Assembly: GCA_977017645.1 (NCBI GenBank)
Contig: OZ360252.1
Coordinates: forward strand, 36,952,001-37,016,000
DNA length: 64,000 nucleotides
Origin: Torpedo marmorata
Taxonomy: Eukaryota
Reading direction: 5' to 3'
Shown here piece by piece: positions 1 to 64,000 of this stretch. Positions within the stretch are counted from its first letter, which is position 1. Each line of letters starts with the position of its first letter. Made by a program: the position numbers and the translations under genes. The notes under the pieces were generated by a model. The model was not told where the DNA came from, did not search any database, and saw only the letters and a program-made list of their open reading frames with translations.

Positions 1-3000
1 GGGGTTATTTACCCAGTGTCATGGTGCAGGGGGGTTATTTACCCAGTGTCATGGTGCAGGGGGGTTATTTACCCAGTGTCATGGTGCAGGGGGGTTATTT
101 ACCCGGTGTCATGGTGCAGGGGGGTTATTTACCCAGTGTCATGGTGCAGGGGGGTTATTTACCCGGTGTCATGGTGCAGGGGGTTATTTACCCAGTGTCG
201 TGGTGCAGGGGGATTATTTACCCAGTGTCATGGTGCAGGGGGGTTATTTACCCAGTGTCATGGTGCAGGGGGGTTATTTACCCGGTGTCATGGTGCAGGT
301 GGGTTATTTACCCAGTGTCATGGTGCAGGGGGGTTATTTACCCAGTGTCATGGTGCAGGGGGGTTATTTACCCGGTGTCGTGGTGCAGGGGGGTTATTTA
401 CCCAGTGTCATGGTGCAGGGGGGTTATTTACCCGGTGTCATGGTGCAGGGGGGTTATTTACCTGATGTTGTGGTGCAGGGGGGTTATTTACCCAGTGTCA
501 TGGTGCAGGGGGGGTTATTTACCCAGTGTCGTGGTGCAGGGGGGTTATTTACCCAGTGTCATGGTGCAGGGGGGTTATTTACCCAGTGTCATGGAGCAGG
601 GGGGTTATTTACCCGGTGTCATGGTGCAGGGGGGTTATTTACCCGGTGTCGTGGTGCAGGGGGGTTATTTACCCAGTGTCATGGTGCAGGGGGGTTATTT
701 ACCCAGTGTCATGGTGCAGGGGGGTTATTTACCCAGTGTCATGGTGCAGGGGGGTTATTTACCCGGTGTCGTGGTGCAGGGGGGTTATTTACCCGGTGTC
801 GTGGTGCAGGAGGGTTATTTACCCAGTGTCATGGTGCAGGGAGGTTATTTACCCGGTGTCATGGTGCAGGGGGGTTATTTACCCAGTGTCATGGTGCAGG
901 GGGGTTATTTACCCGGTGTCATGGTGCAGGGTGGTTATTTACCCAGTGTCATGGTGCAGGGGGGTTATTTACCTGGTGTCATGGTGCAGGGGGGTTATTT
1001 ACCCAGTGTCGTGGTGCAGGGGGGTTATTTACCCAGTGTCATGGTGCAGGGGGGTTATTTACCAAGTGTCATGGTGCAGGGGGGGTTATTTACCCAGTGT
1101 CGTGGTGCAGGGGGGTTATTTACCCAGTGTCATGGTGCAGGGGGGTTATTTACCCAGTGTCATGGTGCAGGGGGGTTATTTACCCAGTGTCATGGTGCAG
1201 GGGGGTTATTTACCCAGTGTCATGGTGCAGGGGTGTTATTTACCCAGTGTCATGGTGCAGGGGGGTTATTTACCCGGTGTCATGGTGCAGGGGGGTTATT
1301 TACCCAGTGTCATGGTGCAGGGGGGTTATTTACCCAGTGTCATGGTGCAGGGGGGTTATTTACCCGGTGTCATGGTGCAGGGGGGTTATTTACCCAGTGT
1401 CATGGTGCAGGGGGGTTATTTACCCGGTGTCATGGTGCAGGGGTGTTATTTACCCAGTGTCATGGTGCAGGGGGGTTATTTACCCAGTGTCATGGTGCAG
1501 GGGGGTTATTTACCCGGTGTCATGGTGCAGGGGGGTTATTTACCCAGTGTCATGGTGCAGGGGGGTTATTTACCCGGTGTCATGGTGCAGGGGGGTTATT
1601 TACCCAGTGTCGTGGTGCAGGGGGGTTATTTACCCAGTGTCATGGTGCAGGGGGGTTATTTACCCAGTGTCATGGTGCAGGGGGGTTATTTACCCAGTGT
1701 CATGGTGCAGGGGGGTTATATACCCAGTGTCATGGTGCAGGGGGGTTATTTACCCAGTGTCATGGTGCAGGGGGGTTATTTACCCAGTGTCATGGTGCAG
1801 GGGGTTTATTTACCCAGTGTCATGGTGCAGGGGTGTTATTTACCCAGTGTCATGGTGCAGGGGGGTTATTTACCCAGTGTCATGGTGCAGGGGGGTTATT
1901 TACCCAGTGTCATGGTGCAGGGGGTTTATTTACCCAGTGTCATGGTGCAGGGGGGTTATTTACCCAGTGTCATGGTGCAGGGGGGTTATCTACCCGGTGT
2001 CGTGGTGCAGAGGGGTTATTTACCCGGTGTCATGGTGCAGGGGGTTTATTTACCCAGTGTCATGGTGCAGGGGGGTAATTTACCCAGTGTCGTGGTGCAG
2101 GGGGGTAATTTACCCAGTGTCATGGTGCAGAGGGGTTATTTACCCAGTGTCATGGTGCAGGGGGGTTATTTACCCAGTGTCATGGTGCAGGGGGGTTATT
2201 TACCCAGTGTCGTGGTGCAGGGGGGTTATTTACCCAGTGTCATGGTGCAGGGGGGTTATTTACCCAGTGTCATGGTGCAGGGGGGTTATTTACCCAGTGT
2301 CATGGTGCAGGGGGGTTATTTACCCAGTGTCGTGGTGCAGGGGGGTTATTTACACAGTGTCATGGTGCAGGGGGGTTATTTACCCAGTGTCTTGGTGCAG
2401 GGGGGTTATTTACCCAGTGTCGTGGTGCAGGGGGGTTATTTACCCAGTGTCATGGTGCAGGGGGGTTATTTACCTGGTGTCACGGTGCAGGGGGGTTATT
2501 TACCCAGTGTCATGGTGCAGGGGGGTTATTTACCCGGTGTCATGGTGCAGGGGGGTTATTTACCCGGTGTCATGGTGCAGGGGGGTTATTTACCTGGTGT
2601 CACGGTGCAGGGGGGTTATTTACCCAATGTCATGGTGCAGGGGGGTTATTTACCCGGTGTCATGGTGCAGGGGGGTTATTTACCCGGTGTCATGGTGCAG
2701 GGGGGTTATTTACCCAGTGTCATGGTGCAGGGGGGTTATTTACCCAGTGTCACGGTGCAGGGGGGTTATTTACCCAGTGTCACGGTGCAGGGGGGTTATT
2801 TACCCAGTGTCGTGGTGCAGGGGGGTTATTTACCCAGTGTCATGGTGCAGGGGGGTTATTTACCCAGTGTCACGGTGCAGGGGGGTTATTTACCCGGTGT
2901 CATGGTGCAGGGGGGTTATTTACCCGGTGTCATCGTGCAGGGGGGTTATTTACCCGGTGTCATGGTGCAGGGGGGTTATTTACCCAGTGTCATGGTGCAG

Positions 3001-6000
3001 GGGGGTTATTTACCCGGTGTCATGGTGCAGGGGGGTTATTTACCCAGTGTCATGGTGCAGGGGGGTTATTTACCCAGTGTCATGGTGCAGGGGGGTTATT
3101 TACCCGGTGTCATGGTGCAGGTGGGTTATTTACCTGGTGTCATGGTGCAGGGGGGTTATTTACCCGGTGTCATGGTGCAGGGGGGTTATTTACCCAGTGT
3201 CATGGTGCAGGGGGGTTATTTACCCAGTGTCATGGTGCAGGGGGGTTATTTACCCGGTGTCATGGTGCAGGGGGGTTATTTACCCGGTGTCGTGGTGCAG
3301 GGGGGTTATTTACCCAGTGTCATGGTGCAGGGGGGTTATTTACCCAGTGTCATGGTGCAGGGGGGTTTATTTACCCAGTGTCACGGTGCAGGGGGGTTAT
3401 TTACCCGGTGTCATGGTGCAGGGGGGTTATTTACCCAGTGTCATGGTGCAGGGGGGGTTATTTACCCAGTGTCGTGGTGCAGGGGGGTTATTTACCCGGT
3501 GTCGTGGTGCAGGGGGGTTATTTACCCGGTGTCATGGTGCAGGGGGGTTATTTACCCAGTGTCATGGTGCAGGGGGGTTATTTACCCGGTGTCGTGGTGC
3601 AGGGGGGTTATTTACCCGGTGTCATGGTGCAGGGGGGTTATTTACCCAGTGTCATGGTGCAGGGGGGTTATTTACCCAGTGTCATGGTGCAGGGGGGTTA
3701 TTTACCCGGTGTCATGGTGCAGGGGGGTTATTTACCCAGTGTCATGGTGCAGGGGGGTTATTTACCCAGTGTCATGGTGCAGGGGTGTTATTTACCCAGT
3801 GTCATGGTGCAGGGGGGTTATTTACCCAGTGTCATGGTGCAGGGGGGTTATTTACCCGGTGTCATGGTGCAGGGGGGTTATTTACCCGGTGTCATGGTGC
3901 AGGGGGGTTATTTACCCGGTGTCATGGTGCAGGGGGGTTATTTACCCAGTGTCGTGGTGCAGGGGGGTTATTTACCCAGTGTCATGGTGCAGGGGGGTTA
4001 TATACCCAGTGTCATGGTGCAGGGGGGTTATTTACCCAGTGTCATGGTGCAGGGGGGTTATTTACCCAGTGTCATGGTGCAGGGGGTTTATTTACCCAGT
4101 GTCATGGTGCAGGGGTGTTATTTACCCAGTGTCATGGTGCAGGGGGGTTATTTACCCAGTGTCATGGTGCAGGGGGGTTATTTACCCAGTGTCATGGTGC
4201 AGGGGGTTTATTTACCCAGTGTCATGGTGCAGGGGGGTTATTTACCCAGTGTCATGGTGCAGGGGGGTTATCTACCCGGTGTCGTGGTGCAGAGGGGTTA
4301 TTTACCCGGTGTCATGGTGCAGGGCGTTTATTTACCCAGTGTCATGGTGCAGGGGGGTAATTTACCCAGTGTCGTGGTGCAGGGGGGTAATTTACCCAGT
4401 GTCATGGTGCAGGGGGGTTATTTACCCAGTGTCATGGTGCAGGGGGTTTATTTACCCAGTGTCATGGTGCAGGGGGGTTATTTACCCAGTGTCATGGTGC
4501 AGGGGGTTATTTACCCAGTGTCATGGTGCAGGGGGGTTATTTACCCAGTGTCATGGTGCAGGGGGGTTATTTACCCAGTGTCATGGTGCAGGGGGGTTAT
4601 TTACCCAGTGTCATGGTGCAGGGGGGTTATTTACCCAGTGTCATGGTGCAGGGGGTTTATTTACCCAGTGTCATGGTGCAGGGGGGTTATTTACCCAGTG
4701 TCATGGTGCAGGGGGGTTATTTACCCGGTGTCATGGTGCAGGGGGGTTATTTACCCAGTGTGATGGTGCAGGGGGGTTATTTACCCAGTGTCATGGTGCT
4801 GGGGGGGTTATTTACCCAGTGTCATGGTGCAGGGGAGTTATTTACCCAGTGTCATGGTGCAGGGGGGGTTATTTACCCAGTGTCATGGTGCAGGGGGGTT
4901 ATTTACCCGGTGTCATGGTGCAGTGGGGTTATTTACCCAGTGTCATGGTGCAGGGGGGGTTATTTACCCGGTGTCATGGTGCAGGGGGGGTTATTTACCC
5001 AGTGTCATGGTGCAGGGGGGTTATTTACCCAGTGTCATGGTGCAGGGGGGTTATTTACCCAGCGTCGTGGTGCAGGGGGGTTATTTACCCCGTGTCATGG
5101 TGCAGGGGGGTTATTTACCCAGTGTCACGGTGCAGGGGGGTTATTTACCCAGTGTCGTGGTGCAGGGGGGTTATTTACCCAGTGTCGTGGTGCAGGGGGG
5201 TTATTTACCCAGTGTCATGGTGCAGGGGGGTTATTTACCCAGGGCCGTGGTGCAGGGGGGTTATTTACCTGGTGTCGTGGTGCAGAGGGGTTATTTCCCC
5301 AGTGTCGTGGTGCAGGGGGGTTATTTACCCAGTGTCATGGTGCAGGGGGGTTATTTACCCAGTGTCGTGGTGCAGGGGGGTTATTTACCCAGTGTCATGG
5401 TGCAGGGGGGTTATTTACCCAGTGTCATGGTGCAGGGGGGTTATTTACCCAGTGTCATGGTGCAGGGGGGTTATTTACCCAGTGTCGTGGTGCAGGGGGG
5501 TTATTTACACAGTGTCATGGTGCAGGGGGGTTATTTACCCAGTGTCATGGTGCAGGGGGGTTATTTACCCAGTGTCGTGGTGCAGGGGGGTTATTTACCC
5601 AGTGTCATGGTGCAGGGGGGTTATTTACCTGGTGTCACGGTGCAGGGGGGTTATTTACCCAGTGTCATGGTGCAGGGGGGTTATTTACCCGGTGTCATGG
5701 TGCAGGGGGGTTATTTACCCGGTGTCATGGTGCAGGGGGGTTATTTACCTGGTGTCACGGTGCAGGGGGGTTATTTACCCAATGTCATGGTGCAGGGGGG
5801 TTATTTACCCGGTGTCATGGTGCAGGGGGGTTATTTACCCGGTGTCATGGTGCAGGGGGGTTATTTACCCAGTGTCATGGTGCAGGGGGGTTATTTACCC
5901 AGTGTCACGGTGCAGGGGGGTTATTTACCCAGTGTCACGGTGCAGGGGGGTTATTTACCCAGTGTCGTGGTGCAGGGGGGTTATTTACCCAGTGTCATGG

Positions 6001-9000
6001 TGCAGGGGGGTTATTTACCCAGTGTCACGGTGCAGGGGGGTTATTTACCCGGTGTCATGGTGCAGGGGGGTTATTTACCCGGTGTCATCGTGCAGGGGGG
6101 TTATTTACCCGGTGTCATGGTGCAGGGGGGTTATTTACCCAGTGTCATGGTGCAGGGGGGTTATTTACCCGGTGTCATGGTGCAGGGGGGTTATTTACCC
6201 AGTGTCATGGTGCAGGGGGGTTATTTACCCAGTGTCATGGTGCAGGGGGGTTATTTACCCGGTGTCATGGTGCAGGTGGGATATTTACCTGGTGTCATGG
6301 TGCAGGGGGGTTATTTACCCGGTGTCATGGTGCAGGGGGGTTATTTACCCAGTGTCATGGTGCAGGGGGGTTATTTACCCAGTGTCATGGTGCAGGGGGG
6401 TTATTTACCCGGTGTCATGGTGCAGGGGGGTTATTTACCCGGTGTCGTGGTGCAGGGGGGTTATTTACCCAGTGTCATGGTGCAGGGGGGTTATTTACCC
6501 AGTGTCATGGTGCAGGGGGGTTTATTTACCCAGTGTCACGGTGCAGGGGGGTTATTTACCCGGTGTCATGGTGCAGGGGGGTTATTTACCCAGTGTCATG
6601 GTGCAGGGGGGGTTATTTACCCAGTGTCGTGGTGCAGGGGGGTTATTTACCCGGTGTCGTGGTGCAGGGGGGTTATTTACCCGGTGTCATGGTGCAGGGG
6701 GGTTATTTACCCAGTGTCATGGTGCAGGGGGGTTATTTACCCGGTGTCGTGGTGCAGGGGGGTTATTTACCCAGTGTCATGGTGCAGGGGGGTTATTTAC
6801 CCAGTGTCATGGTGCAGGGGGGTTATTTACCCGGTGTCGTGGTGCAGGGAGGTTATTTACCCGGTGTTGCGGTGCAGGGGGGTTATTTACCCAGTGTCAT
6901 GGTGCAGGGAGGTTATTTACCCGGTGTTGCGGTGCAGGGGGGTTATTTACCCGGTGTCATGGTGCAGGGGGGTTATTTACCCAGTGTCATGGTGCAGGGG
7001 GTTTATTTACCCAGTGTCATGGTGCAGGGGGGTTATTTACCCAGTGTCATGGTGCAGGGGGGTTATTTACCCAGTGTCATGGTGCAGGGGGGGTTATTTA
7101 CCTGGTGTCATGGTGCAGGGGGGTTATTTACCTGGTGTCATGGTGCAGGGGGGTTATTTACCCAGTGTCATGGTGCAGGGGGGGTTATTTACCTGGTGTC
7201 ATGGTGCAGGGGGGTTATTTACCTGGTGTCATGGTGCAGGGGGGTTATTTACCCGGTGTCGTGGTGCAGGGGGGTTATTTACCCGGTGTCATGGTGCAGG
7301 GGGGTTATTTACCCGGTGTCATGGTGCAGGGGGGTTATTTACCCAGTGTCATGGTGCAGGGGGGTTATTTACCCAGTGTCATGGTGCAGGGGGGTTATTT
7401 ACCCAGTGTCATGGTGCAGGGGGGTTATTTACCCAGTGTCATGGTGCAGGGGGGTTATTTACCCAGTGTCATGGTGCAGGGGGGTTATTTACCCAGTGTC
7501 ATGTTGCAGGGGGGTTATTTACCTGGTGTCATGGTGCAGGGGGGTTATTTACCCGGTGTCATGGTGCAGGGGGGTTATTTACCCGGTGTCATGGTGCAGG
7601 GGGGTTATTTACCCGGTGTCATGGTGCAGGGGGGTTATTTACCCGGTGTCATGGTGCAGGGGGGTTATTTACCCAGTGTCATGGTGCAGTGGGGTTATTT
7701 ACCCAGTGTCATGGTGCAGGGGGGTTATTTACCTGGTGTCATGGTGCAGGGGGGTTATTTACCCGGTGTCATGGTGCAGGGGGGTTATTTACCTGGTGTC
7801 ATGGTGCAGGGGGGTTATTTACCCAGTGTCATGGTGCAGGGGGGTTATTTACCCAGTGTCGTGGTGCAGGGGGGTTATTTACCCAGTGTCGTGGTGCAGG
7901 GGGGTTATTTACCTGGTGTCATGGTGCAGGGGGGTTATTTACCCAGTGTCATGGTGCAGGGGGGTTATTTACCCGGTGTCATGGTGCAGGGGGGTTATTT
8001 ACCCGGTGTCATGGTGCAGGGGGGTTATTTACCCGGTGTCATGGTGCAGGGGGGTTATTTACCCAGTGTCATGGTGCAGTGGGGTTATTTACCCAGTGTC
8101 ATGGTGCAGGGGGGTTATTTACCTGGTGTCATGGTGCAGGGGGGTTATTTACCCGGTGTCATGGTGCAGGGGGGTTATTTACCCAGTGTCATGGTGCAGG
8201 GGGGTTATTTACCCAGTGTCGTGGTGCAGGGGGGTTATTTACCCATTGTCATGGCGCAGGGGGTTTATTTACCCAGTGTCGTGGTGCAGGGGGGTTATTT
8301 ACACGGTGTCATGGTGCAGGGGGGTTATTTACCTGGTGTCATGGTGCAGGGGGTTTATTTACCCAGTGTCATGGTGCATGGGGGTTATTTACCCGGTGTC
8401 ATGGTGCAGGGGGGTTATTTACCCGGTATCGTGGTGCAGGGGGGTTATTTACCCCGTGTCATGGTGCAGGGGGGTTATTTACCCAGTGTCATAGTGCAGG
8501 GGGGTTTTTTACCCAGTGTCATGGTGCAGGGGGGTTATTTACCCGGTGTCATGGTGCAGGGGGGTTATTTACCCAGTGTCATGGTGCAGGGGGGTTATTT
8601 ACCCAGTGTCGTGGTGCAGGGGGGTTATTTACCCGGTGTCATGGTGCAGGGGGGTTATTTACCCAGTGTCATGGTGCAGGGGGGTTATTTACCCGGTGTC
8701 ATGGTGCAGGGGGGTTATTTACCCAGTGTCATGGTGCAGGGGGGTTATTTACCCGGTGTCATGGTGCAGGGGGGTTATTTACCCAGTGTCATGGTGCAGG
8801 GGGGTTATTTACCCAGTGTCATGGTGCAGGGGGGTTATTTACCCAGTGTCGTGGTGCAGGGGGTTTATTTACCCGGTGTCATGGTGCAGGGGGGTTATTT
8901 ACCCGGTGTCATGGTGCAGGGGGGTTATTTACCCAGTGTCATGGTGCAGGGGGGTTATTTACCCGGTGTCATGGTGCAGGGGGGTTATTTACCCAGTGTC

Positions 9001-10574
9001 ATGGTGCAGGGGGGTTATTTACCCAGTGTCATGGTGCAGGGGGGTTATTTACCCGGTGTCATGGTGCAGGGGGGTTATTTACCCAGTGTCATGGTGCAGG
9101 GGGGTTATTTACCCGGTGTCATGGTGCAGGGGGGTTATTTACCCAGTGTCACGGTGCAGGGGGGTTATTTACCCGGTGTCACGGTGCAGGGGGGTTATTT
9201 ACCCAGTGTCATGGTGCAGGGGGGTTATTTACCCGGTGTCATGGTGCTGGGGGGTTATTTACCCGGTGTCATGGTGCAGGGGGGTTATTTACCCGGTGTC
9301 ATGGTGCAGGGGGGTTATTTACCCAGTGTCATGGTGCAGGGGGGTTATTTACACAGTGTCGTGGTGCAGGGGGTTTATTTACCCAGTGTCATGGTGCAGG
9401 GGGGTTATTTACCCAGTGTCATGGTGCAGGGGGTTATTTACCCAGTGTCATGGTGCAGGGGGTTATTTACCCAGTGTCGTGGTGCAGGGGGGTTATTTAC
9501 CCGGTGTCATGGTGCAGGGGGGTTATTTACCCAGTGTCGTGGTGCAGGGGGGTTATTTACCCAGTGTCGTGGTGCAGGGGGGTTATTTACCCAGTGTCGT
9601 GGTGCAGGGGGGTTATTTACCTGGTGTCATGGTGCAGGTGGGTTATTTACCCAGTGTCGTGGTGCAGGGGGGTTATTTACCCAGTGTCATGGTGCAGGTG
9701 GGTTATTTACCCAGTGTCATGGTGCAGGGGGGTTATTTACCCAGTGTCATGGTGCAGGGGGGGTTATTTACCCGGTGTCATGGTGCAGGGGGGTTATTTA
9801 CCCAGTGTCATGGTGCAGGGGGGTTATTTACCCAGTGTCACGGTGCAGGGGGGTTATTTACCCAGTGTCATGTTGCAGGGAGGTTATTTACCCGGTGTCA
9901 TGGTGCAGGGGGGTTATTTACCTGGTGTCATGGTGCTGGGGGGTTATTTACCCAGTGTCATGGTGCAGGGGGGTTATTTACCCAGTGTCATGGTGCAGGG
10001 GGGTTATTTACCTGGTGTCGTGGTGCAGGGGGGTTATTTACCCAGTGTCATGGTGCAGGGGGGTTATTTACCCGGCGTCGTGGTACAGGGGGGTTATTTA
10101 CCCGGCGTCGTGGTGCGGTGCAGGTTATTTACCTGGTGTCGTGGTGCAGGGGGGTTATTTCCCCAGTGTCATGGTGCAGGGGGGTTATTTACCCAGTGTC
10201 ATGGTGCAGGGGGGTTATTTACCCAGTGTCATGGTGCAGGGGGGTTATTTACCCGGTGACATGGTGCAGGGGGGTTATTTACCCGGTGTCATGGTGCAGG
10301 GGGGTTATTTACCCAGTGTCACGGTGCAGTGGGGTTATTTACCCAGTGTCGTGGTGCAGGGGGTTATTTACCCAGTGTCATGGTGCAGGGGGGTATTTAC
10401 CCGGTGTCGCGATACGGGGGGTTATTTACCCGGTGTCACAGTGCGGGGGATTAATTACCCGGTGTCGAAGTGCAGGGTGGGTTATTTACCCGGTGTCGCG
10501 ATACGGGGGGTTATTTACCCGGTGTCGAAGTGCAGGGTGGGTTATTTACCCGGTGTCGAAGTGCAGGGCTGGTT
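1..10574 (+). repeat. Homogeneous 30-bp tandem satellite, consensus GGGGGGTTATTTACCCAGTGTCATGGTGCA (~350 monomers by length/30); continues beyond the left window edge
   Basis: 30-bp periodicity is directly visible. Variation is mostly CCAG/CCGG/CTGG, CATG/CGTG/CACG and +/-1 G in the G-run. The last ~6 monomers (10390-10574) are of the diverged type. Confidence 0.99.
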
Positions 10575-12360
10575 TTTTTCCCAATCTTTTTTATTGATTT
10601 TTATAAGAAATACAATACAATGAAGAAAAGGGAACAAAATTGAAAATACAATATCACATATGTATATATATTAAAATAAAACTTCAAACAGTATAAATTC
10701 GATCCCCCCTCCACTGCAATAGGTGACAATGGAAAAAAAATCAGAAGTATTATATACATATAAAAAAACCCACTTAACCTACTCTAATAAAAAAAAAACA
10801 ACTAACAAAAAACAGCTGAGCAGCTTATCCTGAAGGTTATATATATTTTGTAAATTTTGGTTCCTACCGTAAATCAAAAAACAAAGGAAGGGTAAATACA
10901 TCTAATCACATTAGAAACACTTACATCATATGAAAATAAGACATAAAAGGTCGCCATGTATCTTCAAATTTCACCCATGAATCAAATACATGATATCTAA
11001 TTTTTTCTAAGCTGAAACAAGACATAATATGAGAAAACCATTGAAACACTGTTGGAGGTCGAGAGTCTTTCCATTTGAATTGGACGACTCTTCTGGCCAA
11101 CAATGTAGAGAAGGCCACAACCCGTTGAACAGGTACAGAAAAAACTCCCCATGTCTGGGTCAATAACCCCGAAAAGAGCAGTTATTGGATTGGGTCGTAG
11201 CTCCACCTGGAGTATAGTTGAAAAGATATCAAAAATTTATTTCCAATAGTTTTCTAAGGATGAACAAGACCAAAACATATGTGTCAATGTAGCAATCTCA
11301 GATTTGCATCTGTCACAAATAGGGTTAATATTAGAAAAAAATACTAGCCAATTTATCTTTGGACATGTGATCACGATGTACCACTTTGAATTGGATTAAT
11401 GAATGTCGGGCACATACAGAAGATGTATTTACCAATTTAAAAATCTTGTCCCATAGATCCTCAGATAAGGGTCTTGCAAGATCCAGTTCCCAAGCCTTTT
11501 TAATCTTATCATGAAGTACTGGACGTAATTTTAATAATCTATCATATATAATTCCAATTAATCCTTTCTGAGAAGGATTAAATTGAAAAATATTATCAAC
11601 TAAATCTGGTGGATATATAAATGGAAAATCCCGTAATATGATATTTAAGATATTTCTAATCTGTAAATGTTTTTAAAAAATGAGTATTTGTTAAGTCATA
11701 TTTACTTGCAAGCTGTTCAAAAAACATTAAACAACCTTCCTTCAATAAATTTGCAAAAGAAACAATACCTTTGATTTTCCATATAGAGAAAAATTGATCC
11801 ATTATTGATGGTTGAAAAAAATGGTTATGAGAGATAGCACTAGATAAGACAAAGTTTTTTAAATTAAAAAATGTCCTAAATTGGAACCAGATTTGTAATG
11901 TATGTTTGAGTATTGGATTAGATATATTCCTACTGATCTTGGAAAAGCTAAATGGAAGAGAGGCACCCAATAAAGAGGCCACTGAATACTGCTGTATAGA
12001 TTTCAATTCTAAATCTGTCCATAATGGACGATCCAATTTATCAGAATAAAAAATCCAAAAAGTTAGATAGCGAATATTAGCAGCCCAATAATAAAATCTA
12101 AAATTAGGTAAGGCCATACCTCCATCTTTTTTCAATTTTTGTCAATGAAATTTACTAATTCTCAGGTTTTTGTCCTTCCAAGTAAAGGAAGAAACTTTTA
12201 ACTCAATTTTATTAAAAAAAGATTTTGGAATGAAAACTGGAATTTCTAGAAATAAATATAAAAACTTAGGTAATATTATCATTTTAACTGCACTAATACG
12301 ACCTATTAAAGATAACGATAAAGGAGACCATCTAGAAAAAGACAATCTCACATACTGGAA
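10575..12360 (-). mobile_element. 5'-truncated, frameshifted LINE-1 (L1 clade) inserted in the satellite
   Basis: AT-rich island. Minus-strand ORF fragments are L1 ORF2 C-terminus: RWSPLSLSLIGRISAVKM..PKFLYLF, KDGGMALPNFRFYYWAA, the zinc knuckle CDRCKSEIATLTHMFWSC (~11265-11320) and LEKIRY..TWRPF with a stop at 10921. A 3'UTR with AATAAA (~10589-10595) and a short A-tail at ~10575 follows. Confidence 0.93.
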
Positions 12361-12398
12361 TATTTACCCGGTGTCGTGGTGCGGGGTGGGTTATTTAC

Positions 12399-13542
12399 AC
12401 CGCGACACCAGGTAAATAACCCACTCCGCAACGCAACACCGGGTAAATAATCCCCCGCAACGCAACACCGGGTAAATAATCCCCCGCAACGCAACACCGG
12501 GTAAATAACCACCCGCACTGCGATACTGGGTAAATATCCCCCCACTTTGCGACACTGGGTAAATAACCCCCTGCACCGCGACACCGGGTAAATAACCCCC
12601 CGCATCGCGACACCGGGTAAATAACCCCCCGCATTGCGACACCGGGTAAATAACCCACCCGCACAACGACACCGGGTAAATAACCCACAGCCGCACAACG
12701 ACACCAGGTAAATAACCCTCCCGTACTGTGACACCGGGTAAATAACCCCCCTGCACTACGACACCGGGCAAATAACCCGCCCCGCGACACCGTGTAAATA
12801 ACCATCCCTCACCGGGACACCGGGTAAATAACCCACCTCGCACCGCAACACTGGGTAAATAACCCTCCCGTACTGTGACACCGGGTAAATAACCTCCCGC
12901 ACCGCAACAACGGGTAAATAACCCCCCACCGCACCGCGACACCAGGTAAATAACCCCCTGCACCGTGACAACGGGTAAATAACCCCCCACCGCACCGGGA
13001 CACCAGGTAAATAACCCCCCGCACCGAAAACTGGGTAAATAACCCCCGCCGCACCGTGACACCCGATAAATAACCCCCTACACCGTGACACCGGGTAAAT
13101 AACCCACCACGCACCGCGACACCGGTTAAATAACCCCACGCACTGCGTCACTGGGTAAGTAACCCGTCCCGCACCACAATACCGGGTAAATAACCCCTGC
13201 ACCATGACACCGGGTAAATAACCTCCCGCACTGCGACACTGGGTAAATAACCCCCGCACTGTGACATGGGTAAATAACCAACACTGCACGCGACGCTGGG
13301 TAAATAACCCATCATGACACTGGGTAAATAACCCCCCCGCACCCTGACACCGGGTAAATAATCACCCCGCACCCTGACACCGGGTAAAGAACCCCCGCAC
13401 CGCGACACTGGGTAAATAACCCCTGCACCGCATCACCAGGTAAATAACCCCCGCACCGCGACACTGGGTAAATAACCCCCGCACTGCATCACTCGGTAAA
13501 TAACCCACTCTGCACGCTACACTGGGTAAATAACTCCCCGCA
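12399..13542 (-). repeat. Inverted block of the same satellite (~38 diverged monomers)
   Basis: Monomers read CACCGCGACACCGGGTAAATAACCC on the plus strand, the reverse complement of the flanking array. It is preceded by ~1.3 forward monomers (12361-12398). Confidence 0.97.
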
Positions 13543-16500
13543 CCGGTGTCGTGGTGCGGGGGTTTATTTACCCGGTGTCGTGTTGTGGTGGGGGTGGTAT
13601 TTACCCAGTGTGGTGGTGCGGAGGGTTATTTACCCGATGTCACTATGCGGGGGTTATTTACCCGATGTATCAGTGCGGGGTGTTATTTACCCGGTGTCGT
13701 GGTGCGGGGGTTTATTTACCCGGTGTCGTGGTGCGGGGGGTTATTTACCCGGTGTCATGGAGCAGGGGGGTTATTTATTTGTGTAGGGGTGGGTTATTTA
13801 CCCAGTGTCGCGGTGCGGGTGGGTTATTTACCCGCTGTCGCGGAGAGGGGTGGGTTATTTACCCGGTGTTGCTGTGTGGGGGGTATTTACCCGGTGTCTT
13901 GGTGCAGGGGGTTTATTTACCTGGTGTCGTGTTGCGGTGGGGGTGGTATTTACCCGGTGTGGTAGTGCGTGGGGTTATTTACCCGATGTCACTGTGTTTG
14001 GGGTTATTTATCCGGTGTCGCGGTGTAGGCATTGGTTATTTACCCGGTGTCGCGGAGAGGGGTGGGTTATTTACCCGGTGTTGCTGTGTGGGGGGTATTT
14101 ACCCGGTGTCTTGGTGCAGGGGGTTTATTTACCCGGTGTCGTGTTGCGGTGGGGGTGGTATTTACCCGGTGTGGTAGTGCGTGGGGTTATTTACCCGATG
14201 TCACTGTGTTTGGGGTTATTTATCCGGTGTCGCGGTGTAGGGGTGGGTTATTTACCTGGTGTCGCGGTGCGGGGTTATTTATCCTGTGTCGTGGTGCGTG
14301 GTGGGTTATTTACCCGGTGTCGCGGTACGGGGGGTATTTACCCTGTTTCGTGGTGCAGGGTGGGTTATTTACCCGGTGTCACGGTGTAGGGGTGGGTTAT
14401 TTACCCGGTGTCGCGTTGTGGGGGGTATTTACCCTGTGTCGTGGTGCAGGGTGGGTTATTTACCCGGTGTCGCGATGCGGTTTTTTAAAATCCTGTGTGG
14501 CGGTGCAAGGGGTTATTTATCCGGTGTTGTAGTGTGGTGGGGTTATTTACCTGTTGTCGTGGTGTGGGGGGTTATTTATCCAGTGTCGCGGTGCGGGGGT
14601 TATTTACCTGGTGCCGTGATGCAGCGGGTGTTATTTACCCAGTGTCGCGGTGCGGGGGGAGGTGTTATTTACCCAGTGTCGCGGTGCGGGGGGGGTGTTA
14701 TTTACCCGGTGTCGCGGTGCAGTGGGTTATTTACCCGGTGCAGGTTGTATTATTTACCCGGTGCCGCGGTGCGGTGTGGGCTATTTACCTGGTGTCGCGC
14801 TGCGGGGGGTTATTTACCCGGTGTTGAGGAGCTGGGTGGGTTATTTACCCGGTGTCATGGAGCAGGGGAATTATTTACCTGGTGTCGCTGTGCAAGGTGG
14901 GTTATTTAACCGGTGTCGCGTGCAGGGGGGTTATTTACCCGGTGTCACGGTGCGATGGGTGTTATACACCTGGTATCGCGGGGCTGGGTGTTATTTACCT
15001 GGTGTCGCGGTGTGGGGTGGTTATTTACCTGTTGTGGGGGGTTATTTACCCAGTGTCACGTTGCCTGGGGGGTTATTTACCCGGTGTCACGGTGCTGTGG
15101 GTTATTTACCCGGTGTCGCATTGCAGGGGGTTCTTTATCCGATGTTGTGGTGCAGGTGGGTTATTTACCTGATGTCTCAGTGCGGGGTGATATTTACCCG
15201 ATGTCGCGGTGCAAGGTGTGTTATACACCTGGTATCGCGGGGTGGGGTGTTAGTTACCTGGTGTCGTGGTGTGGGGGGTGTTATTTACCCAGTGTCACGT
15301 TGCCTGGGGGGTTATTTACCTGGTGTCACGGTGTGGGGTGGGTTATTTATCCGGTGTCTCGGTGCGACTGGGTTATTTACCCGGTGTTGCAATGCGGGGG
15401 GCTATTTACTCAATGTCGCGTTGCGGGTGGGTTATTTACCTGGTGTCGCGGTGCGGGGTGGTTATTTACCTGGTGTGGGGGGTTATGTACTCTGTGTCGC
15501 GGTGCGGGGGGGGTGTTATTTACCCAGTGTCACATTGCCTGGGGGGTTATTTACCCGGTGTCACGGTGCAGTGGGTTATTTACCCAGTGTCACATTGCCT
15601 GGGGGGTTATTTACCCGGTGTCACGGTGCAGTGGGTTATTTACCCAGTGTCGCATTGCCTGGGGGGTTATTTACCCGGTGTCACGGTGCAGTGGGTTATT
15701 TACCCAGTGTCGCATTGCAGGGGATTATTTATCCGATGTTGTGGTGCGGGTGGGTTATTTACCTGGTGTCTCAGTGCGGGGTGATATTTACCCGGTGTCG
15801 CGGTGCGGATTGGGTTATTTACCCGGTGTTGCGGTGCAGGTAGTTATTTACCCGGTGTTGCGGTGCTGGGGGGGGGTATCTACCCGGTGTCGCGGTGCGG
15901 GTGGGTTATTTACCCAGTGTCGCGGTGCGGGTCGGTTATTTACCCGGTGTTGCGGTGCGTGGGGTTATTTTCCTGGTGTCATGGTGTGGGGTGGGTTATT
16001 TACCCGGTGCTGTTGTGCGGGGTGGGGGGGTGTATTTACCCAGTGTTGCGGTGCGGATTGGGTTATTTACCCAGTGTTGCGGTGCGGGTCGGTTATTTAC
16101 CCGGTGTTGCGGTGCGGAGGGTTATTTACCCGGTGTTGCTGTAAGGGATGGGTTATTTACCCGTTGTTGCGGTGCGGGGGGCTATTTACCTGGTGTCGTG
16201 GTGCAGGGGGCTATTTACCCAGTGTCGCGGTGAGGGTGGGTTATTTACCCAGTGTCGCGGTGAGGGTGGGTTATTTACGGTAGTGTCACAGTGTTTGGTG
16301 GGTTACTTACCCGGTGTCGCTGTGCAGGGGCGTTATTTACCCGGTGTCGCGGTGCGGGTGGGTTATTTACCCAGTGTCGCTGTGCGGGGGAGTTATTTAC
16401 CCAATATCGCGGTGCGGGGGGTGTTTAACCAGTGTCGCGGTGCAGGGTTGTGTTATTTAACTGTTTTCACAGTGCAAGGGGTTATTTAACCGGTGTTGCA

Positions 16501-19500
16501 GTGCGGGGGTTATTTACCCGATGTCGCGGTGCGGGTGCATTATTTACCCAGTTTGCTGGTGCAGGTTTTTTTTTACCAGATGTAGTGGTGCAGGGGGTTT
16601 ATTTACCCGGTACACGGTGCGGTGGGGTTATGTATCTGGTGTCGTGGTGCGGGGTGTTATATACCAGGTGTCATGGTGCGGGGGGATATTTGCCTGGTGT
16701 CGCAGTGCGGGGAGGTTATTTACCCGGTGTCGCGGTGGGTGGATTTATTTATCCGGTGTCGTGGTGCGGTGGGGTTATTTATCCGGTGTCGTGGTGCGGG
16801 GTGTTATTTACCCAGTGTCATGGCGTGGGGAGGTTATTTACCCGGTGTCGCGGAGCGTTGGGTTATTTACCTGGTGTCGCGGTGCGGGGGGGTTATTTAC
16901 CCGGTGTCGTGGTGAGGGTGGGTTATTTACGCGGTGTCACGGTGTTTGGTGGGTTACTTACCCGGTGTTGCTGTGCAGGGGCGTTATATACCCGTGTTTC
17001 GGTGCGGGGGGTATTTACCCAGTGTCGCTGTGCGGGGGAGTTATTTACCCAATGTCGCGGTGCGGGGGGTGTTTACCCAGTGTCGCGGTGCGGGGTTGGG
17101 TTATTTAACTGTTTTTTCGGTGCAAGGGGGTATTTAACCGGTGTTGCAGTGCGGGGTTATTTACCCGGTGTTGCAGTGCGGGGGTTATTTACCCGGTGTC
17201 GCGATGCGGGTGCATTATTTACCCAGTTTGCTGGTGCAGGTTTTTTTTTACCAGATGTCGTGGTGCAGGGGGTTTATTTACCCGGTACACGGTGCAGTGG
17301 GGTTATTTATCTGGTGCCGTGGTGCGGGGTGTTATTTACCCGCTACGTGGTGCGGTGGGGTTATTTATCTGGTGTCGCGGTGCGGTGGGGTTATGTATCC
17401 TGTGTCGCGGTGCGGGTGGGTTATTTACCCAGTGTCGCGGTGCGGGGGGTTATTTACCCGGTGTCACGGTGCGGGGGGTTATTTACCCAGTGTCGCGGTG
17501 CGGGTGGGTTATTTACCCGGTGTCGCGGTGCGGGGGGTTATTTACCCAGTGTCGCGGTGAGGGTGGGTTATTTACCCAGTGTCGCGGTGAGGGTGGGTTA
17601 TTTACGGTAGTGTCACGGTGTTTGGTGGGTTACTTACCCGGTGTCGCTGTGCAGGGGCGTTATTTACCCGGTGTCGCGGTGCGGGTGGGTTATTTACCCA
17701 GTGTCGCTGTGCGGGGGAGTTATTTACCCAATATCGCGGTGCGGGGGGTGTTTAACCAGTGTCGCGGTGCAGGGTTGTGTTATTTAACTGTTTTCACAGT
17801 GCAAGGGGTTATTTAACCGGTGTTGCAGTGCGGGGGTTATTTACCCGATGTCGCGGTGCGGGTGCATTATTTACCCAGTTTGCTGGTGCAGGTTTTTTTT
17901 TACCAGATGTAGTGGTGCAGGGGGTTTATTTACCCGGTACGCGGTGCGGTGGGGTTATGTATCTGGTGTCGTGGTGTGGGGTGTTATATACCAGGTGTCA
18001 TGGTGCCGGGAGGTTATTTATCCGGTGTCGCAGTGCGGGGAGGTTATTTACCCGGTGTCGCGGTGGGTGGATTTATTTATCCGGTGTCGTGGTGCGGTGG
18101 GGTTATTTATCCGGTGTCGTGGTGCGGGGTGTTATTTACCCAGTGTCATGGCGTGGGGAGGTTATTTACCCGGTGTCGCGGAGCGTTGGGTTATTTACCT
18201 GGTGTCGCGGTGCGGGGGGGTTATTTACCCGGTGTCGTGGTGAGGGTGGGTTATTTACGCGGTGTCACGGTGTTTGGTGGGTTACTTACCCGGTGTTGCT
18301 GTGCAGGGGCGTTATATACCCGTGTTGCGGTGCGGGGGGTGTTTACCCAGTGTCGCTGTGCGGGGGAGTTATTTACCCAATGTCGCGGTGCGGGGGGTTT
18401 TTACCCAGTGTCGCGGTGCGGGGGGTTATTTACCCGGTGTCACGGTGCGGGGGGTTATTTACCCAGTGTCGCGGTGCGGGTGGGTTATTTACCCGGTGTC
18501 GCGGTGCGGGGGGTTATTTACTCGGTGTCGTGGTGTGGGTGGGTTATTTACCCAGTGTCGCGGTGCGGGGTGGGTTACTTACGCAATGTCGCGGTGAGGG
18601 TGGGTTATTTAACCGTTTTCGCACTGCAGGGGGTTATTTACCCGGTGTTGCGGTGCGGGTGGGTTATTTACCCAGTGTCACGGTATGGGGTGGTTTACAT
18701 ACCTGGTGTCGCGGTGCGGGTGGGTTATTTACCCGTTGTCTCGGTGCGTGGGGGTTATTTACCCGGTGTTGCGGTGCGTGGGGTTATTTTCCTGGTGTCA
18801 TGGTGTGGGGTGGGTTATTTACCCGGTATTGTTGTGCGGGGTGGGGGGGGTGTATTTACCCAGTGTTGCGGTGCGGATTGGGTTATTTACCCGGTGTCGC
18901 GGTACGGGTGGGTTATTTACCCGGTGTTGCGGTGCGGGGGGTTATTTACCCGGTGTTGCGTTATTTACCAGTTGTTACTGTGCGGGGGGCTATTTACCTG
19001 GTGTCGTGGTGCGGGTGGGTTATTTACCCAGTGTCGCGGTGCGGGGTAGATTATTTACCCAGTGTCGCTGTGTGGGGGGCCATTTACCCAGTGTCGCGGT
19101 GATGGTGGGTTATTTACCCAGTGTTGCGGTGAGGGTGAGTTATTTACACAGTGTCGCGGTGAGGGTGGGTTTTTTACGGTGGTGTCACGGTGTTTAGGGG
19201 GTTACTTACCCGGTGTCGCTGTGCAGGGGCGTTATTTACTCGGTGTTGCGGTGCGGGTGGTATTTATCCAGTGTCGCTGTGCGGGGGAGTTATTTACCCA
19301 ATGTCGCAGTGCGGGGGTGTTTACCCAGTGTCGTGGCGCGGGGTTGGGTTATTTAACTGTTTTTGCGGTGCAAGGGGGTATTTAACCGGTGTTGCAGTGC
19401 GGGGGTTATTTATCCGAAGTTACGGTGCGGGGGTTATATACCCGGTGTCGCGATGCGGGGGTTATTTACCCGGTGTCGCGATGCGGGTGCATTATTTACC

Positions 19501-22500
19501 CAGTTTGCTGGTGCAGGTTTTTTTTAACCAGATGTCGTGGTTCAGGGGGGTTATTTACCCGGTTCGCGGTGCGGTGGGGTTTGTATCTGGTGTCGTGGTG
19601 CGGGGTGTTATTTACCCGGTACGCGGTGCGGTGGGGTTATGTATCCTGTGTCATGGTGCGGGATGTTATTTACCAGGTGTCATGGTGCGGGGGGTTATTT
19701 ACCTGGTGACGCTGTGCGTGGGATGGGGGGTTATTTACCCGGCGTCGTGGTGCCGGGAGGTTATTTATCCGGTGTCGTCGTGCGGGGAGGTTATTTACCC
19801 GGTGTCGCGGTGGGGGGATTTATTTATCCGGTGTTGTGGTGCGGTGGGGTTATTTATCCGGTGCCGTGGTGCGGGGTGTTATTTACCCAGTGTCATGGTG
19901 TGGGGAGGTTATTTACTCGGTGTCGTGGAGTGGGGTGTTATTTACCTGGTGTCGCGGTGCGGGTGGGTTATTTACCCAGTGTCGCGGTGAGGGTGGGTTA
20001 TTTACGCGGTGTCACGGTGTTGGGTGGGTTACTTACCTGGTATCGCTGTGCAGGGGCGTTATTTACTCGGTGTTGCTGTGCGGGTTGTATTTACCCAGTG
20101 TCGCTGTGCGGGGGAGTTATTTACCCAATGTCGCGGTGCGGGGGGTGTTTACCCAGTGTCGCGGCGCGGGGTTGGGTTATTTAACTGTTTTCGCGGTGCA
20201 ATGGGGTATTTATTGGTGTTTCTGTGCGGGGGTTATTTACCCGGTGTCGCAGTGCGGGGGTTATTTACCCGATGTCGCGGTGCGGGGGGTTATTTACTCG
20301 GTGTCGTGGTGTGGGTGGGTTATTTACCCAGTGTCGCGGTGCTGGGTGGGTTATTTACGCAATGTCGCGGTGAGGGTGGGTTATTTAACCATTTTCGCAG
20401 TGTAGGGGGTTATTTACCCGGTGTTGCGGTGCGGGTGGGTTATTTACCCAGTGTCACGGTATGGGGTGGTTTACTTACCTGGTGTCGCGGTGCGGGTGGG
20501 TTATTTACCCGTTTTCTCAGTGCGTGGGGGTTATTTACCCGGTGTTGCGGTTCGTGGGGTTATTTTCCTGGTGTCATGGTGTGGGGTGGGTTATTTACCC
20601 GGTATTGTTGTGCGGGGTGGGGGGGGTGTATTTACCCAGTGTTGCGGTGCGGATTGGGTTATTTACCCGGTGTCGCAGTACGGGTGGGTTATTTACCCGG
20701 TGTTGCGGTGCGGGGTGTTATTTACCCGGTGTTGCGGTAAGGGATGCGTTATTTACCAGTTGTTACTGTGCGGGGGGCTATTTACCTGGTGTCGTGGTGC
20801 GGGTGGGTTATTTACCCAGTGTCGCGGTGCGGGGTAGATTATTTACCCAGTGTCGCTGTGTGGGGGGCCATTTACCCAGTGTCGCGGTGATGGTGGGTTA
20901 TTTACCCAGTGTTGCGGTGAGGGTGAGTTATTTACACAGTGTCGCGGTGAGGGTGGGTTTTTTACGGTGGTGTCACGGTGTTTAGGGGGTTACTTACCCG
21001 GTGTCGCTGTGCAGGGGCGTTATTTACCCGGTGTTGCGGTGCGGGGGGTGTTTATCCAGTGTCGCTGTGCGGGGGAGTTATTTACCCAATGTCGCAGTGC
21101 GGGGGGTGTTTACCCAGTGTCGTGGCGCGGGGTTGGGTTATTTAACTGTTTTCGCGGTGCAAGGGGGTATTTAACCGGTGTTGCAGTGCGGGGGTTATTT
21201 ACCCGAAGTTGCGGTGCGGGGGTTATATACCCGGTGTCGCGATGCGGGGGTTATTTACCCGGTGTCGCGATGCGGGTGCATTATTTACCCAGTTTGCTGG
21301 TGCAGGTTTTTTTTAACCAGATGTCGTGGTTCAGGGGGGTTATTTACCCGGTTCGCGGTGCGGTGGGGTTTTTATCTGGTGTCGTGGTGCGGGGTGTTAT
21401 TTACCCGGTACGCGGTGCGGTGGGGTTATGTATCCTGTGTCATGGTGCGGGATGTTATTTACCAGGTGTCATGGTGCGGGGGGTTATTTACCTGGTGACG
21501 CTGTGCGGGGGCTGCGGGGTTATTTACCCGGCGTCGTGGTGCCGGGAGGTTATTTATCTGGTGTCGTCGTGCGGGGAGGTTATTTACCCGGTGTCGCAGT
21601 GGGGGGATTTATTTATCCGGTGTTGTGGTGCGGTGGGGTTATTTATCCGGTGCCGTGGTGCGGGGTGTTATTTACCCAGTGTCATGGTGTGGGGAGGTTA
21701 TTTACTCGGTGTCGTGGAGTGGGGTGTTATTTACCTGGTGTCGCGGTGCGGGTGGGTTATTTACCCAGTGTCGCGGTGAGGGTGGGTTATTTACGCGGTG
21801 TCACGGTGTTGGGTGGGTTACTTACCTGGTGTCGCTGTGCAGGGGCGTTATTTACTCGGTGTTGCTGTGCGGGTTGTATTTACCCAGTGTCGCTGTGCGG
21901 GGGAGTTATTTACCCAATGTCGCGGTGCGGGGGGGTGTTTACCCAGTGTCGCGGCGCGGGGTTGGGTTATTTAACTGTTTTCGCGGTGCAATGGGGTTTT
22001 TATTGGTGTTTCTGTGCGGGGGTTATTTACCCGGTGTCGCAGTGCGGGGGTTATTTACCCGATGTCGCGGTGCAGGGGTTATTACCCAGTGTTGCGGTGC
22101 GTGGGGTTATTTTCCTGGTGTCATGGTGTGGGGTGGGTTATTTACCCGGTGCTGTTGTGCGGAGTGGGGGGAGGGTGTATTTACCCAGTGTTGCGGTGCG
22201 GATTGGGTTATTTACCCGGTGTTGCGGTGCGGGATGCTATTTACCCAGTGTCGCAGTGCAGGTGGTTATTTACCCAGTGTCACGGTGCGGGTCGGTTATT
22301 TACCCAGTGTTGCGGTGCGTGGGGTTATTTTCCTGGTGTCATGGTGTGGGGTGGGTTATTTACCCGGTGCTGTTGTGCGGGGTGGGGGGGTGTATTTACC
22401 TGGTGTTGCGGTGCGGGTGTGTTATTTACCCGGTGTTGCGGTGCGGAGGGTTATTTACCCGGTGTTGCGGTGCGGGGTGCTATTTACCCAGTGTCGCGGT

Positions 22501-25500
22501 GAGTGTGGGTTATTTACGCGGTGTCACGGTGTTTGGTGGGTTACTTACCCGGTGTCGCTGTGCAGGGGCGTTATTTAACCGGTGTTGCGGTGCGGGGGGT
22601 ATTTACCCAGTGTCGCTGTGCGGGGGAGTTATTTACCCAATGTCGCAGTACAGGGGGTGTTTACCCAGTGTCGCGGCGCGGGGTTGGGTTATTTAACTGT
22701 TTTCGCGGTGTAAGGGGGTATTTAACCGGTGTTGCGGTGCGGGGGCTATTTACCCGATGTCGCGTTGCGGGTGTTATTTACCCGGTGTCGCGATGCAGGG
22801 GTTATTTACCCGGTGTCGCGATGCGGGTGCATTAATTACCCAGTTTGATGGTGTAGGTTTTTTTTTATCAGATGTCGTGGTGCAGGGGGGTTATTTACCC
22901 GGTACACGGTGCGGTGGGGTTATTTATCTGGTGTCATTGTGCGGGGTGTTATTTATCCGGTACGCGGTGCGGTGGGGTTATGTATCTGGTGTCGAGGTGC
23001 GGTGGGGTTATGTATCTGGTGTCGTGGTGCTGGGTGTTATTTACCAGGTGTCATGGCGTGTGGACGTTATTTACCCGGTGTCGCGGAGCGGGAGGTTATT
23101 TACCTGGTGTCATGGTGTGGGGTGGGTTATTTACCCGGTATTGTTGTGCGGGGTGGGGGGGGTGCATTTACCCAGTGTTGCGGTGCGGATTGGGTTATTT
23201 ACCCGGTGTCGCGGTACGGGTGGGTTATTTACCCGGTGTTGCGGTGCGGGGGGTTATTTACCCGGTGTTGCGGTAAGGGATGCGTTATTTACCAGTTGTT
23301 ACTGTGCGGGGGGCTATTTACCTGGTGTCGTGGTGCGGGTGGGTTATTTACCCAGTGTCGCGGTGCGGGGTAGATTATTTACCCAGTGTCGCTGTGTGGG
23401 GGGCCATTTACCCAGTGTCGCGGTGATGGTGGGTTATTTACCCAGTGTTGCGGTGAGGGTGAGTTATTTACACAGTATCGCGGTGAGGGTGGGTTTTTTA
23501 CGGTGGTGTCACGGTGTTTAGGGGGTTACTTACCCGGTGTCGCTGTGCAGGGGCTATTTACCCGCTGTCGCGGTGCGGGTGGGTTATTTACCCAGTGTTG
23601 AGGTGCGGGGTTATTTACCTGGTGTTGCGGTAAGGCATTGGTTATTTACCCGATGTTGCGGTGTGGGGGGCTATTTACCTGGTGTCGTGGTGTGGGTGGG
23701 TTATTTACCCAGTGTCACGGTGCGGGGTGGGTTATTTACACAGTGTCGCTGTGCGGGGTGGGTTATTTACGCAGTGTCGCTGTGCTGGGGGCTATTTACC
23801 CAGTGTCGCGGTGAGGGTGGGTTATTTACCCAGTGTCGCGGTGAGGGTGGGTTATTTACCCAGTGTCGCGGCGAGGGTGGGTTATTTACGGTGGTGTCAC
23901 GGTGTTTGGTGGGTTACTTACCCGGTGTCGCTGTGCAGGGGCGTTATTTACCCAATGTCGCGGTACGGGGGGTGTTTACCCAGTGTCGCGGCGCGGGGTT
24001 GGTTATTTAACTGTTTTCGCGGTGTAAGGGGGTATTTAACCGGTGTTGCAGTGCGGGTGTTATTTACCCGATGTCGCGTTGCGGGGGTTATTTACCCGGT
24101 GTCGCGATGCGGGGGCATTATTTACCCAGTTTGCTGGTGCAGGTTTTTTTTTTACCAGATTTCGTGGTGCAGGTGGGTTATTTACCCGGTACGCTGTGCG
24201 ATGGGATTATTTATCTGGTGTCGTGGTGCTGTGTGGTTATTTACTCGGTGTCATGGTGCGGGGTGCTATTTACCCGGTGCTGTTGTGCGGAGTGGGGAGG
24301 GTGTATTTACCCAGTGTTGCGGTGCGGATTGGGTTATTTACCCGGTGTTGCGGTGCGGGGTGCTATTTACCCAGTGTCACGGTGCGGGTGGGTTATTTAC
24401 CCGGTGTTGCAGTGCGGAGGGTTATTTACCCGGTGTTGCTGTAAGGGATGGGTTATTTACCCGTTGTTGCGGTGCGGGGGGCTATTTACCTGGTGTCGTG
24501 GTGCGGGTGGGTTATTTACCCATTGTCGCGGTGCGGGGTGGGTTATTTATGCAGTGTCGCTGTGCGGGGGGCTATTTACCCAGTGTCGCGGTGAGGGTGG
24601 GTTATTTACCCAGTGTCGCGGTGAGGGTGGGTTATTTACCCAGTGTCGCGGTGAGGGTGGGTTATTTACTGTAGTGTCACGGTGTTTGGTGGGTTACTTA
24701 CCCGGTGTCGCTGTGCAGGGGCGTTATTTACTCGGTGTTGTGGTGCGGGGGGTATTTACCCAATGTCGCGGTGCGGGGTGTGTTTACCCAGTGTCGCGGC
24801 GCGGGTTTGGTTTATTTAACTGTTTTCGCGGTGCAAGGGGGTATTTAACCGGTGTTGCAGTGCGGGGGTTATTTACCCGATGTCGCGGTGCGGGGGTTAC
24901 ATACCCGGTGTCGCGATGCGGGGGTTATTTACCCGGTGCCGCGATGCGGGTGCATTACTTACCCAGTTTGCTGGTGCAGGTTTTTTTTACCAGATGTCGT
25001 GGTGCAGGGGGGTTACTTACTCGGTGTCGCGGAGCGGGGGATTATTTACCTTGTGTCGTGGTGCGGGGGGGTTATTTACCCGGTGTCGTGGTGAGGGTGG
25101 GTTATTTACGCGGTGTCACGTTGTTTGGTCGGTTACTTACCCAGTGTCGCTGTGCGGGGGAGTTATTTACCCAATGTCGCGGTGCGGTGGGTGTTTAACA
25201 AGTGTCGCGGCGTGGGGTTGGGTTATTTAACTGTTTTCACGGTGCAAGGGGGTATTTAACCGGTGTCGCGATGCAAGGGTTATATACCCGGTGTCGCGAT
25301 GCGGGGGTTATTTACCCAGTGTCGCGATGCGGGTGCATTATTTACCCAGTTTGCTGGTGCAAGTTTTTTTTTTACCAGATGTCGTGGTGCAGGGGGGTTA
25401 TTTACCCGGTACGCGGTGCGATGGGATTATTTATCCGGTGTCGTGGTGCGGTGGGGTTATTTACCCGGTGTCGTGGTGCGGGGTGCTATTTACCCGGTGT

Positions 25501-28500
25501 CGCGGTGCGGCTGGGTTATTTGCCCGGTGTCGCGGTGCGGGTGGGTTATTTACCTAGTGGCGCGGTGCGGTGTGGGTTATTTACGCAATGTCGCGTTGCG
25601 TGTGGGTGAAATATACGGTGTTGCGGTGCTGAGTGGGTTATTTACCCACTGTTGCGGTGCAGGGGTTATTTACCCGGTGTCGTAGTGCGGGGGAGTTATT
25701 TACCCAGTGTCATGGTGTGGAGAGGTTATTTACTCGGTGTCGCGGAGCGGGGGGTTATTTACCTGGTGTCGCGGTGCGGGGGGGTTATTTACCCAGTGTC
25801 GTGGTGAGTGTGGGTTATTTACGCGGTGTCACGGTGTTTGGTGGGTTACTTACCCGGTGTCGCTGTGCAGGGGCGTTATTTACCCGGTGTTGCGGTGCGG
25901 GGGCTATTTACCCAGTGTCGCTGTGCGGGGGAGTTATTTACCCGGTGTCATTGTGCGGGGGGCTATTTACCCAGTGTCGTGGAACGGGTGGGTTATTTAC
26001 CCAGTGTCGCGGTGAGGGTTGGTTATTTACCCAGTGTCGTGGTGCGGGTGGGTTATTTACGCGGTGTCGCGGTGAGGGTGGGTTATTTAAGCGGTGTCAC
26101 AGTGTTGGGTGGGTTACTTACCCGGTGTCGCTGTGCAGCGGCGTTATTTACCCGGTGTTGCGGTGCGGGGGAGTTATTTACCCAGTATCGTGATGCGGTG
26201 GGTGTTTACCCAGTGTTGCTGCGCGGGGTTGGTTATATAACTGTTTTCGCGGTGCAAGGGGATATTTAACCGGTGTTGCAATGTTGGGGTATTTACCCGA
26301 TGTCACGGTGCAGTGGTTATTTACCCGGTGTCGCGATGCGGGGGCATTATTTACCCAGTTTGCTGGTGCAGGTTTTTTTTTACCTGATGTCGTGGTGCAG
26401 CGGGGTTATTTACCCGGTACGTGGTGCGGTGGGGTTATTTATCCGGTGTCATGGTGCGGTGGGGTTATTTAGCTGGTGTCGTGATGCAGGGTGTTATTTA
26501 CCCGGTGTCGCGGTGCGGTGGGGTTATTTATCCGGTGTTGTGGTGTGGTGGGGTTATTTATCCGGTGTCGCGGTGCGGTGGGGTTATTTATCCGGTGTTG
26601 TGGTGTGGTGGGGTTATTTATCCGGTGTTGTGGTGTGGTGGGGTTATTTACCCGGTGTCGTGGTGTGGTGGTGTTATTTATCCGGTGTCGCGGTGTGGTG
26701 GGGTTATTTATCCGGTGTCGCGGTGGGGTGGGGTTATTTAGCCGGTGTCACGGTGCGGTGGGGTTATTTATCCGGTGTCGTGGTGCGGGTGTTATTTACC
26801 CGGTGTCGCGGTGCGGTGGGGTTATTTACCCGGTGTCGCGGTGTGGTGGGGTTATTTAGCCGGTGTCGTGGTGCGGGGTGTTATTTACCCGGTGTCGCGG
26901 TGCGGTGGGGTTATTTAACCGGTGTCGCGGTGCGGTGGGGTTATTTACCCGGTGTCGTGGTGCGGGGTGTTATTTACCCGGTGTCGCGGTGCGGTGGGGT
27001 TATTTACCCGATGTCGTGGTGTGGTGGGGTTATTTACCCGGTGTCGCGGTGCGGTGGGTTTATTTAGCCGGTGTCGCGGTGCGGTGGGGTTATTTATCTG
27101 GTGTCGTGGTGCGGGGTGTTATTTACCCAGTGTCGCGGTGCGGTGGGGTTATTTATCCGGTGTCACGGTGCGGTGGGGTTATTTAACCGGTGTCCTGGTG
27201 CCGTGGGGTTATTTATCCGGTGTTGTGGTGCGGTGGGGTTATTTATCCGGTGTCGTGGTGCGGGGTGTTATTTACCCAGTGTCATGGTGTGGGGAGGTGA
27301 TTTACTCGGTGTCGTAGAGCAGGGGTTTATTTACCTGGTGTCGCCATGCGGGGGAGTTATTTATCCAGTGTCGCGGTGCGGGAGGGTTATTTACCCTGTG
27401 TCGCGGTGTGGGTGGGTTATTTACGCGGTGTCACGGTGTTTGTTGGGTTACTTACCCGGTGTCGCTGTGCAGGGGCGTTATTTATCCGGTGTTGCGGTGC
27501 GGGGGGTATTTACCCAGTGTTGCTGTGCGGGGGAGTTATTTACCCAATGTCGCGGTATAGGGGGTGTTTACCCAGTGTCGCGGCGCGGGGTTGGGTTATT
27601 TAACTGTTTTCGCGGTGTAAGGGGGTATTTAACCGGTGTTGCAGTGCGTGGGTTACTTACCCGATGTCGCGTTGCGGGGATTATTTTTCCGGTGTCGCGG
27701 TGCGGGGTGGGGTATTTACCAGGTGACGCGGTGCGGGTGGGTTATTTCCGCGGGATGGGTTATTTACCCAGTGTCACGGTGTGGGGTGGGTTATTTATCC
27801 AGTGTCGTGGTGCGGGGAGTTTATTTACCAGTGTCGCGGTGCGGGGGGTTATTTACCGGGTGTCACGGTAGGGGGATTTATTTATCCGGTGTCGTGGTGC
27901 GGGGTGGGTTATTTACCCAGTGTCACGGTGTGGGGTGGGCTATTTACCCGGTGTCGTGGTGCGGGTGGGTTATTTATCCGGTGTCGTGGTGCGGGGTGTT
28001 ATTTACCCGGTGTCATGCTGCGGGGAGGTTATTTACCCGGTATCACAGTGCGGGGGGGTTATTTACCCGGTGCCGCGATGCGGGTGCATTATTTACCCAG
28101 TTTGCTGGTGCAGGTTTTTTTTTACCATATGTCGTGGTGCAGGGGGGTTACTTACTCGGTGTCGCGGAGCGGGGGATTATTTACCTTGTGTCGTGGTGCG
28201 GGGGGGTTATTTACCCGGTGTCGTGGTGAGGGTGGGTTATTTACGCGGTGTCACGTTGTTTGGTCGGTTACTTACCCAGTGTCGCTGTGCGGGGGAGTTA
28301 TTTACCCAAAGTCGCGGTGCGGTGGGTGTTTAACAAGTGTCGCGGCGTGGGGTTGGGTTATTTAACAGTTTTCACGGTGCAAGGGGGTATTTAACCGCTG
28401 TTGCAGTGCAGGGGTTATTTACCCGGTGTCGCGATGCGCGGGTTATTCACCCGGTGTCGCGATGCGGGGGCATTATTTACCCAGTTTGCTGGTGCAGGTT

Positions 28501-31500
28501 TTTTTTTACCTGATGTCGTGGTGCAGCGGGGTTATTTACCCGGTACGTGGTGCAGTGGGGTTATTTATCCGGTGTCATGGTGCGGTGGGGTTATTTAGCT
28601 GGTGTCGTGATGCAGGGTGTTATTTACCCGGTGTCGCGGTGCGGTGGGGTTATTTATCCGGTGTTGTGGTGTGGTGGGGTTGTTTATCCGGTGTCGCGGT
28701 GCGGTGGGGTTATTTATCCGGTGTTGTGGTGTGGTGGGGTTATTTATCTGGTGTGGTGGGGTTATTTACCCGGTGTCGTGGTGTGGTGGTGTTATTTATC
28801 CGGTGTCGCGGTGTGGTGGGGTTATTTATCCGGTGTCGCGGTGGGGTGGGGTTATTTAGCCGGTGTCACGGTGCGGTGGGGTTATTTATCCGGTGTCGTG
28901 GTGCGGGTGTTATTTACCCGGTGTCGCGGTGCGGTGGGGTTATTTACCCGGTGTCGCGGTGTGGTGGGGTTATTTAGCCGGTGTCGTGGTGCGGGGTGTT
29001 ATTTACCCGGTGTCGTGGTGCGGTGGGGTTATTTAACCGGTGTCGCGGTGCGGTGGGGTTATTTACCCGGTGTCGTGGTGCGGGGTGTTATTTACCCGGT
29101 GTCGCGGTGCGGTGGGGTTATTTACCCGATGTCGTGGTGTGGTGGGGTTATTTACCCGGTGTCGCGGTGCGGTGGGTTTATTTAGCCGGTGTCGCAGTGC
29201 GGTGGGGTTATTTATCTGGTGTCGTGGTGCGGGGTGTTATTTACCCAGTGTCGCGGTGCGGTGGGGTTATTTATCCGGTGTCACGGTGCGGTGGGGTTAT
29301 TTAACCGGTGTCCTGGTGCCGTGGGGTTATTTATCCGGTGTTGTGGTGCGGTGGGGTTATTTATCCGGTGTCGTGGTGCGGGGTGTTATTTACCCAGTGT
29401 CATGGTGTGGGGAGGTGATTTACTCGGTGTCGTAGAGCAGGGGTTTATTTACCTGGTGTCGCCATGCGGGGGAGTTATTTATCCAGTGTCGCGGTGCGGG
29501 AGGGTTATTTACCCTGTGTCGCGGTGTGGGTGGGTTATTTACGCGGTGTCACGGTGTTTGTTGGGTTACTTACCCGGTGTCGCTGTGCAGGGGCGTTATT
29601 TATCCGGTGTTGCGGTGCGGGGGGTATTTACCCAGTGTTGCTGTGCGGGGGAGTTATTTACCCAATGTCGCGGTATAGGGGGTGTTTACCCAGTGCCGCG
29701 GCGCGGGGTTGGGTTATTTAACTGTTTTCGCGGTGTAAGGGGGTATTTAACCGGTGTTGCAGTGCGTGGGTTACTTACCCGATGTCGCGTTGCGGGGATT
29801 ATTTTTCCGGTGTCGTTGTGCGGGGTGGGGTATTTACCAGGTGACGCGGTGCGGGTGGGTTATTTCCGCGGTGTTGTGGTGCGGGATGGGTTATTTACCC
29901 AGTGTCACGGTGTGGGGTGGGTTATTTATCCAGTGTCGTGGTGCGGGGAGTTTATTTACCAGTGTCGCGGTGCGGGGGGTTATTTACCGGGTGTCACGGT
30001 AGGGGGATTTATTTATCCGGTGTCGTGGTGCGGGGTGGGTTATTTACCCAGTGTCACGGTGTGGGGTGGGCTATTTACCCGGTGTCGTGGTGCGGGTGGG
30101 TTATTTATCCGGTGTCGTGGTGCGGGGTGTTATTTACCCGGTGTCATGCTGCGGGGAGGTTATTTACCCGGTATCACAGTGCGGGGGGGTTATTTACCCG
30201 GTGCCGCGATGCGGGTGCATTATTTACCCAGTTTGCTGGTGCAGGTTTTTTTTTACCATATGTCGTGGTGCAGGGGGGTTACTTACTCGGTGTCGCGGAG
30301 CGGGGGATTATTTACCTTGTGTCGTGGTGCGGGGGGGTTATTTACCCGGTGTCGTGGTGAGGGTGGGTTATTTACGCGGTGTCACGTTGTTTGGTCGGTT
30401 ACTTACCCAGTGTCGCTGTGCGGGGGAGTTATTTACCCAAAGTCGCGGTGCGGTGGGTGTTTAACAAGTGTCGCGGCGTGGGGTTGGGTTATTTAACAGT
30501 TTTCACGGTGCAAGGGGGTATTTAACCGCTGTTGCAGTGCAGGGGTTATTTACCCGGTGTCGCGATGCGCGGGTTATTTACCCGGTGTCGCGATGCAAGG
30601 GTTATATACCCGGTGTCGCGATGCGGGGGTTATTTACCCAGTGTCGTGATGCGGGGGTTATTTACCCGGTGTCGCGATGCGGGTGCATTATTTACCCAGT
30701 TTGCTGGTGCAAGTTTTTTTTTTACCAGATGTCGTGGTGCAGGGGGGTTATTTACCCGGTACGCGTGCGATGGGATTATTTATCCGGTGTCGTGGTGCGG
30801 TGGGGTTATTTACCCGGTGTCGTGGTGCGGGGTGCTATTTACCCGGTGTCGCGGTGCGGCTGGGTTATTTGCCCGGTGTCGCGGTGAGGGTGGGTTATTT
30901 ACCTAGTGGCGCGGTGCGGTGTAGGTTATTTACGCAATGTTGCGTTGCGTGTGGGTGAAATATACGGTGTTGCGGTGCTGAGTGGGTTATTTACCCACTG
31001 TTGCGGTGCAGGGGTTATTTACCCGGTGTCGTAGTGCCGGGGAGTTATTTACCCAGTGTCATGGTGTGGGGAGGTTATTTACTCGGTGTCGCGGAGCGTG
31101 GGTTATTTACCTGGTGTCGCGGTGCGGGGGGGTTATTTACCCAGTGTCGTGGTGAGTGTGGGTTATTTACGCGGTGTCACGGTGTTTGGTGGGTTACTTA
31201 CCCGGTGTCGCTGTGCAGGGGCGTTATTTACCCGGTGTTGCGGTGCGGGGGCTATTTACCCAGTGTCGCTGTGCGAGGGAGTTATTTACCCGGTGTCATG
31301 GTGCGGGGGGCTATTTACCCAGTGTCGTGGAACGGGTGGGTTATTTACCCAGTGTCGCGGTGAGGGTTGGTTATTTACCCAGTGTCGTGGTGCGGGTGGG
31401 TTATTTACGCGGTGTCGCGGTGAGGGTGGGTTATTTAAGCGGTGTCACAGTGTTGGGTGGGTTACTTACCCGATGTCGCTGTGCAGCGGCGTTATTTACC

Positions 31501-34500
31501 CGGTGTTGCGGTGTGGGGGAGTTATTTACCCAGTATCGTGATGCGGTGGGTGTTTACCCAGTGTTGCTGTGCGGGGTTGGTTATATAACTGTTTTCGCGG
31601 TGCAAGGGGATATTTAACCGGTGTTGCAATGTTGGGGTATTTACCCGATGTCACGGTGCAGTGGTTATTTACCCGGTGTCGCGATGCGGGGGCATTATTT
31701 ACCCAGTTTGCTGGTGCAGGGTTTTTTTTACCTGATGTCGTGGTGCAGCGGGGTTATTTACCCGGTACGTGGTGCGGTGGGGTTATTTATCCGGTGTCAT
31801 GGTGCGGTGGGGTTATTTAGCTGGTGTCGTGATGCAGGGTGTTATTTACCCGGTGTCGCGGTGCGGTGGGGTTATTTATCCGGTGTCGAGGTGCGGTGGG
31901 GTTATTTATCCGGTGTTGTGGTGCGGTGGGGTTATTTATCCGGTGTCGTGGTGTGGTGGGGTTATTTATCCGGTGTTGTGGTGTGGTGGGGTTATTTATC
32001 CGGTGTTGTGGTGTGGTGGGGTTATTTAGCTGGTGTCGTGGTGCAGGGTGTTATTTACCCGGTGTCGCGGTGCGGTGGGGTTATTTATCTGGTGTCGTGG
32101 TGCTGGGTGTTATTTACCCGGTGTCGTGGTGTGGTGGAGTTATTTATCCGGTGTCGCGGTGTGGTGGGGTTATTTATCCGGTGTCGCGGTGGGGTGGGGT
32201 TATTTAGCCGGTGTCGCGGTGCGGTGTGGTTATTTATCCGGTGTCGTGGTGCGGGTGTTATTTAACCGGTGTCGCGGTGCGGTGGGGTTATTTACCCGGT
32301 GTCGCGGTGTGGTGGGGTTATTTAGCCGGTGTCGTGGTGCGGGGTGTTATTTACCCGGTGTCGCGGCGCGGTGGGGTTATTTAACCGGTGTCGCGGTGCG
32401 GTGGGGTTATTTACCCGGTGTCGTGGTGCGGGGTGTTATTTACCCGGTGTCGCGGTGCGGTGGGGTTATTTATCCGGTGTCACGGTGCGGTGGGGTTATT
32501 TACCCGGTGTCCTGGTGCCGTGGGGTTATTTATCCGGTGTTGTGGTGCGGTGGGGTTATTTATCCGGTGTCGTGGTGCGGGGTGTTATTTACCCAGTGTC
32601 ATGGTGTGGGGAGGTTATTTACTCGGTGTCATAGAGCGGGGGTTTATTTACCTGGTGTCGCCGTGCGGGGGAGTTATTTATCCAGTGTTGCGGTGCGGGA
32701 GGGTTATTTACCCTGTGTCGCGGTGTGGGTGGGTTATTTACGCGGTGTCACGGTGTTTGTTGGGTTACTTACCCGGTGTCGCTGTGCAGGGGCGTTATTT
32801 ATCCGGTGTTGCGGTGCGGGGGGTATTTACCCAGTGTCGCTGTGCGGGGGAGTTATTTACCCAATGTCGCGGTATAAGGGGTGTTTACCCAGTGTCGCGG
32901 CGCGGGGTTGGGTTATTTAACTGTTTTCGCGGTGTAAGGGGGTATTTAACCGGTGTTGCAGTGCGTGGGTTACTTACCCGATGTCGCGTTGCGGGGATTA
33001 TTTTTCCGGTGTCGCGGTGCGGGGTGGGGTATTTACCAGGTGACGCGGTGCGGGTGGGTTATTTCCGCGGTGTTGTGGTGCGGGATGGGTTATTTACCCA
33101 GTGTCACGGTGTGGGGTGGGTTATTTATCCAGTGTCGTGGTGCGGGGAGTTTATTTACCAGTGTCGCGGTGCGGGGGGTTATTTACCGGGTGTCACGGTA
33201 GGGGGATTTATTTATCCGGTGTCGTGGTGCGGGGTGGGTTATTTACCCAGTGTCACGGTGTGGGGTGGGCTATTTACCCGGTGTCGTTGTGCGGGTGGGT
33301 TATTTACCCAGTGTCGCGGTGAGGATGGGTTATTTACCCAGTGTTGCAGTGAGGGTGGATTATTTACCCAGTGTCGCAGTGAGGGTGGGTTATTTACCCA
33401 GTGTCACGGTGAGGGTGGGTTATTTACGCGGTGTCACGGTGTTTGGTGGGTTACTTACCCGGTGTCACTGTGCAGGCCCGTTATTTACCCGGTGTTGTGG
33501 TGCTGGGGGTATTTACCCAGTGTCGCTGTGCGGGGGAGTTATTTACCCAATGTCGCAGTGCGGGGAGTGTTTACCCGGTGTCGTGGAGCGGGGGTGGGTT
33601 ACTTAACTGTTTTCGCGGTGCAAGTGTTTATTTAACCAGTGTTGCAGTGCGGGGGTATTTACCCGATGTCGTGATGCGGGGGTTATTTACCCAGTGTCGC
33701 AATGCGGCGGCATTATTTACCCAGTTTGCTGGTGCAGGGCTTTTTTTTTACCAGATGTCGTGGTGCAGGGGGGTTATTTACCCGGTACACGGTGCGGTTG
33801 GGTTATTTATCCGGTGTCGTGGTGCGGTGGGGTTATTTATCCGGTGTCGTGGTGCGGGGTGTTATTTACCCGGTGTCATGCTGCGGGGAGGTTATTTACC
33901 CGGTATCACAGTGCGGGGGTGTTATTTACCTGGTGTCGCGGTGCAGGGGGTTCATTACCCGGTGTCGCGGTGTTGGGAGGTTATTTACCCGGTGTTGAGG
34001 TGCGGGGCGGGTATTTACCCAGTGTCGCGGTGCGGGGGGCTATTTACCCGGTGTCGCGGTGCAGGGGCGTTATTTAACCAGTGTTGCGGTGCGGGGGGTA
34101 TTTACCCAGTGTCGCTGTGCGGGGGAGTTATTTACCCAATGTCGCAGTACAGGGGGTGTTTACCCAGTGTCGCGGCGCGGGGTTGGGTTATTTAACTGTT
34201 TTCGCGGTGTAAGGGGGTATTTAACCGGTGTTGCGGTGCGGGGGCTATTTACCAGATGTCGCGTTGCGGGGGTTATTTACCCGGTGTCGCAATGCGGGGG
34301 TTATTTACCCGGTGTCGCGATGCGGGTGCATTAATTACCCAGTTTGATGGTGCAGGTTTTTTTTTTACCAGATGTCGTGGTGCAGGGGGGTTATTTACCC
34401 GGTACACGGTGCGGTGGGGTTATTTATCTGGTGTCATTGTGCGGGGTGTTATTTATCCGGTACGCGGTGCGGTGGGGTTATGTATCTGGTGTTGAGGTGC

Positions 34501-37500
34501 GGTGGGGTTATGTATCCGGTGTCGAGGTGCGGTGGGGTTATGTATCCGGTGTCGAGGTGCGGTGGGGTTATGTATCTGGTGTCGAGGTGCGGTGGGGTTA
34601 TGTATCCGGTGTCGTGGTGCTGGGTGTTATTTACCAGGTGTCATGGTACGGGGGATTATTTACCTGGTGTCGCAGTGCGGGGAGGTTATTTATCCGGTGT
34701 CGTAGTGCGGGGAGGTTATTTACCTAGTGTCACGGTGGGGGGATTTATTTATCCGGTGTCGTGGTGCGTTGGGGTTATTTATCCGGTGTCGTGGTGCGTT
34801 GGGGTTATTTATCCGGTGTCGTGGTGCGGGGTGTTATTTACCCAGTGTCATGGCGTGTGGACGTTATTTACCCGGTGTCGCGGAGCGGGAGGTTATTTAC
34901 CTGGTGTCATGGTGCGGGGGGGTTATTTACCCGGTGTCGTGGTGAGGGTGGGTTATTTACGCGGTGTCACGGTGTTTGGTGGGTTACTTGCCCGGTGTCA
35001 CTGTGCAGGGGCGTTATATTCCTGGTGTTGCGGTGCGGGGGGTATTGACCCAGTGTTGCTGTGCGGGGGAGTTATTTACCCAATGTCGCGGTGCGGGAGG
35101 TGTTTACCCAGTGTCGCGGCGCTGGGTTGGGTTATTTAACTGTTTTCGCAGTGCAGGGGGTTATTTACCCAGTGTTGCGGTACGGGTGTGTTATTTACTC
35201 GGTGTTGCGATGCGGGTGGGTTATTTACCCAGTGTCACGGTGCAGGTGGGTTATTTACCCGTTGTCTCGGTGCGGGGGGGTTATTTACCCGGTATTGTTG
35301 TGCGGGGTGGGGGGTGTATTTTCCCAGTGTTGTGGTGCGGATTGGGTTATTTACCCGGTGTTGCGGTGAGGGGGGCTATTTACCCGCTGTCGCGGTGCGG
35401 GTGGGTTATTTACCCAGTGTTGAGGTGCGGGGTTATTTACCTGGTGTTGCGGTAAGGGATGGGTTATTTACCCGATGTTGCGGTGCGGGGGGCTATTTAC
35501 CTGGTTTCGTGGTGCGGGTGGGTTATTTACCCAGTGTCACGGTGCGGGGTGGGTTATTTACACAGTGTCGCTGTGCGGGGTGGGTTATTTACGCAGTGTC
35601 GCTGTGCTGGGGGCTATTTACCCAGTGTCGCGTTGAGGGTGGGTTATTTACCCAGTGTCGCGGTGAGGGTGGGTTATTTACCCAGTGTCGCGGTGAGGGT
35701 GGGTTATTTACGGTGGTGTCACGGTGTTTGGTGGGTTACTTACCCGGTGTCGCTGTGCAGGGGCGTTATTTACCCAATGTCGCGATACGGGGGGTGTTTC
35801 CCCAGTGTCGCGGCGCGGAGTTGGTTATTTAACTGTTTTCGCGGTGTAAGGGGGTATTTAACCGGTGTTGCAGTGCGGGTGTTATTTACCCGATGTCGCC
35901 TTGCGGGGGTTATTTACCCGGTGTCGCGATGCGGGGGCATTATTTACCCAGTTTGCTGGTGCAGGTTTTTTTTAACCAGATTTCGTGGTGCAGGTGGGTT
36001 ATTTACCCGGTGTCATGGTGCGGGGTGCTATTTACCCGGTGCTGTTGTGCGGAGTGGGGAGGGTGTATTTACCCAGTGTTGCGGTGCGGATTGGGTTATT
36101 TACCCGGTGTTGCGGTGCGGGGTGCTATTTACCCAGTGTCACGGTGCGGGTGGGTTATTTACCCGGTGTTGCTGTAAGGGATGGGTTATTTACCCGGTGT
36201 CATGGTGCGGGGTGCTATTTACCCGGTGCTGTTGTGCGGAGTGGGGAGGGTGTATTTACCCAGTGTTGCGGTGCGGATTGGGTTATTTACCCGGTGTTGC
36301 GGTGCGGGGTGCTATTTACCCAGTGTCACGGTGCGGGTGGGTTATTTACCCGGTGTTGCTGTAAGGGATGGGTTATTTACCCGGTGTCATGGTGCGGGGT
36401 GCTATTTACCCGGTGCTGTTGTGCGGAGTGGGGAGGGTGTATTTACCCAGTGTTGCGGTGCGGATTGGGTTATTTACCCGGTGTTGCGGTGCGGGGTGCT
36501 ATTTACCCAGTGTCACGGTGCGGGTGGGTTATTTACCCGGTGTTGCTGTAAGGGATGGGTTATTTACCCGTTGTTGCGGTGCGGGGGGCTATTTACCTGG
36601 TGTCGTGGTGCGGGTGGGTTATTTACCCATTCTCGCGGTGCGGGGTGGGTTATTTACGCAGTGTCGCTGTGCGGGGGGCTATTTACCCAGTGTCGCGGTG
36701 AGGGTGGGTTATTTACCCAGTGTCGCAGTGAGGGTGGGTTATTTACCCAGTGTCACGGTGAGGGTGGGTTATTTACGCGGTGTCACGGTGTTTGGTGGGT
36801 TACTTACCCGGTGTCACTGTGCAGGCCCGTTATTTACCCGGTGTTGTGGTGCGGGGGGTATTTACCCAGTGTCGCTGTGCGGGGGAGTTATTTACCCAAT
36901 GTCGCAGTGCGGGGAGTGTTTACCCGGTGTCGTGGAGAGGGGGTGGGTTACTTAACTGTTTTCGCGGTGCAAGTGGTTATTTAACCAGTGTTGCAGTGCG
37001 GGGGTATTTACCCGATGTCGTGATGCGGGGGCATTATTTACCCAGTTTGCTGGTGCAGGGCTTTTTTTTTTACCAGATGTCGTGGTGCAGGGGGGTTATT
37101 TACCCGGTACACGGTGCGGTTGGGTTATTTATCCGGTGTCGTGGTGCGGTGGGGTTATTTATCCGGTGTCGTGGTGCGGGGTGTTATTTACCCGGTGTCA
37201 TGCTGCGGGGAGGTTATTTACCCGGTATCACAGTGCTGGGGGGTTATTTACCTGGTGTCGCGGTGCAGGGGGTTCATTACCCGGTGTCGCGGTGTTGGGA
37301 GGTTATTTACCTGGTGTTGAGGTGCGGGGCGGGTATTTACCCAGTGTCGCGGTGCGGGGGGCTATTTACCCGGTGTCGCGGTGCAGAGGCGTTATTTAAC
37401 CGGTGTTGCGGTGCGGGGGGTATTTACCCAGTGTCGCTGTGCGGGGGAGTTATTTACCCAATGTCGCAGTACAGGGGGTGTTTACCCAGTGTCGCGGCGC

Positions 37501-40500
37501 GGGGTTGGGTTATTTAACTGTTTTCGCGGTGTAAGGGGGTATTTAACCGGTGTTGCGGTGCGGGGGCTATTTACCAGATGTCGCGTTGCGGGGGTTATTT
37601 ACCCGGTGTCGCGATGCGGGGGTTATTTACCCGGTGTCGCGATGCGGGTGCATTAATTACCCAGTTTGATGGTGCCGTTTTTTTTTACCAGATGTCGTGG
37701 TGCAGGGGGGTTATTTACCCGGTACACGGTGCGGTGGGGTTATTTATCTGGTGTCATTGTACGGGGTGTTATTTATCCGGTACGCGGTGCGGTGGGGTTA
37801 TGTATCTGGTGTCGAGGTGCGGTGGGGTTATGTATCCGGTGTCGAGGTGCGGTGGGGTTATGTATCCGGTGTCGAGGTGCGGTGGGGTTATGTATCCGGT
37901 GTCGAGGTGCGGTGGGGTTATGTATCCGGTGTCGTGGTGCTGGGTGTTATTTACCAGGTGTCATGGTACGCGGGATTATTTACCTGGTGTCGCAGTGCGG
38001 GGAGGTTATTTATCCGGTGTCGTAGTGCGGGGAGGTTATTTACCTGGTGTCACGGTGGGGGGATTTATTTATCCGGTGTCGTGGTGCGTTGGGGTTATTT
38101 ATCCGGTGTCGTGGTGCGTTGGGGTTATTTATCCGGTGTCGTGGTGTGGGGTGTTATTTACCCAGTGTCATGGCGTGTGGACGTTATTTACCCGGTGTCG
38201 CGGAGCGGGAGGTTATTTACCTGGTGTCATGGTGCGGGGGGGTTATTTCCCCGTTGTCGCGGTGCGGGTGGGTTATTTACCTAGTGGCGCGGTGCGGTGT
38301 GGGTTATTTACGCAATGTCGCGTTGCGGGTGGGTTATATATACGGTGTTGCGGTGCTGAGTGGGTTATTTACCCGCTGTTGCGGTGCAGGGGTTATTTAC
38401 CCGGTGTCGTAGTGCGGGGGAGTTATTTACCCAGTGTCATGGTGTGGGGAGGTTATTTACTCGGTGTCGCGGAGCGGGGGGTTATTTACCTGGTGTCGCG
38501 GTGCGGGGGGGTTATTTACCCAGTGTCGTGGTGAGTGTGGGTTATTTACGCGGTGTCACGTTGTTTGGTGGGTTACTTACCCGGTGTCACTGTGCAGGGG
38601 CGTTATTTACCCGGTGTTGCGGTGCGGGGGGTATTTACCCAGTGTTGCTGTGCGGGGGAGTTATTTACCCGGTGTCATGGTGCGGGGGGCTATTTACCCA
38701 GTGTCGTGGAACGGGTGGGTTATTTACCCAGTGTCGCGGTGAGGGTTGGTTATTTACCCAGTGTCGTGGAACGGGTGGGTTATTTACCCAGTGTCGCGGT
38801 GAGGGTTGGTTATTTACCCAGTGTCGTGGTGCGGGTGGGTTATTTACGCGGTGTCGCGGTGAGGGTGGGTTATTTAAGCGGTGTCACAGTGTTGGGTGGG
38901 TTACTTACCCGGTGTCGCTGTGCAGCGGTGTTATTTACCCGGTGTTACGGTGCGGGGGGTATTTACCCAGTGTCGCTGTGCGGGGGAGTTATTTACCCAG
39001 TATCGTGGTGCGGTGGGTGTTTACCCAGTGTCGCTGCGCGGGGTTGGTTATATAACTGTTTTCGCGGTGCAAGGGGATATTTAACCGGTGTTGCAATGTT
39101 GGGGTATTTACCCGATATCACGGTGCAGTGGTTATTTACCCGGTGTCGCGATGCGGGGGCATTATTTACCCAGTTTGCTGGTGCAGGGTTTTTTTTACCT
39201 GATGTCGTGGTGCAGCGGGGTTATTTACCCGGTACGTGGTGCGGTGGGGTTATTTAGCTGGTGTCGTGGTGCAGGGTGTTATTTACCTGGTGTCGCGGTG
39301 CGGTGGGGTTATTTATCCGGTGGTGCGGTGGGGTTATTTATCTGGTGTCGCGGTGCGGTGGGGTTATTTATCCGGTGTTGTGGTGCGGTGGGGTTATTTA
39401 TCCGGTGTTGTGGTGTGGTGGGGTTATTTATCCGGTGTTGTGGTGTGGTGGGGTTATTTATCCGGTGTCGCGGTGCGGTGGGGTTATTTATCCGGTGGTG
39501 TGGTGGGGTTATTTATCCGGTGTTGTGGTGCGGTGGGGTTATTTATCCGGTGTTGTGGTGTGGTGGGGTTATTTATCCGGTGTTGTGGTGTGGTGGGGTT
39601 ATTTATCCAGTGTCGCGGTGCGGTGGGGTTATTTATCCGGTGTTGTGGTGTGGTGGGGTTATTTAGCTGGTGTCGTGGTGCAGGGTGTTATTTACCCGGT
39701 GTCGCGGTGCTGTGGGGTTATTTATCTGGTGTCGTGGTGCGGGTGTTATTTACCCGGTGTCGTGGTGTGGTGGGGTTATTTATCTGGTGTCGCGGTATGG
39801 TGGGATTATTTTTCCGGTGTCGCGGTGGGGTGGGGTTATTTAACCGGTGTCGCGGTGCGGTGGGGTTATTTACCCGGTGTCGTGGTGCGGGTGTTATTTA
39901 CCCGGTGTCACGGTGCGGTGGGGTTATTTACCCGGTGTCGCAGTGTGGTGGGGTTATTTAGCCGGTGTCGTGGTGCGGGGTGTTATTTACCCAGTGTCGC
40001 GGTGCGGTGGGGTTATTTAACCGGTGTCGCGGTGCGGTGGGGTTATTTACCCGGTGTCGTGGTGCGGGGTGTTATTTACCCGGTGTCGCGGTGCGGTGGG
40101 GTTATTTACCCGGTGTCGAGGTGTGGTGGGGTTATTTACCCGGTGTCGCGGTGCGGTGGGTTTATTTAGCCGGTGTCGTGGTGCGGTGGGGTTATTTATC
40201 TGGTGTCGTGGTGCGGGGTGTTATTTACCCGGTGTCGTGGAGCGGGAGTGGGTTGCTTAACTGTTTTCGCAGTGCAAGTGGTTATTTAACCAGTGTTGCA
40301 GTGCGGGGGTATTTACCCGATGTCGTGATGCGGGGGTTATTTACCCAGTGTCGCGATGCGGGGGCATTATTTACCCAGTTTGCTGGTGCAGGGCTTTTTT
40401 TAACCAGATGTCGTGGTGCAGGGGGGTTATTTACCCGGTACACGGTGCGGTTGGGTTATTTATCCGGTGTCGTGGTGCGTTGGGGTTATTTATCCGGTGT

Positions 40501-43500
40501 CGTGGTGCGGGGTGTTATTTACCCGGTGTCATGCTGCGGGGAGGTTATTTACCCGGTATCACAGTGCGGGGGGGTTATTTACCTGGTGTTGCGGTGCAGG
40601 GGGTTCATTACCCGGTGTCGCGGTGTTGGGAGGTTATTTACCCGGTGTTGAGGTGCGGGGCGGGTATTTACCCAGTGACGCGGTGCGGGGGGCTATTTAC
40701 CCGGTGTCGCGGTGCGGGTGGGTTGTTTATCCAGTGTGGGGGGTTATTTACCCGGTGTCGTGGTGCGGGGTGGGTTATTTACCCGGTGTTGCGGTGCGGG
40801 GGGCTATTTACCTGGTGTCGTGGTGCGGGTGGGTTATTTACCCAGTGTTGCGGTCCGGGGGGCTATTAACCTGGTGTCGTGGTGTTGGGCGAGTATTTAC
40901 CCAGTGTCGTGGTGCTGGTGGGTTATTTACCCAGTGTTGCGGTGAGAGTGGGTTATTTACCCGGTGTCGCGGTGAGGGTTGGTTATTTACCCAGTGTCGC
41001 GGTGCAGGGGCGTTATTTACCCAATGTCGCGGTACGGGTGGGTTATTTACCTGGTGTCGCTGTGCAGGGGCGTTATTTACCCAATGTCGCGGTGCGGGGA
41101 GTGTTTACCCGGTGTCGTGGTGCGGGGGTTATTTACCCAGTGTCGCGATGCGGGGGCATTATTTACCCAGTTTGCTGATGCAGGGTTTTTTTTACCAGAT
41201 GTCGTGGTGCAGGGGGGTTATTTACCCGGTAGGCGGTGCGGTGGGTTTATTTATCCGGTGTCGTGGTGCGGTGGGGTTACTTATCTGGTGTCATGGTGCG
41301 GGGTGTTATTTACCTGGTGACACGGTGCCGTGTGGTTATTTATCCAGTGTCGTGGTGCGTGTGGTTATTTACCCGTTGTCGCGGTGCGGTGGGGTTATTT
41401 ATCCGGTGCCGCGGTGCGGTGGGGTTATTTATCTGGTGTCGTGGTGTGGGGTGTTATTTACCCGGTGTCACGGTGCGTTGGGGTTATTTACCTGGTGTCG
41501 CAGTGCGGGGAGGTTATTTATCCGGTGTCGTGATGCAGGGAAGTTATTTACCCGGTGTCGCGGTGGGGGGATTTATTTATCAGGTGTCGCGGTGCGGGGT
41601 GGGTATTTACCAGGTGTCGCCGTGCGGGTGGGTTATTTCCGAGGTGTTGTGGTGCGGGGTGGATTATTTACCCAGTGTCACGGTGTGGGGTGGGTTATTT
41701 ATCCGGTATTGTGGTGCGGTGAGGTTATTTATCGGTGTCACGGTGCGGGGGGTTATTTACTGGGTGTCATGTTGGGGGGATTTATTTATCTGGTGTCGTG
41801 GTGCGGGGTGGGTTATTTACCAAGTGTCACGGTGTGGGGTGGGCTATTTACCCGGTGTCGTGGTGCGGGTGGGTTATTTACCCAGTGTCGCGGTGAGGAT
41901 GGGTTATTTACCCAGTGTTGCAGTGAGGGTGGATTATTTACCCAGTGTCGCAGTGAGGGTGGGTTATTTACCCAGTGTCGTGGTGCGGGTGGGTTATTTA
42001 CCCAGTGTCGCGGTGAGGATGGGTTATTTACCCAGTGTTGCAGTGAGGGTGGGTTATTTACCCAGTGTCGTGGTGTGGGTGGGTTATTTACGCGGTGTCA
42101 CGGTGTTGGGTGGGTTATTTACACGGTGTCGCTGTGCAGGGGCGTTATTTACCCGGTGTTGCGGTGCGGGGGGGGTATTTACCCAGTGTTGCTGAGCGGG
42201 GGAGTTATTTACCCAATATCACGGTGCGGGGGATGTTTACCCGATGTCGTGGAGCGGGGGTGGGTTATTTAACTGTTTTCGCGGTGCAAGGGGGTATTTA
42301 ACCGGTGTTGCAGTGTGGGGGCATTTACCAGATGACGCGGTACGGGGGTTATTTACCAGGTGTCGCGATGCGGGTGCATTATTTACCCAGTTTGCTCTTG
42401 CAGGGTTTTTTTTTACCGGATGACGTGGTGTAGGGGGGTTATTTACCCGGTACGCGGTGCGGTGGGGTTATTTATCCGGTGTCGTGGTGCGGGGAGGTTA
42501 TTTACCCGGTGTCGCGGTGCGGGGGGTTATTTACCCACTGTCGCGGTGAGGGGGGGTATTTACCCGGTGTTGCGGTGCGGGGAGGTTATTTATCCGGTGT
42601 CGTAGTGCGGGTAGGTTATTTACCCAGTGTCGCGGTGGGGGGGGGGGTATTTACCCGGTGTTGCTGTGCGGGGGGCTATTTACCTGGTGTCGAGGAGCGG
42701 GTGGGTTATTTACCCAGTGTCGCAGTGAGGGTGGGTTATTTACGCAGTGTCACGGTGTTGGGTGGGTTACTTACCCGGTGTCGCTGTGCAGAGGCGTTAT
42801 TTATCCGGTTTTGCGGTGCGGGGGGTGTGTACCCAGTGTCGTGGAGCTGGGGTGGGTTATTTATCTGTTTTCGCGGTGCAAGGGGTTATTTAACCGGTGT
42901 TGCAGTGCAGGGGTATTTACCCGATGTCGCGGTGCGGGGGGTTATTGACCCGGTGTCGCGGTGGGGGGATTTATTTACGCGGTGTTGTGGTATCCGGTGT
43001 CATGGTGCGGGGTGTTATTTACGCGGTGCCGTGGTGCGGGGTGGGTTATTTATCAGGTGTCGTGGTGCGGGTGGGTTATTTACGTGGTGTTCTGGGGTGG
43101 GGTGGGTTATTTACCCAGTGTCACTGTGTGGGGTGGGTTATTTACCCGGTGTTGTGATGTGGCGGGCTATTTACCCGGTGTCGTGGAGCGGTTGGGTTAT
43201 TTACGCGGTGTCACGGTGTTGGGTGGGTTACGTACCCGGTGTCGCTGTGCAGGGGCGTTATTTACCCGGTGTTGCGGTGCGGTTGGTATTTACCCAGTGT
43301 CGCTGTGCAGGGGCGTTATTTACCCAGTGTTGCGGTGCGGGGGGTAATTACCCAGTGTCGCTGTGCGGGGGAGTTATTTACCCAGTGTCGTGGTGCGGGG
43401 GCTGTTTACCCAGTGTCACGGAGCGGGGTTGATTATTTAACTTTTCGCATTGCAAGGGGGTATTTAACCAGTGTTGCAGTGCGGGGGTATTTACCCAATG

Positions 43501-46500
43501 TCACGGTGCCGGGGTTATTTATCCGGTATAACGGTGTGGGGGGGTGGGTGTTTACCCAGTGTCGCTGTGCGGGGGAGTTATATACCCGGTGTTGGGGTGC
43601 AAGGTGGGTATTTACCTATGTCGCTGTGCGGGTGGGTTATTTATGCGGTGTTGCGGTGCAGAGTGGGTTATTTACACGGTGTTGCGGTGCGGGTGGGTTA
43701 TTTACCCGGTGTCGCGGTGTGGGGTGGGTTATTTATCCGGTATTGTGGTGCGGTGAGGTTATTTATCGGTGTCGCGGTGCGGGGGGTTATTTACTGGGTG
43801 TCATGTTGGGGGGATTTATTTATCTGGTGTCGTGGTGCGGGGTGGGTTATTTACCCAGTGTCACGGTGTGGGGTGGGCTATTTACCCGGTGTCGTGGTGC
43901 GGGTGGGTTATTTACCCAGTGTCGCGGTGAGGATGGGTTATTTACCCAGTGTTGCAGTGAGGGTGGATTATTTACCCAGTGTCGCAGTGAGGGTGGGTTA
44001 TTTACCCAGTGTCGTGGTGCGGGTGGGTTATTTACCCAGTGTCGCGGTGAGGATGGGTTATTTACCCAGTGTTGCAGTGAGGGTGGGTTATTTACCCAGT
44101 GTCGTGGTGTGGGTGGGTTATTTACGCGGTGTCACGGTGTTGGGTGGGTTATTTACACGGTGTCGCTGTGCAGGGGCGTTATTTACCCGGTGTTGCGGTG
44201 CGGGGGGGGTATTTACCCAGTGTTGCTGAGCGGGGGAGTTATTTACCCAATATCACGGTGCGGGGGATGTTTACCCGGTGTCGTGGAGCGGGGGTGGGTT
44301 ATTTAACTGTTTTCGCGGTGCAAGGGGGTATTTAACCGGTGTTGCAGTGTGGGGGCATTTACCAGATGACGCGGTACGGGGGTTATTTACCAGGTGTCGC
44401 GATGCGGGTGCATTATTTACCCAGTTTGCTCTTGCAGGGTTTTTTTCTACCAGATGACGTGGTGTAGGGGGGTTATTTACCCGGTACGCGGTGCGGTGGG
44501 GTTATTTATCCGGTGTCGTGGTGCGGGGAGGTTATTTACCCGGTGTCGCGGTGCGGGGGGTTATTTACCCACTGTCGCGGTGAGGGGGGGGTATTTACCC
44601 GGTGTTGCGGTGCGGGGAGGTTATTTATCCGGTGTCGTAGTGCGGGTAGGTTATTTACCCAGTGTCGCGGTGGGGGGGGGTATTTACCCGGTGTTGCTGT
44701 GCGGGGGGCTATTTACCTGGTGTCGAGGAGCGGGTGGGTTATTTACCCAGTGTCGCAGTGAGGGTGGGTTATTTACGCAGTGTCACGGTGTTGGGTGGGT
44801 TACTTACCCGGTGTCGCTGTGCAGAGGCGTTATTTATCCGGTTTTGCGGTGCGGGGGGTGTGTACCCAGTGTCGTGGAGCTGGGGTGGGTTATTTATCTG
44901 TTTTCGCGGTGCAAGGGGTTATTTAACCGGTGTTGCAGTGCAGGGGTATTTACCCGATGTCGCGGTGCGGGGGGTTATTGACCCGGTGTTGCGGTGGGGG
45001 GATTTATTTACGCGGTGTTGTGGTATCCGGTGTCATGGTGCGGGGTGTTATTTACGCGGTGCCGTGGTGCGGGGTGGGTTATTTATCAGGTGTCGTGGTG
45101 CGGGTGGGTTATTTACGTGGTGTTCTGGGGTGGGGTGGGTTATTTACCCAGTGTCACTGTGTGGGGTGGGTTATTTACCCGGTGTTGTGATGTGGCGGGC
45201 TATTTACCCGGTGTCGTGGAGCGGTTGGGTTATTTACGCGGTGTCACGGTGTTGGGTGGGTTACGTACCCGGTGTCGCTGTGCAGGGGCGTTATTTACCC
45301 AGTGTTGCGGTGCGGGGGGTAATTACCCAGTGTCGCTGTGCGGGGGAGTTATTTACCCAGTGTCGTGGTGCGGGGGCTGTTTACCCAGTGTCACGGAGCG
45401 GGGTTGATTATTTAACTTTTCGCAGTGCAAGGGGGTATTTAACCAGTGTTGCAGTGCGGGGGTATTTACCCAATGTCACGGTGCCGGAGTTATTTATCCG
45501 GTATAACGGTGTGGGGGGGTGGGTGTTTACCCAGTGTCGCTGTGCGGGGGAGTTATATACCCGGTGTTGAGGTGCAGGGTGGGTATTTACCTATGTCGCT
45601 GTGCGGGTGGGTTATTTATGCGGTGTTGCGGTGCAGAGTGGGTTATTTACACGGTGTTGCGGTGCGGGTGGGTTATTTACCCGGTGTCGCGGTGTGGGTG
45701 GGTTATTTACCTGGTGTCGTGGTGCGGGTGGGTTATTTACACGGTGTCCGGTGTTGGGTGGGTTATTTACCCGGTGTCGCAGTGCGGGGTGGGTTATTTA
45801 CCCGGTACGCGGTGCGGTGGGGTTATTTATCCGGTGTCATGGTGCGGGATGTTATTTACCCGGTGCGGTGGGGTTATTTATCTGGTGTCGTGGTGTGGGG
45901 TGTTATTTACCCAGTGTTGCGGTGCGGTGGGGTTATTTATCCGGTTTCGCGGTGCGGTGGAGTTATTTATCCGCTGTCGTGGTGCGGTGGGGTTATTTAT
46001 CCGGTGTCATGGTGTGGGGTGTTATTTACCCGGTGTCGTTGTGCGGGGAGGTTATTTACCCAGTGTCGCAGTGCGGTGGGTTATTTACCCAGTGTCGCAG
46101 TGCAGTGGGTTATTTACCCGGTGTCACGGAGCGGGTGGGTTATTTATCCGGTGTTGCGGTGCAGTGGGGTTATTTACCCACTGTCGCGGTGCGGGGAGGT
46201 TATTTATCCGGTGTCGTGGTGCGGGGAGGTTATTTACCCGGTGTTGCGGTGGTGGGATTTATTTATCCGGTGTCGCGGTGCGGGATGGGTTATTTACCAG
46301 GTGTCGTGGTGCGGGTGGGTTATTTATGCGGTGTCGTGGTGCGGGGTGGGTTATTTACCCAGTGTCACGGTGTGGGGTGGGTTATTTACCCGGTGTCATG
46401 GTGCGGGGTGGTTATTTACCGGTGTCGCAGTGCGGGGGGTTATTTACCCGGTGTCGCGGTGGGGAGATTTATTTATCTGGTGTGGTGCGGGGTGGGTTAT

Positions 46501-48393
46501 TTACCCAGTGTCGCGGTGTGGGGTGGGCTATTTCCTCGGTGTCGCGGTGCGGGTGGGTTATTTACACGGTGTCCGGTGTTGGGTGGGTTATTTGCCTGGT
46601 GTCGCTGTGCGGGGAGTTATTTACCCGGTGGTGCGGTGGGGTTATTTATCCGGTGTCGCGGTGCGGTGGGGTTATTTATCTGGTGTCATGGTGCGGGGTG
46701 TTATTTACCCGTTGTTGCGGTGCGGGGGTATTATTTACCCGGTGTCGCGGTGCGGGGAGGTTATTTATCCGGTGTCGTGGTGCGGGGAGGTTATTTAACC
46801 GGTGTCACAGTGGGGGGATTTATTTATCCGATGTCGCGGTGCAGGATGGGTTATTTACCAGGTGTCGCGGTGCGGGGAGGTTATTTACCGGTGTTGCGGT
46901 GCGGGGGTTATTTACCCGGTGTCGCGGTGGGGGGATTTATTTATCTGGTGTTGTGGTGCGGGTGGGTTATTTACCCAGTGTAATGGTGTGGGGTGAGCTA
47001 TTTACCCGGTGTCGCGGTTCGGGTGAGTTATTTACCCGGTGTCCGATGTTGGGTGGGTTATTTACCTGGTGTCGCTGTGCGGGGGATTATTTACCCGGTG
47101 TCGCGGTGCTGTGTGAGTTATTTACCCTGTGTCGCTGTGCGGGGGAGTTATTTAACCTGTGTCATGGTGCAGGGGGGTTATTTACCCGGTGTCTTGGTGA
47201 GGGGGGGTTATTTACCCGGTGTTGCAGTGCGGGGGGTTATTTTCCTGGTGTCATGGTGCAGGTTGGGTTATTTACGTGGTGAAGGGGGGTTATTTACCTG
47301 GTGTTGAGGTGCGGGGCGGGTATTTACCCAGTGTCGCGGTGCGGGTGGGTTATTTACCCAGTGTCGCGGTGCGGGGGGTTATTTACCCAGTGTCGCGGTG
47401 CGGGGTGGGTTATTTACCCGGTGTTGCGGTGCGGGGGTTATTGACCTGTTGCCGTGGTGTGGGTGGGTTATTTACGCAGTGTCGCAGTGCGGGTGGGTTA
47501 TTTACCTGGTGTCGTGGTGCGGGGTAGGTTATTTACCCGGTGGCGCGGTGCAGCGAGGTTGTTTACCTGGTGTCGTGGTGAGAGTGGGTTATTTACCCGG
47601 TGTCGCGGTGCGGGTCGGTTATTTACCCGGTGTCGCGGTGCGGGGGGGTTATTTACCCGTTGTCGCGGTGTGGTGGGTTATTTACCCGGTGTGGTGGGTT
47701 ATTTACCCAGTGTCGCAGTGTGGGGGGTGGGTTATTTATGCGGTGTCACGGTGTTGGGTGGGTTACTTACCTGGTGTCGTGCGGAGGGTTATTTACCCGT
47801 TGTCGCGGTGTGGTGGGTTATTTACCCGGTGTCGCGGTGTGGTAGGTTATTTACCCGGTGTCGCGGTGTGGTGGGTTATTTACCCAGTGTCGCGGTGTGG
47901 TGGGTTATTTAACCAGTGTCGCGGTGTGGAGGGTTATTTACCCGGTGTCGCGGTGTGGTGGGTTATTTACCCGGTGTCGCGGTGTGGTGGGTTATTTACC
48001 CAGTGTCGCGGTGTGGTAGGTTATTTACCCGGTGTCGCGGTGTGGTGGGTTATTTAACCAGTGTCGCGGTGTGGAGGGTTATTTACCCGGTGTCGCGGTG
48101 TGGTGGGTTATTTACCCAGTGTCGCGGTGTGGTGTGTTATTTACCCAGTGTCGCGGTGTGGTGGGTGGGTTATTTATGCGGTGTCATGGTGTTGGGTGGG
48201 TTACTTACCTGGTGTCGTGCGGAGGGTTATTTACCCGTTGTCGCGGTGTGGTGGGTTATTTACCCGGTGTCGCGGTGTGGGGGGTGGGTTATTTATGCGG
48301 TGTCACGGTGTTGGGTGGGTTACTTACCTGGTGTCGTGGTGCGGAGGGTTATTTACCCAGTGTTACGGTATGGGGGGTGGGTTATTTACCCGG
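13543..48393 (+). repeat. Diverged 29-31-bp satellite (consensus ~GGGTGGGTTATTTACCCGGTGTCGCGGTGC), CpG-rich, with higher-order and segmental duplications (~1,150 monomers by length/30)
   Basis: The GGTTATTTACCC core recurs every ~30 bp, with recurrent ordered variant monomers. The array ends abruptly near 48393. Confidence 0.98.
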
Positions 48394-49179
48394 CGGATGA
48401 AATACTGGGTTATCTCAATGAAAATCGCTGACCATGTTTCCCTACCCCGAGTACAACTCATTCATCCAATCACCACCTGGGGAATAACAGGAGCCCATAA
48501 ACTCTCAGGTACTGAAAATCGTTTCCCAGGTGACCCGCTCTTGCATCTCTCCTCCATCTCCGCTCCGCACAGTTTAACATTCCTCCAGCAAGCGTCTATT
48601 CAAATACGGTGAACTGGAGCGTCAAATATTTTGAAGGAAAGTCCATGTCTCCTGCACCCTTGGCATCGTCCACTTTACTGGCACATGAGGTCACTGCTGA
48701 AAGAGGCACACCACTGCAGGTGATTGACCACTGCAAGATCCCACAATGCAGTGGGATGTTCTCGATGGAAGGTCAGTTGGTTAAGGTTCAATGTTAACCC
48801 AGGGAAATCTTTCTCGGAGAACGTTCAACATGAGGACTGTTTAACATCTGAGGGAGCATACCTGCACAGGACCAACCTGTCGAAAGGTTGACTCCACAGT
48901 CTCCAGACCCACGCCCTCCAGGAGGAGGAGGGAGCAGGTGCCTTGTCACTTCCACACGTCGCACTGACTGTTTTCATGTCAGGGGGAGAGCTTTGCAGCG
49001 TTGAAATCATTCTCTTTTAATGGAACATTTTACTTGCCTAATTGCTGAAAATGTCTCCCAGCTGTTCCTGCACGCAGAGAACTCCCCGGCCATCTGGTCT
49101 GCCTGTCTTCTCCCTGTGTCCTCCCCACGTCAGGGGATGTTTCCAAGGGGAAGGATGGGGGTGGTGGTGAGTGATTTTA

Positions 49180-49420
49180 AATTTAGACACACAGCAGGGT
49201 AACAGGCTCTTCCGGCCCACGAGCCCGTGCCGTCCAATTACACCCAATTGACCAACAACCCCCAGTACATTTTGAAGGGTGGGAAGAAACCGGAGCACCC
49301 AGAGGAAACACTCAGACATGGGGAGAACCGTTCAAACTCCTTGCAGACAGCGCCGGATTCAAACCCGGGTCGCTGGCGCTGTCACAGCGTTGCGCTAACC
49401 AGGACGCTAACCGTGCAGCC
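49180..49420 (-). mobile_element. tRNA-derived V-SINE (HE1-like) with CR1-type 3' tail
   Basis: On the minus strand: A-box-like TGGTTAGCG, B-box GGTTTGAATCC, V-domain GTTTCCTCTGGGTGCTCCGGTTTCTTCCCAC, and tail GTGGGCCGGAAGAGCCTGTTACCCTGCTG. Confidence 0.85.
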
Positions 49421-49765
49421 AGTTTCCCATGGGGGAACGGAGGCTCCAGGAGAGAAATGTGGTCAGGGTGTGTGGTACGGGAAAACGAGAATGTTTGAGA
49501 GAAGATCAGGGAGAGGGTGGGGGGGAGGGGTGACTACTGGTATTGGAGCTGGTAAGGATGGGTAAGAGGACAGGTCAGAGTGATTGGGGTTAATGGGAGA
49601 ATGTCACAAAGGCAGTGGAGTTCAGGGAGAGACCAGAGGAGAGCAGAGATCACCAGCTCCCCACTGCTCATATCCTGGGGTTACCGCTGATCAGCAAGTC
49701 ACAGGAGCAGGTCTGAGACAGGTATCCTGTGGTGAGTGGTCAACGAGAGTAAAACACGGACATCT

Positions 49766-49884
49766 GCAGACACCGTGGTTGAAGTAAAAACAATGCTGGA
49801 GAAACTCAGCAGGTCAAACAGTGTACTTTATGTAGCAAAGATAAAGATACATAACCAACGTTTCGGGCTTGAGCCCTTCATCAG
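49766..49884 (-). mobile_element. Penelope-like element 3'/pLTR fragment ending at a hammerhead core
   Basis: Reverse complement of 52690-52810 and 60660-60760. The minus strand reads CTGATGAAGGGCTCAAGCCCGAAACGTT. Confidence 0.75.
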
Positions 49885-50175
49885 ACACTGAGTGTCCATG
49901 GATTCGTCTCCATGGCTCTTGCGGCCACACAGCCTTCAGTCCAAAGCATCGGCAACCCGAGCTCCAGATGCAGACACGATCAGGAAGCCTCCAGTGCCCT
50001 CTCGTAACCCGGTTCCGATACCTGGTGCCCCTTCAGCCAGTCTTGGGCCAGTCTCCAGCTTGGTGTAAGTCCTTTGACCGCAGTCGCCATCCTACATGGG
50101 TTCCTCGCCTCGAGTTGCCAACAGCCCGCCGCCTGTGTGTTCTTCAGCCTCAGAGCCCGTCACCGGTCCGCCGTA
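49885..50175 (-). mobile_element. Internal fragment of the unnamed GC-rich dispersed repeat also at 53142-53992 and 63676-64000
   Basis: Shares CACTGAGTGTCCRTGGATTC, ATCGGCAACCCGAGCTCCAGAT and GACACGATCAGGAAGCCT with 63835-63960. Confidence 0.8.
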
Positions 50176-50403
50176 AAACACGAAAGACACCGTGGTTGAA
50201 GTAAAAACACAATGCTGGAGAAACTCAGCAGGTCAAACAGTGTCATTTATATAGCAAAGATAAAAATGCATGGCAGCATTTCGGGCTTGAGCCCTTCAAG
50301 GTATGGACGAAATGTAGGCAGGTGCCTGAACAAAATGGTGAGGGGAGAGAGGCAGGGGGTGGAGCGCACACCCATAGGCAGGAGGTAATAGGTTGGTAAG
50401 GGA
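50176..50403 (-). mobile_element. Penelope-like 3'/pLTR fragment with degenerate hammerhead core
   Basis: Repeats 49770-49880 (ACACCGTGGTTGAAGTAAAAAC..TGCTGGAGAAACTCAGCAGGTCAAACAGTG). The core has a 3-nt deletion (TTGAAGGGCTCAAGCCCGAAATGC). Confidence 0.72.
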
Positions 50404-50454
50404 ACAACTCCTGCTCCGTTTTCTTTGCTTGTGATGCGACCCTTTCCACTTACC

Positions 50455-50662
50455 TGAAATTGAGACATACAGCACGGTAACAGGCCCTTTTTGGCCCACG
50501 AGTCCGTGCCACCCAATTAACCTCCAACCCCCGTACGTTTTGAAGGGTGGGAGGAAACTGGAGCACCCGGAGGAAACCCACGCAGACACGGGGAGAACGT
50601 ACAAACACCTTACAGACAGCGGCAGATTTGAACCCGGGTCGCTGGCGCTGTAACAGCGTTGC
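50455..50662 (-). mobile_element. V-SINE (HE1-like), second copy, 5' end slightly clipped
   Basis: Colinear with 49180-49400. B-box GGTTCAAATC and V-domain GTGGGTTTCCTCCGGGTGCTCCAGTTTCCTCCCAC. Confidence 0.85.
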
Positions 50663-50664
50663 TG

Positions 50665-51270
50665 ATACAGTGCAGCTCAATGCCATCCGGATCCTGGATC
50701 GGCTTCCCGGCCAACACCTTACCCGCCCCTCCCTCCACCACCGGTGCCCGGTGGCTGCACTATGCACCACAGGCTACTCCAACACGACCTCCCAAACCCA
50801 CCCCCTCTCCCACCAAGGAGGCCAAGGGTGGTGGGCACTTTAGGGCACAAAGTTCGTAGCTGGTCTGGTTGAGTTTGTCGTCGGTGGGACCCTGCAGATT
50901 CCCCTCTGGGTCGTGCAACATCCCGATTTGGAAATGTGCCTCCAAACATTCTTTGTCGCTTTGTCGCGGTCGCGTGCTTATCTTCGTCGGGAGGAGAGTG
51001 AGAGCGTCAGGATCACCCGTGTGGCAGTGAGCCAATGAGAAGGTCAGAGGAGTTTAGCTGGGTGGTGTTTGGGGAGTTGAAGAATGCAATGTTGTGTCTA
51101 GTGAATAATAAAAAGAAAGTCGACTTCATGGTGTGCTGAAAGAAACGAGTGAGTGTATTCTTTATTTGTTTGTAAGCTGTCGTGAATCAGTGTTGTTACA
51201 GCTGGGTCCAAATCCTGGAATTCCTTCCCAACAGAACTGTGGTGGGAGAAGGAATGCATCGATTCAAGAA
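50665..51270 (+). mobile_element. Old degenerate non-LTR retrotransposon 3' fragment, split by the 50962-51200 insertion
   Basis: CTCCCTCCACCACCGG, CATCCCGATTTGGAAAT and TGTCGCT|GGGTCCAAATCCTGGAATTCC resemble, from memory, a common chondrichthyan LINE 3' region. The clade is uncertain. Confidence 0.5.
50962..51200 (+). mobile_element. Candidate solo LTR (239 bp)
   Basis: TGT...ACA termini, flanks GCTT/GCTG (4-bp TSD with one mismatch), internal CCAAT (~51032) and AATAAA (~51107). It interrupts an otherwise continuous older repeat. Confidence 0.6.
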
Positions 51271-51465
51271 CGTAAATCATAGAGCAGTGCGCAGCACAGG
51301 TCAGGACCTTCTGCCCACCAGCTCTGTGACGACCATGGTGCGAATCTAATTCCACCTGCCTGCACAGTCCCTTCCTGTCCCTGGCTTATCCTCAATGTTG
51401 TTCATGGCATCCAGCACCTTCTCCTCTTTAATATCGACGCACCCACTTTTCCAAGGACAAATCGG

Positions 51466-51580
51466 AGTCAAGTCAAGTTTATTGTCATCCGATTGCACAA
51501 GTACAACCCGACGAAACAACGCTCTCCGGTCCTCGGTGCAAAACATGCAGACACACAACCAGACATAACACAATAAATGC
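51466..51580 (-). mobile_element. Short LINE 3' tail (Rex1/Babar-like)
   Basis: The minus strand ends TGACAATAAACTTGACTTGACT, the same tail design as the Rex1 copies at 53097 and 54457. Confidence 0.5.
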
Positions 51581-51604
51581 CGGTTTGCCAGGTGCCTCAA
51601 GGTG

Positions 51605-52026
51605 AAAAAGTGTCTGCAGACACTGTGATTGTAGTAAAAACACACAGAAAAGCTGGAGGAACTCAGCCGGCCTCGCAGCGTCCACAGGAGGTAAAGATAT
51701 ATTACCAACGTTTCAGGCCTGAGCCCTTCTTCAAGGAATAAGCAAAGAACAGGAAGGTGTCAGAATAAAGAGACTGAAGGCCAGGGGAGGGGTCCAGACC
51801 AACAAAAGGTGTTAATTGGATATGATAAAAGGAGAGGTGAGAATTGATTTTGGCTCTGTGAAAGGAAACAGAGGAAAAAGGGGAGAGAGAGAGATGAAGG
51901 ATAGGTGACAGGGAGAAGAAGAAGGTGGGAGGGTGTTCAACAGAAACTGGAGAAGTCGATGTTAATGCCATCCGGTTGGAGGGTGCCCAGATGGAAGATG
52001 AGGTGTTGTTCCTCCAATTTGCAGGT
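51605..52026 (-). mobile_element. Penelope-like element 3' fragment (end of GIY-YIG ORF plus hammerhead-bearing terminus)
   Basis: The minus strand encodes CKLEEQHLIFHLGTLQPDGINIDFSSFC*, then a pyrimidine-rich UTR and TATTCC-TTGAAGA-A-GGGCTCAGGCCT-GAAACGTT-GGTAATA. Confidence 0.8.
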
Positions 52027-52284
52027 CACCATTCATAAGGTGAGAGGGCCACACTGGATTTACATCAGTGAACATCAAACTTGCCACGCACCCAATCGCA
52101 TTACTGTGGGTGGGTGATCAGGTTGCAAATGGAATTTGACATTTGCGCAATGTTTACGTGTGGTCAGTGTAAAGAACCCCGAGGCTACTGTGCCTTTAAT
52201 ATTCACACCTGCTCATTATTGCCCATTGCTAATACACCTTGTAGAGAGACAACCCGGAAACAGACCTTTCGGCTCACTGTCTGT

Positions 52285-53097
52285 GCTTTGTGAGGTGTTT
52301 GAGGAGATTCGGTAAGTCACCGAAGGCTCTCGAAAATTTCTACAGGTGTACCGTGGAGAGCATTCTGTCTGGTTGCATCACTGTCTGGTATGGAGGTGCC
52401 AACGCTCAGGACAAGAAGAAACTCCAGAGGGTTGTTAACTCGGCCTGCGACATCACAGGCATCAGTCTTCATTCCATCGAGGACGTCCACAAGAGACAGT
52501 GTCTTAAGAAAGCAGCCTCTATCCTCAAAGACCCCCACCACCCAGGCCATGCCCTCTTCACTCTGCTACCATCGGGAAAAAGGTACAGGAGCCTGAAGAC
52601 GAGCACTCAGCGGCACAAGGACAGCTTCTTCCCCCCCCCCCCCCCCCACTCTTTTGTTCGGACGCCTGCCGGCATTTTCTCATACTTTGATGAAGGGCTC
52701 AAGCCTGAAACGTCGGTTATGTATTTCTACCTTTGCTACATAAAAGACACTGTTTGACCTGTTGAGTTTCTCCAGCATTTGTGTTCTTTACTTCAACCAC
52801 GGTGTCTACAGATTTTCGTGTTTTACTTTTTAATTCACTGAATGACTAATCCATCGGGAAAAAGGTACAGGAGCCTAAAGACGAGCACTCAGCGGCACAA
52901 GGACAACTTCTTCCCCGCTGCCATCAGATTCCTGAATGAACAGTGAACCGCAGACACCACCTTACTTTGACTTTTCGTGCACTATTTTTATTTATTTTTG
53001 TAAGGTGGTTTATATAAATGTTTGCACTGTGATGCTGCCGCAAAACAACGAATTTCGTGACATGTTCATGACAATAAATTCTAATTCAGATACTGAT
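52285..53097 (+). mobile_element. Rex1/Babar-type LINE 3' fragment, interrupted at 52635-52850
   Basis: LRRFGKSPKALENFYRCTVESILSGCITVWYG..KKAASILKDPHHPGHALFTLLPSGKRYRS..DSFFPAAIR is typical of the Rex1 C-terminus. The tail is TGACAATAAATTCTAATTCAGA. Confidence 0.85.
52635..52830 (+). mobile_element. Penelope-like pLTR fragment with hammerhead motif, inserted in the Rex1 copy
   Basis: Near-identical to 60610-60760. The motif is CATACT-TTGATGA-A-GGGCTCAAGCCT-GAAACGTC-GGTTATG at 52681-52721. Confidence 0.8.
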
Positions 53098-53141
53098 CAG
53101 CAACCATCCACTTAGACTCATCCTTTTGTATTCTCCCTAAA

Positions 53142-53992
53142 TTGCGGCGCTGCCAGAGCTGCTGTTGCAGCAGCACTGCTGATAGTGCAGACCCACAGAG
53201 AGCGGGGAGCAAAGTCTCAGCTCTCCCCCTCGGGGTCCAACCGCCCAGTCCGACTGCTATCAGCTCTCTACAGGCTTTAAATGGCCTGTTAAAGGAGCCG
53301 ACGGTGGTTTATTTTAAAATCTCGCGACCGCGGGGTCTGGGCCCAAGACGGCGGCGCCTGTGTTCGGCAGCGGCCTCGAGGGGTTGCAGACTCCGGGAAG
53401 CGGAAGATTGGCACAGGGCACCAAAAAACGGGGAGACCACCCCCTGTTTGAGGAGAAGCAGAGGAGACGACCCACGGGACGGTGACCACGGCGGCGGACC
53501 AGTGAGGGGCTCTGAGGCGGAAGAACTCACAGGCGGCGGGCTGTTGGTGACTCAAGGCGAGGAACCCACGTAGGATGCAGGCTGCTGGTGACTGCGGTCA
53601 ACGGACTCACACCAGACTGCGGACTGCTGGAGACAGGCTCGAGACTGGCTGAAGGGGTACCAGGTATCAGAACCGGGATGCGAGAGGGTGCCGAGGGCGC
53701 TGAGGGCTTCCTGTTCCTGTCAGAGGTTTTGATCTGGAGCTCTGGTTGCCGATGGTTTGGACTGAGGCCTGTGTGGCCGCGGAGGCTGCGGGAGCGCTGG
53801 AGGCGAATCTACGGACATTCAGTGACCCTGGGGGGACTCTCTTTTGCTTCTCTTTCTCTAGCTGCAAGGGGTGCTAGACAATTTTTGCTGATGGCGAATC
53901 TTCGTCTGCCTTATGGTAGACTAAAGGAAATTTCATGTAATATCTCATTTTCTGTTTTATTACCATGACAATAAAAGAATCTTGAATCTTGA
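53142..53992 (+). mobile_element. Unnamed ~850-bp GC-rich non-autonomous retroposon-like element
   Basis: Two further copies lie in the window. It ends in TGACAATAAAAGAATCTTGAATCTTGA and has no recognisable coding domain. The 5' boundary is estimated from the composition shift. Confidence 0.65.
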
Positions 53993-54024
53993 CCATCACC
54001 TCCAGATTCAGCATCTCACGTACA

Positions 54025-54205
54025 CACTGGAGGCACTTTACAGAGGCCAATTCACCTCCCAACCCGCACGTCTTTGGGGTGTGGGAGGAAACTGGAGCAC
54101 CTGTGGGAAACCCACACAGTCACAGTGTGAGCCTGCAAACTCCACACAGACAGCAGCAGTCGTTGGGATCAAACCCGGGTCTCTGGTGCGGTAAGGCAGC
54201 AGCTC
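54025..54205 (-). mobile_element. V-SINE, older or different subfamily
   Basis: On the minus strand: B-box GGTTTGATCCC and V-domain GTGGGTTTCCCACAGGTGCTCCAGTTTCCTCCCACACCCCAAAGAC. Confidence 0.75.
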
Positions 54206-54607
54206 GAGTAGATGTAACGAAGTGCATTCTTTATGGCGAAGGCACCCCCCCTCGATGCTATTGGCTGGGTCGTTCCATAGTGTGGACAGGATGGGTGTAG
54301 CTTGGAGTGAGCTTGCAGCAGGGAGGTTCCTGCCTGCCTCCTGCACCTGCCTCTAAATCCCAGGTCTGGGAGGTAGTGCCATACTGCACTGCCTTGTCTC
54401 CTATGGCAGGCGAGTCTAGGACAAGAGGGCACAACTTCAGGATAAAAGGGTGTCAATTTAGATTTCAGATTTATTGTCAGATTACATACATGACATCACA
54501 TACAACCCTGAGATTCTTTTTCCTGCGGGCGAGGCAGAATTACCACTTATTGGTAGTGCAAAAAAAACTGTACTCAACGTACACATGTAAACAAATAAAG
54601 AACTGTT

Positions 54608-57600
54608 TTTTTTGTTGTTTTTTTTAAATATTTTATTTAAATTTTTAAATCACACATTACATAATATAATTCTACATATAATTCTTAAAAACTTACATGT
54701 GATTACATTTTCTCCCCCCTCCTTCCCACCCTCCCCTCCCTAACCCCTATATCCCCCTAGTCTAAATTTAAAATAAAATAAAATAATAAAAGAAAAGAAA
54801 AGAGAAAAGATAGAAAAATAGAGAAATAGAGTGAGGAGTCAATAAGCTTAAAAAACTAATATATCTTAGAGGTTATTTCGCCAGCGGATCTGTTATCCAG
54901 AGAATTTACAATGTTAAACCCATAATCCTCATATATGGGCCCCAAATTTTCAAAAAGAAATGATATTTATTTCGTAAATTATAAGTAATTTTTTCTAATG
55001 GTATACATGACCGTAACTCTGCATGCCATCGCTCTAAATTTAAATCAACATCCGATTTCCAAGTAATAGCTATACATTTTTTCGAAACTGCTAATACTAT
55101 ACGTAAAAATTCTACTTGATACATATTTAATCTATGTCTAATACTAAATTTTTTAATATCTCCAAATAAAAATAACATAGGATCCATTGCAATTTCAACA
55201 TTAAAAATTCTTTCTAAAAAATTCTTAACTTTCAACCAAAAATCTTGAATTTTTGAACATGACCATGTACAATGTGCGAAAGATCCTATTTCAGTTTTAC
55301 ATCTAAAACACATATCTGATAACGCTGGATTAAATTTTTTTAATTTTTTAGGTGTCAAATACAATTGATGAAAAAAATTATATTGTACCAATCTATATCT
55401 CACATTAATGACTTTTGTCATACTTAATTTACATAAATCTTTCCAATGATTTTCATCTATATTAACATTCAGATCTAATTCCCATTTCAATCTGGACTTA
55501 TGCACTCCTACTTTAGACATCTTTCTTTGGAACAACTTATACATTTGTGAGATAAATTTATTAACATTGACTTTAGTAATTAATAATTCCAATTCATTTT
55601 GCCCTGGTGCTGTTAATTCATTCCCTAATCTTTCAATCAAAAAAGCTTTAACTTGAAAATAAACTAACATTGTATTATCCAATATATTAAATTTTTCTTT
55701 TAACCTCTGGAAAGTAATAAATCTACCTGCTTCAAAACAATCTTTTAAAGTCTTAATTCCCTTTAAAAACCATAACTTAAGTAACTGATTATCCATAGAA
55801 AATGGTAAAAGCGGATTCTGATATATTGGTGTATTTAAAGAAATTAACCCTTTTTGACCTATCTCTTTGTCTACTTGTGACCAAATTTCCAACAAATGTT
55901 TAATAATTGGTGTATTTTTCTTTTTAAGTAATAATAATTTAGAATTCCATTTATAAATAATATCTTCTTTATGTATTTCTCCCATATTATTCAATTCTAT
56001 ATTAATCCAAGCAGAAGATTTATTTAAATCAAAGAATTCATTAATAAATTTTAATTGGGCCACTTTATAATAATACTGAAAATTAGGAAGTTGTAACCCT
56101 CCCATCTCATAATTCCATGTTAATTTATCTATACTTACTCTTGCCAACTTTCCTTTCCATAAAAATTTCCTAATAATAAATTTTAAATCTTTAAAAAATT
56201 TATTTGGAATACCATAAGGAATCGATTGAAAAAGATATTGAATTCTTGGAAAAACATTCATTTTAATACAATTTACTCTTCCCATCAAAGTTATAGGTAA
56301 ATCTTTCCAAAGCTCTAAATCTTTTTTTATTTTCATAAATAAAGGAATATAATTTAATTTATACAAATTCTCTAATTTTGTATCAATTTTAACACCCAAA
56401 TATTTAATACTCTCTATAGTCCATTTAAAATCTGTAACTTCTTTACATCTAGTATAATCCCCTTGAGATAGAGCTAAAATCTCACTTTTATCTGAATTAA
56501 TTTTATATCCTGATATCTCACCATATTCTGTCAATATATTGGCCAATTGTTGAAGTGATTTAACAGATTTCGTCATATATATTAATACATCATCTGCAAA
56601 CAAACTAATCTTATGTTCTTCCCTACCTACTTTTATTCCCATTATATTTATATCTTCTCTAATCATTTCTGCTAAAGGTTCTATTACCAAGACAAACAAA
56701 GCAGGTGACAAAGGACATCCCTGTCGTGTTGATCTTGATAACAAAAATTTTTGTGATATTTGTCCATTTGTAACTACTTTAGCCGTAGGTTCCTTATATA
56801 TAGTTTTAATCCAATTTATAAAATTATCTCCAAATCCAAATTTTTCCAAAACTTTAAATAAAAAATTCCACTCTACTCTATCAAATGCCTTTTCTGCATC
56901 TAATGTTACCACCAATGGTAAATCTTGTTTCTTCTTATTTATATTAATCAAACTTATCAATCTAGCTATATTATCTTTCGAATATCTGTTTTTAATAAAT
57001 CCAGCTTGATCTGAATGAATTAAATTTGGTAGATACTTAGCTAATCTATTCGCTAAAATTTTTGCCATTATTTTATAATCAACATTTAATAATGAAATAG
57101 GCCTATAAGACTCAGTTTTCAACACATCTCTATCCTTCTTTGGTATAACCGTAATTATAGCATTTAAAAATGTCTTTGGTAATAAATGAGTTTCAGTAAC
57201 TTGATTCAATACCTCCATATATAAAGGTATCAATAAATCTTTAAATTCTTTATAAAATTCTACTGGAAACCCATCATCCCCCGGAGATTTGTTACTTTTC
57301 AACGTCGATATTGCATCCGTAACTTCTCTCATCGTAAAGGGTAAATCTAAAGAATATTTACTTTGAACATTCAGTTTAGGTAAAGTAATTCTAGATAAAA
57401 ATCTATTAATCTTCATATCATCATGATCAACCTCAGATCTATATAAGTTCTGATAATATTCTTTAAAAGAGTCATTTATTTCTTGTGGCTTATAAGTTAT
57501 TTCTCCAGTATTTCTCTTCCTTATAGCATTAATAGTTTTAGAAACTTGTTCTTTTTTCAATTGCCATGATAAAACTTTATGTGCCTTTTCCCCTAATTCA

Positions 57601-58907
57601 TAATATCTTTGTTTTGTTCTCGTTATCAACTTTTCAGTCTTACGTGTTTGTAATAAATTATAATGTAATTTCCTCCTTACTAAACGATTCCTCTTAAGAA
57701 TAGACTTATTTCTCTGTAAATCCTTTTCCATAAATTCAATTTCCTTCTCTAATTTTTCCTCTTCTTTCAAATAGTCTTTTTTTATCTTTACTGAATAACT
57801 TATTATTAAACCTCTTAAATAAGCTTTCAAAGCTTCCCATACCATAAATTTATCATTAACCGAATTATTATTTATTCTTAAAAATTCCTGTATTTCTCGT
57901 CTCATATATTCACAAAAATCCTTTCTTTTCAATAAAAAAGAGTCAAATCTCCAATTATATACAGTTTTTTCCTTCTCTGGAATTATACATGTCATTAATA
58001 AAGGTGAATGATCTGAAATTATTCTTGCTTTATAAGATATCTGTGTTATTCTATCCTGAACTTGTGAAGATAATAAGAACAAGTCTATCCTAGAAAAAGA
58101 ATGATGTCTAAATGAATAAAATGAATAATCTTTCTCTCTAGGTTTCAACTTTCTCCAAATATCCACCAAATTCAAATCCTCCATCAAATTAATTATTTTT
58201 TTAACTATTTTTGGTCTAACAGATGTTTTCGAAGTTTTATCCATAATTGGATTTAAACAACAATTGAAATCTCCACCAATTAAAATATTCTCTTTAGCAT
58301 CTGATAAATGTAAAAAAGCATCTTGAATAAATTGTTCATCATCAGGATTTGACACATATAAATTCATAAGAGTCCAAAATTCTGAATAAATTTGACAATA
58401 TACCAAAACATATCTTCCTGCCGTATCAATCACTGTCGATTGTATCTTAAAAGGTAACTTTTTATTTACTAAAATAGCTACTCCTCTAGCTTTAGAATTA
58501 AATGACGACGCTATAACATGTCCTACCCAGTCTCTTTTCAATTTTTGATGTTCAATATCCGTCAGATGAGTTTCCTGTAAAAAAGCTATGTCTACTTTCA
58601 ACTTTTTAATATATGCCAAAGTCCGTTTTCTCTTAATTGGGTTATTAAGCCCATTTATATTAATACTTACTAAGTTTATACTCTTAGAATCTCCCATAAT
58701 CAAATAGTAACTGTTCCCTGTTAATCAAATCCACCCGCGTTTCCCTCTTACTCTGTCGTAAATACATTTCCTCCTCAACTAGAATGAAAGATAGAAGTAA
58801 AAGAAAAGAAAACCCCCCTATAAAAAACACTGGTCTTCTACTCCCAGTGCTACCCCCCTCTGTTGCTCGAGAAGCAGCTCTCGCTGCTAAGGTGGTGATT
58901 GCTTCGG
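54608..58907 (-). mobile_element. Young L1 insertion (4.3 kb): intact ORF2, no ORF1, 11-bp TSD
   Basis: TSD AAAGAACTGTT at 54597-54607 and 58908-58918. A-rich tail at 54608-54625 after AATAAA, a 3'UTR with a G-rich tract, and 210 bp of non-coding leader. Confidence 0.96.
54906..58697 (-). CDS. L1 ORF2p: APE endonuclease, reverse transcriptase and CCHC zinc knuckle (1263 aa from the ATG at 58697)
   Basis: Endonuclease motifs NINGLN, LQETH, NLY, GGDFN, SRID, SDH. RT motifs KSPGDDG, YRPISLLN, QAGF, LDAEKAFDRV, RQGCPLSP, FADD, KYLG. Zinc knuckle CFRCKTEIGSFAHCTWSC. No stops or frameshifts. Confidence 0.96.
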   Translation of the reverse strand: MGDSKSINLVSININGLNNPIKRKRTLAYIKKLKVDIAFLQETHLTDIEHQKLKRDWVGHVIASSFNSKARGVAILVNKKLPFKIQSTVIDTAGRYVLVYCQIYSEFWTLMNLYVSNPDDEQFIQDAFLHLSDAKENILIGGDFNCCLNPIMDKTSKTSVRPKIVKKIINLMEDLNLVDIWRKLKPREKDYSFYSFRHHSFSRIDLFLLSSQVQDRITQISYKARIISDHSPLLMTCIIPEKEKTVYNWRFDSFLLKRKDFCEYMRREIQEFLRINNNSVNDKFMVWEALKAYLRGLIISYSVKIKKDYLKEEEKLEKEIEFMEKDLQRNKSILKRNRLVRRKLHYNLLQTRKTEKLITRTKQRYYELGEKAHKVLSWQLKKEQVSKTINAIRKRNTGEITYKPQEINDSFKEYYQNLYRSEVDHDDMKINRFLSRITLPKLNVQSKYSLDLPFTMREVTDAISTLKSNKSPGDDGFPVEFYKEFKDLLIPLYMEVLNQVTETHLLPKTFLNAIITVIPKKDRDVLKTESYRPISLLNVDYKIMAKILANRLAKYLPNLIHSDQAGFIKNRYSKDNIARLISLININKKKQDLPLVVTLDAEKAFDRVEWNFLFKVLEKFGFGDNFINWIKTIYKEPTAKVVTNGQISQKFLLSRSTRQGCPLSPALFVLVIEPLAEMIREDINIMGIKVGREEHKISLFADDVLIYMTKSVKSLQQLANILTEYGEISGYKINSDKSEILALSQGDYTRCKEVTDFKWTIESIKYLGVKIDTKLENLYKLNYIPLFMKIKKDLELWKDLPITLMGRVNCIKMNVFPRIQYLFQSIPYGIPNKFFKDLKFIIRKFLWKGKLARVSIDKLTWNYEMGGLQLPNFQYYYKVAQLKFINEFFDLNKSSAWINIELNNMGEIHKEDIIYKWNSKLLLLKKKNTPIIKHLLEIWSQVDKEIGQKGLISLNTPIYQNPLLPFSMDNQLLKLWFLKGIKTLKDCFEAGRFITFQRLKEKFNILDNTMLVYFQVKAFLIERLGNELTAPGQNELELLITKVNVNKFISQMYKLFQRKMSKVGVHKSRLKWELDLNVNIDENHWKDLCKLSMTKVINVRYRLVQYNFFHQLYLTPKKLKKFNPALSDMCFRCKTEIGSFAHCTWSCSKIQDFWLKVKNFLERIFNVEIAMDPMLFLFGDIKKFSIRHRLNMYQVEFLRIVLAVSKKCIAITWKSDVDLNLERWHAELRSCIPLEKITYNLRNKYHFFLKIWGPYMRIMGLTL

Positions 58908-59924
58908 AAAGAACTGTTAACAGATGTAAACAAACTGACTGTGCAATACAGAGAGAATAAAAAAATCAATAAAGTGCACAAATAAGAGTCCTTAAATGAG
59001 TCCCTGATTGAGTTTATTGTTGAGGGGTCTGATGGTGGAGGGGTAGCAGCTGTTTCTGAACCTGGTGGTGCGAGTCGTTTGTCACCTATTCCTCTTTCCT
59101 GATGGCAGCAGCGAGAACAGATTGTGTGCTGGGTGATGTGGATCCTTGATGATTGCTGCTGCTCTCCGACGGCAGCGTTCCCTGTGGATATTCTCGATGG
59201 TGGGGAGGGTTTTGCCTGTGATGTCCTGGGCTGTGTTCACTACCTTTTGCAGGGCTTTATGCTCAGGGGTATTGGTGTCCCCATACTTGACCGTGATGCA
59301 GCCGGTCAGCACACTCTCCACCACACATCTGTAGAAATTTCCCAGGGTTTCCGGTGTCATACCAAACCTCCGCAAACTCCTGAGGAAGTAGAGGCACTGA
59401 CGTGCTTTCTTCACGATGCAGTTGGTGTGTTCGTCATGGAAAGAACCTCCGAGATAGTGACTCCCAAGAACATACATTTGCTCACCGTCTCCACCTCTGA
59501 TCCCCCAATGATCACTGGATTGTATACCTCTGGCTTTCCTTTCCTTAAAACAGATGCGGAAATATTTCTTTAGTCAGACGGTCGTGAGTCTGTGGAACTT
59601 GTTGCCACCGGCGGCTGTGGAAGCGAGGTCGTTGGGTGTATTTAAGGCAGAGATTGACAGGTATTTGATTAGTCAGGGCATCAAGGGTTACGGGGAGAAA
59701 GCCGGGTAGTGGGGCTGAGTGGGAGGATGGATCAGCTCATGATTAGAATGGCGGAGCAGACTCGATGGGCCGATTGGCCTACTTCTGCTCCCATATTTTG
59801 TGATCTTGTGATTTTGTTCTGCACAATTCATCAGCAGTGGGTGGGGGGGGGGGTTAGTACGGTTTTGTGGTCGGATGTTCAACCATCCAACGGGTTCATT
59901 TCATTTGGACTCTTAAAACTGAAA

Positions 59925-60103
59925 ATTTGGAAAAAAAACGCAGACGCTGGAAATCTGTACAGAGAGAAAAAACCATTAATCTTTCAGGTCAAAACCCCTC
60001 CATTGGACACCATTGCCTGACCAAGAGACTTTGACCTGAAATGTTCGCTCTGTTTCCCTTCCCACGGATGCTGCCCGACCCCCTGAGTGTTTCCAGAATT
60101 TTG
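59925..60103. mobile_element. Small degenerate inverted-repeat element built from two opposed Penelope-type termini
   Basis: GCTGGAAA..AGAGAGAAA..TTTCAGGTCAAAA is mirrored by TTTGACCTGAAA..TGTTTCCCT..TTTCCAG. A decayed hammerhead-like core reads CTGACCAAGAGACTTTGACCTGAAATGTT. Confidence 0.55.
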
Positions 60104-60104
60104 G

Positions 60105-60760
60105 ACACTCCCCCCTCATCACGGTCCGGGGCCCCAAACAGGCCTTTCAAGTGAAACTACACTTCACTTGTACATCCAGAGAACTTATTTACTGCTCCCT
60201 TTGTGGCTTTCTCTACATCGGAGAGACCGGCCGTAGATTGGGAGATCGCTTTGCTGAGCACCTCCTCTCCGTCCGCAACAACCGCGACCTCCCAGTAGCC
60301 AGCCATTTCAATTCTGGGTCACACTCCCACACTCACATGTCTGTCCATGGCCTTATGTACTAACCCACCCAGACTACCCGCAAATTGGAGGAACAACATC
60401 TTATTTTCCGTCTGGGCACTCTCCAGCCAGATGGCATTAACATTGACTTTTCTGCTTTCCACTAAACCTGCTTGTCTTTTCCTTCCCCTCCCCCCTTCCC
60501 TGTCCTTCCAGTTTTTCCACCCACCCAGCCATCCCTCCTCCCCCTCTTTGCTGCTGTCCCCTCCCTCCTTTCTCCACCTCTCATCTCCTGCCTTTGCCAC
60601 CCCCTTTCCCCCCCTCACTCTTTTGTTCGGACGCCTGCCGGCATTTTCTCATACTTTGATGAAGGGCTCAAGCCCGAAACGTCAGTTATGTATTTCTACC
60701 TTTGCTACATAAAAGACACTGTTTGACCTGCTGAGTTTCTCCAGCATTTGTGTTTTTACA
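60105..60760 (+). mobile_element. Penelope-like element 3' fragment: decayed GIY-YIG endonuclease plus terminus
   Basis: FTCTSRELIYC..CGFLYIGETGRRLGDRFAEH..LPVASHFN, then after a frameshift RKLEEQHLIFRLGTLQPDGINIDFS, a pyrimidine-rich UTR and a hammerhead motif. Confidence 0.9.
60650..60690 (+). ncRNA. Minimal type I hammerhead ribozyme motif (C3U variant); best-preserved copy
   Basis: CAUACU (stem I) - UUGAUGA - A - GGGCU-CA-AGCCC (stem II) - GAAA - CGUC^ - AGUUAUG (stem I'). Stem III is reduced to the palindrome ACGU. Activity is not shown. Confidence 0.7.
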
Positions 60761-60960
60761 TCAAATTCCAGTGGTCTTTCCTAGATTAGAGTAGTTCTCT
60801 TCGCTGTCTTACCCCCAGCTTTGAGAACTCAACTATTATTATTGCTTATCCCTTCACGTGGTAGGAGAAACTGAAGAAGGAAAGGAAGTTTACAGTTTTG
60901 GGTTTCTCAGAAATGATGAAAGGTGACTTGATAGAGGTTTACAAGATTATGAGAGGCATA

Positions 60961-62559
60961 CAGTAACCTCCATAATATTTGGGACAAAGACACGATTTTC
61001 TTTTATTTGCCCTTGTGCTCCACAGTTTTACATTTGTAATCAAACATTTCAGATTTTATTCAAGGTTATTTTTATACATTTTGGTTTGACCATGTAGAAA
61101 GTACAGCACTTTTTATACATAGTCCCCTCATTTCAGGGCTCCATAATATTTGGGACATAGCAGGTATGTATATTAAAGTAGTCATGTTTAGTACTTTGTT
61201 GCATATCCCTTGCATGCAATGACTGCTTGAAGTCTGTGATTCATAGACATCACCAGGTGCTGAGTATCTTCTCTGGTGATGCTCTGCCAGGCCTCTACTG
61301 CAGCCATCTTCAGCTCCTGCTTGTTTCGGGGTCTTGTCCCCTTAAGTTTTCTCTTCAGCATATGGAAGACATGCTTAATTGGATTGAGATCGGGTAACTG
61401 ACTTGGCCATTCAAGAATTTTCCGGTTTTTAGCTTTGAAAAGCTCCTTTGTTGCTTTAGCAGTATGTTTGGGATCATTGTCTTGCTGTAGGATGAAGTGC
61501 TGTCCAATGAGGTTGGAGGCATTTCCTTGAACTTGAGCAGATAAGATGTTTCTATACACCTCAGAATTTATTTTGCTACTGCCATCAGAAGTTACATCAT
61601 CAATGAAGATAAGTGCGCCAGTACCTGTGGCAGCCATACATGCCCAGGCCATAACACCCCACCACCATGTTTCACAGATGAGGTGGTATGTTTTGGATCT
61701 TGGGCTGTTCCTTTACGCCTCCACACTTTGCTCTTGCCATCACTCTGATACAGGTTAATCTTGGTCTCATCTGTCCACATGACCTTTTTCCAGAATTCTG
61801 CAGGCTCTTTTAAATACTTCTTGGCAAACTGTAATCTGACCATCCTGTTTCTGTGGCCAAATAGTGGTTTGCATCTTGCAGTGTAGCCTCTGTATTTCTG
61901 TTCATGAAGTCTTCTGCGGACAGTAGTCATTGACACATCCACACCTGCCTCCTGGAGAGTGTTTCTGCTCTGTCGGACAGGCATTTGGGGATTTTTCTTC
62001 ATTATAATGAGAATTCTGTCTCCAGCAGTGGAGGTCTTTCTTGGAATACCAGTCCCTTTGCGATTACTGAGCTCACCAGTACGCTCTTTCTTCTTAATGA
62101 TGTTCCAAACAGTTGATTTTGGTAATCCTAAGGTTTGGGTGATGTCTCTTACTGTTTTATTCTTGTTTTTCAGCCTCATAATGGCTTCTTTAACTTTCAT
62201 TGGCACAACTCTGGTCCTCATGTTGAAAAATGGCAACTACAGACTCCAAAGGTGATCAAAAGCTTAGAAGCAAGCCTAGTTCTCTTATACCTGCACCAAT
62301 GAAGCAATTAAATATACCTGAGTACTCACAAACACCTGTGAAGCCAAATGTCCTAAACATTATGGTGCCCTGAAATGGGGGAACTGTGTATAAAAAGTGC
62401 TGTAATTTCTACATGGTCAAACCAAAATGTATACAAATAATCTTTAATAAAATCTGGAATGTGCACTTTAATGACATGTGAATTGTTTGATCACAAATTT
62501 AAAACTGTGGAGCACAGGGGCAAATAAAGGAAAAAAAAGTGTCTTTGTCCCAAACACTG
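60961..62559 (-). mobile_element. Tc1/mariner DNA transposon of IR/DR type (1.6 kb), defective
   Basis: TA|CAGT...ACTG|TA ends and ~200-bp TIRs (60961-61157 and 62349-62559). The direct repeat CTCCATAATATTTGGGACA occurs at 60968 and 61139. Confidence 0.95.
61188..62221 (-). pseudogene. Tc1 DD34E transposase pseudogene
   Basis: HTH region, GIPRKT, WTDETK, VKHGGG, QQDNDPKH and WPSQLPDLNPIK. There is a 1-nt frameshift at ~61657 and the catalytic E is changed to K. Confidence 0.93.
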
Positions 62560-63675
62560 TATACGGTGGACAGCCAGCACCTTTTTCCCAGGGCTAGAGT
62601 AGCAAATACCAGAGGACATCTATGTAAGGCGAGGGGAGGAATGTTTAGGGGGGAGTCGGGATACGTTTTTTTACACAGAGAATAGTGGGTGTCTGGATTG
62701 CCTTTTCAGGGGTGGTGGTGGAGGCTGGTACAATAGGGACATTTAAAAGACTCTTCGACAGGCACATGGATGCAAGAAAAATAGAGGGTGATGGGTGTGA
62801 GGCAGGGAAGGGTTTAGATTGTTGAGCAGGTTTATAAAGGCCGGCACAATATCGTGGGCCGAAGGGCCTGTGATATTCTCTATTGTATTAATGGTGCTTG
62901 ATGTGGAGTGGGAGCTGGCTGTGTAAAATAACAGGACTACCCACAGTGCAACAGTGTCTGTAGTTTCTGGGCTGAGAAGAGCTTTGGGTTTGAAGGCCCC
63001 CAGGAGAGAGACTAATCTTTTATTTCAACGGTAGTGAATTCTGGAATGCACAGACAACCCAACAGAGCAAGAAACTAAAACAATCCTTCTATTTAAAAGG
63101 GAGAGAGAGGAAATCTGGGAATGTTCTGTGAGGGAGGAGGGAGGGGAACGTGGGGACGGGCTGGGAATCGGGGCTTGCCCAGGGCGGATGGTCAGAATGC
63201 AGCAGGGCAGGGCCGGAGACGTGCTGCTTCCTTCCTGTGCGTGACCGTGCCCCGCGTTACCGAGCTGCTGCCGTCGGCCAGGGAGCTGGGGGCCTCTGCA
63301 GCGGCAGGAGCCAGGGCTTATGTGGAATTTGCAGCTGTTTTGAATTTGCAGCTCTTGTGTAAACAGTGTCAATCTGCTTCACTCGGTCGGTCTGTGTGCT
63401 GTAGGAGCAGGGCTTCCGGCAGCGTCGGCCCACCTCTAGGAGAGCTTGACAGCAACTGGATGAATGGGAGACCTCCCCCACATCCCCCACAGTCCCATCT
63501 TGACCCAGCTCTGTTCCCACCCTCTCTTCTCAAACCCCAGACCCCCTGTCCCATTCATCTTCCATCCCCCACCCTCACATCCAGAGAACAGTTCCGCACA
63601 GGGACAGGCCCTTTGGCTCATATGCCTGTGCTGAATGTGATGCCTAGTTTATGCTAAAACTATGCTGACTGCACA

Positions 63676-64000
63676 TTCAAGATTCCTTTATTACCGTGTA
63701 ATAGTAAAGAACATGTAATATTACGCGAAATTGCCTTCTTTCTGCTGTACGCCAGGCAAAGAGTCACTATTAGTGTCGCCCGGCGCCCCTTACAGTACGA
63801 GAGAAAGAGAAGCAAAAGAGAGTCCCTTCAGAGTCACTGAGTGTCCGTGGATTCACCTCCAGCGCTCCCGCAGCCTCTGCAGCCGTACAGACTCCTGTTC
63901 GATCTATCGGCAACCCGAGCTCCAGATCCAAACCTCCGACACGATCAGGAAGCCTTCAGCACCCGAGGCCCTTCAGGGGCCCTTCTTGCCCTCAGCACCC
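63676..64000 (-). mobile_element. 3' part of the unnamed GC-rich retroposon; continues beyond the window
   Basis: Reverse-complement similarity to 53690-53992. The minus-strand tail is AATAAAGGAATCTTGAA. Confidence 0.75.

Follow-up and report, generated by a model that had tools for sequence, protein, structure and literature searches.

A CpG-poor young block beside a CpG-rich diverged block of the same 30-base tandem repeat in Torpedo marmorata

Change of CG into TG or CA is the signature of 5-methylcytosine deamination. In the usual course of methyl-CpG decay, old copies lose CpG relative to a CpG-rich young consensus. GC-rich minisatellites are composed of 10-100 bp units with a G-rich strand, and a few common variant units are interspersed along them. 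Layered expansion has been described for satellites (Shepelev 2009, Altemose 2022, as presented in PMC13431155), with a young homogeneous layer, diverged older units at its edges and turnover by unequal crossover and conversion. In medaka, the centromeric satellites are divided into sub-domains of distinct sequence, some hypomethylated and others hypermethylated (PMC5705604, PMC13431155), and the word deamination is absent from the main text of both papers. In the cattle X neocentromere, near-identical repeats with low CpG and an excess of TpG were attributed to earlier methylation and deamination (PMC12663436).

The window analysed here, a stretch of 64,000 nucleotides of contig OZ360252.1 with positions counted from its first base, contains part of a 30-base tandem repeat which forms one locus of ~125 kb with ~3,900 units. 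It resembles GC-rich minisatellites in unit size, G-rich strand, shuffled variant units and location in a field of other minisatellites, but its length is far beyond that of a typical minisatellite allele. Methyl-CpG decay is recognized in the change of CG to both CA and TG, on both strands, at ~12 times the background as measured here on LINE copies. The usual outcome of this decay is seen in a neighbouring 26-mer array, whereas in the 30-bp array it was the decayed states that became amplified, which left the young block poor in CpG. The young homogeneous layer, the diverged older edge units and the turnover by unequal crossover and conversion are shared with the layered satellites described in PMC13431155. 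Unlike those, the array has a 30-bp unit, is restricted to one 125-kb locus and carries the old block mostly on one side, with an L1 fragment and an inversion at the boundary. The cattle neocentromere (PMC12663436) is megabase-scale, TE-derived and accompanied by CENP-A and methylation data, whereas the present locus is a short-unit array with its CpG-rich parent adjacent. As in the medaka satellites, sub-arrays of one family differ in sequence and this may relate to methylation; the medaka methylation differences were measured, while the contrast between the blocks here is one of sequence.

The array is composed of two main blocks of one family, one homogeneous and one diverged, arranged head to tail. 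Block A is the homogeneous one. Its right end occupies 1-10,400 on the + strand, with 30-bp units of the majority form TTATTTAC-CCA-GTGT-CATG-GTG-CAG-GGGGG, and it reaches 76.6 kb upstream of the window, to window -76,601 (contig position 36,875,399). It comprises ~2,677 units in total and is broken up by a junction duplicate at -17,150 to -10,500. Block B (13,541-48,393, + strand) comprises 1,124 diverged units of 28-32 bp, the consensus of which has four CpGs. Non-CpG divergence from the common core is 0.76% in A against 7.8% in B, with CpG observed/expected ratios of 0.28 and 1.20, respectively. The first-pass annotation had treated 1-48,393 as one array. The array is not continuous over this range, as an L1-type fragment (10,570-12,360, - strand) and ~1.15 kb of inverted, diverged B-type units (12,400-13,540, - strand; 39 reverse-strand units in the 12,001-16,000 bin) separate the blocks. 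On the A side of the LINE lie six diverged, CpG-bearing, B-like relic units (10,401-10,570, + strand).

The boundary element is the 3' fragment of an L1-type LINE, containing the C-terminal part of ORF2, as recognized by tblastn to a neighbouring ORF2 and by copy number; a Pfam scan of three frames of the fragment named no domain. Its other genomic copies are 92-97% identical, and it departs from the majority of 25 copies at 44 of 1710 non-CpG columns. A second copy 27.5 kb upstream differs from it by 3 mismatches and one gap. In block B, the unit at 16,657-16,685 (+ strand) has the A consensus (CATG type) in its centre. The left half of this unit recurs at window -10,509, where it is fused with the right half of an A unit, and this chimera is the breakpoint of a 27-kb duplication.

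The proposals that the two consensus sequences differ at CpG sites and that polymorphism is concentrated there were both confirmed. In the 25-nt core, A and B differ solely at four CpG sites, with an identical majority base at the remaining 17 positions. Among 347 A units at 1-10,400, the majority states at sites 1-4 are CA (221), CA (285), TG (324) and CA (342). CG is the majority or plurality at every site among 1110 B units of 14,000-48,400 (557, 672, 536 and 606). In the window, 238 of 271 departures from the A consensus (88%) fall on the eight CpG-site bases. The opposition of four-CpG and CpG-free monomers is true of the consensus units but not of the typical ones. Just 105 of 1124 B units possess all four CpGs; the mean number kept is 2.13 and the modal state is two (405 units). 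Only 68 B units are CpG-free, and nine have all four sites deaminated with no other core change. In A, zero CpG was found in just 1294 of 2677 units and about half still carry one, CG being retained in 34.5%, 22%, 5.4% and 0.1% of units at sites 1 to 4. The site 1 alleles in A are CA (1546), CG (924) and TG (176), and those of sites 2-3 are CATG (1883), CGTG (567), CACG (133), TGTG (19) and TGCG (12). Both CA and TG occur at ancestral CG sites, at all four in B and at sites 1 and 2 in A, where the two decay products are found together on the A background with A-type spacers. CGCG is missing from A though CACG and TGCG occur; from a two-CpG founder these need back-mutation or import from B.

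Polarity was assigned from measured loss and gain rates and from edge relics instead of a monomer tree, because the two consensus cores match everywhere but at the CpG sites and the genome offers no outgroup. In the LINE copies of the genome, CpG loss (11.9%) is 19 times commoner per direction than CpG gain (28 of 4440 cells), in agreement with the suggested direction from CpG-rich to CA/TG; we strongly infer that the four-CpG unit is ancestral. That A is younger than B was likewise borne out by the B-like units which flank A on the LINE side and by a CG-bearing remnant at its far left edge. These older units at the edges of the young block, along with a relic patch at -65.5 kb, are asymmetrically placed. 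The CCG+CGTG type is found in the leftmost A unit and in the diverged relic patch (-65,513 to -64,900). Private variants are present in 17.1% of 222 CCG+CGTG units against 10.2% of 1127 CCA+CATG units (p 0.005), although this and the other p-values are optimistic because units are non-independent. In the oldest A units two CpGs remain, as they do most commonly in B.

Layered growth by unequal exchange, in which the young block lost its CpGs through methylcytosine deamination and drift and the CpG-free unit was not favoured, is given a probability of about 0.68. The L1 fragment would have been inserted into B-type sequence, and block A would have been seeded to its left by a unit in a state typical of B, CCG..CGTG..CAG, with about two CpGs left. 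Both of these may have been deaminated at an early stage of the expansion, giving the CCA, CTG, CATG and TGTG alleles, which could then have drifted to 58-76% and become mixed among units. The near-identity of its units would keep the turnover of A faster than that of B, which would duplicate only as kb-scale blocks. Signs of unequal exchange are present as 13 duplicate alignments and the chimeric B/A unit. The earlier idea that an already erased unit had expanded was not sustained, as the A alleles indicate a founder that still had about two CpGs, which decayed during expansion. In LINE copies, CpG hypermutability is 11.9-12.6-fold (bootstrap 9.1-15.3). With CpGs mutating ~12 times faster than other sites in this genome, most differences between a young consensus and an older one should fall on CpGs. 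With the LINE ratio, the chance that the first four fixations are all CpG deaminations is 0.09-0.13, and that the first two both are is 0.44-0.52; B's own decay ratio of 5.4-6.3 lowers the four-in-a-row chance to only 0.014-0.036. Further observations that run against layered growth with drift are the scarcity of CpG-free B units, the consistently CpG-poorer state of younger A layers, the missing CGCG in A and, among neighbouring arrays, the shortness of the homogeneous CpG-rich ones beside the CpG poverty of the largest.

Escape from methylation, which the first-pass annotation had suggested as a possible cause, was not supported by the CpG content of duplicated units or by an unrelated array; the CpG loss in A is likely ordinary repeat turnover. 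Over 407 pairs in A, duplicated units carry a mean of 0.60 CpG, where the block mean is 0.62; over 408 pairs in B both means are 2.13. Recent kb-scale duplications are thus unbiased with respect to CpG in A as in B. The kb-scale tandem duplicates of B differ by 0-1.3% outside CpG, as seen on the + strand in 26,347-28,415 to 28,473-30,546 and in 41,695-43,668 to 43,729-45,643. B is old as units, yet not inert, since it is still duplicating with its CpGs. A locally homogeneous CpG-rich patch at 47,666-48,250 (+ strand; the eight units from 47,818 average 2.6 CpG) is a unit-scale amplification without CpG loss. The unrelated array has a 26-bp unit and lies 260 kb away. CG is kept in 50 of 57 units at its homogeneous end and in 206 of 471 units of its diverged part, and its trend between homogeneity and CpG is opposite to that of A (rho -0.84, 11 bins). 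Within A, CpG per unit rises with bin divergence (rho 0.41, p 0.002, 53 bins), which leans toward the earlier suggestion.

A CpG-loss ratchet could produce the same layers. Each deamination would remove a methylation target and ease the silencing of recombination, and CpG-poorer units would out-expand the others in serial takeover, leaving 4, then 2, then 0.6 CpG per unit as three steps side by side at the locus. The layers do run one way, and no non-CpG core variant in A is above ~0.8% while the CA alleles stand at 58% and 76%. A review reports that loss of DNMT3A/3B raises sister-chromatid recombination at mouse centromeres (PMC10813616). The large neighbouring arrays are also CpG-poor: a 28-mer of 110 kb and a 49-mer of at least 200 kb, the largest neighbours, have observed/expected ratios of 0.18-0.20. 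In the stretches examined, neither of them has a CpG-rich layer for comparison. The ratchet is nevertheless considered unlikely. The unbiased kb-scale duplications of both blocks speak against it, and A units with a rare marker in common with a nearby unit are richer in CpG, not poorer (0.98 in 63 units against 0.63 in 236, p 0.002, partly due to the relic patch). The relation between homogeneity and CpG is absent in B (rho -0.05, 140 bins) and reversed in the 26-mer, and the case concerns one locus only. Deamination products at the CpGs of A further indicate that these CpGs were methylated. If true, the ratchet would be a causal link of DNA methylation, mutation and satellite succession, and would explain why the longest nearby arrays have a CpG-free consensus while short ones kept CpG. 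The locus is convenient for testing it, as parent and daughter blocks are adjacent with a dated LINE at the boundary.

A reversed role of methylation, compatible with layered growth by drift, is judged equally improbable as an explanation. Here B would be a 35-kb CpG-island-like block, partly methylated in the germ line, which kept its CpGs, and the fully methylated A lineage would have lost them fast. B has a GC content of 55.6% and its CpG ratio of 1.20 exceeds the 0.20-0.43 of surrounding stretches. Its decay ratio (6.3 overall; 5.4 in recent duplicates, 3.1-9.3) lies below the LINE ratio at matched base composition (11.9, 9.1-15.3), and 60% of its CG/CA/TG cells are still CG against 38% expected. 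However, these intervals just touch, and the ratio of B is lowered by subfamily variants and by conversion among diverged units, both of which inflate its non-CpG rate. The presence of CA and TG at each of the four B sites means that B has been methylated, and in the LINE copy within the array 4 of 20 CpGs are deaminated, as in other copies.

A CpG-free founder, with the CG alleles of A acquired later by conversion from B or by back-mutation, is very improbable. Exchange between A and B did occur, as the chimeric unit shows, a single step leads from CATG to CGTG or to CACG, and A has no CGCG. Against this, the tetranucleotide CGCG, commonest in B (341 of 1124 units), and the site-4 CG (614 of 1124) are found in 0 and 4 of 2677 A units, and the non-CpG variants of B were not brought along. 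Gain of CG at two control TG sites is 0.2-0.3% (5 and 7 of 2677), CTG at site 1 requires a CG parent, and divergence is higher among the CG-bearing A units. That sequencing or assembly errors produced the CG/CA mixture or the repeated junction is conceivable, as the array is long and near-identical, the assembly comprises 4,566 contigs and a gap of 100 N lies 7 kb to the left of the array. It is nonetheless highly improbable: five A duplicates repeat the variants faithfully (87-98% of units identical between copies), 3 sites and one gap distinguish the two LINE copies, and no comparable toggling is seen in B, where CpGs are far more numerous.

The neighbourhood contains 27 arrays in 739 kb. 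All eight arrays which match at 90% or above nearby have CpG in the consensus, five of them with an observed/expected ratio of at least 0.6, and the homogeneous CpG-rich arrays which serve as controls span just 1-3 kb. The suggested check on CpG poverty in homogeneous arrays of this family elsewhere has no replicate, as the 30-bp family is single-locus: no second locus was found genome-wide in an assembly which may be incomplete, and genome counts (2572+16 and 1746+46) equal those inside 264 kb at the locus. A centromeric satellite occurs on many chromosomes or as a dominant array; this family occupies a single locus, and unrelated arrays of comparable or larger size are present on the contig.

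The locus is a natural record in which deamination products are amplified by repeat turnover, and the young layer can be the CpG-poor one. This reverses the usual dating rule and calls for caution in dating repeats by CpG content; it is not a new mechanism. A limited literature search on CpG depletion or deamination in repeat arrays along with amplification gave no matching paper, though the idea may already be published.

A coding VNTR was rejected: the lack of stop triplets in the unit is the sole reason why every frame of the + strand is open, and 20 of 346 spacings in 1-10,400 are of 29 or 31 bp, shifting the frame. A regular higher-order repeat in B was also rejected, since offsets vary by place (1.3, 1.8, 2.0, 2.1 and 5.3 kb). 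No canonical G-quadruplex motif with loops up to 7 was found in A or B. In the flanks, a Pfam scan of 121 of 652 candidate frames of at least 70 codons gave no match that clearly marked a host exon, though short exons would be missed by it. The matches in these 121 frames were to domains of mobile-element type.

TRF resolved window positions 1-48,393 as a single 30-bp array. Extending the window by 180 kb on the upstream and 20 kb on the downstream side gave a 264-kb stretch, in which the full array runs from window position -76,601 (negative positions lie upstream) to 48,393, about 125 kb. A 100-N assembly gap is situated 7 kb beyond its left end, at contig position 36,868,409 (window -83,591). 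Two pattern counts across the whole 6.2-Gb assembly, whose LINE content and low CpG background suggest a vertebrate, (2572+16 and 1746+46) equalled the local counts within the 264 kb, and the family is therefore confined to one locus in this assembly. The array is composed of 59 kb of homogeneous, CpG-poor units (block A), a junction, a further 21 kb of block A ending at 10,400, a second junction and 35 kb of diverged units with four CpGs in their consensus (block B). The upstream junction copy contains six B-like units, an L1-type LINE fragment, inverted units and 3.4 kb of B. A plus-strand run of 3,385 stop-free codons at 466-10,623 is unremarkable, as stop triplets are lacking from the unit on that strand, and units of 29 or 31 bp shift the frame.

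A 25-nt core served as anchor for the units, with CG, CA or TG accepted at each of four CpG sites, giving 2,677 units in A and 1,124 in B. The majority base is common to both blocks at all 17 non-CpG core positions, where per-site deviation from it is 0.76% in A and 7.8% in B. Sites 1-4 are mostly CA, CA, TG and CA in A and mostly CG in B, and in the part of A inside the window the eight CpG-site bases account for 238 of the 271 departures from the A consensus. The first-pass annotation had described the homogeneous unit as CpG-erased; this consensus pattern is real, but A itself is not erased, as 1,383 of its 2,677 units keep at least one CpG (34.5%, 22.0%, 5.4% and 0.1% of units at sites 1-4). 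B units retain a mean of 2.13 of the four CpGs; all four are kept in 105 of 1,124, none in 68 and at most one in 303, and both decay products, CA and TG, occur at every site. B (13,541-48,393, 35 kb) has a CpG-island composition, with 55.6% GC and a CpG o/e of 1.20. Runs of six or more G number 28.8 per kb in A (1-10,385) and 4.7 in B (13,560-48,393), so the spacer too changed or was homogenised.

The CpG-rich state is supported as ancestral. Among 24 LINE copies, CA or TG replaced CG in 11.9% of cells per direction, against 28 of 4,440 cells with CG in place of TG or CA, a 19-fold asymmetry per site which makes four CpG gains far less likely than four losses. Along with both decay products in B, CpG-bearing relics at the edges support this polarity: B-like units flank the LINE on its A-facing side, and at the left extremity of the array the first A unit is preceded by a remnant that carries CG. 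The LINE fragment diverges at 44 of 1710 columns (2.6%), and the copies of the junction duplication differ by 3 mismatches in ~1,760 bases. On rough clocks resting on different sequence types, the order of events would be B units (7.8%), LINE insertion (2.6%), A expansion (0.76%) and junction duplication.

Site 1 in A carries CA in 1546 units, CG in 924 and TG in 176, while sites 2-3 carry CATG in 1883, CGTG in 567, CACG in 133, TGTG in 19, TGCG in 12 and CGCG in none. A CG parent within A is required for both TGTG and site-1 TG. CG gain at two never-CpG TG positions was observed in 5 and 7 of 2,677 units. Private variants occur in 17.1% of 222 CCG+CGTG units versus 10.2% of 1,127 doubly decayed units (p 0.005). 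The leftmost A unit is of the CCG+CGTG type, a diverged patch at -65,513 to -64,900 consists mostly of such units, and the modal B state has two CpGs (405 of 1,124). A CpG-free founder of A is improbable on these allele counts; the CG alleles, CG-derived alleles and diverged CCG+CGTG units within A go against the earlier proposal that the erased unit founded the expansion. The simplest history is a two-CpG founder, in which three deaminations would have risen to high frequency with one back-transition or import (CACG), and it accounts incompletely for missing CGCG alongside CACG and TGCG. Site 1 and sites 2-3 show almost no departure from linkage equilibrium beyond a slight excess of both founder-like combinations (p 0.003). 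The 407 duplicated unit pairs in A yielded 19 differences of CG versus CA/TG. Of these, 18 are switches between the two common alleles, a pattern suggesting that alleles were shuffled among units and did not arise by fresh deamination.

The young layer was most probably depleted of CpGs through methyl-CpG decay whose products repeat turnover then captured, a reading to which we give about two chances in three. In the LINE benchmark, CpG decay per dinucleotide was 12.6 times the per-site background (115/482 vs 901/41,525 cells), or 11.9 times once base composition was matched (9.1-15.3 on bootstrapping 20 columns). For a lineage to begin with four fixations that are without exception CpG deaminations, the probability is 0.09-0.13 with the LINE ratio and 0.014-0.036 with B's own decay ratio of 5.4-6.3. 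For a pattern picked post hoc at one locus, the four-of-four change is suggestive at most. B decays at about half the LINE benchmark rate, and together with its o/e and GC content this softly points to B as the under-methylated germ-line block, if there is any, the inverse of the suggested escape of A from silencing; however, subfamily variants and conversion raise B's background and make its decay estimate soft.

A directional ratchet, where CpG-poorer units out-expand CpG-richer ones as methylation targets are lost, appears unlikely. Thirteen duplicate alignments were detected, and six B pairs showing over three differences were dropped. Duplicated units carry 0.60 CpG in A (block mean 0.62) and 2.13 in B (block mean 2.13). 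Non-CpG differences number 13 in 6,919 sites in A duplicates and only 32 in 6,936 in B duplicates, so B amplification is ongoing, CpGs included. CpG content is 0.98 in A units whose rare marker recurs in a nearby unit (n=63) against 0.63 in solitary ones (n=236), a difference to which the diverged relic patch at -65,513 to -64,900 partly contributes. In B, CpG content does not track local homogeneity (rho -0.05 over 140 bins); of the ten patches with the highest homogeneity, several carry 2.4-3.5 CpG per unit. Counter to these duplicate, marker and patch results, CpG rises with divergence in 50-unit bins of A (rho 0.41, p 0.002). In the junction duplication (-17,884 to -10,538 vs 9,673 to 16,628) the B part is colinear over 105 units and the A part over 24, and markers from the right-hand A block find their counterparts in the left block, at a distance of 49-72 kb, and not at the junction-duplicate position; rearrangement is apparently much more rapid in A than in B. 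The breakpoint of the 27-kb duplication (window -10,509 and 16,657) lies within a B unit that agrees with the A consensus at its centre; it directly records unequal exchange between A and B.

For controls, TRF was run over 739 kb of this contig, which is not a random sample, and gave 27 other arrays. All eight arrays with at least 90% match, each 1-3 kb, carry a consensus CpG, and five have o/e of at least 0.6. An 18.7-kb array of 26-bp units (contig 36,597,072-36,615,759) is CpG-rich at its homogeneous end (CG in 50 of 57 units) and CpG-decayed over its diverged part (206 of 471, with CA/TG replacing); this is the usual direction, opposite to that of the A/B array. The two largest neighbours have a CpG-free consensus and o/e near 0.2, as expected under long-term decay and under the ratchet alike: a 110-kb array of 28-bp units (contig 37,109,468-37,224,499; 44- and 66-kb blocks in opposite orientation with a 5-kb spacer between), and a 49-bp satellite occupying at least the contig's last 200 kb (42,903,651-43,103,649; o/e 0.20, ~9% local heterogeneity).

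In published accounts, layered satellite expansion is described (PMC13431155), a CpG-poor, TpG-rich repeat domain of the cattle X centromere is ascribed to past methylation (PMC12663436), medaka satellites form hypo- and hypermethylated sub-domains with distinct sequences (PMC5705604), and methylation is reviewed as restraining recombination in centromeric repeats (PMC10813616). A CpG-depleted young satellite layer found no match in the literature covered, which is weak evidence at such limited coverage. The first-pass annotation was right in pattern and polarity and wrong in emphasis.

The LINE fragment in the array has many genomic copies, 92-97% identical. Another L1-type element, an uninterrupted ORF2 of 1,272 codons with endonuclease and reverse-transcriptase domains, is situated on the minus strand at 54,909-58,724. 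The fragment matches its residues 796-1265 at 26-36% protein identity with no blastn match, and the ORF2 is, on these comparisons, of a distinct family. A Tc1/mariner-type transposase remnant lies on the minus strand at 61,191-62,236, with HTH_Tnp_Tc3_2 and DDE_3 in separate frames.

Follow-up and report, generated by a model that had tools for sequence, protein, structure and literature searches.

Minimal hammerhead motifs with a U3·G8 core in the terminal repeats of truncated Penelope-like retrotransposons of Torpedo marmorata

A 64,000-nt stretch of Torpedo marmorata contig OZ360252.1 (the window, in which all positions below are numbered) contained five copies of a hammerhead motif (c1–c5), all lying in a common terminal repeat of ~150–180 nt. 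By sequence, c1–c5 are 3′ pseudo-LTRs (pLTRs) of 5′-truncated Penelope-like retrotransposons (PLEs), and the clade of their source element was probably Neptune. The explanation that we favour, and consider fairly probable, is that these terminal repeats bear a minimal hammerhead motif of type I whose U3·G8 core is inherited, that the tandem transcript of the parent element was likely cut slowly as a protein-assisted dimer, and that the copies in the window are likely inert fossils. The element class is already known, and the U3·G8 core is a small twist on it.

The range 48400–64000 was scanned with a strict pattern (YUGANGA, a stem of at least 4 bp, and GAAACGUH). Four matches were obtained, and none in each of 500 dinucleotide shuffles. 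A covariance model trained on c3, c4 and c5 also found c1 (E 4e-8) and c2 (E 0.002), together with three further matches at E 3–8. All five copies listed in a preliminary description of this DNA were present, with cores (N3 to H17) at 49884–49857 (c1, − strand), 50299–50275 (c2, −), 51734–51707 (c3, −), 52687–52714 (c4, +) and 60656–60683 (c5, +). H17 of c5 was C60683, the residue after which cleavage had been predicted. An Rfam scan gave four matches at E up to 5, none of them to a hammerhead family. Such a miss would be unsurprising for motifs lacking helix III.

Only c3, c4 and c5 were intact and followed the type I order (helix I, core, stem II, GAAAN, palindrome, NUH, helix I′); c1, c2 and a sixth, degenerate repeat (c6) did not. 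The ACGU palindrome proposed as stem III and the extra A after A9 were seen in c1, c3, c4 and c5, and the palindrome was degraded in c2, from which three core nucleotides were also deleted. The proposed layout, a minimal type I motif of dimer type with an extra nucleotide after A9, agreed with that published for PLEs (PMC4209133). Stem II, previously drawn as 5 bp with a 2-nt loop, was better described as a 4-bp helix (GGGC/GCCY) capped by the tetraloop UCAR.

The terminal repeats differed in their extents and decay. c1 (49748–49883, −) was a 5′-truncated pLTR with a complete 3′ tail (E 1.5e-44). Its 3′ helix-I arm (49856–49850) was present but the native 5′ arm was absent, and helix I was lacking because the sequence in the place of that arm belongs to another repeat. 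This unrelated dispersed repeat (49884–50173, −) was delimited by blastn and junction alignments and had further copies at 53492–53824 and 63675–63964. It supplied C3 of c1 at a microhomology junction, which bore out the suspicion that the C of this single CUGAUGA copy was foreign, and c1 was rejected as a canonical C3 member. c2 (50173–50362, −) had a decayed motif but retained U3. c3 (51610–51792, −; motif 51740–51700) belonged to a divergent subfamily, 74–75% identical to c4 and c5, and carried U3, A7 and U17, with a predicted cut after 51707.

c4 (52635–52827, +; motif 52681–52721) was a 5′-truncated pLTR with U3 and a predicted cut after C52714. It was flanked by 66-nt direct repeats (52569–52634 and 52851–52916, both +) that were 97% identical to each other and likely represent a target-site duplication. 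The insertion site of c4 was the 3′ end of a LINE fragment. c5 (60600–60759, +; motif 60650–60690) had U3 at 60656. Two alternative 3′ ends ~35 nt apart were found: c5 stopped at the first, without the ~35-nt tail, and c1 and c4 ran ~35 nt further. c4 and c5 were 97% identical, with four differences in 146 aligned positions, all of them transitions and two of CpG type.

c6, absent from the preliminary description and missed by the covariance model, was a decayed pLTR of another subfamily at 60012–60101 (+; nhmmer E 7.4e-4), with C3 at 60017 but G8 and the palindrome lost. It adjoined the 5′ end of the ORF remnant preceding c5. An inverted, strongly decayed pLTR-like arm (59925–60009, −), likewise newly recognised, lay head-to-head with c6; its local-alignment score against c6 was reached by one of 2000 shuffles. 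The optional tail and the inverted pLTR pair beside a truncated copy are PLE traits, and partial tandem or inverted arrangements of pLTRs have been described (PMC8557442, Figure 2 legend). The lack of helix I in c1, the broken cores of c2 and c6, and the exclusively transitional differences between c4 and c5 suggest that the copies in the window are likely inactive fossils.

The PLE identity put forward earlier was supported by coding remnants matching proteins of RT/GIY-YIG type. Before c5, a 5′-truncated GIY-YIG endonuclease remnant (60109–60465, +) contained one internal stop and a 3-aa deletion between GIY and YIG. It was 59% identical to zebra-shark protein P0004 (RT/GIY-YIG-type) over 121 aa (E 7e-37), and 437 of 465 candidates had E ≤1e-5; its Pfam GIY-YIG match (E 0.026) fell short of the curated cut-off. 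A CxxC before YIGET and His residues farther downstream were visible in it, in keeping with the CCHH motif, whose two Cys lie between GIY and YIG. Before c3, a tblastn query of P0004 picked up the C-terminal end of a PLE GIY-YIG ORF (51937–52029, −) at 62% over 34 aa (E 9e-8). GIY-YIG thus stood at the C-terminus of the ORF and upstream of the pLTR for both c5 and c3. It was not directly upstream, as had been claimed: the gaps were ~190 nt for c5 (stop at 60463) and ~200 nt for c3 (stop at 51939), with a pyrimidine-rich 3′ UTR spacer between ORF stop and pLTR core (60466–60620, +, for c5, and a similar one before c3).

No PLE RT domain or full-length element was found in the window by tblastn, as the copies are 5′-truncated. 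Among eight relatives scanned, four (P0016, P0039, P0092 and P0022) contained RVT_1. The linker pattern C-x(1-5)-C-x-x-C occurred in 85 of the 114 relatives long enough to show the linker, a region truncated away in the window copies; a linker of the form CX2-5CxxC joining RT to endonuclease is, according to PMC8557442, a mark of both Neptune and Nematis. The probable Neptune assignment is indirect, being drawn from this linker in relatives and from the likeness to the published coral Neptune motif. The reading frame of P0004 also continued beyond the endonuclease into the motif, in the same frame as here, with 11 of 19 aa identical. This read-through pattern was noted in 3 of 120 GIY-YIG relatives (P0004, P0025 and P0007), of which P0007 was dropped as a poor match. 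C3 and U3 are indistinguishable in the P0004 frame, and P0025 had a Ser codon consistent with C3.

Dimer-type minimal hammerheads in PLE terminal repeats have been known since 2014 (Cervera and De la Pena 2014, PMC4209133). As here, the published motifs have the type I order, a helix III made only of A15.1-U16.1 and a palindromic CG, and an extra nucleotide between 9 and 10.1; they lie in the 3′ pLTR after GIY-YIG, mostly as solo truncated copies. Most of them have G10.1-C11.1, as do c1, c2 and c5. They differ in having C3-G8 instead of U3·G8, and a plain helix I of 3–5 bp instead of 2 bp, a bulge and 4 bp. None of the 56 published representatives is from a cartilaginous fish, and a literature search by title and abstract start gave nothing on shark or ray PLE hammerheads. 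The Neptune hammerhead of Acropora digitifera (PMC4209133, Table S1, Figure S3) shares the 4-bp stem II from GGGC, the tetraloop, the extra A, ACGU and an NUC site, but has C3. That of a Saccoglossus kowalevskii PLE (PMC4209133) resembles c3 in U3·G8, A7, the extra A, ACGU and U17, but in the one printed example its stem II is 6 bp long and its helix I carries no bulge.

The Anolis carolinensis Poseidon element PAc (PMC11167929) also has a pLTR hammerhead and an optional 30–40-nt tail from two reverse-transcription start sites. It differs in its C3-G8 pair, in belonging to the Poseidon clade and in having been assayed as a protein-assisted ribozyme. In comparison with PAc, the core AUG of c4 and c5 opened a short frame only and was rejected as an ORF start. 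Non-LTR retrozymes (bioRxiv 10.64898/2026.07.22.740005) likewise carry a type I hammerhead related to those of PLE pLTRs and have been reported from the one chondrichthyan genome sampled. They form head-to-tail arrays, whereas the copies described here were dispersed in both orientations and two were attached to ORF remnants; a retrozyme array was rejected, as no tandem array was seen beyond 48393 or over the copies.

The parent ribozyme would have worked as follows. A pLTR-ORF-pLTR transcript would place two motifs in one RNA, and pairing of their ACGU palindromes would build helix III while the helix-I arms exchanged partners between the motifs. Each core would then cleave its partner after H17 (C60683 in c5), freeing unit-length RNA. 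With U3·G8 in place of the C3-G8 Watson-Crick pair the rate would probably be lower, and folding may have been aided by the RT-endonuclease of the element. Target-primed reverse transcription would disperse truncated 3′ ends, which would afterwards decay neutrally. Monomers of minimal PLE hammerheads showed no activity, and dimers showed weak activity (PMC4209133); the Anolis hammerhead cut only when its protein was present and gave no cleavage-site reads in RNA-seq (PMC11167929). The ribozyme of the parent element was likely slow and protein-assisted.

U3 was present in all four copies with a native 5′ flank (c2, c3, c4 and c5), across subfamilies ~75% identical, and no Watson-Crick 3-8 pair (C3-G8 or U3-A8) was found in c3, c4 or c5. 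On this comparison of copies U3·G8 is inherited within the lineage, as had been proposed. It is not unprecedented, being printed for the Saccoglossus element: in the 56 published representatives, position 3-8 is C3 in 53, U3-A8 in two and U3·G8 in one (PMC4209133, Figure S3). Our literature search found no description of a "C3U" hammerhead or "U3-G8", though Lunse et al. (RNA Biol 14:1499) may describe the variant. A proxy survey of position 3 elsewhere employed a 41-aa translation of the core-crossing frame, in which the codon would reveal C3 or U3. Against a 50%-cluster protein library it gave ten matches, all judged to be chance (two held a look-alike peptide, in repeats with unrelated flanks), and against 90%-cluster proteins of similar length no candidate. 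Bacterial and archaeal genome contigs, scanned for the exact motif, yielded no match. These searches brought up no copy from beyond the window.

Outside position 3, the invariant U4, G5, A6, G8, A9, G12, A13, A14, A15.1, U16.1 and H17 were unchanged in c3, c4, c5 and c1. All 12 invariant core positions were identical between c3 and c4/c5, whereas sequence beyond the core was 70–73% identical (Fisher P 0.018 and 0.027). Differences fell at N7, loop II, 11.1 and H17, sites where hammerheads tolerate change; the 10.1-11.1 pair was G-C in c1, c2 and c5 but, through a CpG-type change, G·U in c3 and c4. Stem I had been said to vary yet still to pair with a one-nucleotide bulge. This was so in c3, c4 and c5 (6 of 6 pairs with the same bulge; 30 of 30 cells paired) but not in c1, and the covariation was statistically weak. 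The five helix-I differences between c3 and c4/c5 left all six pairs (3.5–7.9% of random trials), and the covariation score, from two lineages only, was matched by 40 of 500 shuffles. Core conservation after C3U thus fits selection to a modest degree, the conservation and covariation tests both being borderline and drawn from two lineages.

The main competing possibility, which we regard as less probable but worth serious attention, is that C3U abolished catalysis in the parent lineage and that the stem-loop survived for some non-catalytic function, for instance by serving the RT-endonuclease as a signal for binding or folding, or by forming part of the pLTR promoter, while the element stayed mobile. 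In a full mutagenesis study of a type III hammerhead (PMC9901934), single substitutions in the CUGA turn or at C3/G8, described collectively, had low activity, and only a G3:C8 swap rescued it. Insertion in vitro proceeded without need of cleavage and RNA-seq lacked cut-site ends (PMC11167929), and Naiad and most Chlamys PLEs spread without canonical hammerheads (PMC8557442). In addition, the predicted fold of c4 and c5 is an inactive rod in which the core is buried. Against loss of catalysis, the 12 invariant catalytic and palindrome positions were the same in subfamilies ~26% diverged, with changes at tolerant sites, as would fit selection for catalysis, and U3·G8 also occurs in one published PLE-linked representative.

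Folding models bear on a bolder and unlikely idea, that U3·G8 is a selected working variant, a slow, protein-gated, subfamily-selective dimer ribozyme trading chemistry for folding. C3 would pair with G1.2 and so form an inactive rod, a trap that U3 would loosen. Replacing C3 by U3 narrowed the calculated energy difference between the rod and the open hammerhead by 2.3–2.4 kcal/mol for c4 and c5; for c3, the share of the open form in the computed ensemble increased from 4% to 40%. Active-dimer energies were −12.5 kcal/mol for c4:c5, −4.4 for c3:c4 and −2.1 for c1:c3, helix I pairs being lost in dimers between subfamilies. Against the favoured explanation, the modelled active dimers lay 15–25 kcal/mol above the best alternative co-fold, in a model that omits core tertiary contacts.

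U3 might instead have arisen by recurrent C-to-T change in dead copies of a parent with an ordinary C3-G8 core. The sample is small, C3 is usual among published representatives and decayed c6, of another subfamily, carries C3. This is nevertheless very improbable: the native-flank copies with U3 come from two or more subfamilies, position 3 precedes a U and so is no CpG site, c4 and c5 share U3 while differing at only four positions, and the C of c1 is foreign.

Also very improbable is the earlier suggestion that dispersed copies dimerise in cis or trans within host transcripts and cleave them, which would make the copies regulatory elements, since no host exon was confirmed across the copies and c1, c2 and c6 are broken. 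In c3, c4 and c5 the core and helix I are complete, and repeats of this kind can reach very high copy numbers in vertebrate genomes (PMC4209133). But the only compatible same-strand pair, c4 and c5, lies 7,969 nt apart as predicted rods whose decay looks neutral; the same-strand neighbours of c3 are broken and it pairs poorly with the other subfamily; and published dimers are weak even when adjacent (PMC4209133). Two splice-like candidate exons lay on the + strand at 48573–48719 (no PDB match) and 50844–51038 (followed by AATAAA at 51107), which would leave c1 and c2 antisense and c4 and c5 beyond the poly(A) signal. The second had a weak phenolic-acid-decarboxylase-like match (PDB E 0.008; Pfam E 0.053). 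The host gene search gave none of 39 homologue candidates and no Atlas match, and Pfam over 79 open frames gave four matches, all sub-threshold. With only weak or absent matches, the candidate exons were rejected as a host gene.

The favoured reading, an inherited U3·G8 hammerhead in truncated PLE terminal repeats, contributes mainly a host lineage and a variant of the core to a class already known; cutting of host RNA would weigh more, but is unsupported by the present evidence. The 3-8 pair is usually treated as a required Watson-Crick contact, and a wobble retained between subfamilies ~26% diverged offers a natural test of the amount of catalysis that such retroelements require. If the motif is active, search descriptors for hammerheads should admit U3·G8, and if it is a selected variant, descriptors demanding C3 or U3-A8 would overlook it, perhaps in a very large number of copies per genome. 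If it is dead, it would be a case of a PLE lineage that spreads while its motif retains the structure without the catalysis.

All five hammerhead motifs listed in the preliminary description were present at their coordinates by sequence check and scanner. They sat inside a common terminal repeat of 150–180 nt, at 49748–49883 (c1), 50173–50362 (c2) and 51610–51792 (c3) on the minus strand, and 52635–52827 (c4) and 60600–60759 (c5) on the plus strand. Scanning 48400–64000 under strict criteria gave 4 intact cores, against 0 in each of 500 dinucleotide shuffles; c2, which had lost 3 core nucleotides and the palindrome, was recovered by profile and covariance searches. Pairwise identity of the repeats was 97% for c4/c5, 92–93% for c1 to c4/c5, 85–89% for c2 to c1/c4/c5 and 72–79% for c3 to the rest; copy counts and covariation refer to copies inside the 64-kb window, and searches of protein clusters and of bacterial and archaeal contigs yielded none from elsewhere. 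A profile built from the five copies detected a sixth, decayed repeat with C3 but not G8 (c6, 60012–60101, plus strand, E 7e-4). No Rfam model caught these motifs in an Rfam scan.

Helix I consisted of 2 bp, a one-nt bulge and 4 bp. It led into U3-U4-G5-A6-N7-G8-A9 and one additional A; next came stem II (4 bp, closed by a tetraloop), then GAAA, the palindromic ACGU and H17, after which the cut is predicted. The layout is that of the min-HHR described by Cervera and De la Pena (PMC4209133; this and the other papers are cited from excerpts), in which a monomer did not cleave and dimers and trimers cleaved at a low level. PMC6765202 and PMC6466107 cite Lunse et al. for their conclusion on dimers.

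Two GIY-YIG endonuclease remnants were found. The first (60109–60465, plus strand), a C-terminal part with one internal stop, was 59% identical over 121 aa to its best named relative, the zebra-shark protein P0004, which points to a cartilaginous fish as the likely host; the second (51937–52029, minus strand) comprised the last ~30 residues of another such enzyme. E values were 1e-5 or better for 437 of 465 candidate relatives, and 8 scanned relatives contained GIY-YIG (7/8) and RVT_1 (4/8) domains. The P0004 reading continued into a frame matching that of the c5 motif (11/19 aa), tying this ORF type to the motif in a second genome. Assignment to pseudo-LTRs (pLTRs) of Penelope-like elements (PLEs) was thus borne out by remnants matching PLE-type proteins and by the motif frame shared with P0004. 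In another relative, P0025, the C-terminal reading (residues ~262–271) passed along a hammerhead-like frame whose Ser codon fits an ordinary C3 core. Of the 114 relatives of sufficient length, 85 contained a linker motif, C-x(1-5)-C-x-x-C, which marks Neptune and Nematis elements (PMC8557442). From this linker and a coral Neptune motif of the same architecture (PMC4209133 supplement), we infer that the parent element probably belonged to the Neptune clade.

The copy c4, 5′-truncated at a C-run, lay between the two copies of a 66-nt direct duplication (52569–52634 and 52851–52916, 97% identical), likely an unusually long target-site duplication; ~20 nt of extra sequence preceded the right copy. 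The 3′ end of c5, at a repeated GUGUUUU motif, was ~35 nt short of those of c1 and c4, resembling the optional 30–40-nt tail from two RT start sites in an Anolis element (PMC11167929). These marks fit target-primed reverse transcription. An inverted arm adjoined c6, forming a head-to-head decayed pLTR-like pair (59925–60105) immediately upstream of the c5 GIY-YIG remnant, an arrangement seen typically where PLE insertions are nested or inverted.

A strongly strand-skewed satellite (30-nt unit, ~1,600 copies) occupied 1–48393, with a LINE-like fragment breaking into it (~10570–12350) and an inverted block (~12400–13540). The remaining 15.6 kb was a patchwork of repeats. It included a very AT-rich L1-type ORF2 frame (54906–58724, minus strand; 1272 codons without a stop; endonuclease, RT and zinc-binding domains), possibly a young insertion, and a Tc1/mariner transposon (~60978–62554) with terminal inverted repeats of ~200 nt and a frameshifted transposase. 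Two related LINE 3′-end fragments (52274–52640, plus strand; 59034–59400, minus strand, matching Pfam ALKBH8_N) were 67% identical and are presumably of Rex1/Babar type. Three copies of a short dispersed repeat (49179–49393, 50457–50662 and 54047–54194, plus strand; 69–82% identical) were SINE-like.

U3 was found in all four copies retaining their own 5′ flank (c2–c5), in agreement with the proposed C3U-core lineage. The 5′ bases of c1 through its C aligned to an unrelated repeat elsewhere in the window, with a short microhomology at the joint, leaving c1 without helix I; the suspicion that this lone C was foreign was therefore correct. Between c3 and c4/c5, invariant core and palindrome positions were identical (12/12), compared with 70–73% identity beyond the core (Fisher P 0.018 and 0.027). 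Differences within the core were confined to N7, loop II, 11.1 and H17. Of the claimed stem covariation, the pairing stood: all 6 helix-I pairs were retained despite 5 differences between c3 and c4, and 30/30 alignment cells were paired. Its statistical support was borderline (same result in 3.5–7.9% of random trials; score reached in 40/500 shuffles). Among 56 representatives in Fig. S3 of PMC4209133 (machine-read PDF text), 53 had C3, two U3-A8 and one, a Saccoglossus PLE, U3·G8. This wobble is already in print; U3-A8 is the sole variant discussed in the main-text excerpts of PMC4209133 and in those of PMC3088659.

The minimum-energy fold of c3 was predicted to be an open hammerhead, whereas c4 and c5 favoured, by 4.1 and 4.9 kcal/mol, a predicted rod in which the cleavage strand is paired with the core. 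Stability relative to shuffles was striking in none of the five; c5 alone reached z −2.6. In a nearest-neighbour model without tertiary terms, strand-swapped dimers formed within one subfamily had energies of −9.9 to −15.1 kcal/mol, and the values were −4.4 for c3:c4, −7.4 for c1:c4 and −2.1 for c1:c3, all 15–25 kcal/mol above the best alternative co-fold. Modelling C at position 3 stabilized the rod of c4 and c5 by 2.3–2.4 kcal/mol and reduced the open form of c3 from 40% to 4%. On this computed effect, U3·G8 may be a selected working variant in which U3 weakens an inactive rod that C3 would favour. In a full mutagenesis, single changes in this region, the G3:C8 swap excepted, gave low activity (PMC9901934), which counts against high activity of U3·G8; tolerance of core changes differs among hammerheads (PMC3884650). 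The excerpts of PMC6155905 and PMC2553840 held nothing further on position 3.

We consider it fairly probable that the motif functioned in the parent element as a slow, probably protein-helped dimer ribozyme. A tandem pLTR-ORF-pLTR transcript would bring two copies together, their ACGU sequences would pair, helix-I arms would be exchanged, and each core would cut slowly after H17, probably assisted by the element's own protein, as demonstrated for the Anolis element (PMC11167929). That C3U abolished catalysis, the structure being retained for binding, is possible though doubtful; insertion in vitro did not require cleavage (PMC11167929), and canonical hammerheads are absent from some PLE clades (PMC8557442). 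Recurrent decay of a C3 parent to U3 is very unlikely, since position 3 lies outside CpG. Two splice-like exons (48573–48719 and 50844–51038, plus strand) remain unconfirmed candidates because a homologue search found none; the second closed with a stop codon, with AATAAA beyond it at 51107, and weakly matched phenolic-acid decarboxylase (PDB E 0.008, Pfam E 0.053). Cleavage of host transcripts by dispersed copies, as suggested earlier, is highly improbable, as 3/6 copies were broken, no host gene was confirmed, the sole compatible same-strand pair was separated by 7,969 nt, and the only differences between c4 and c5 were 4 transitions.

The hammerhead motif is genuine and belongs to a known class, and its core variant is uncommon and inherited. 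Judged from core identity and the preserved helix-I pairs in two lineages, selection has likely acted on its RNA structure since C3U.
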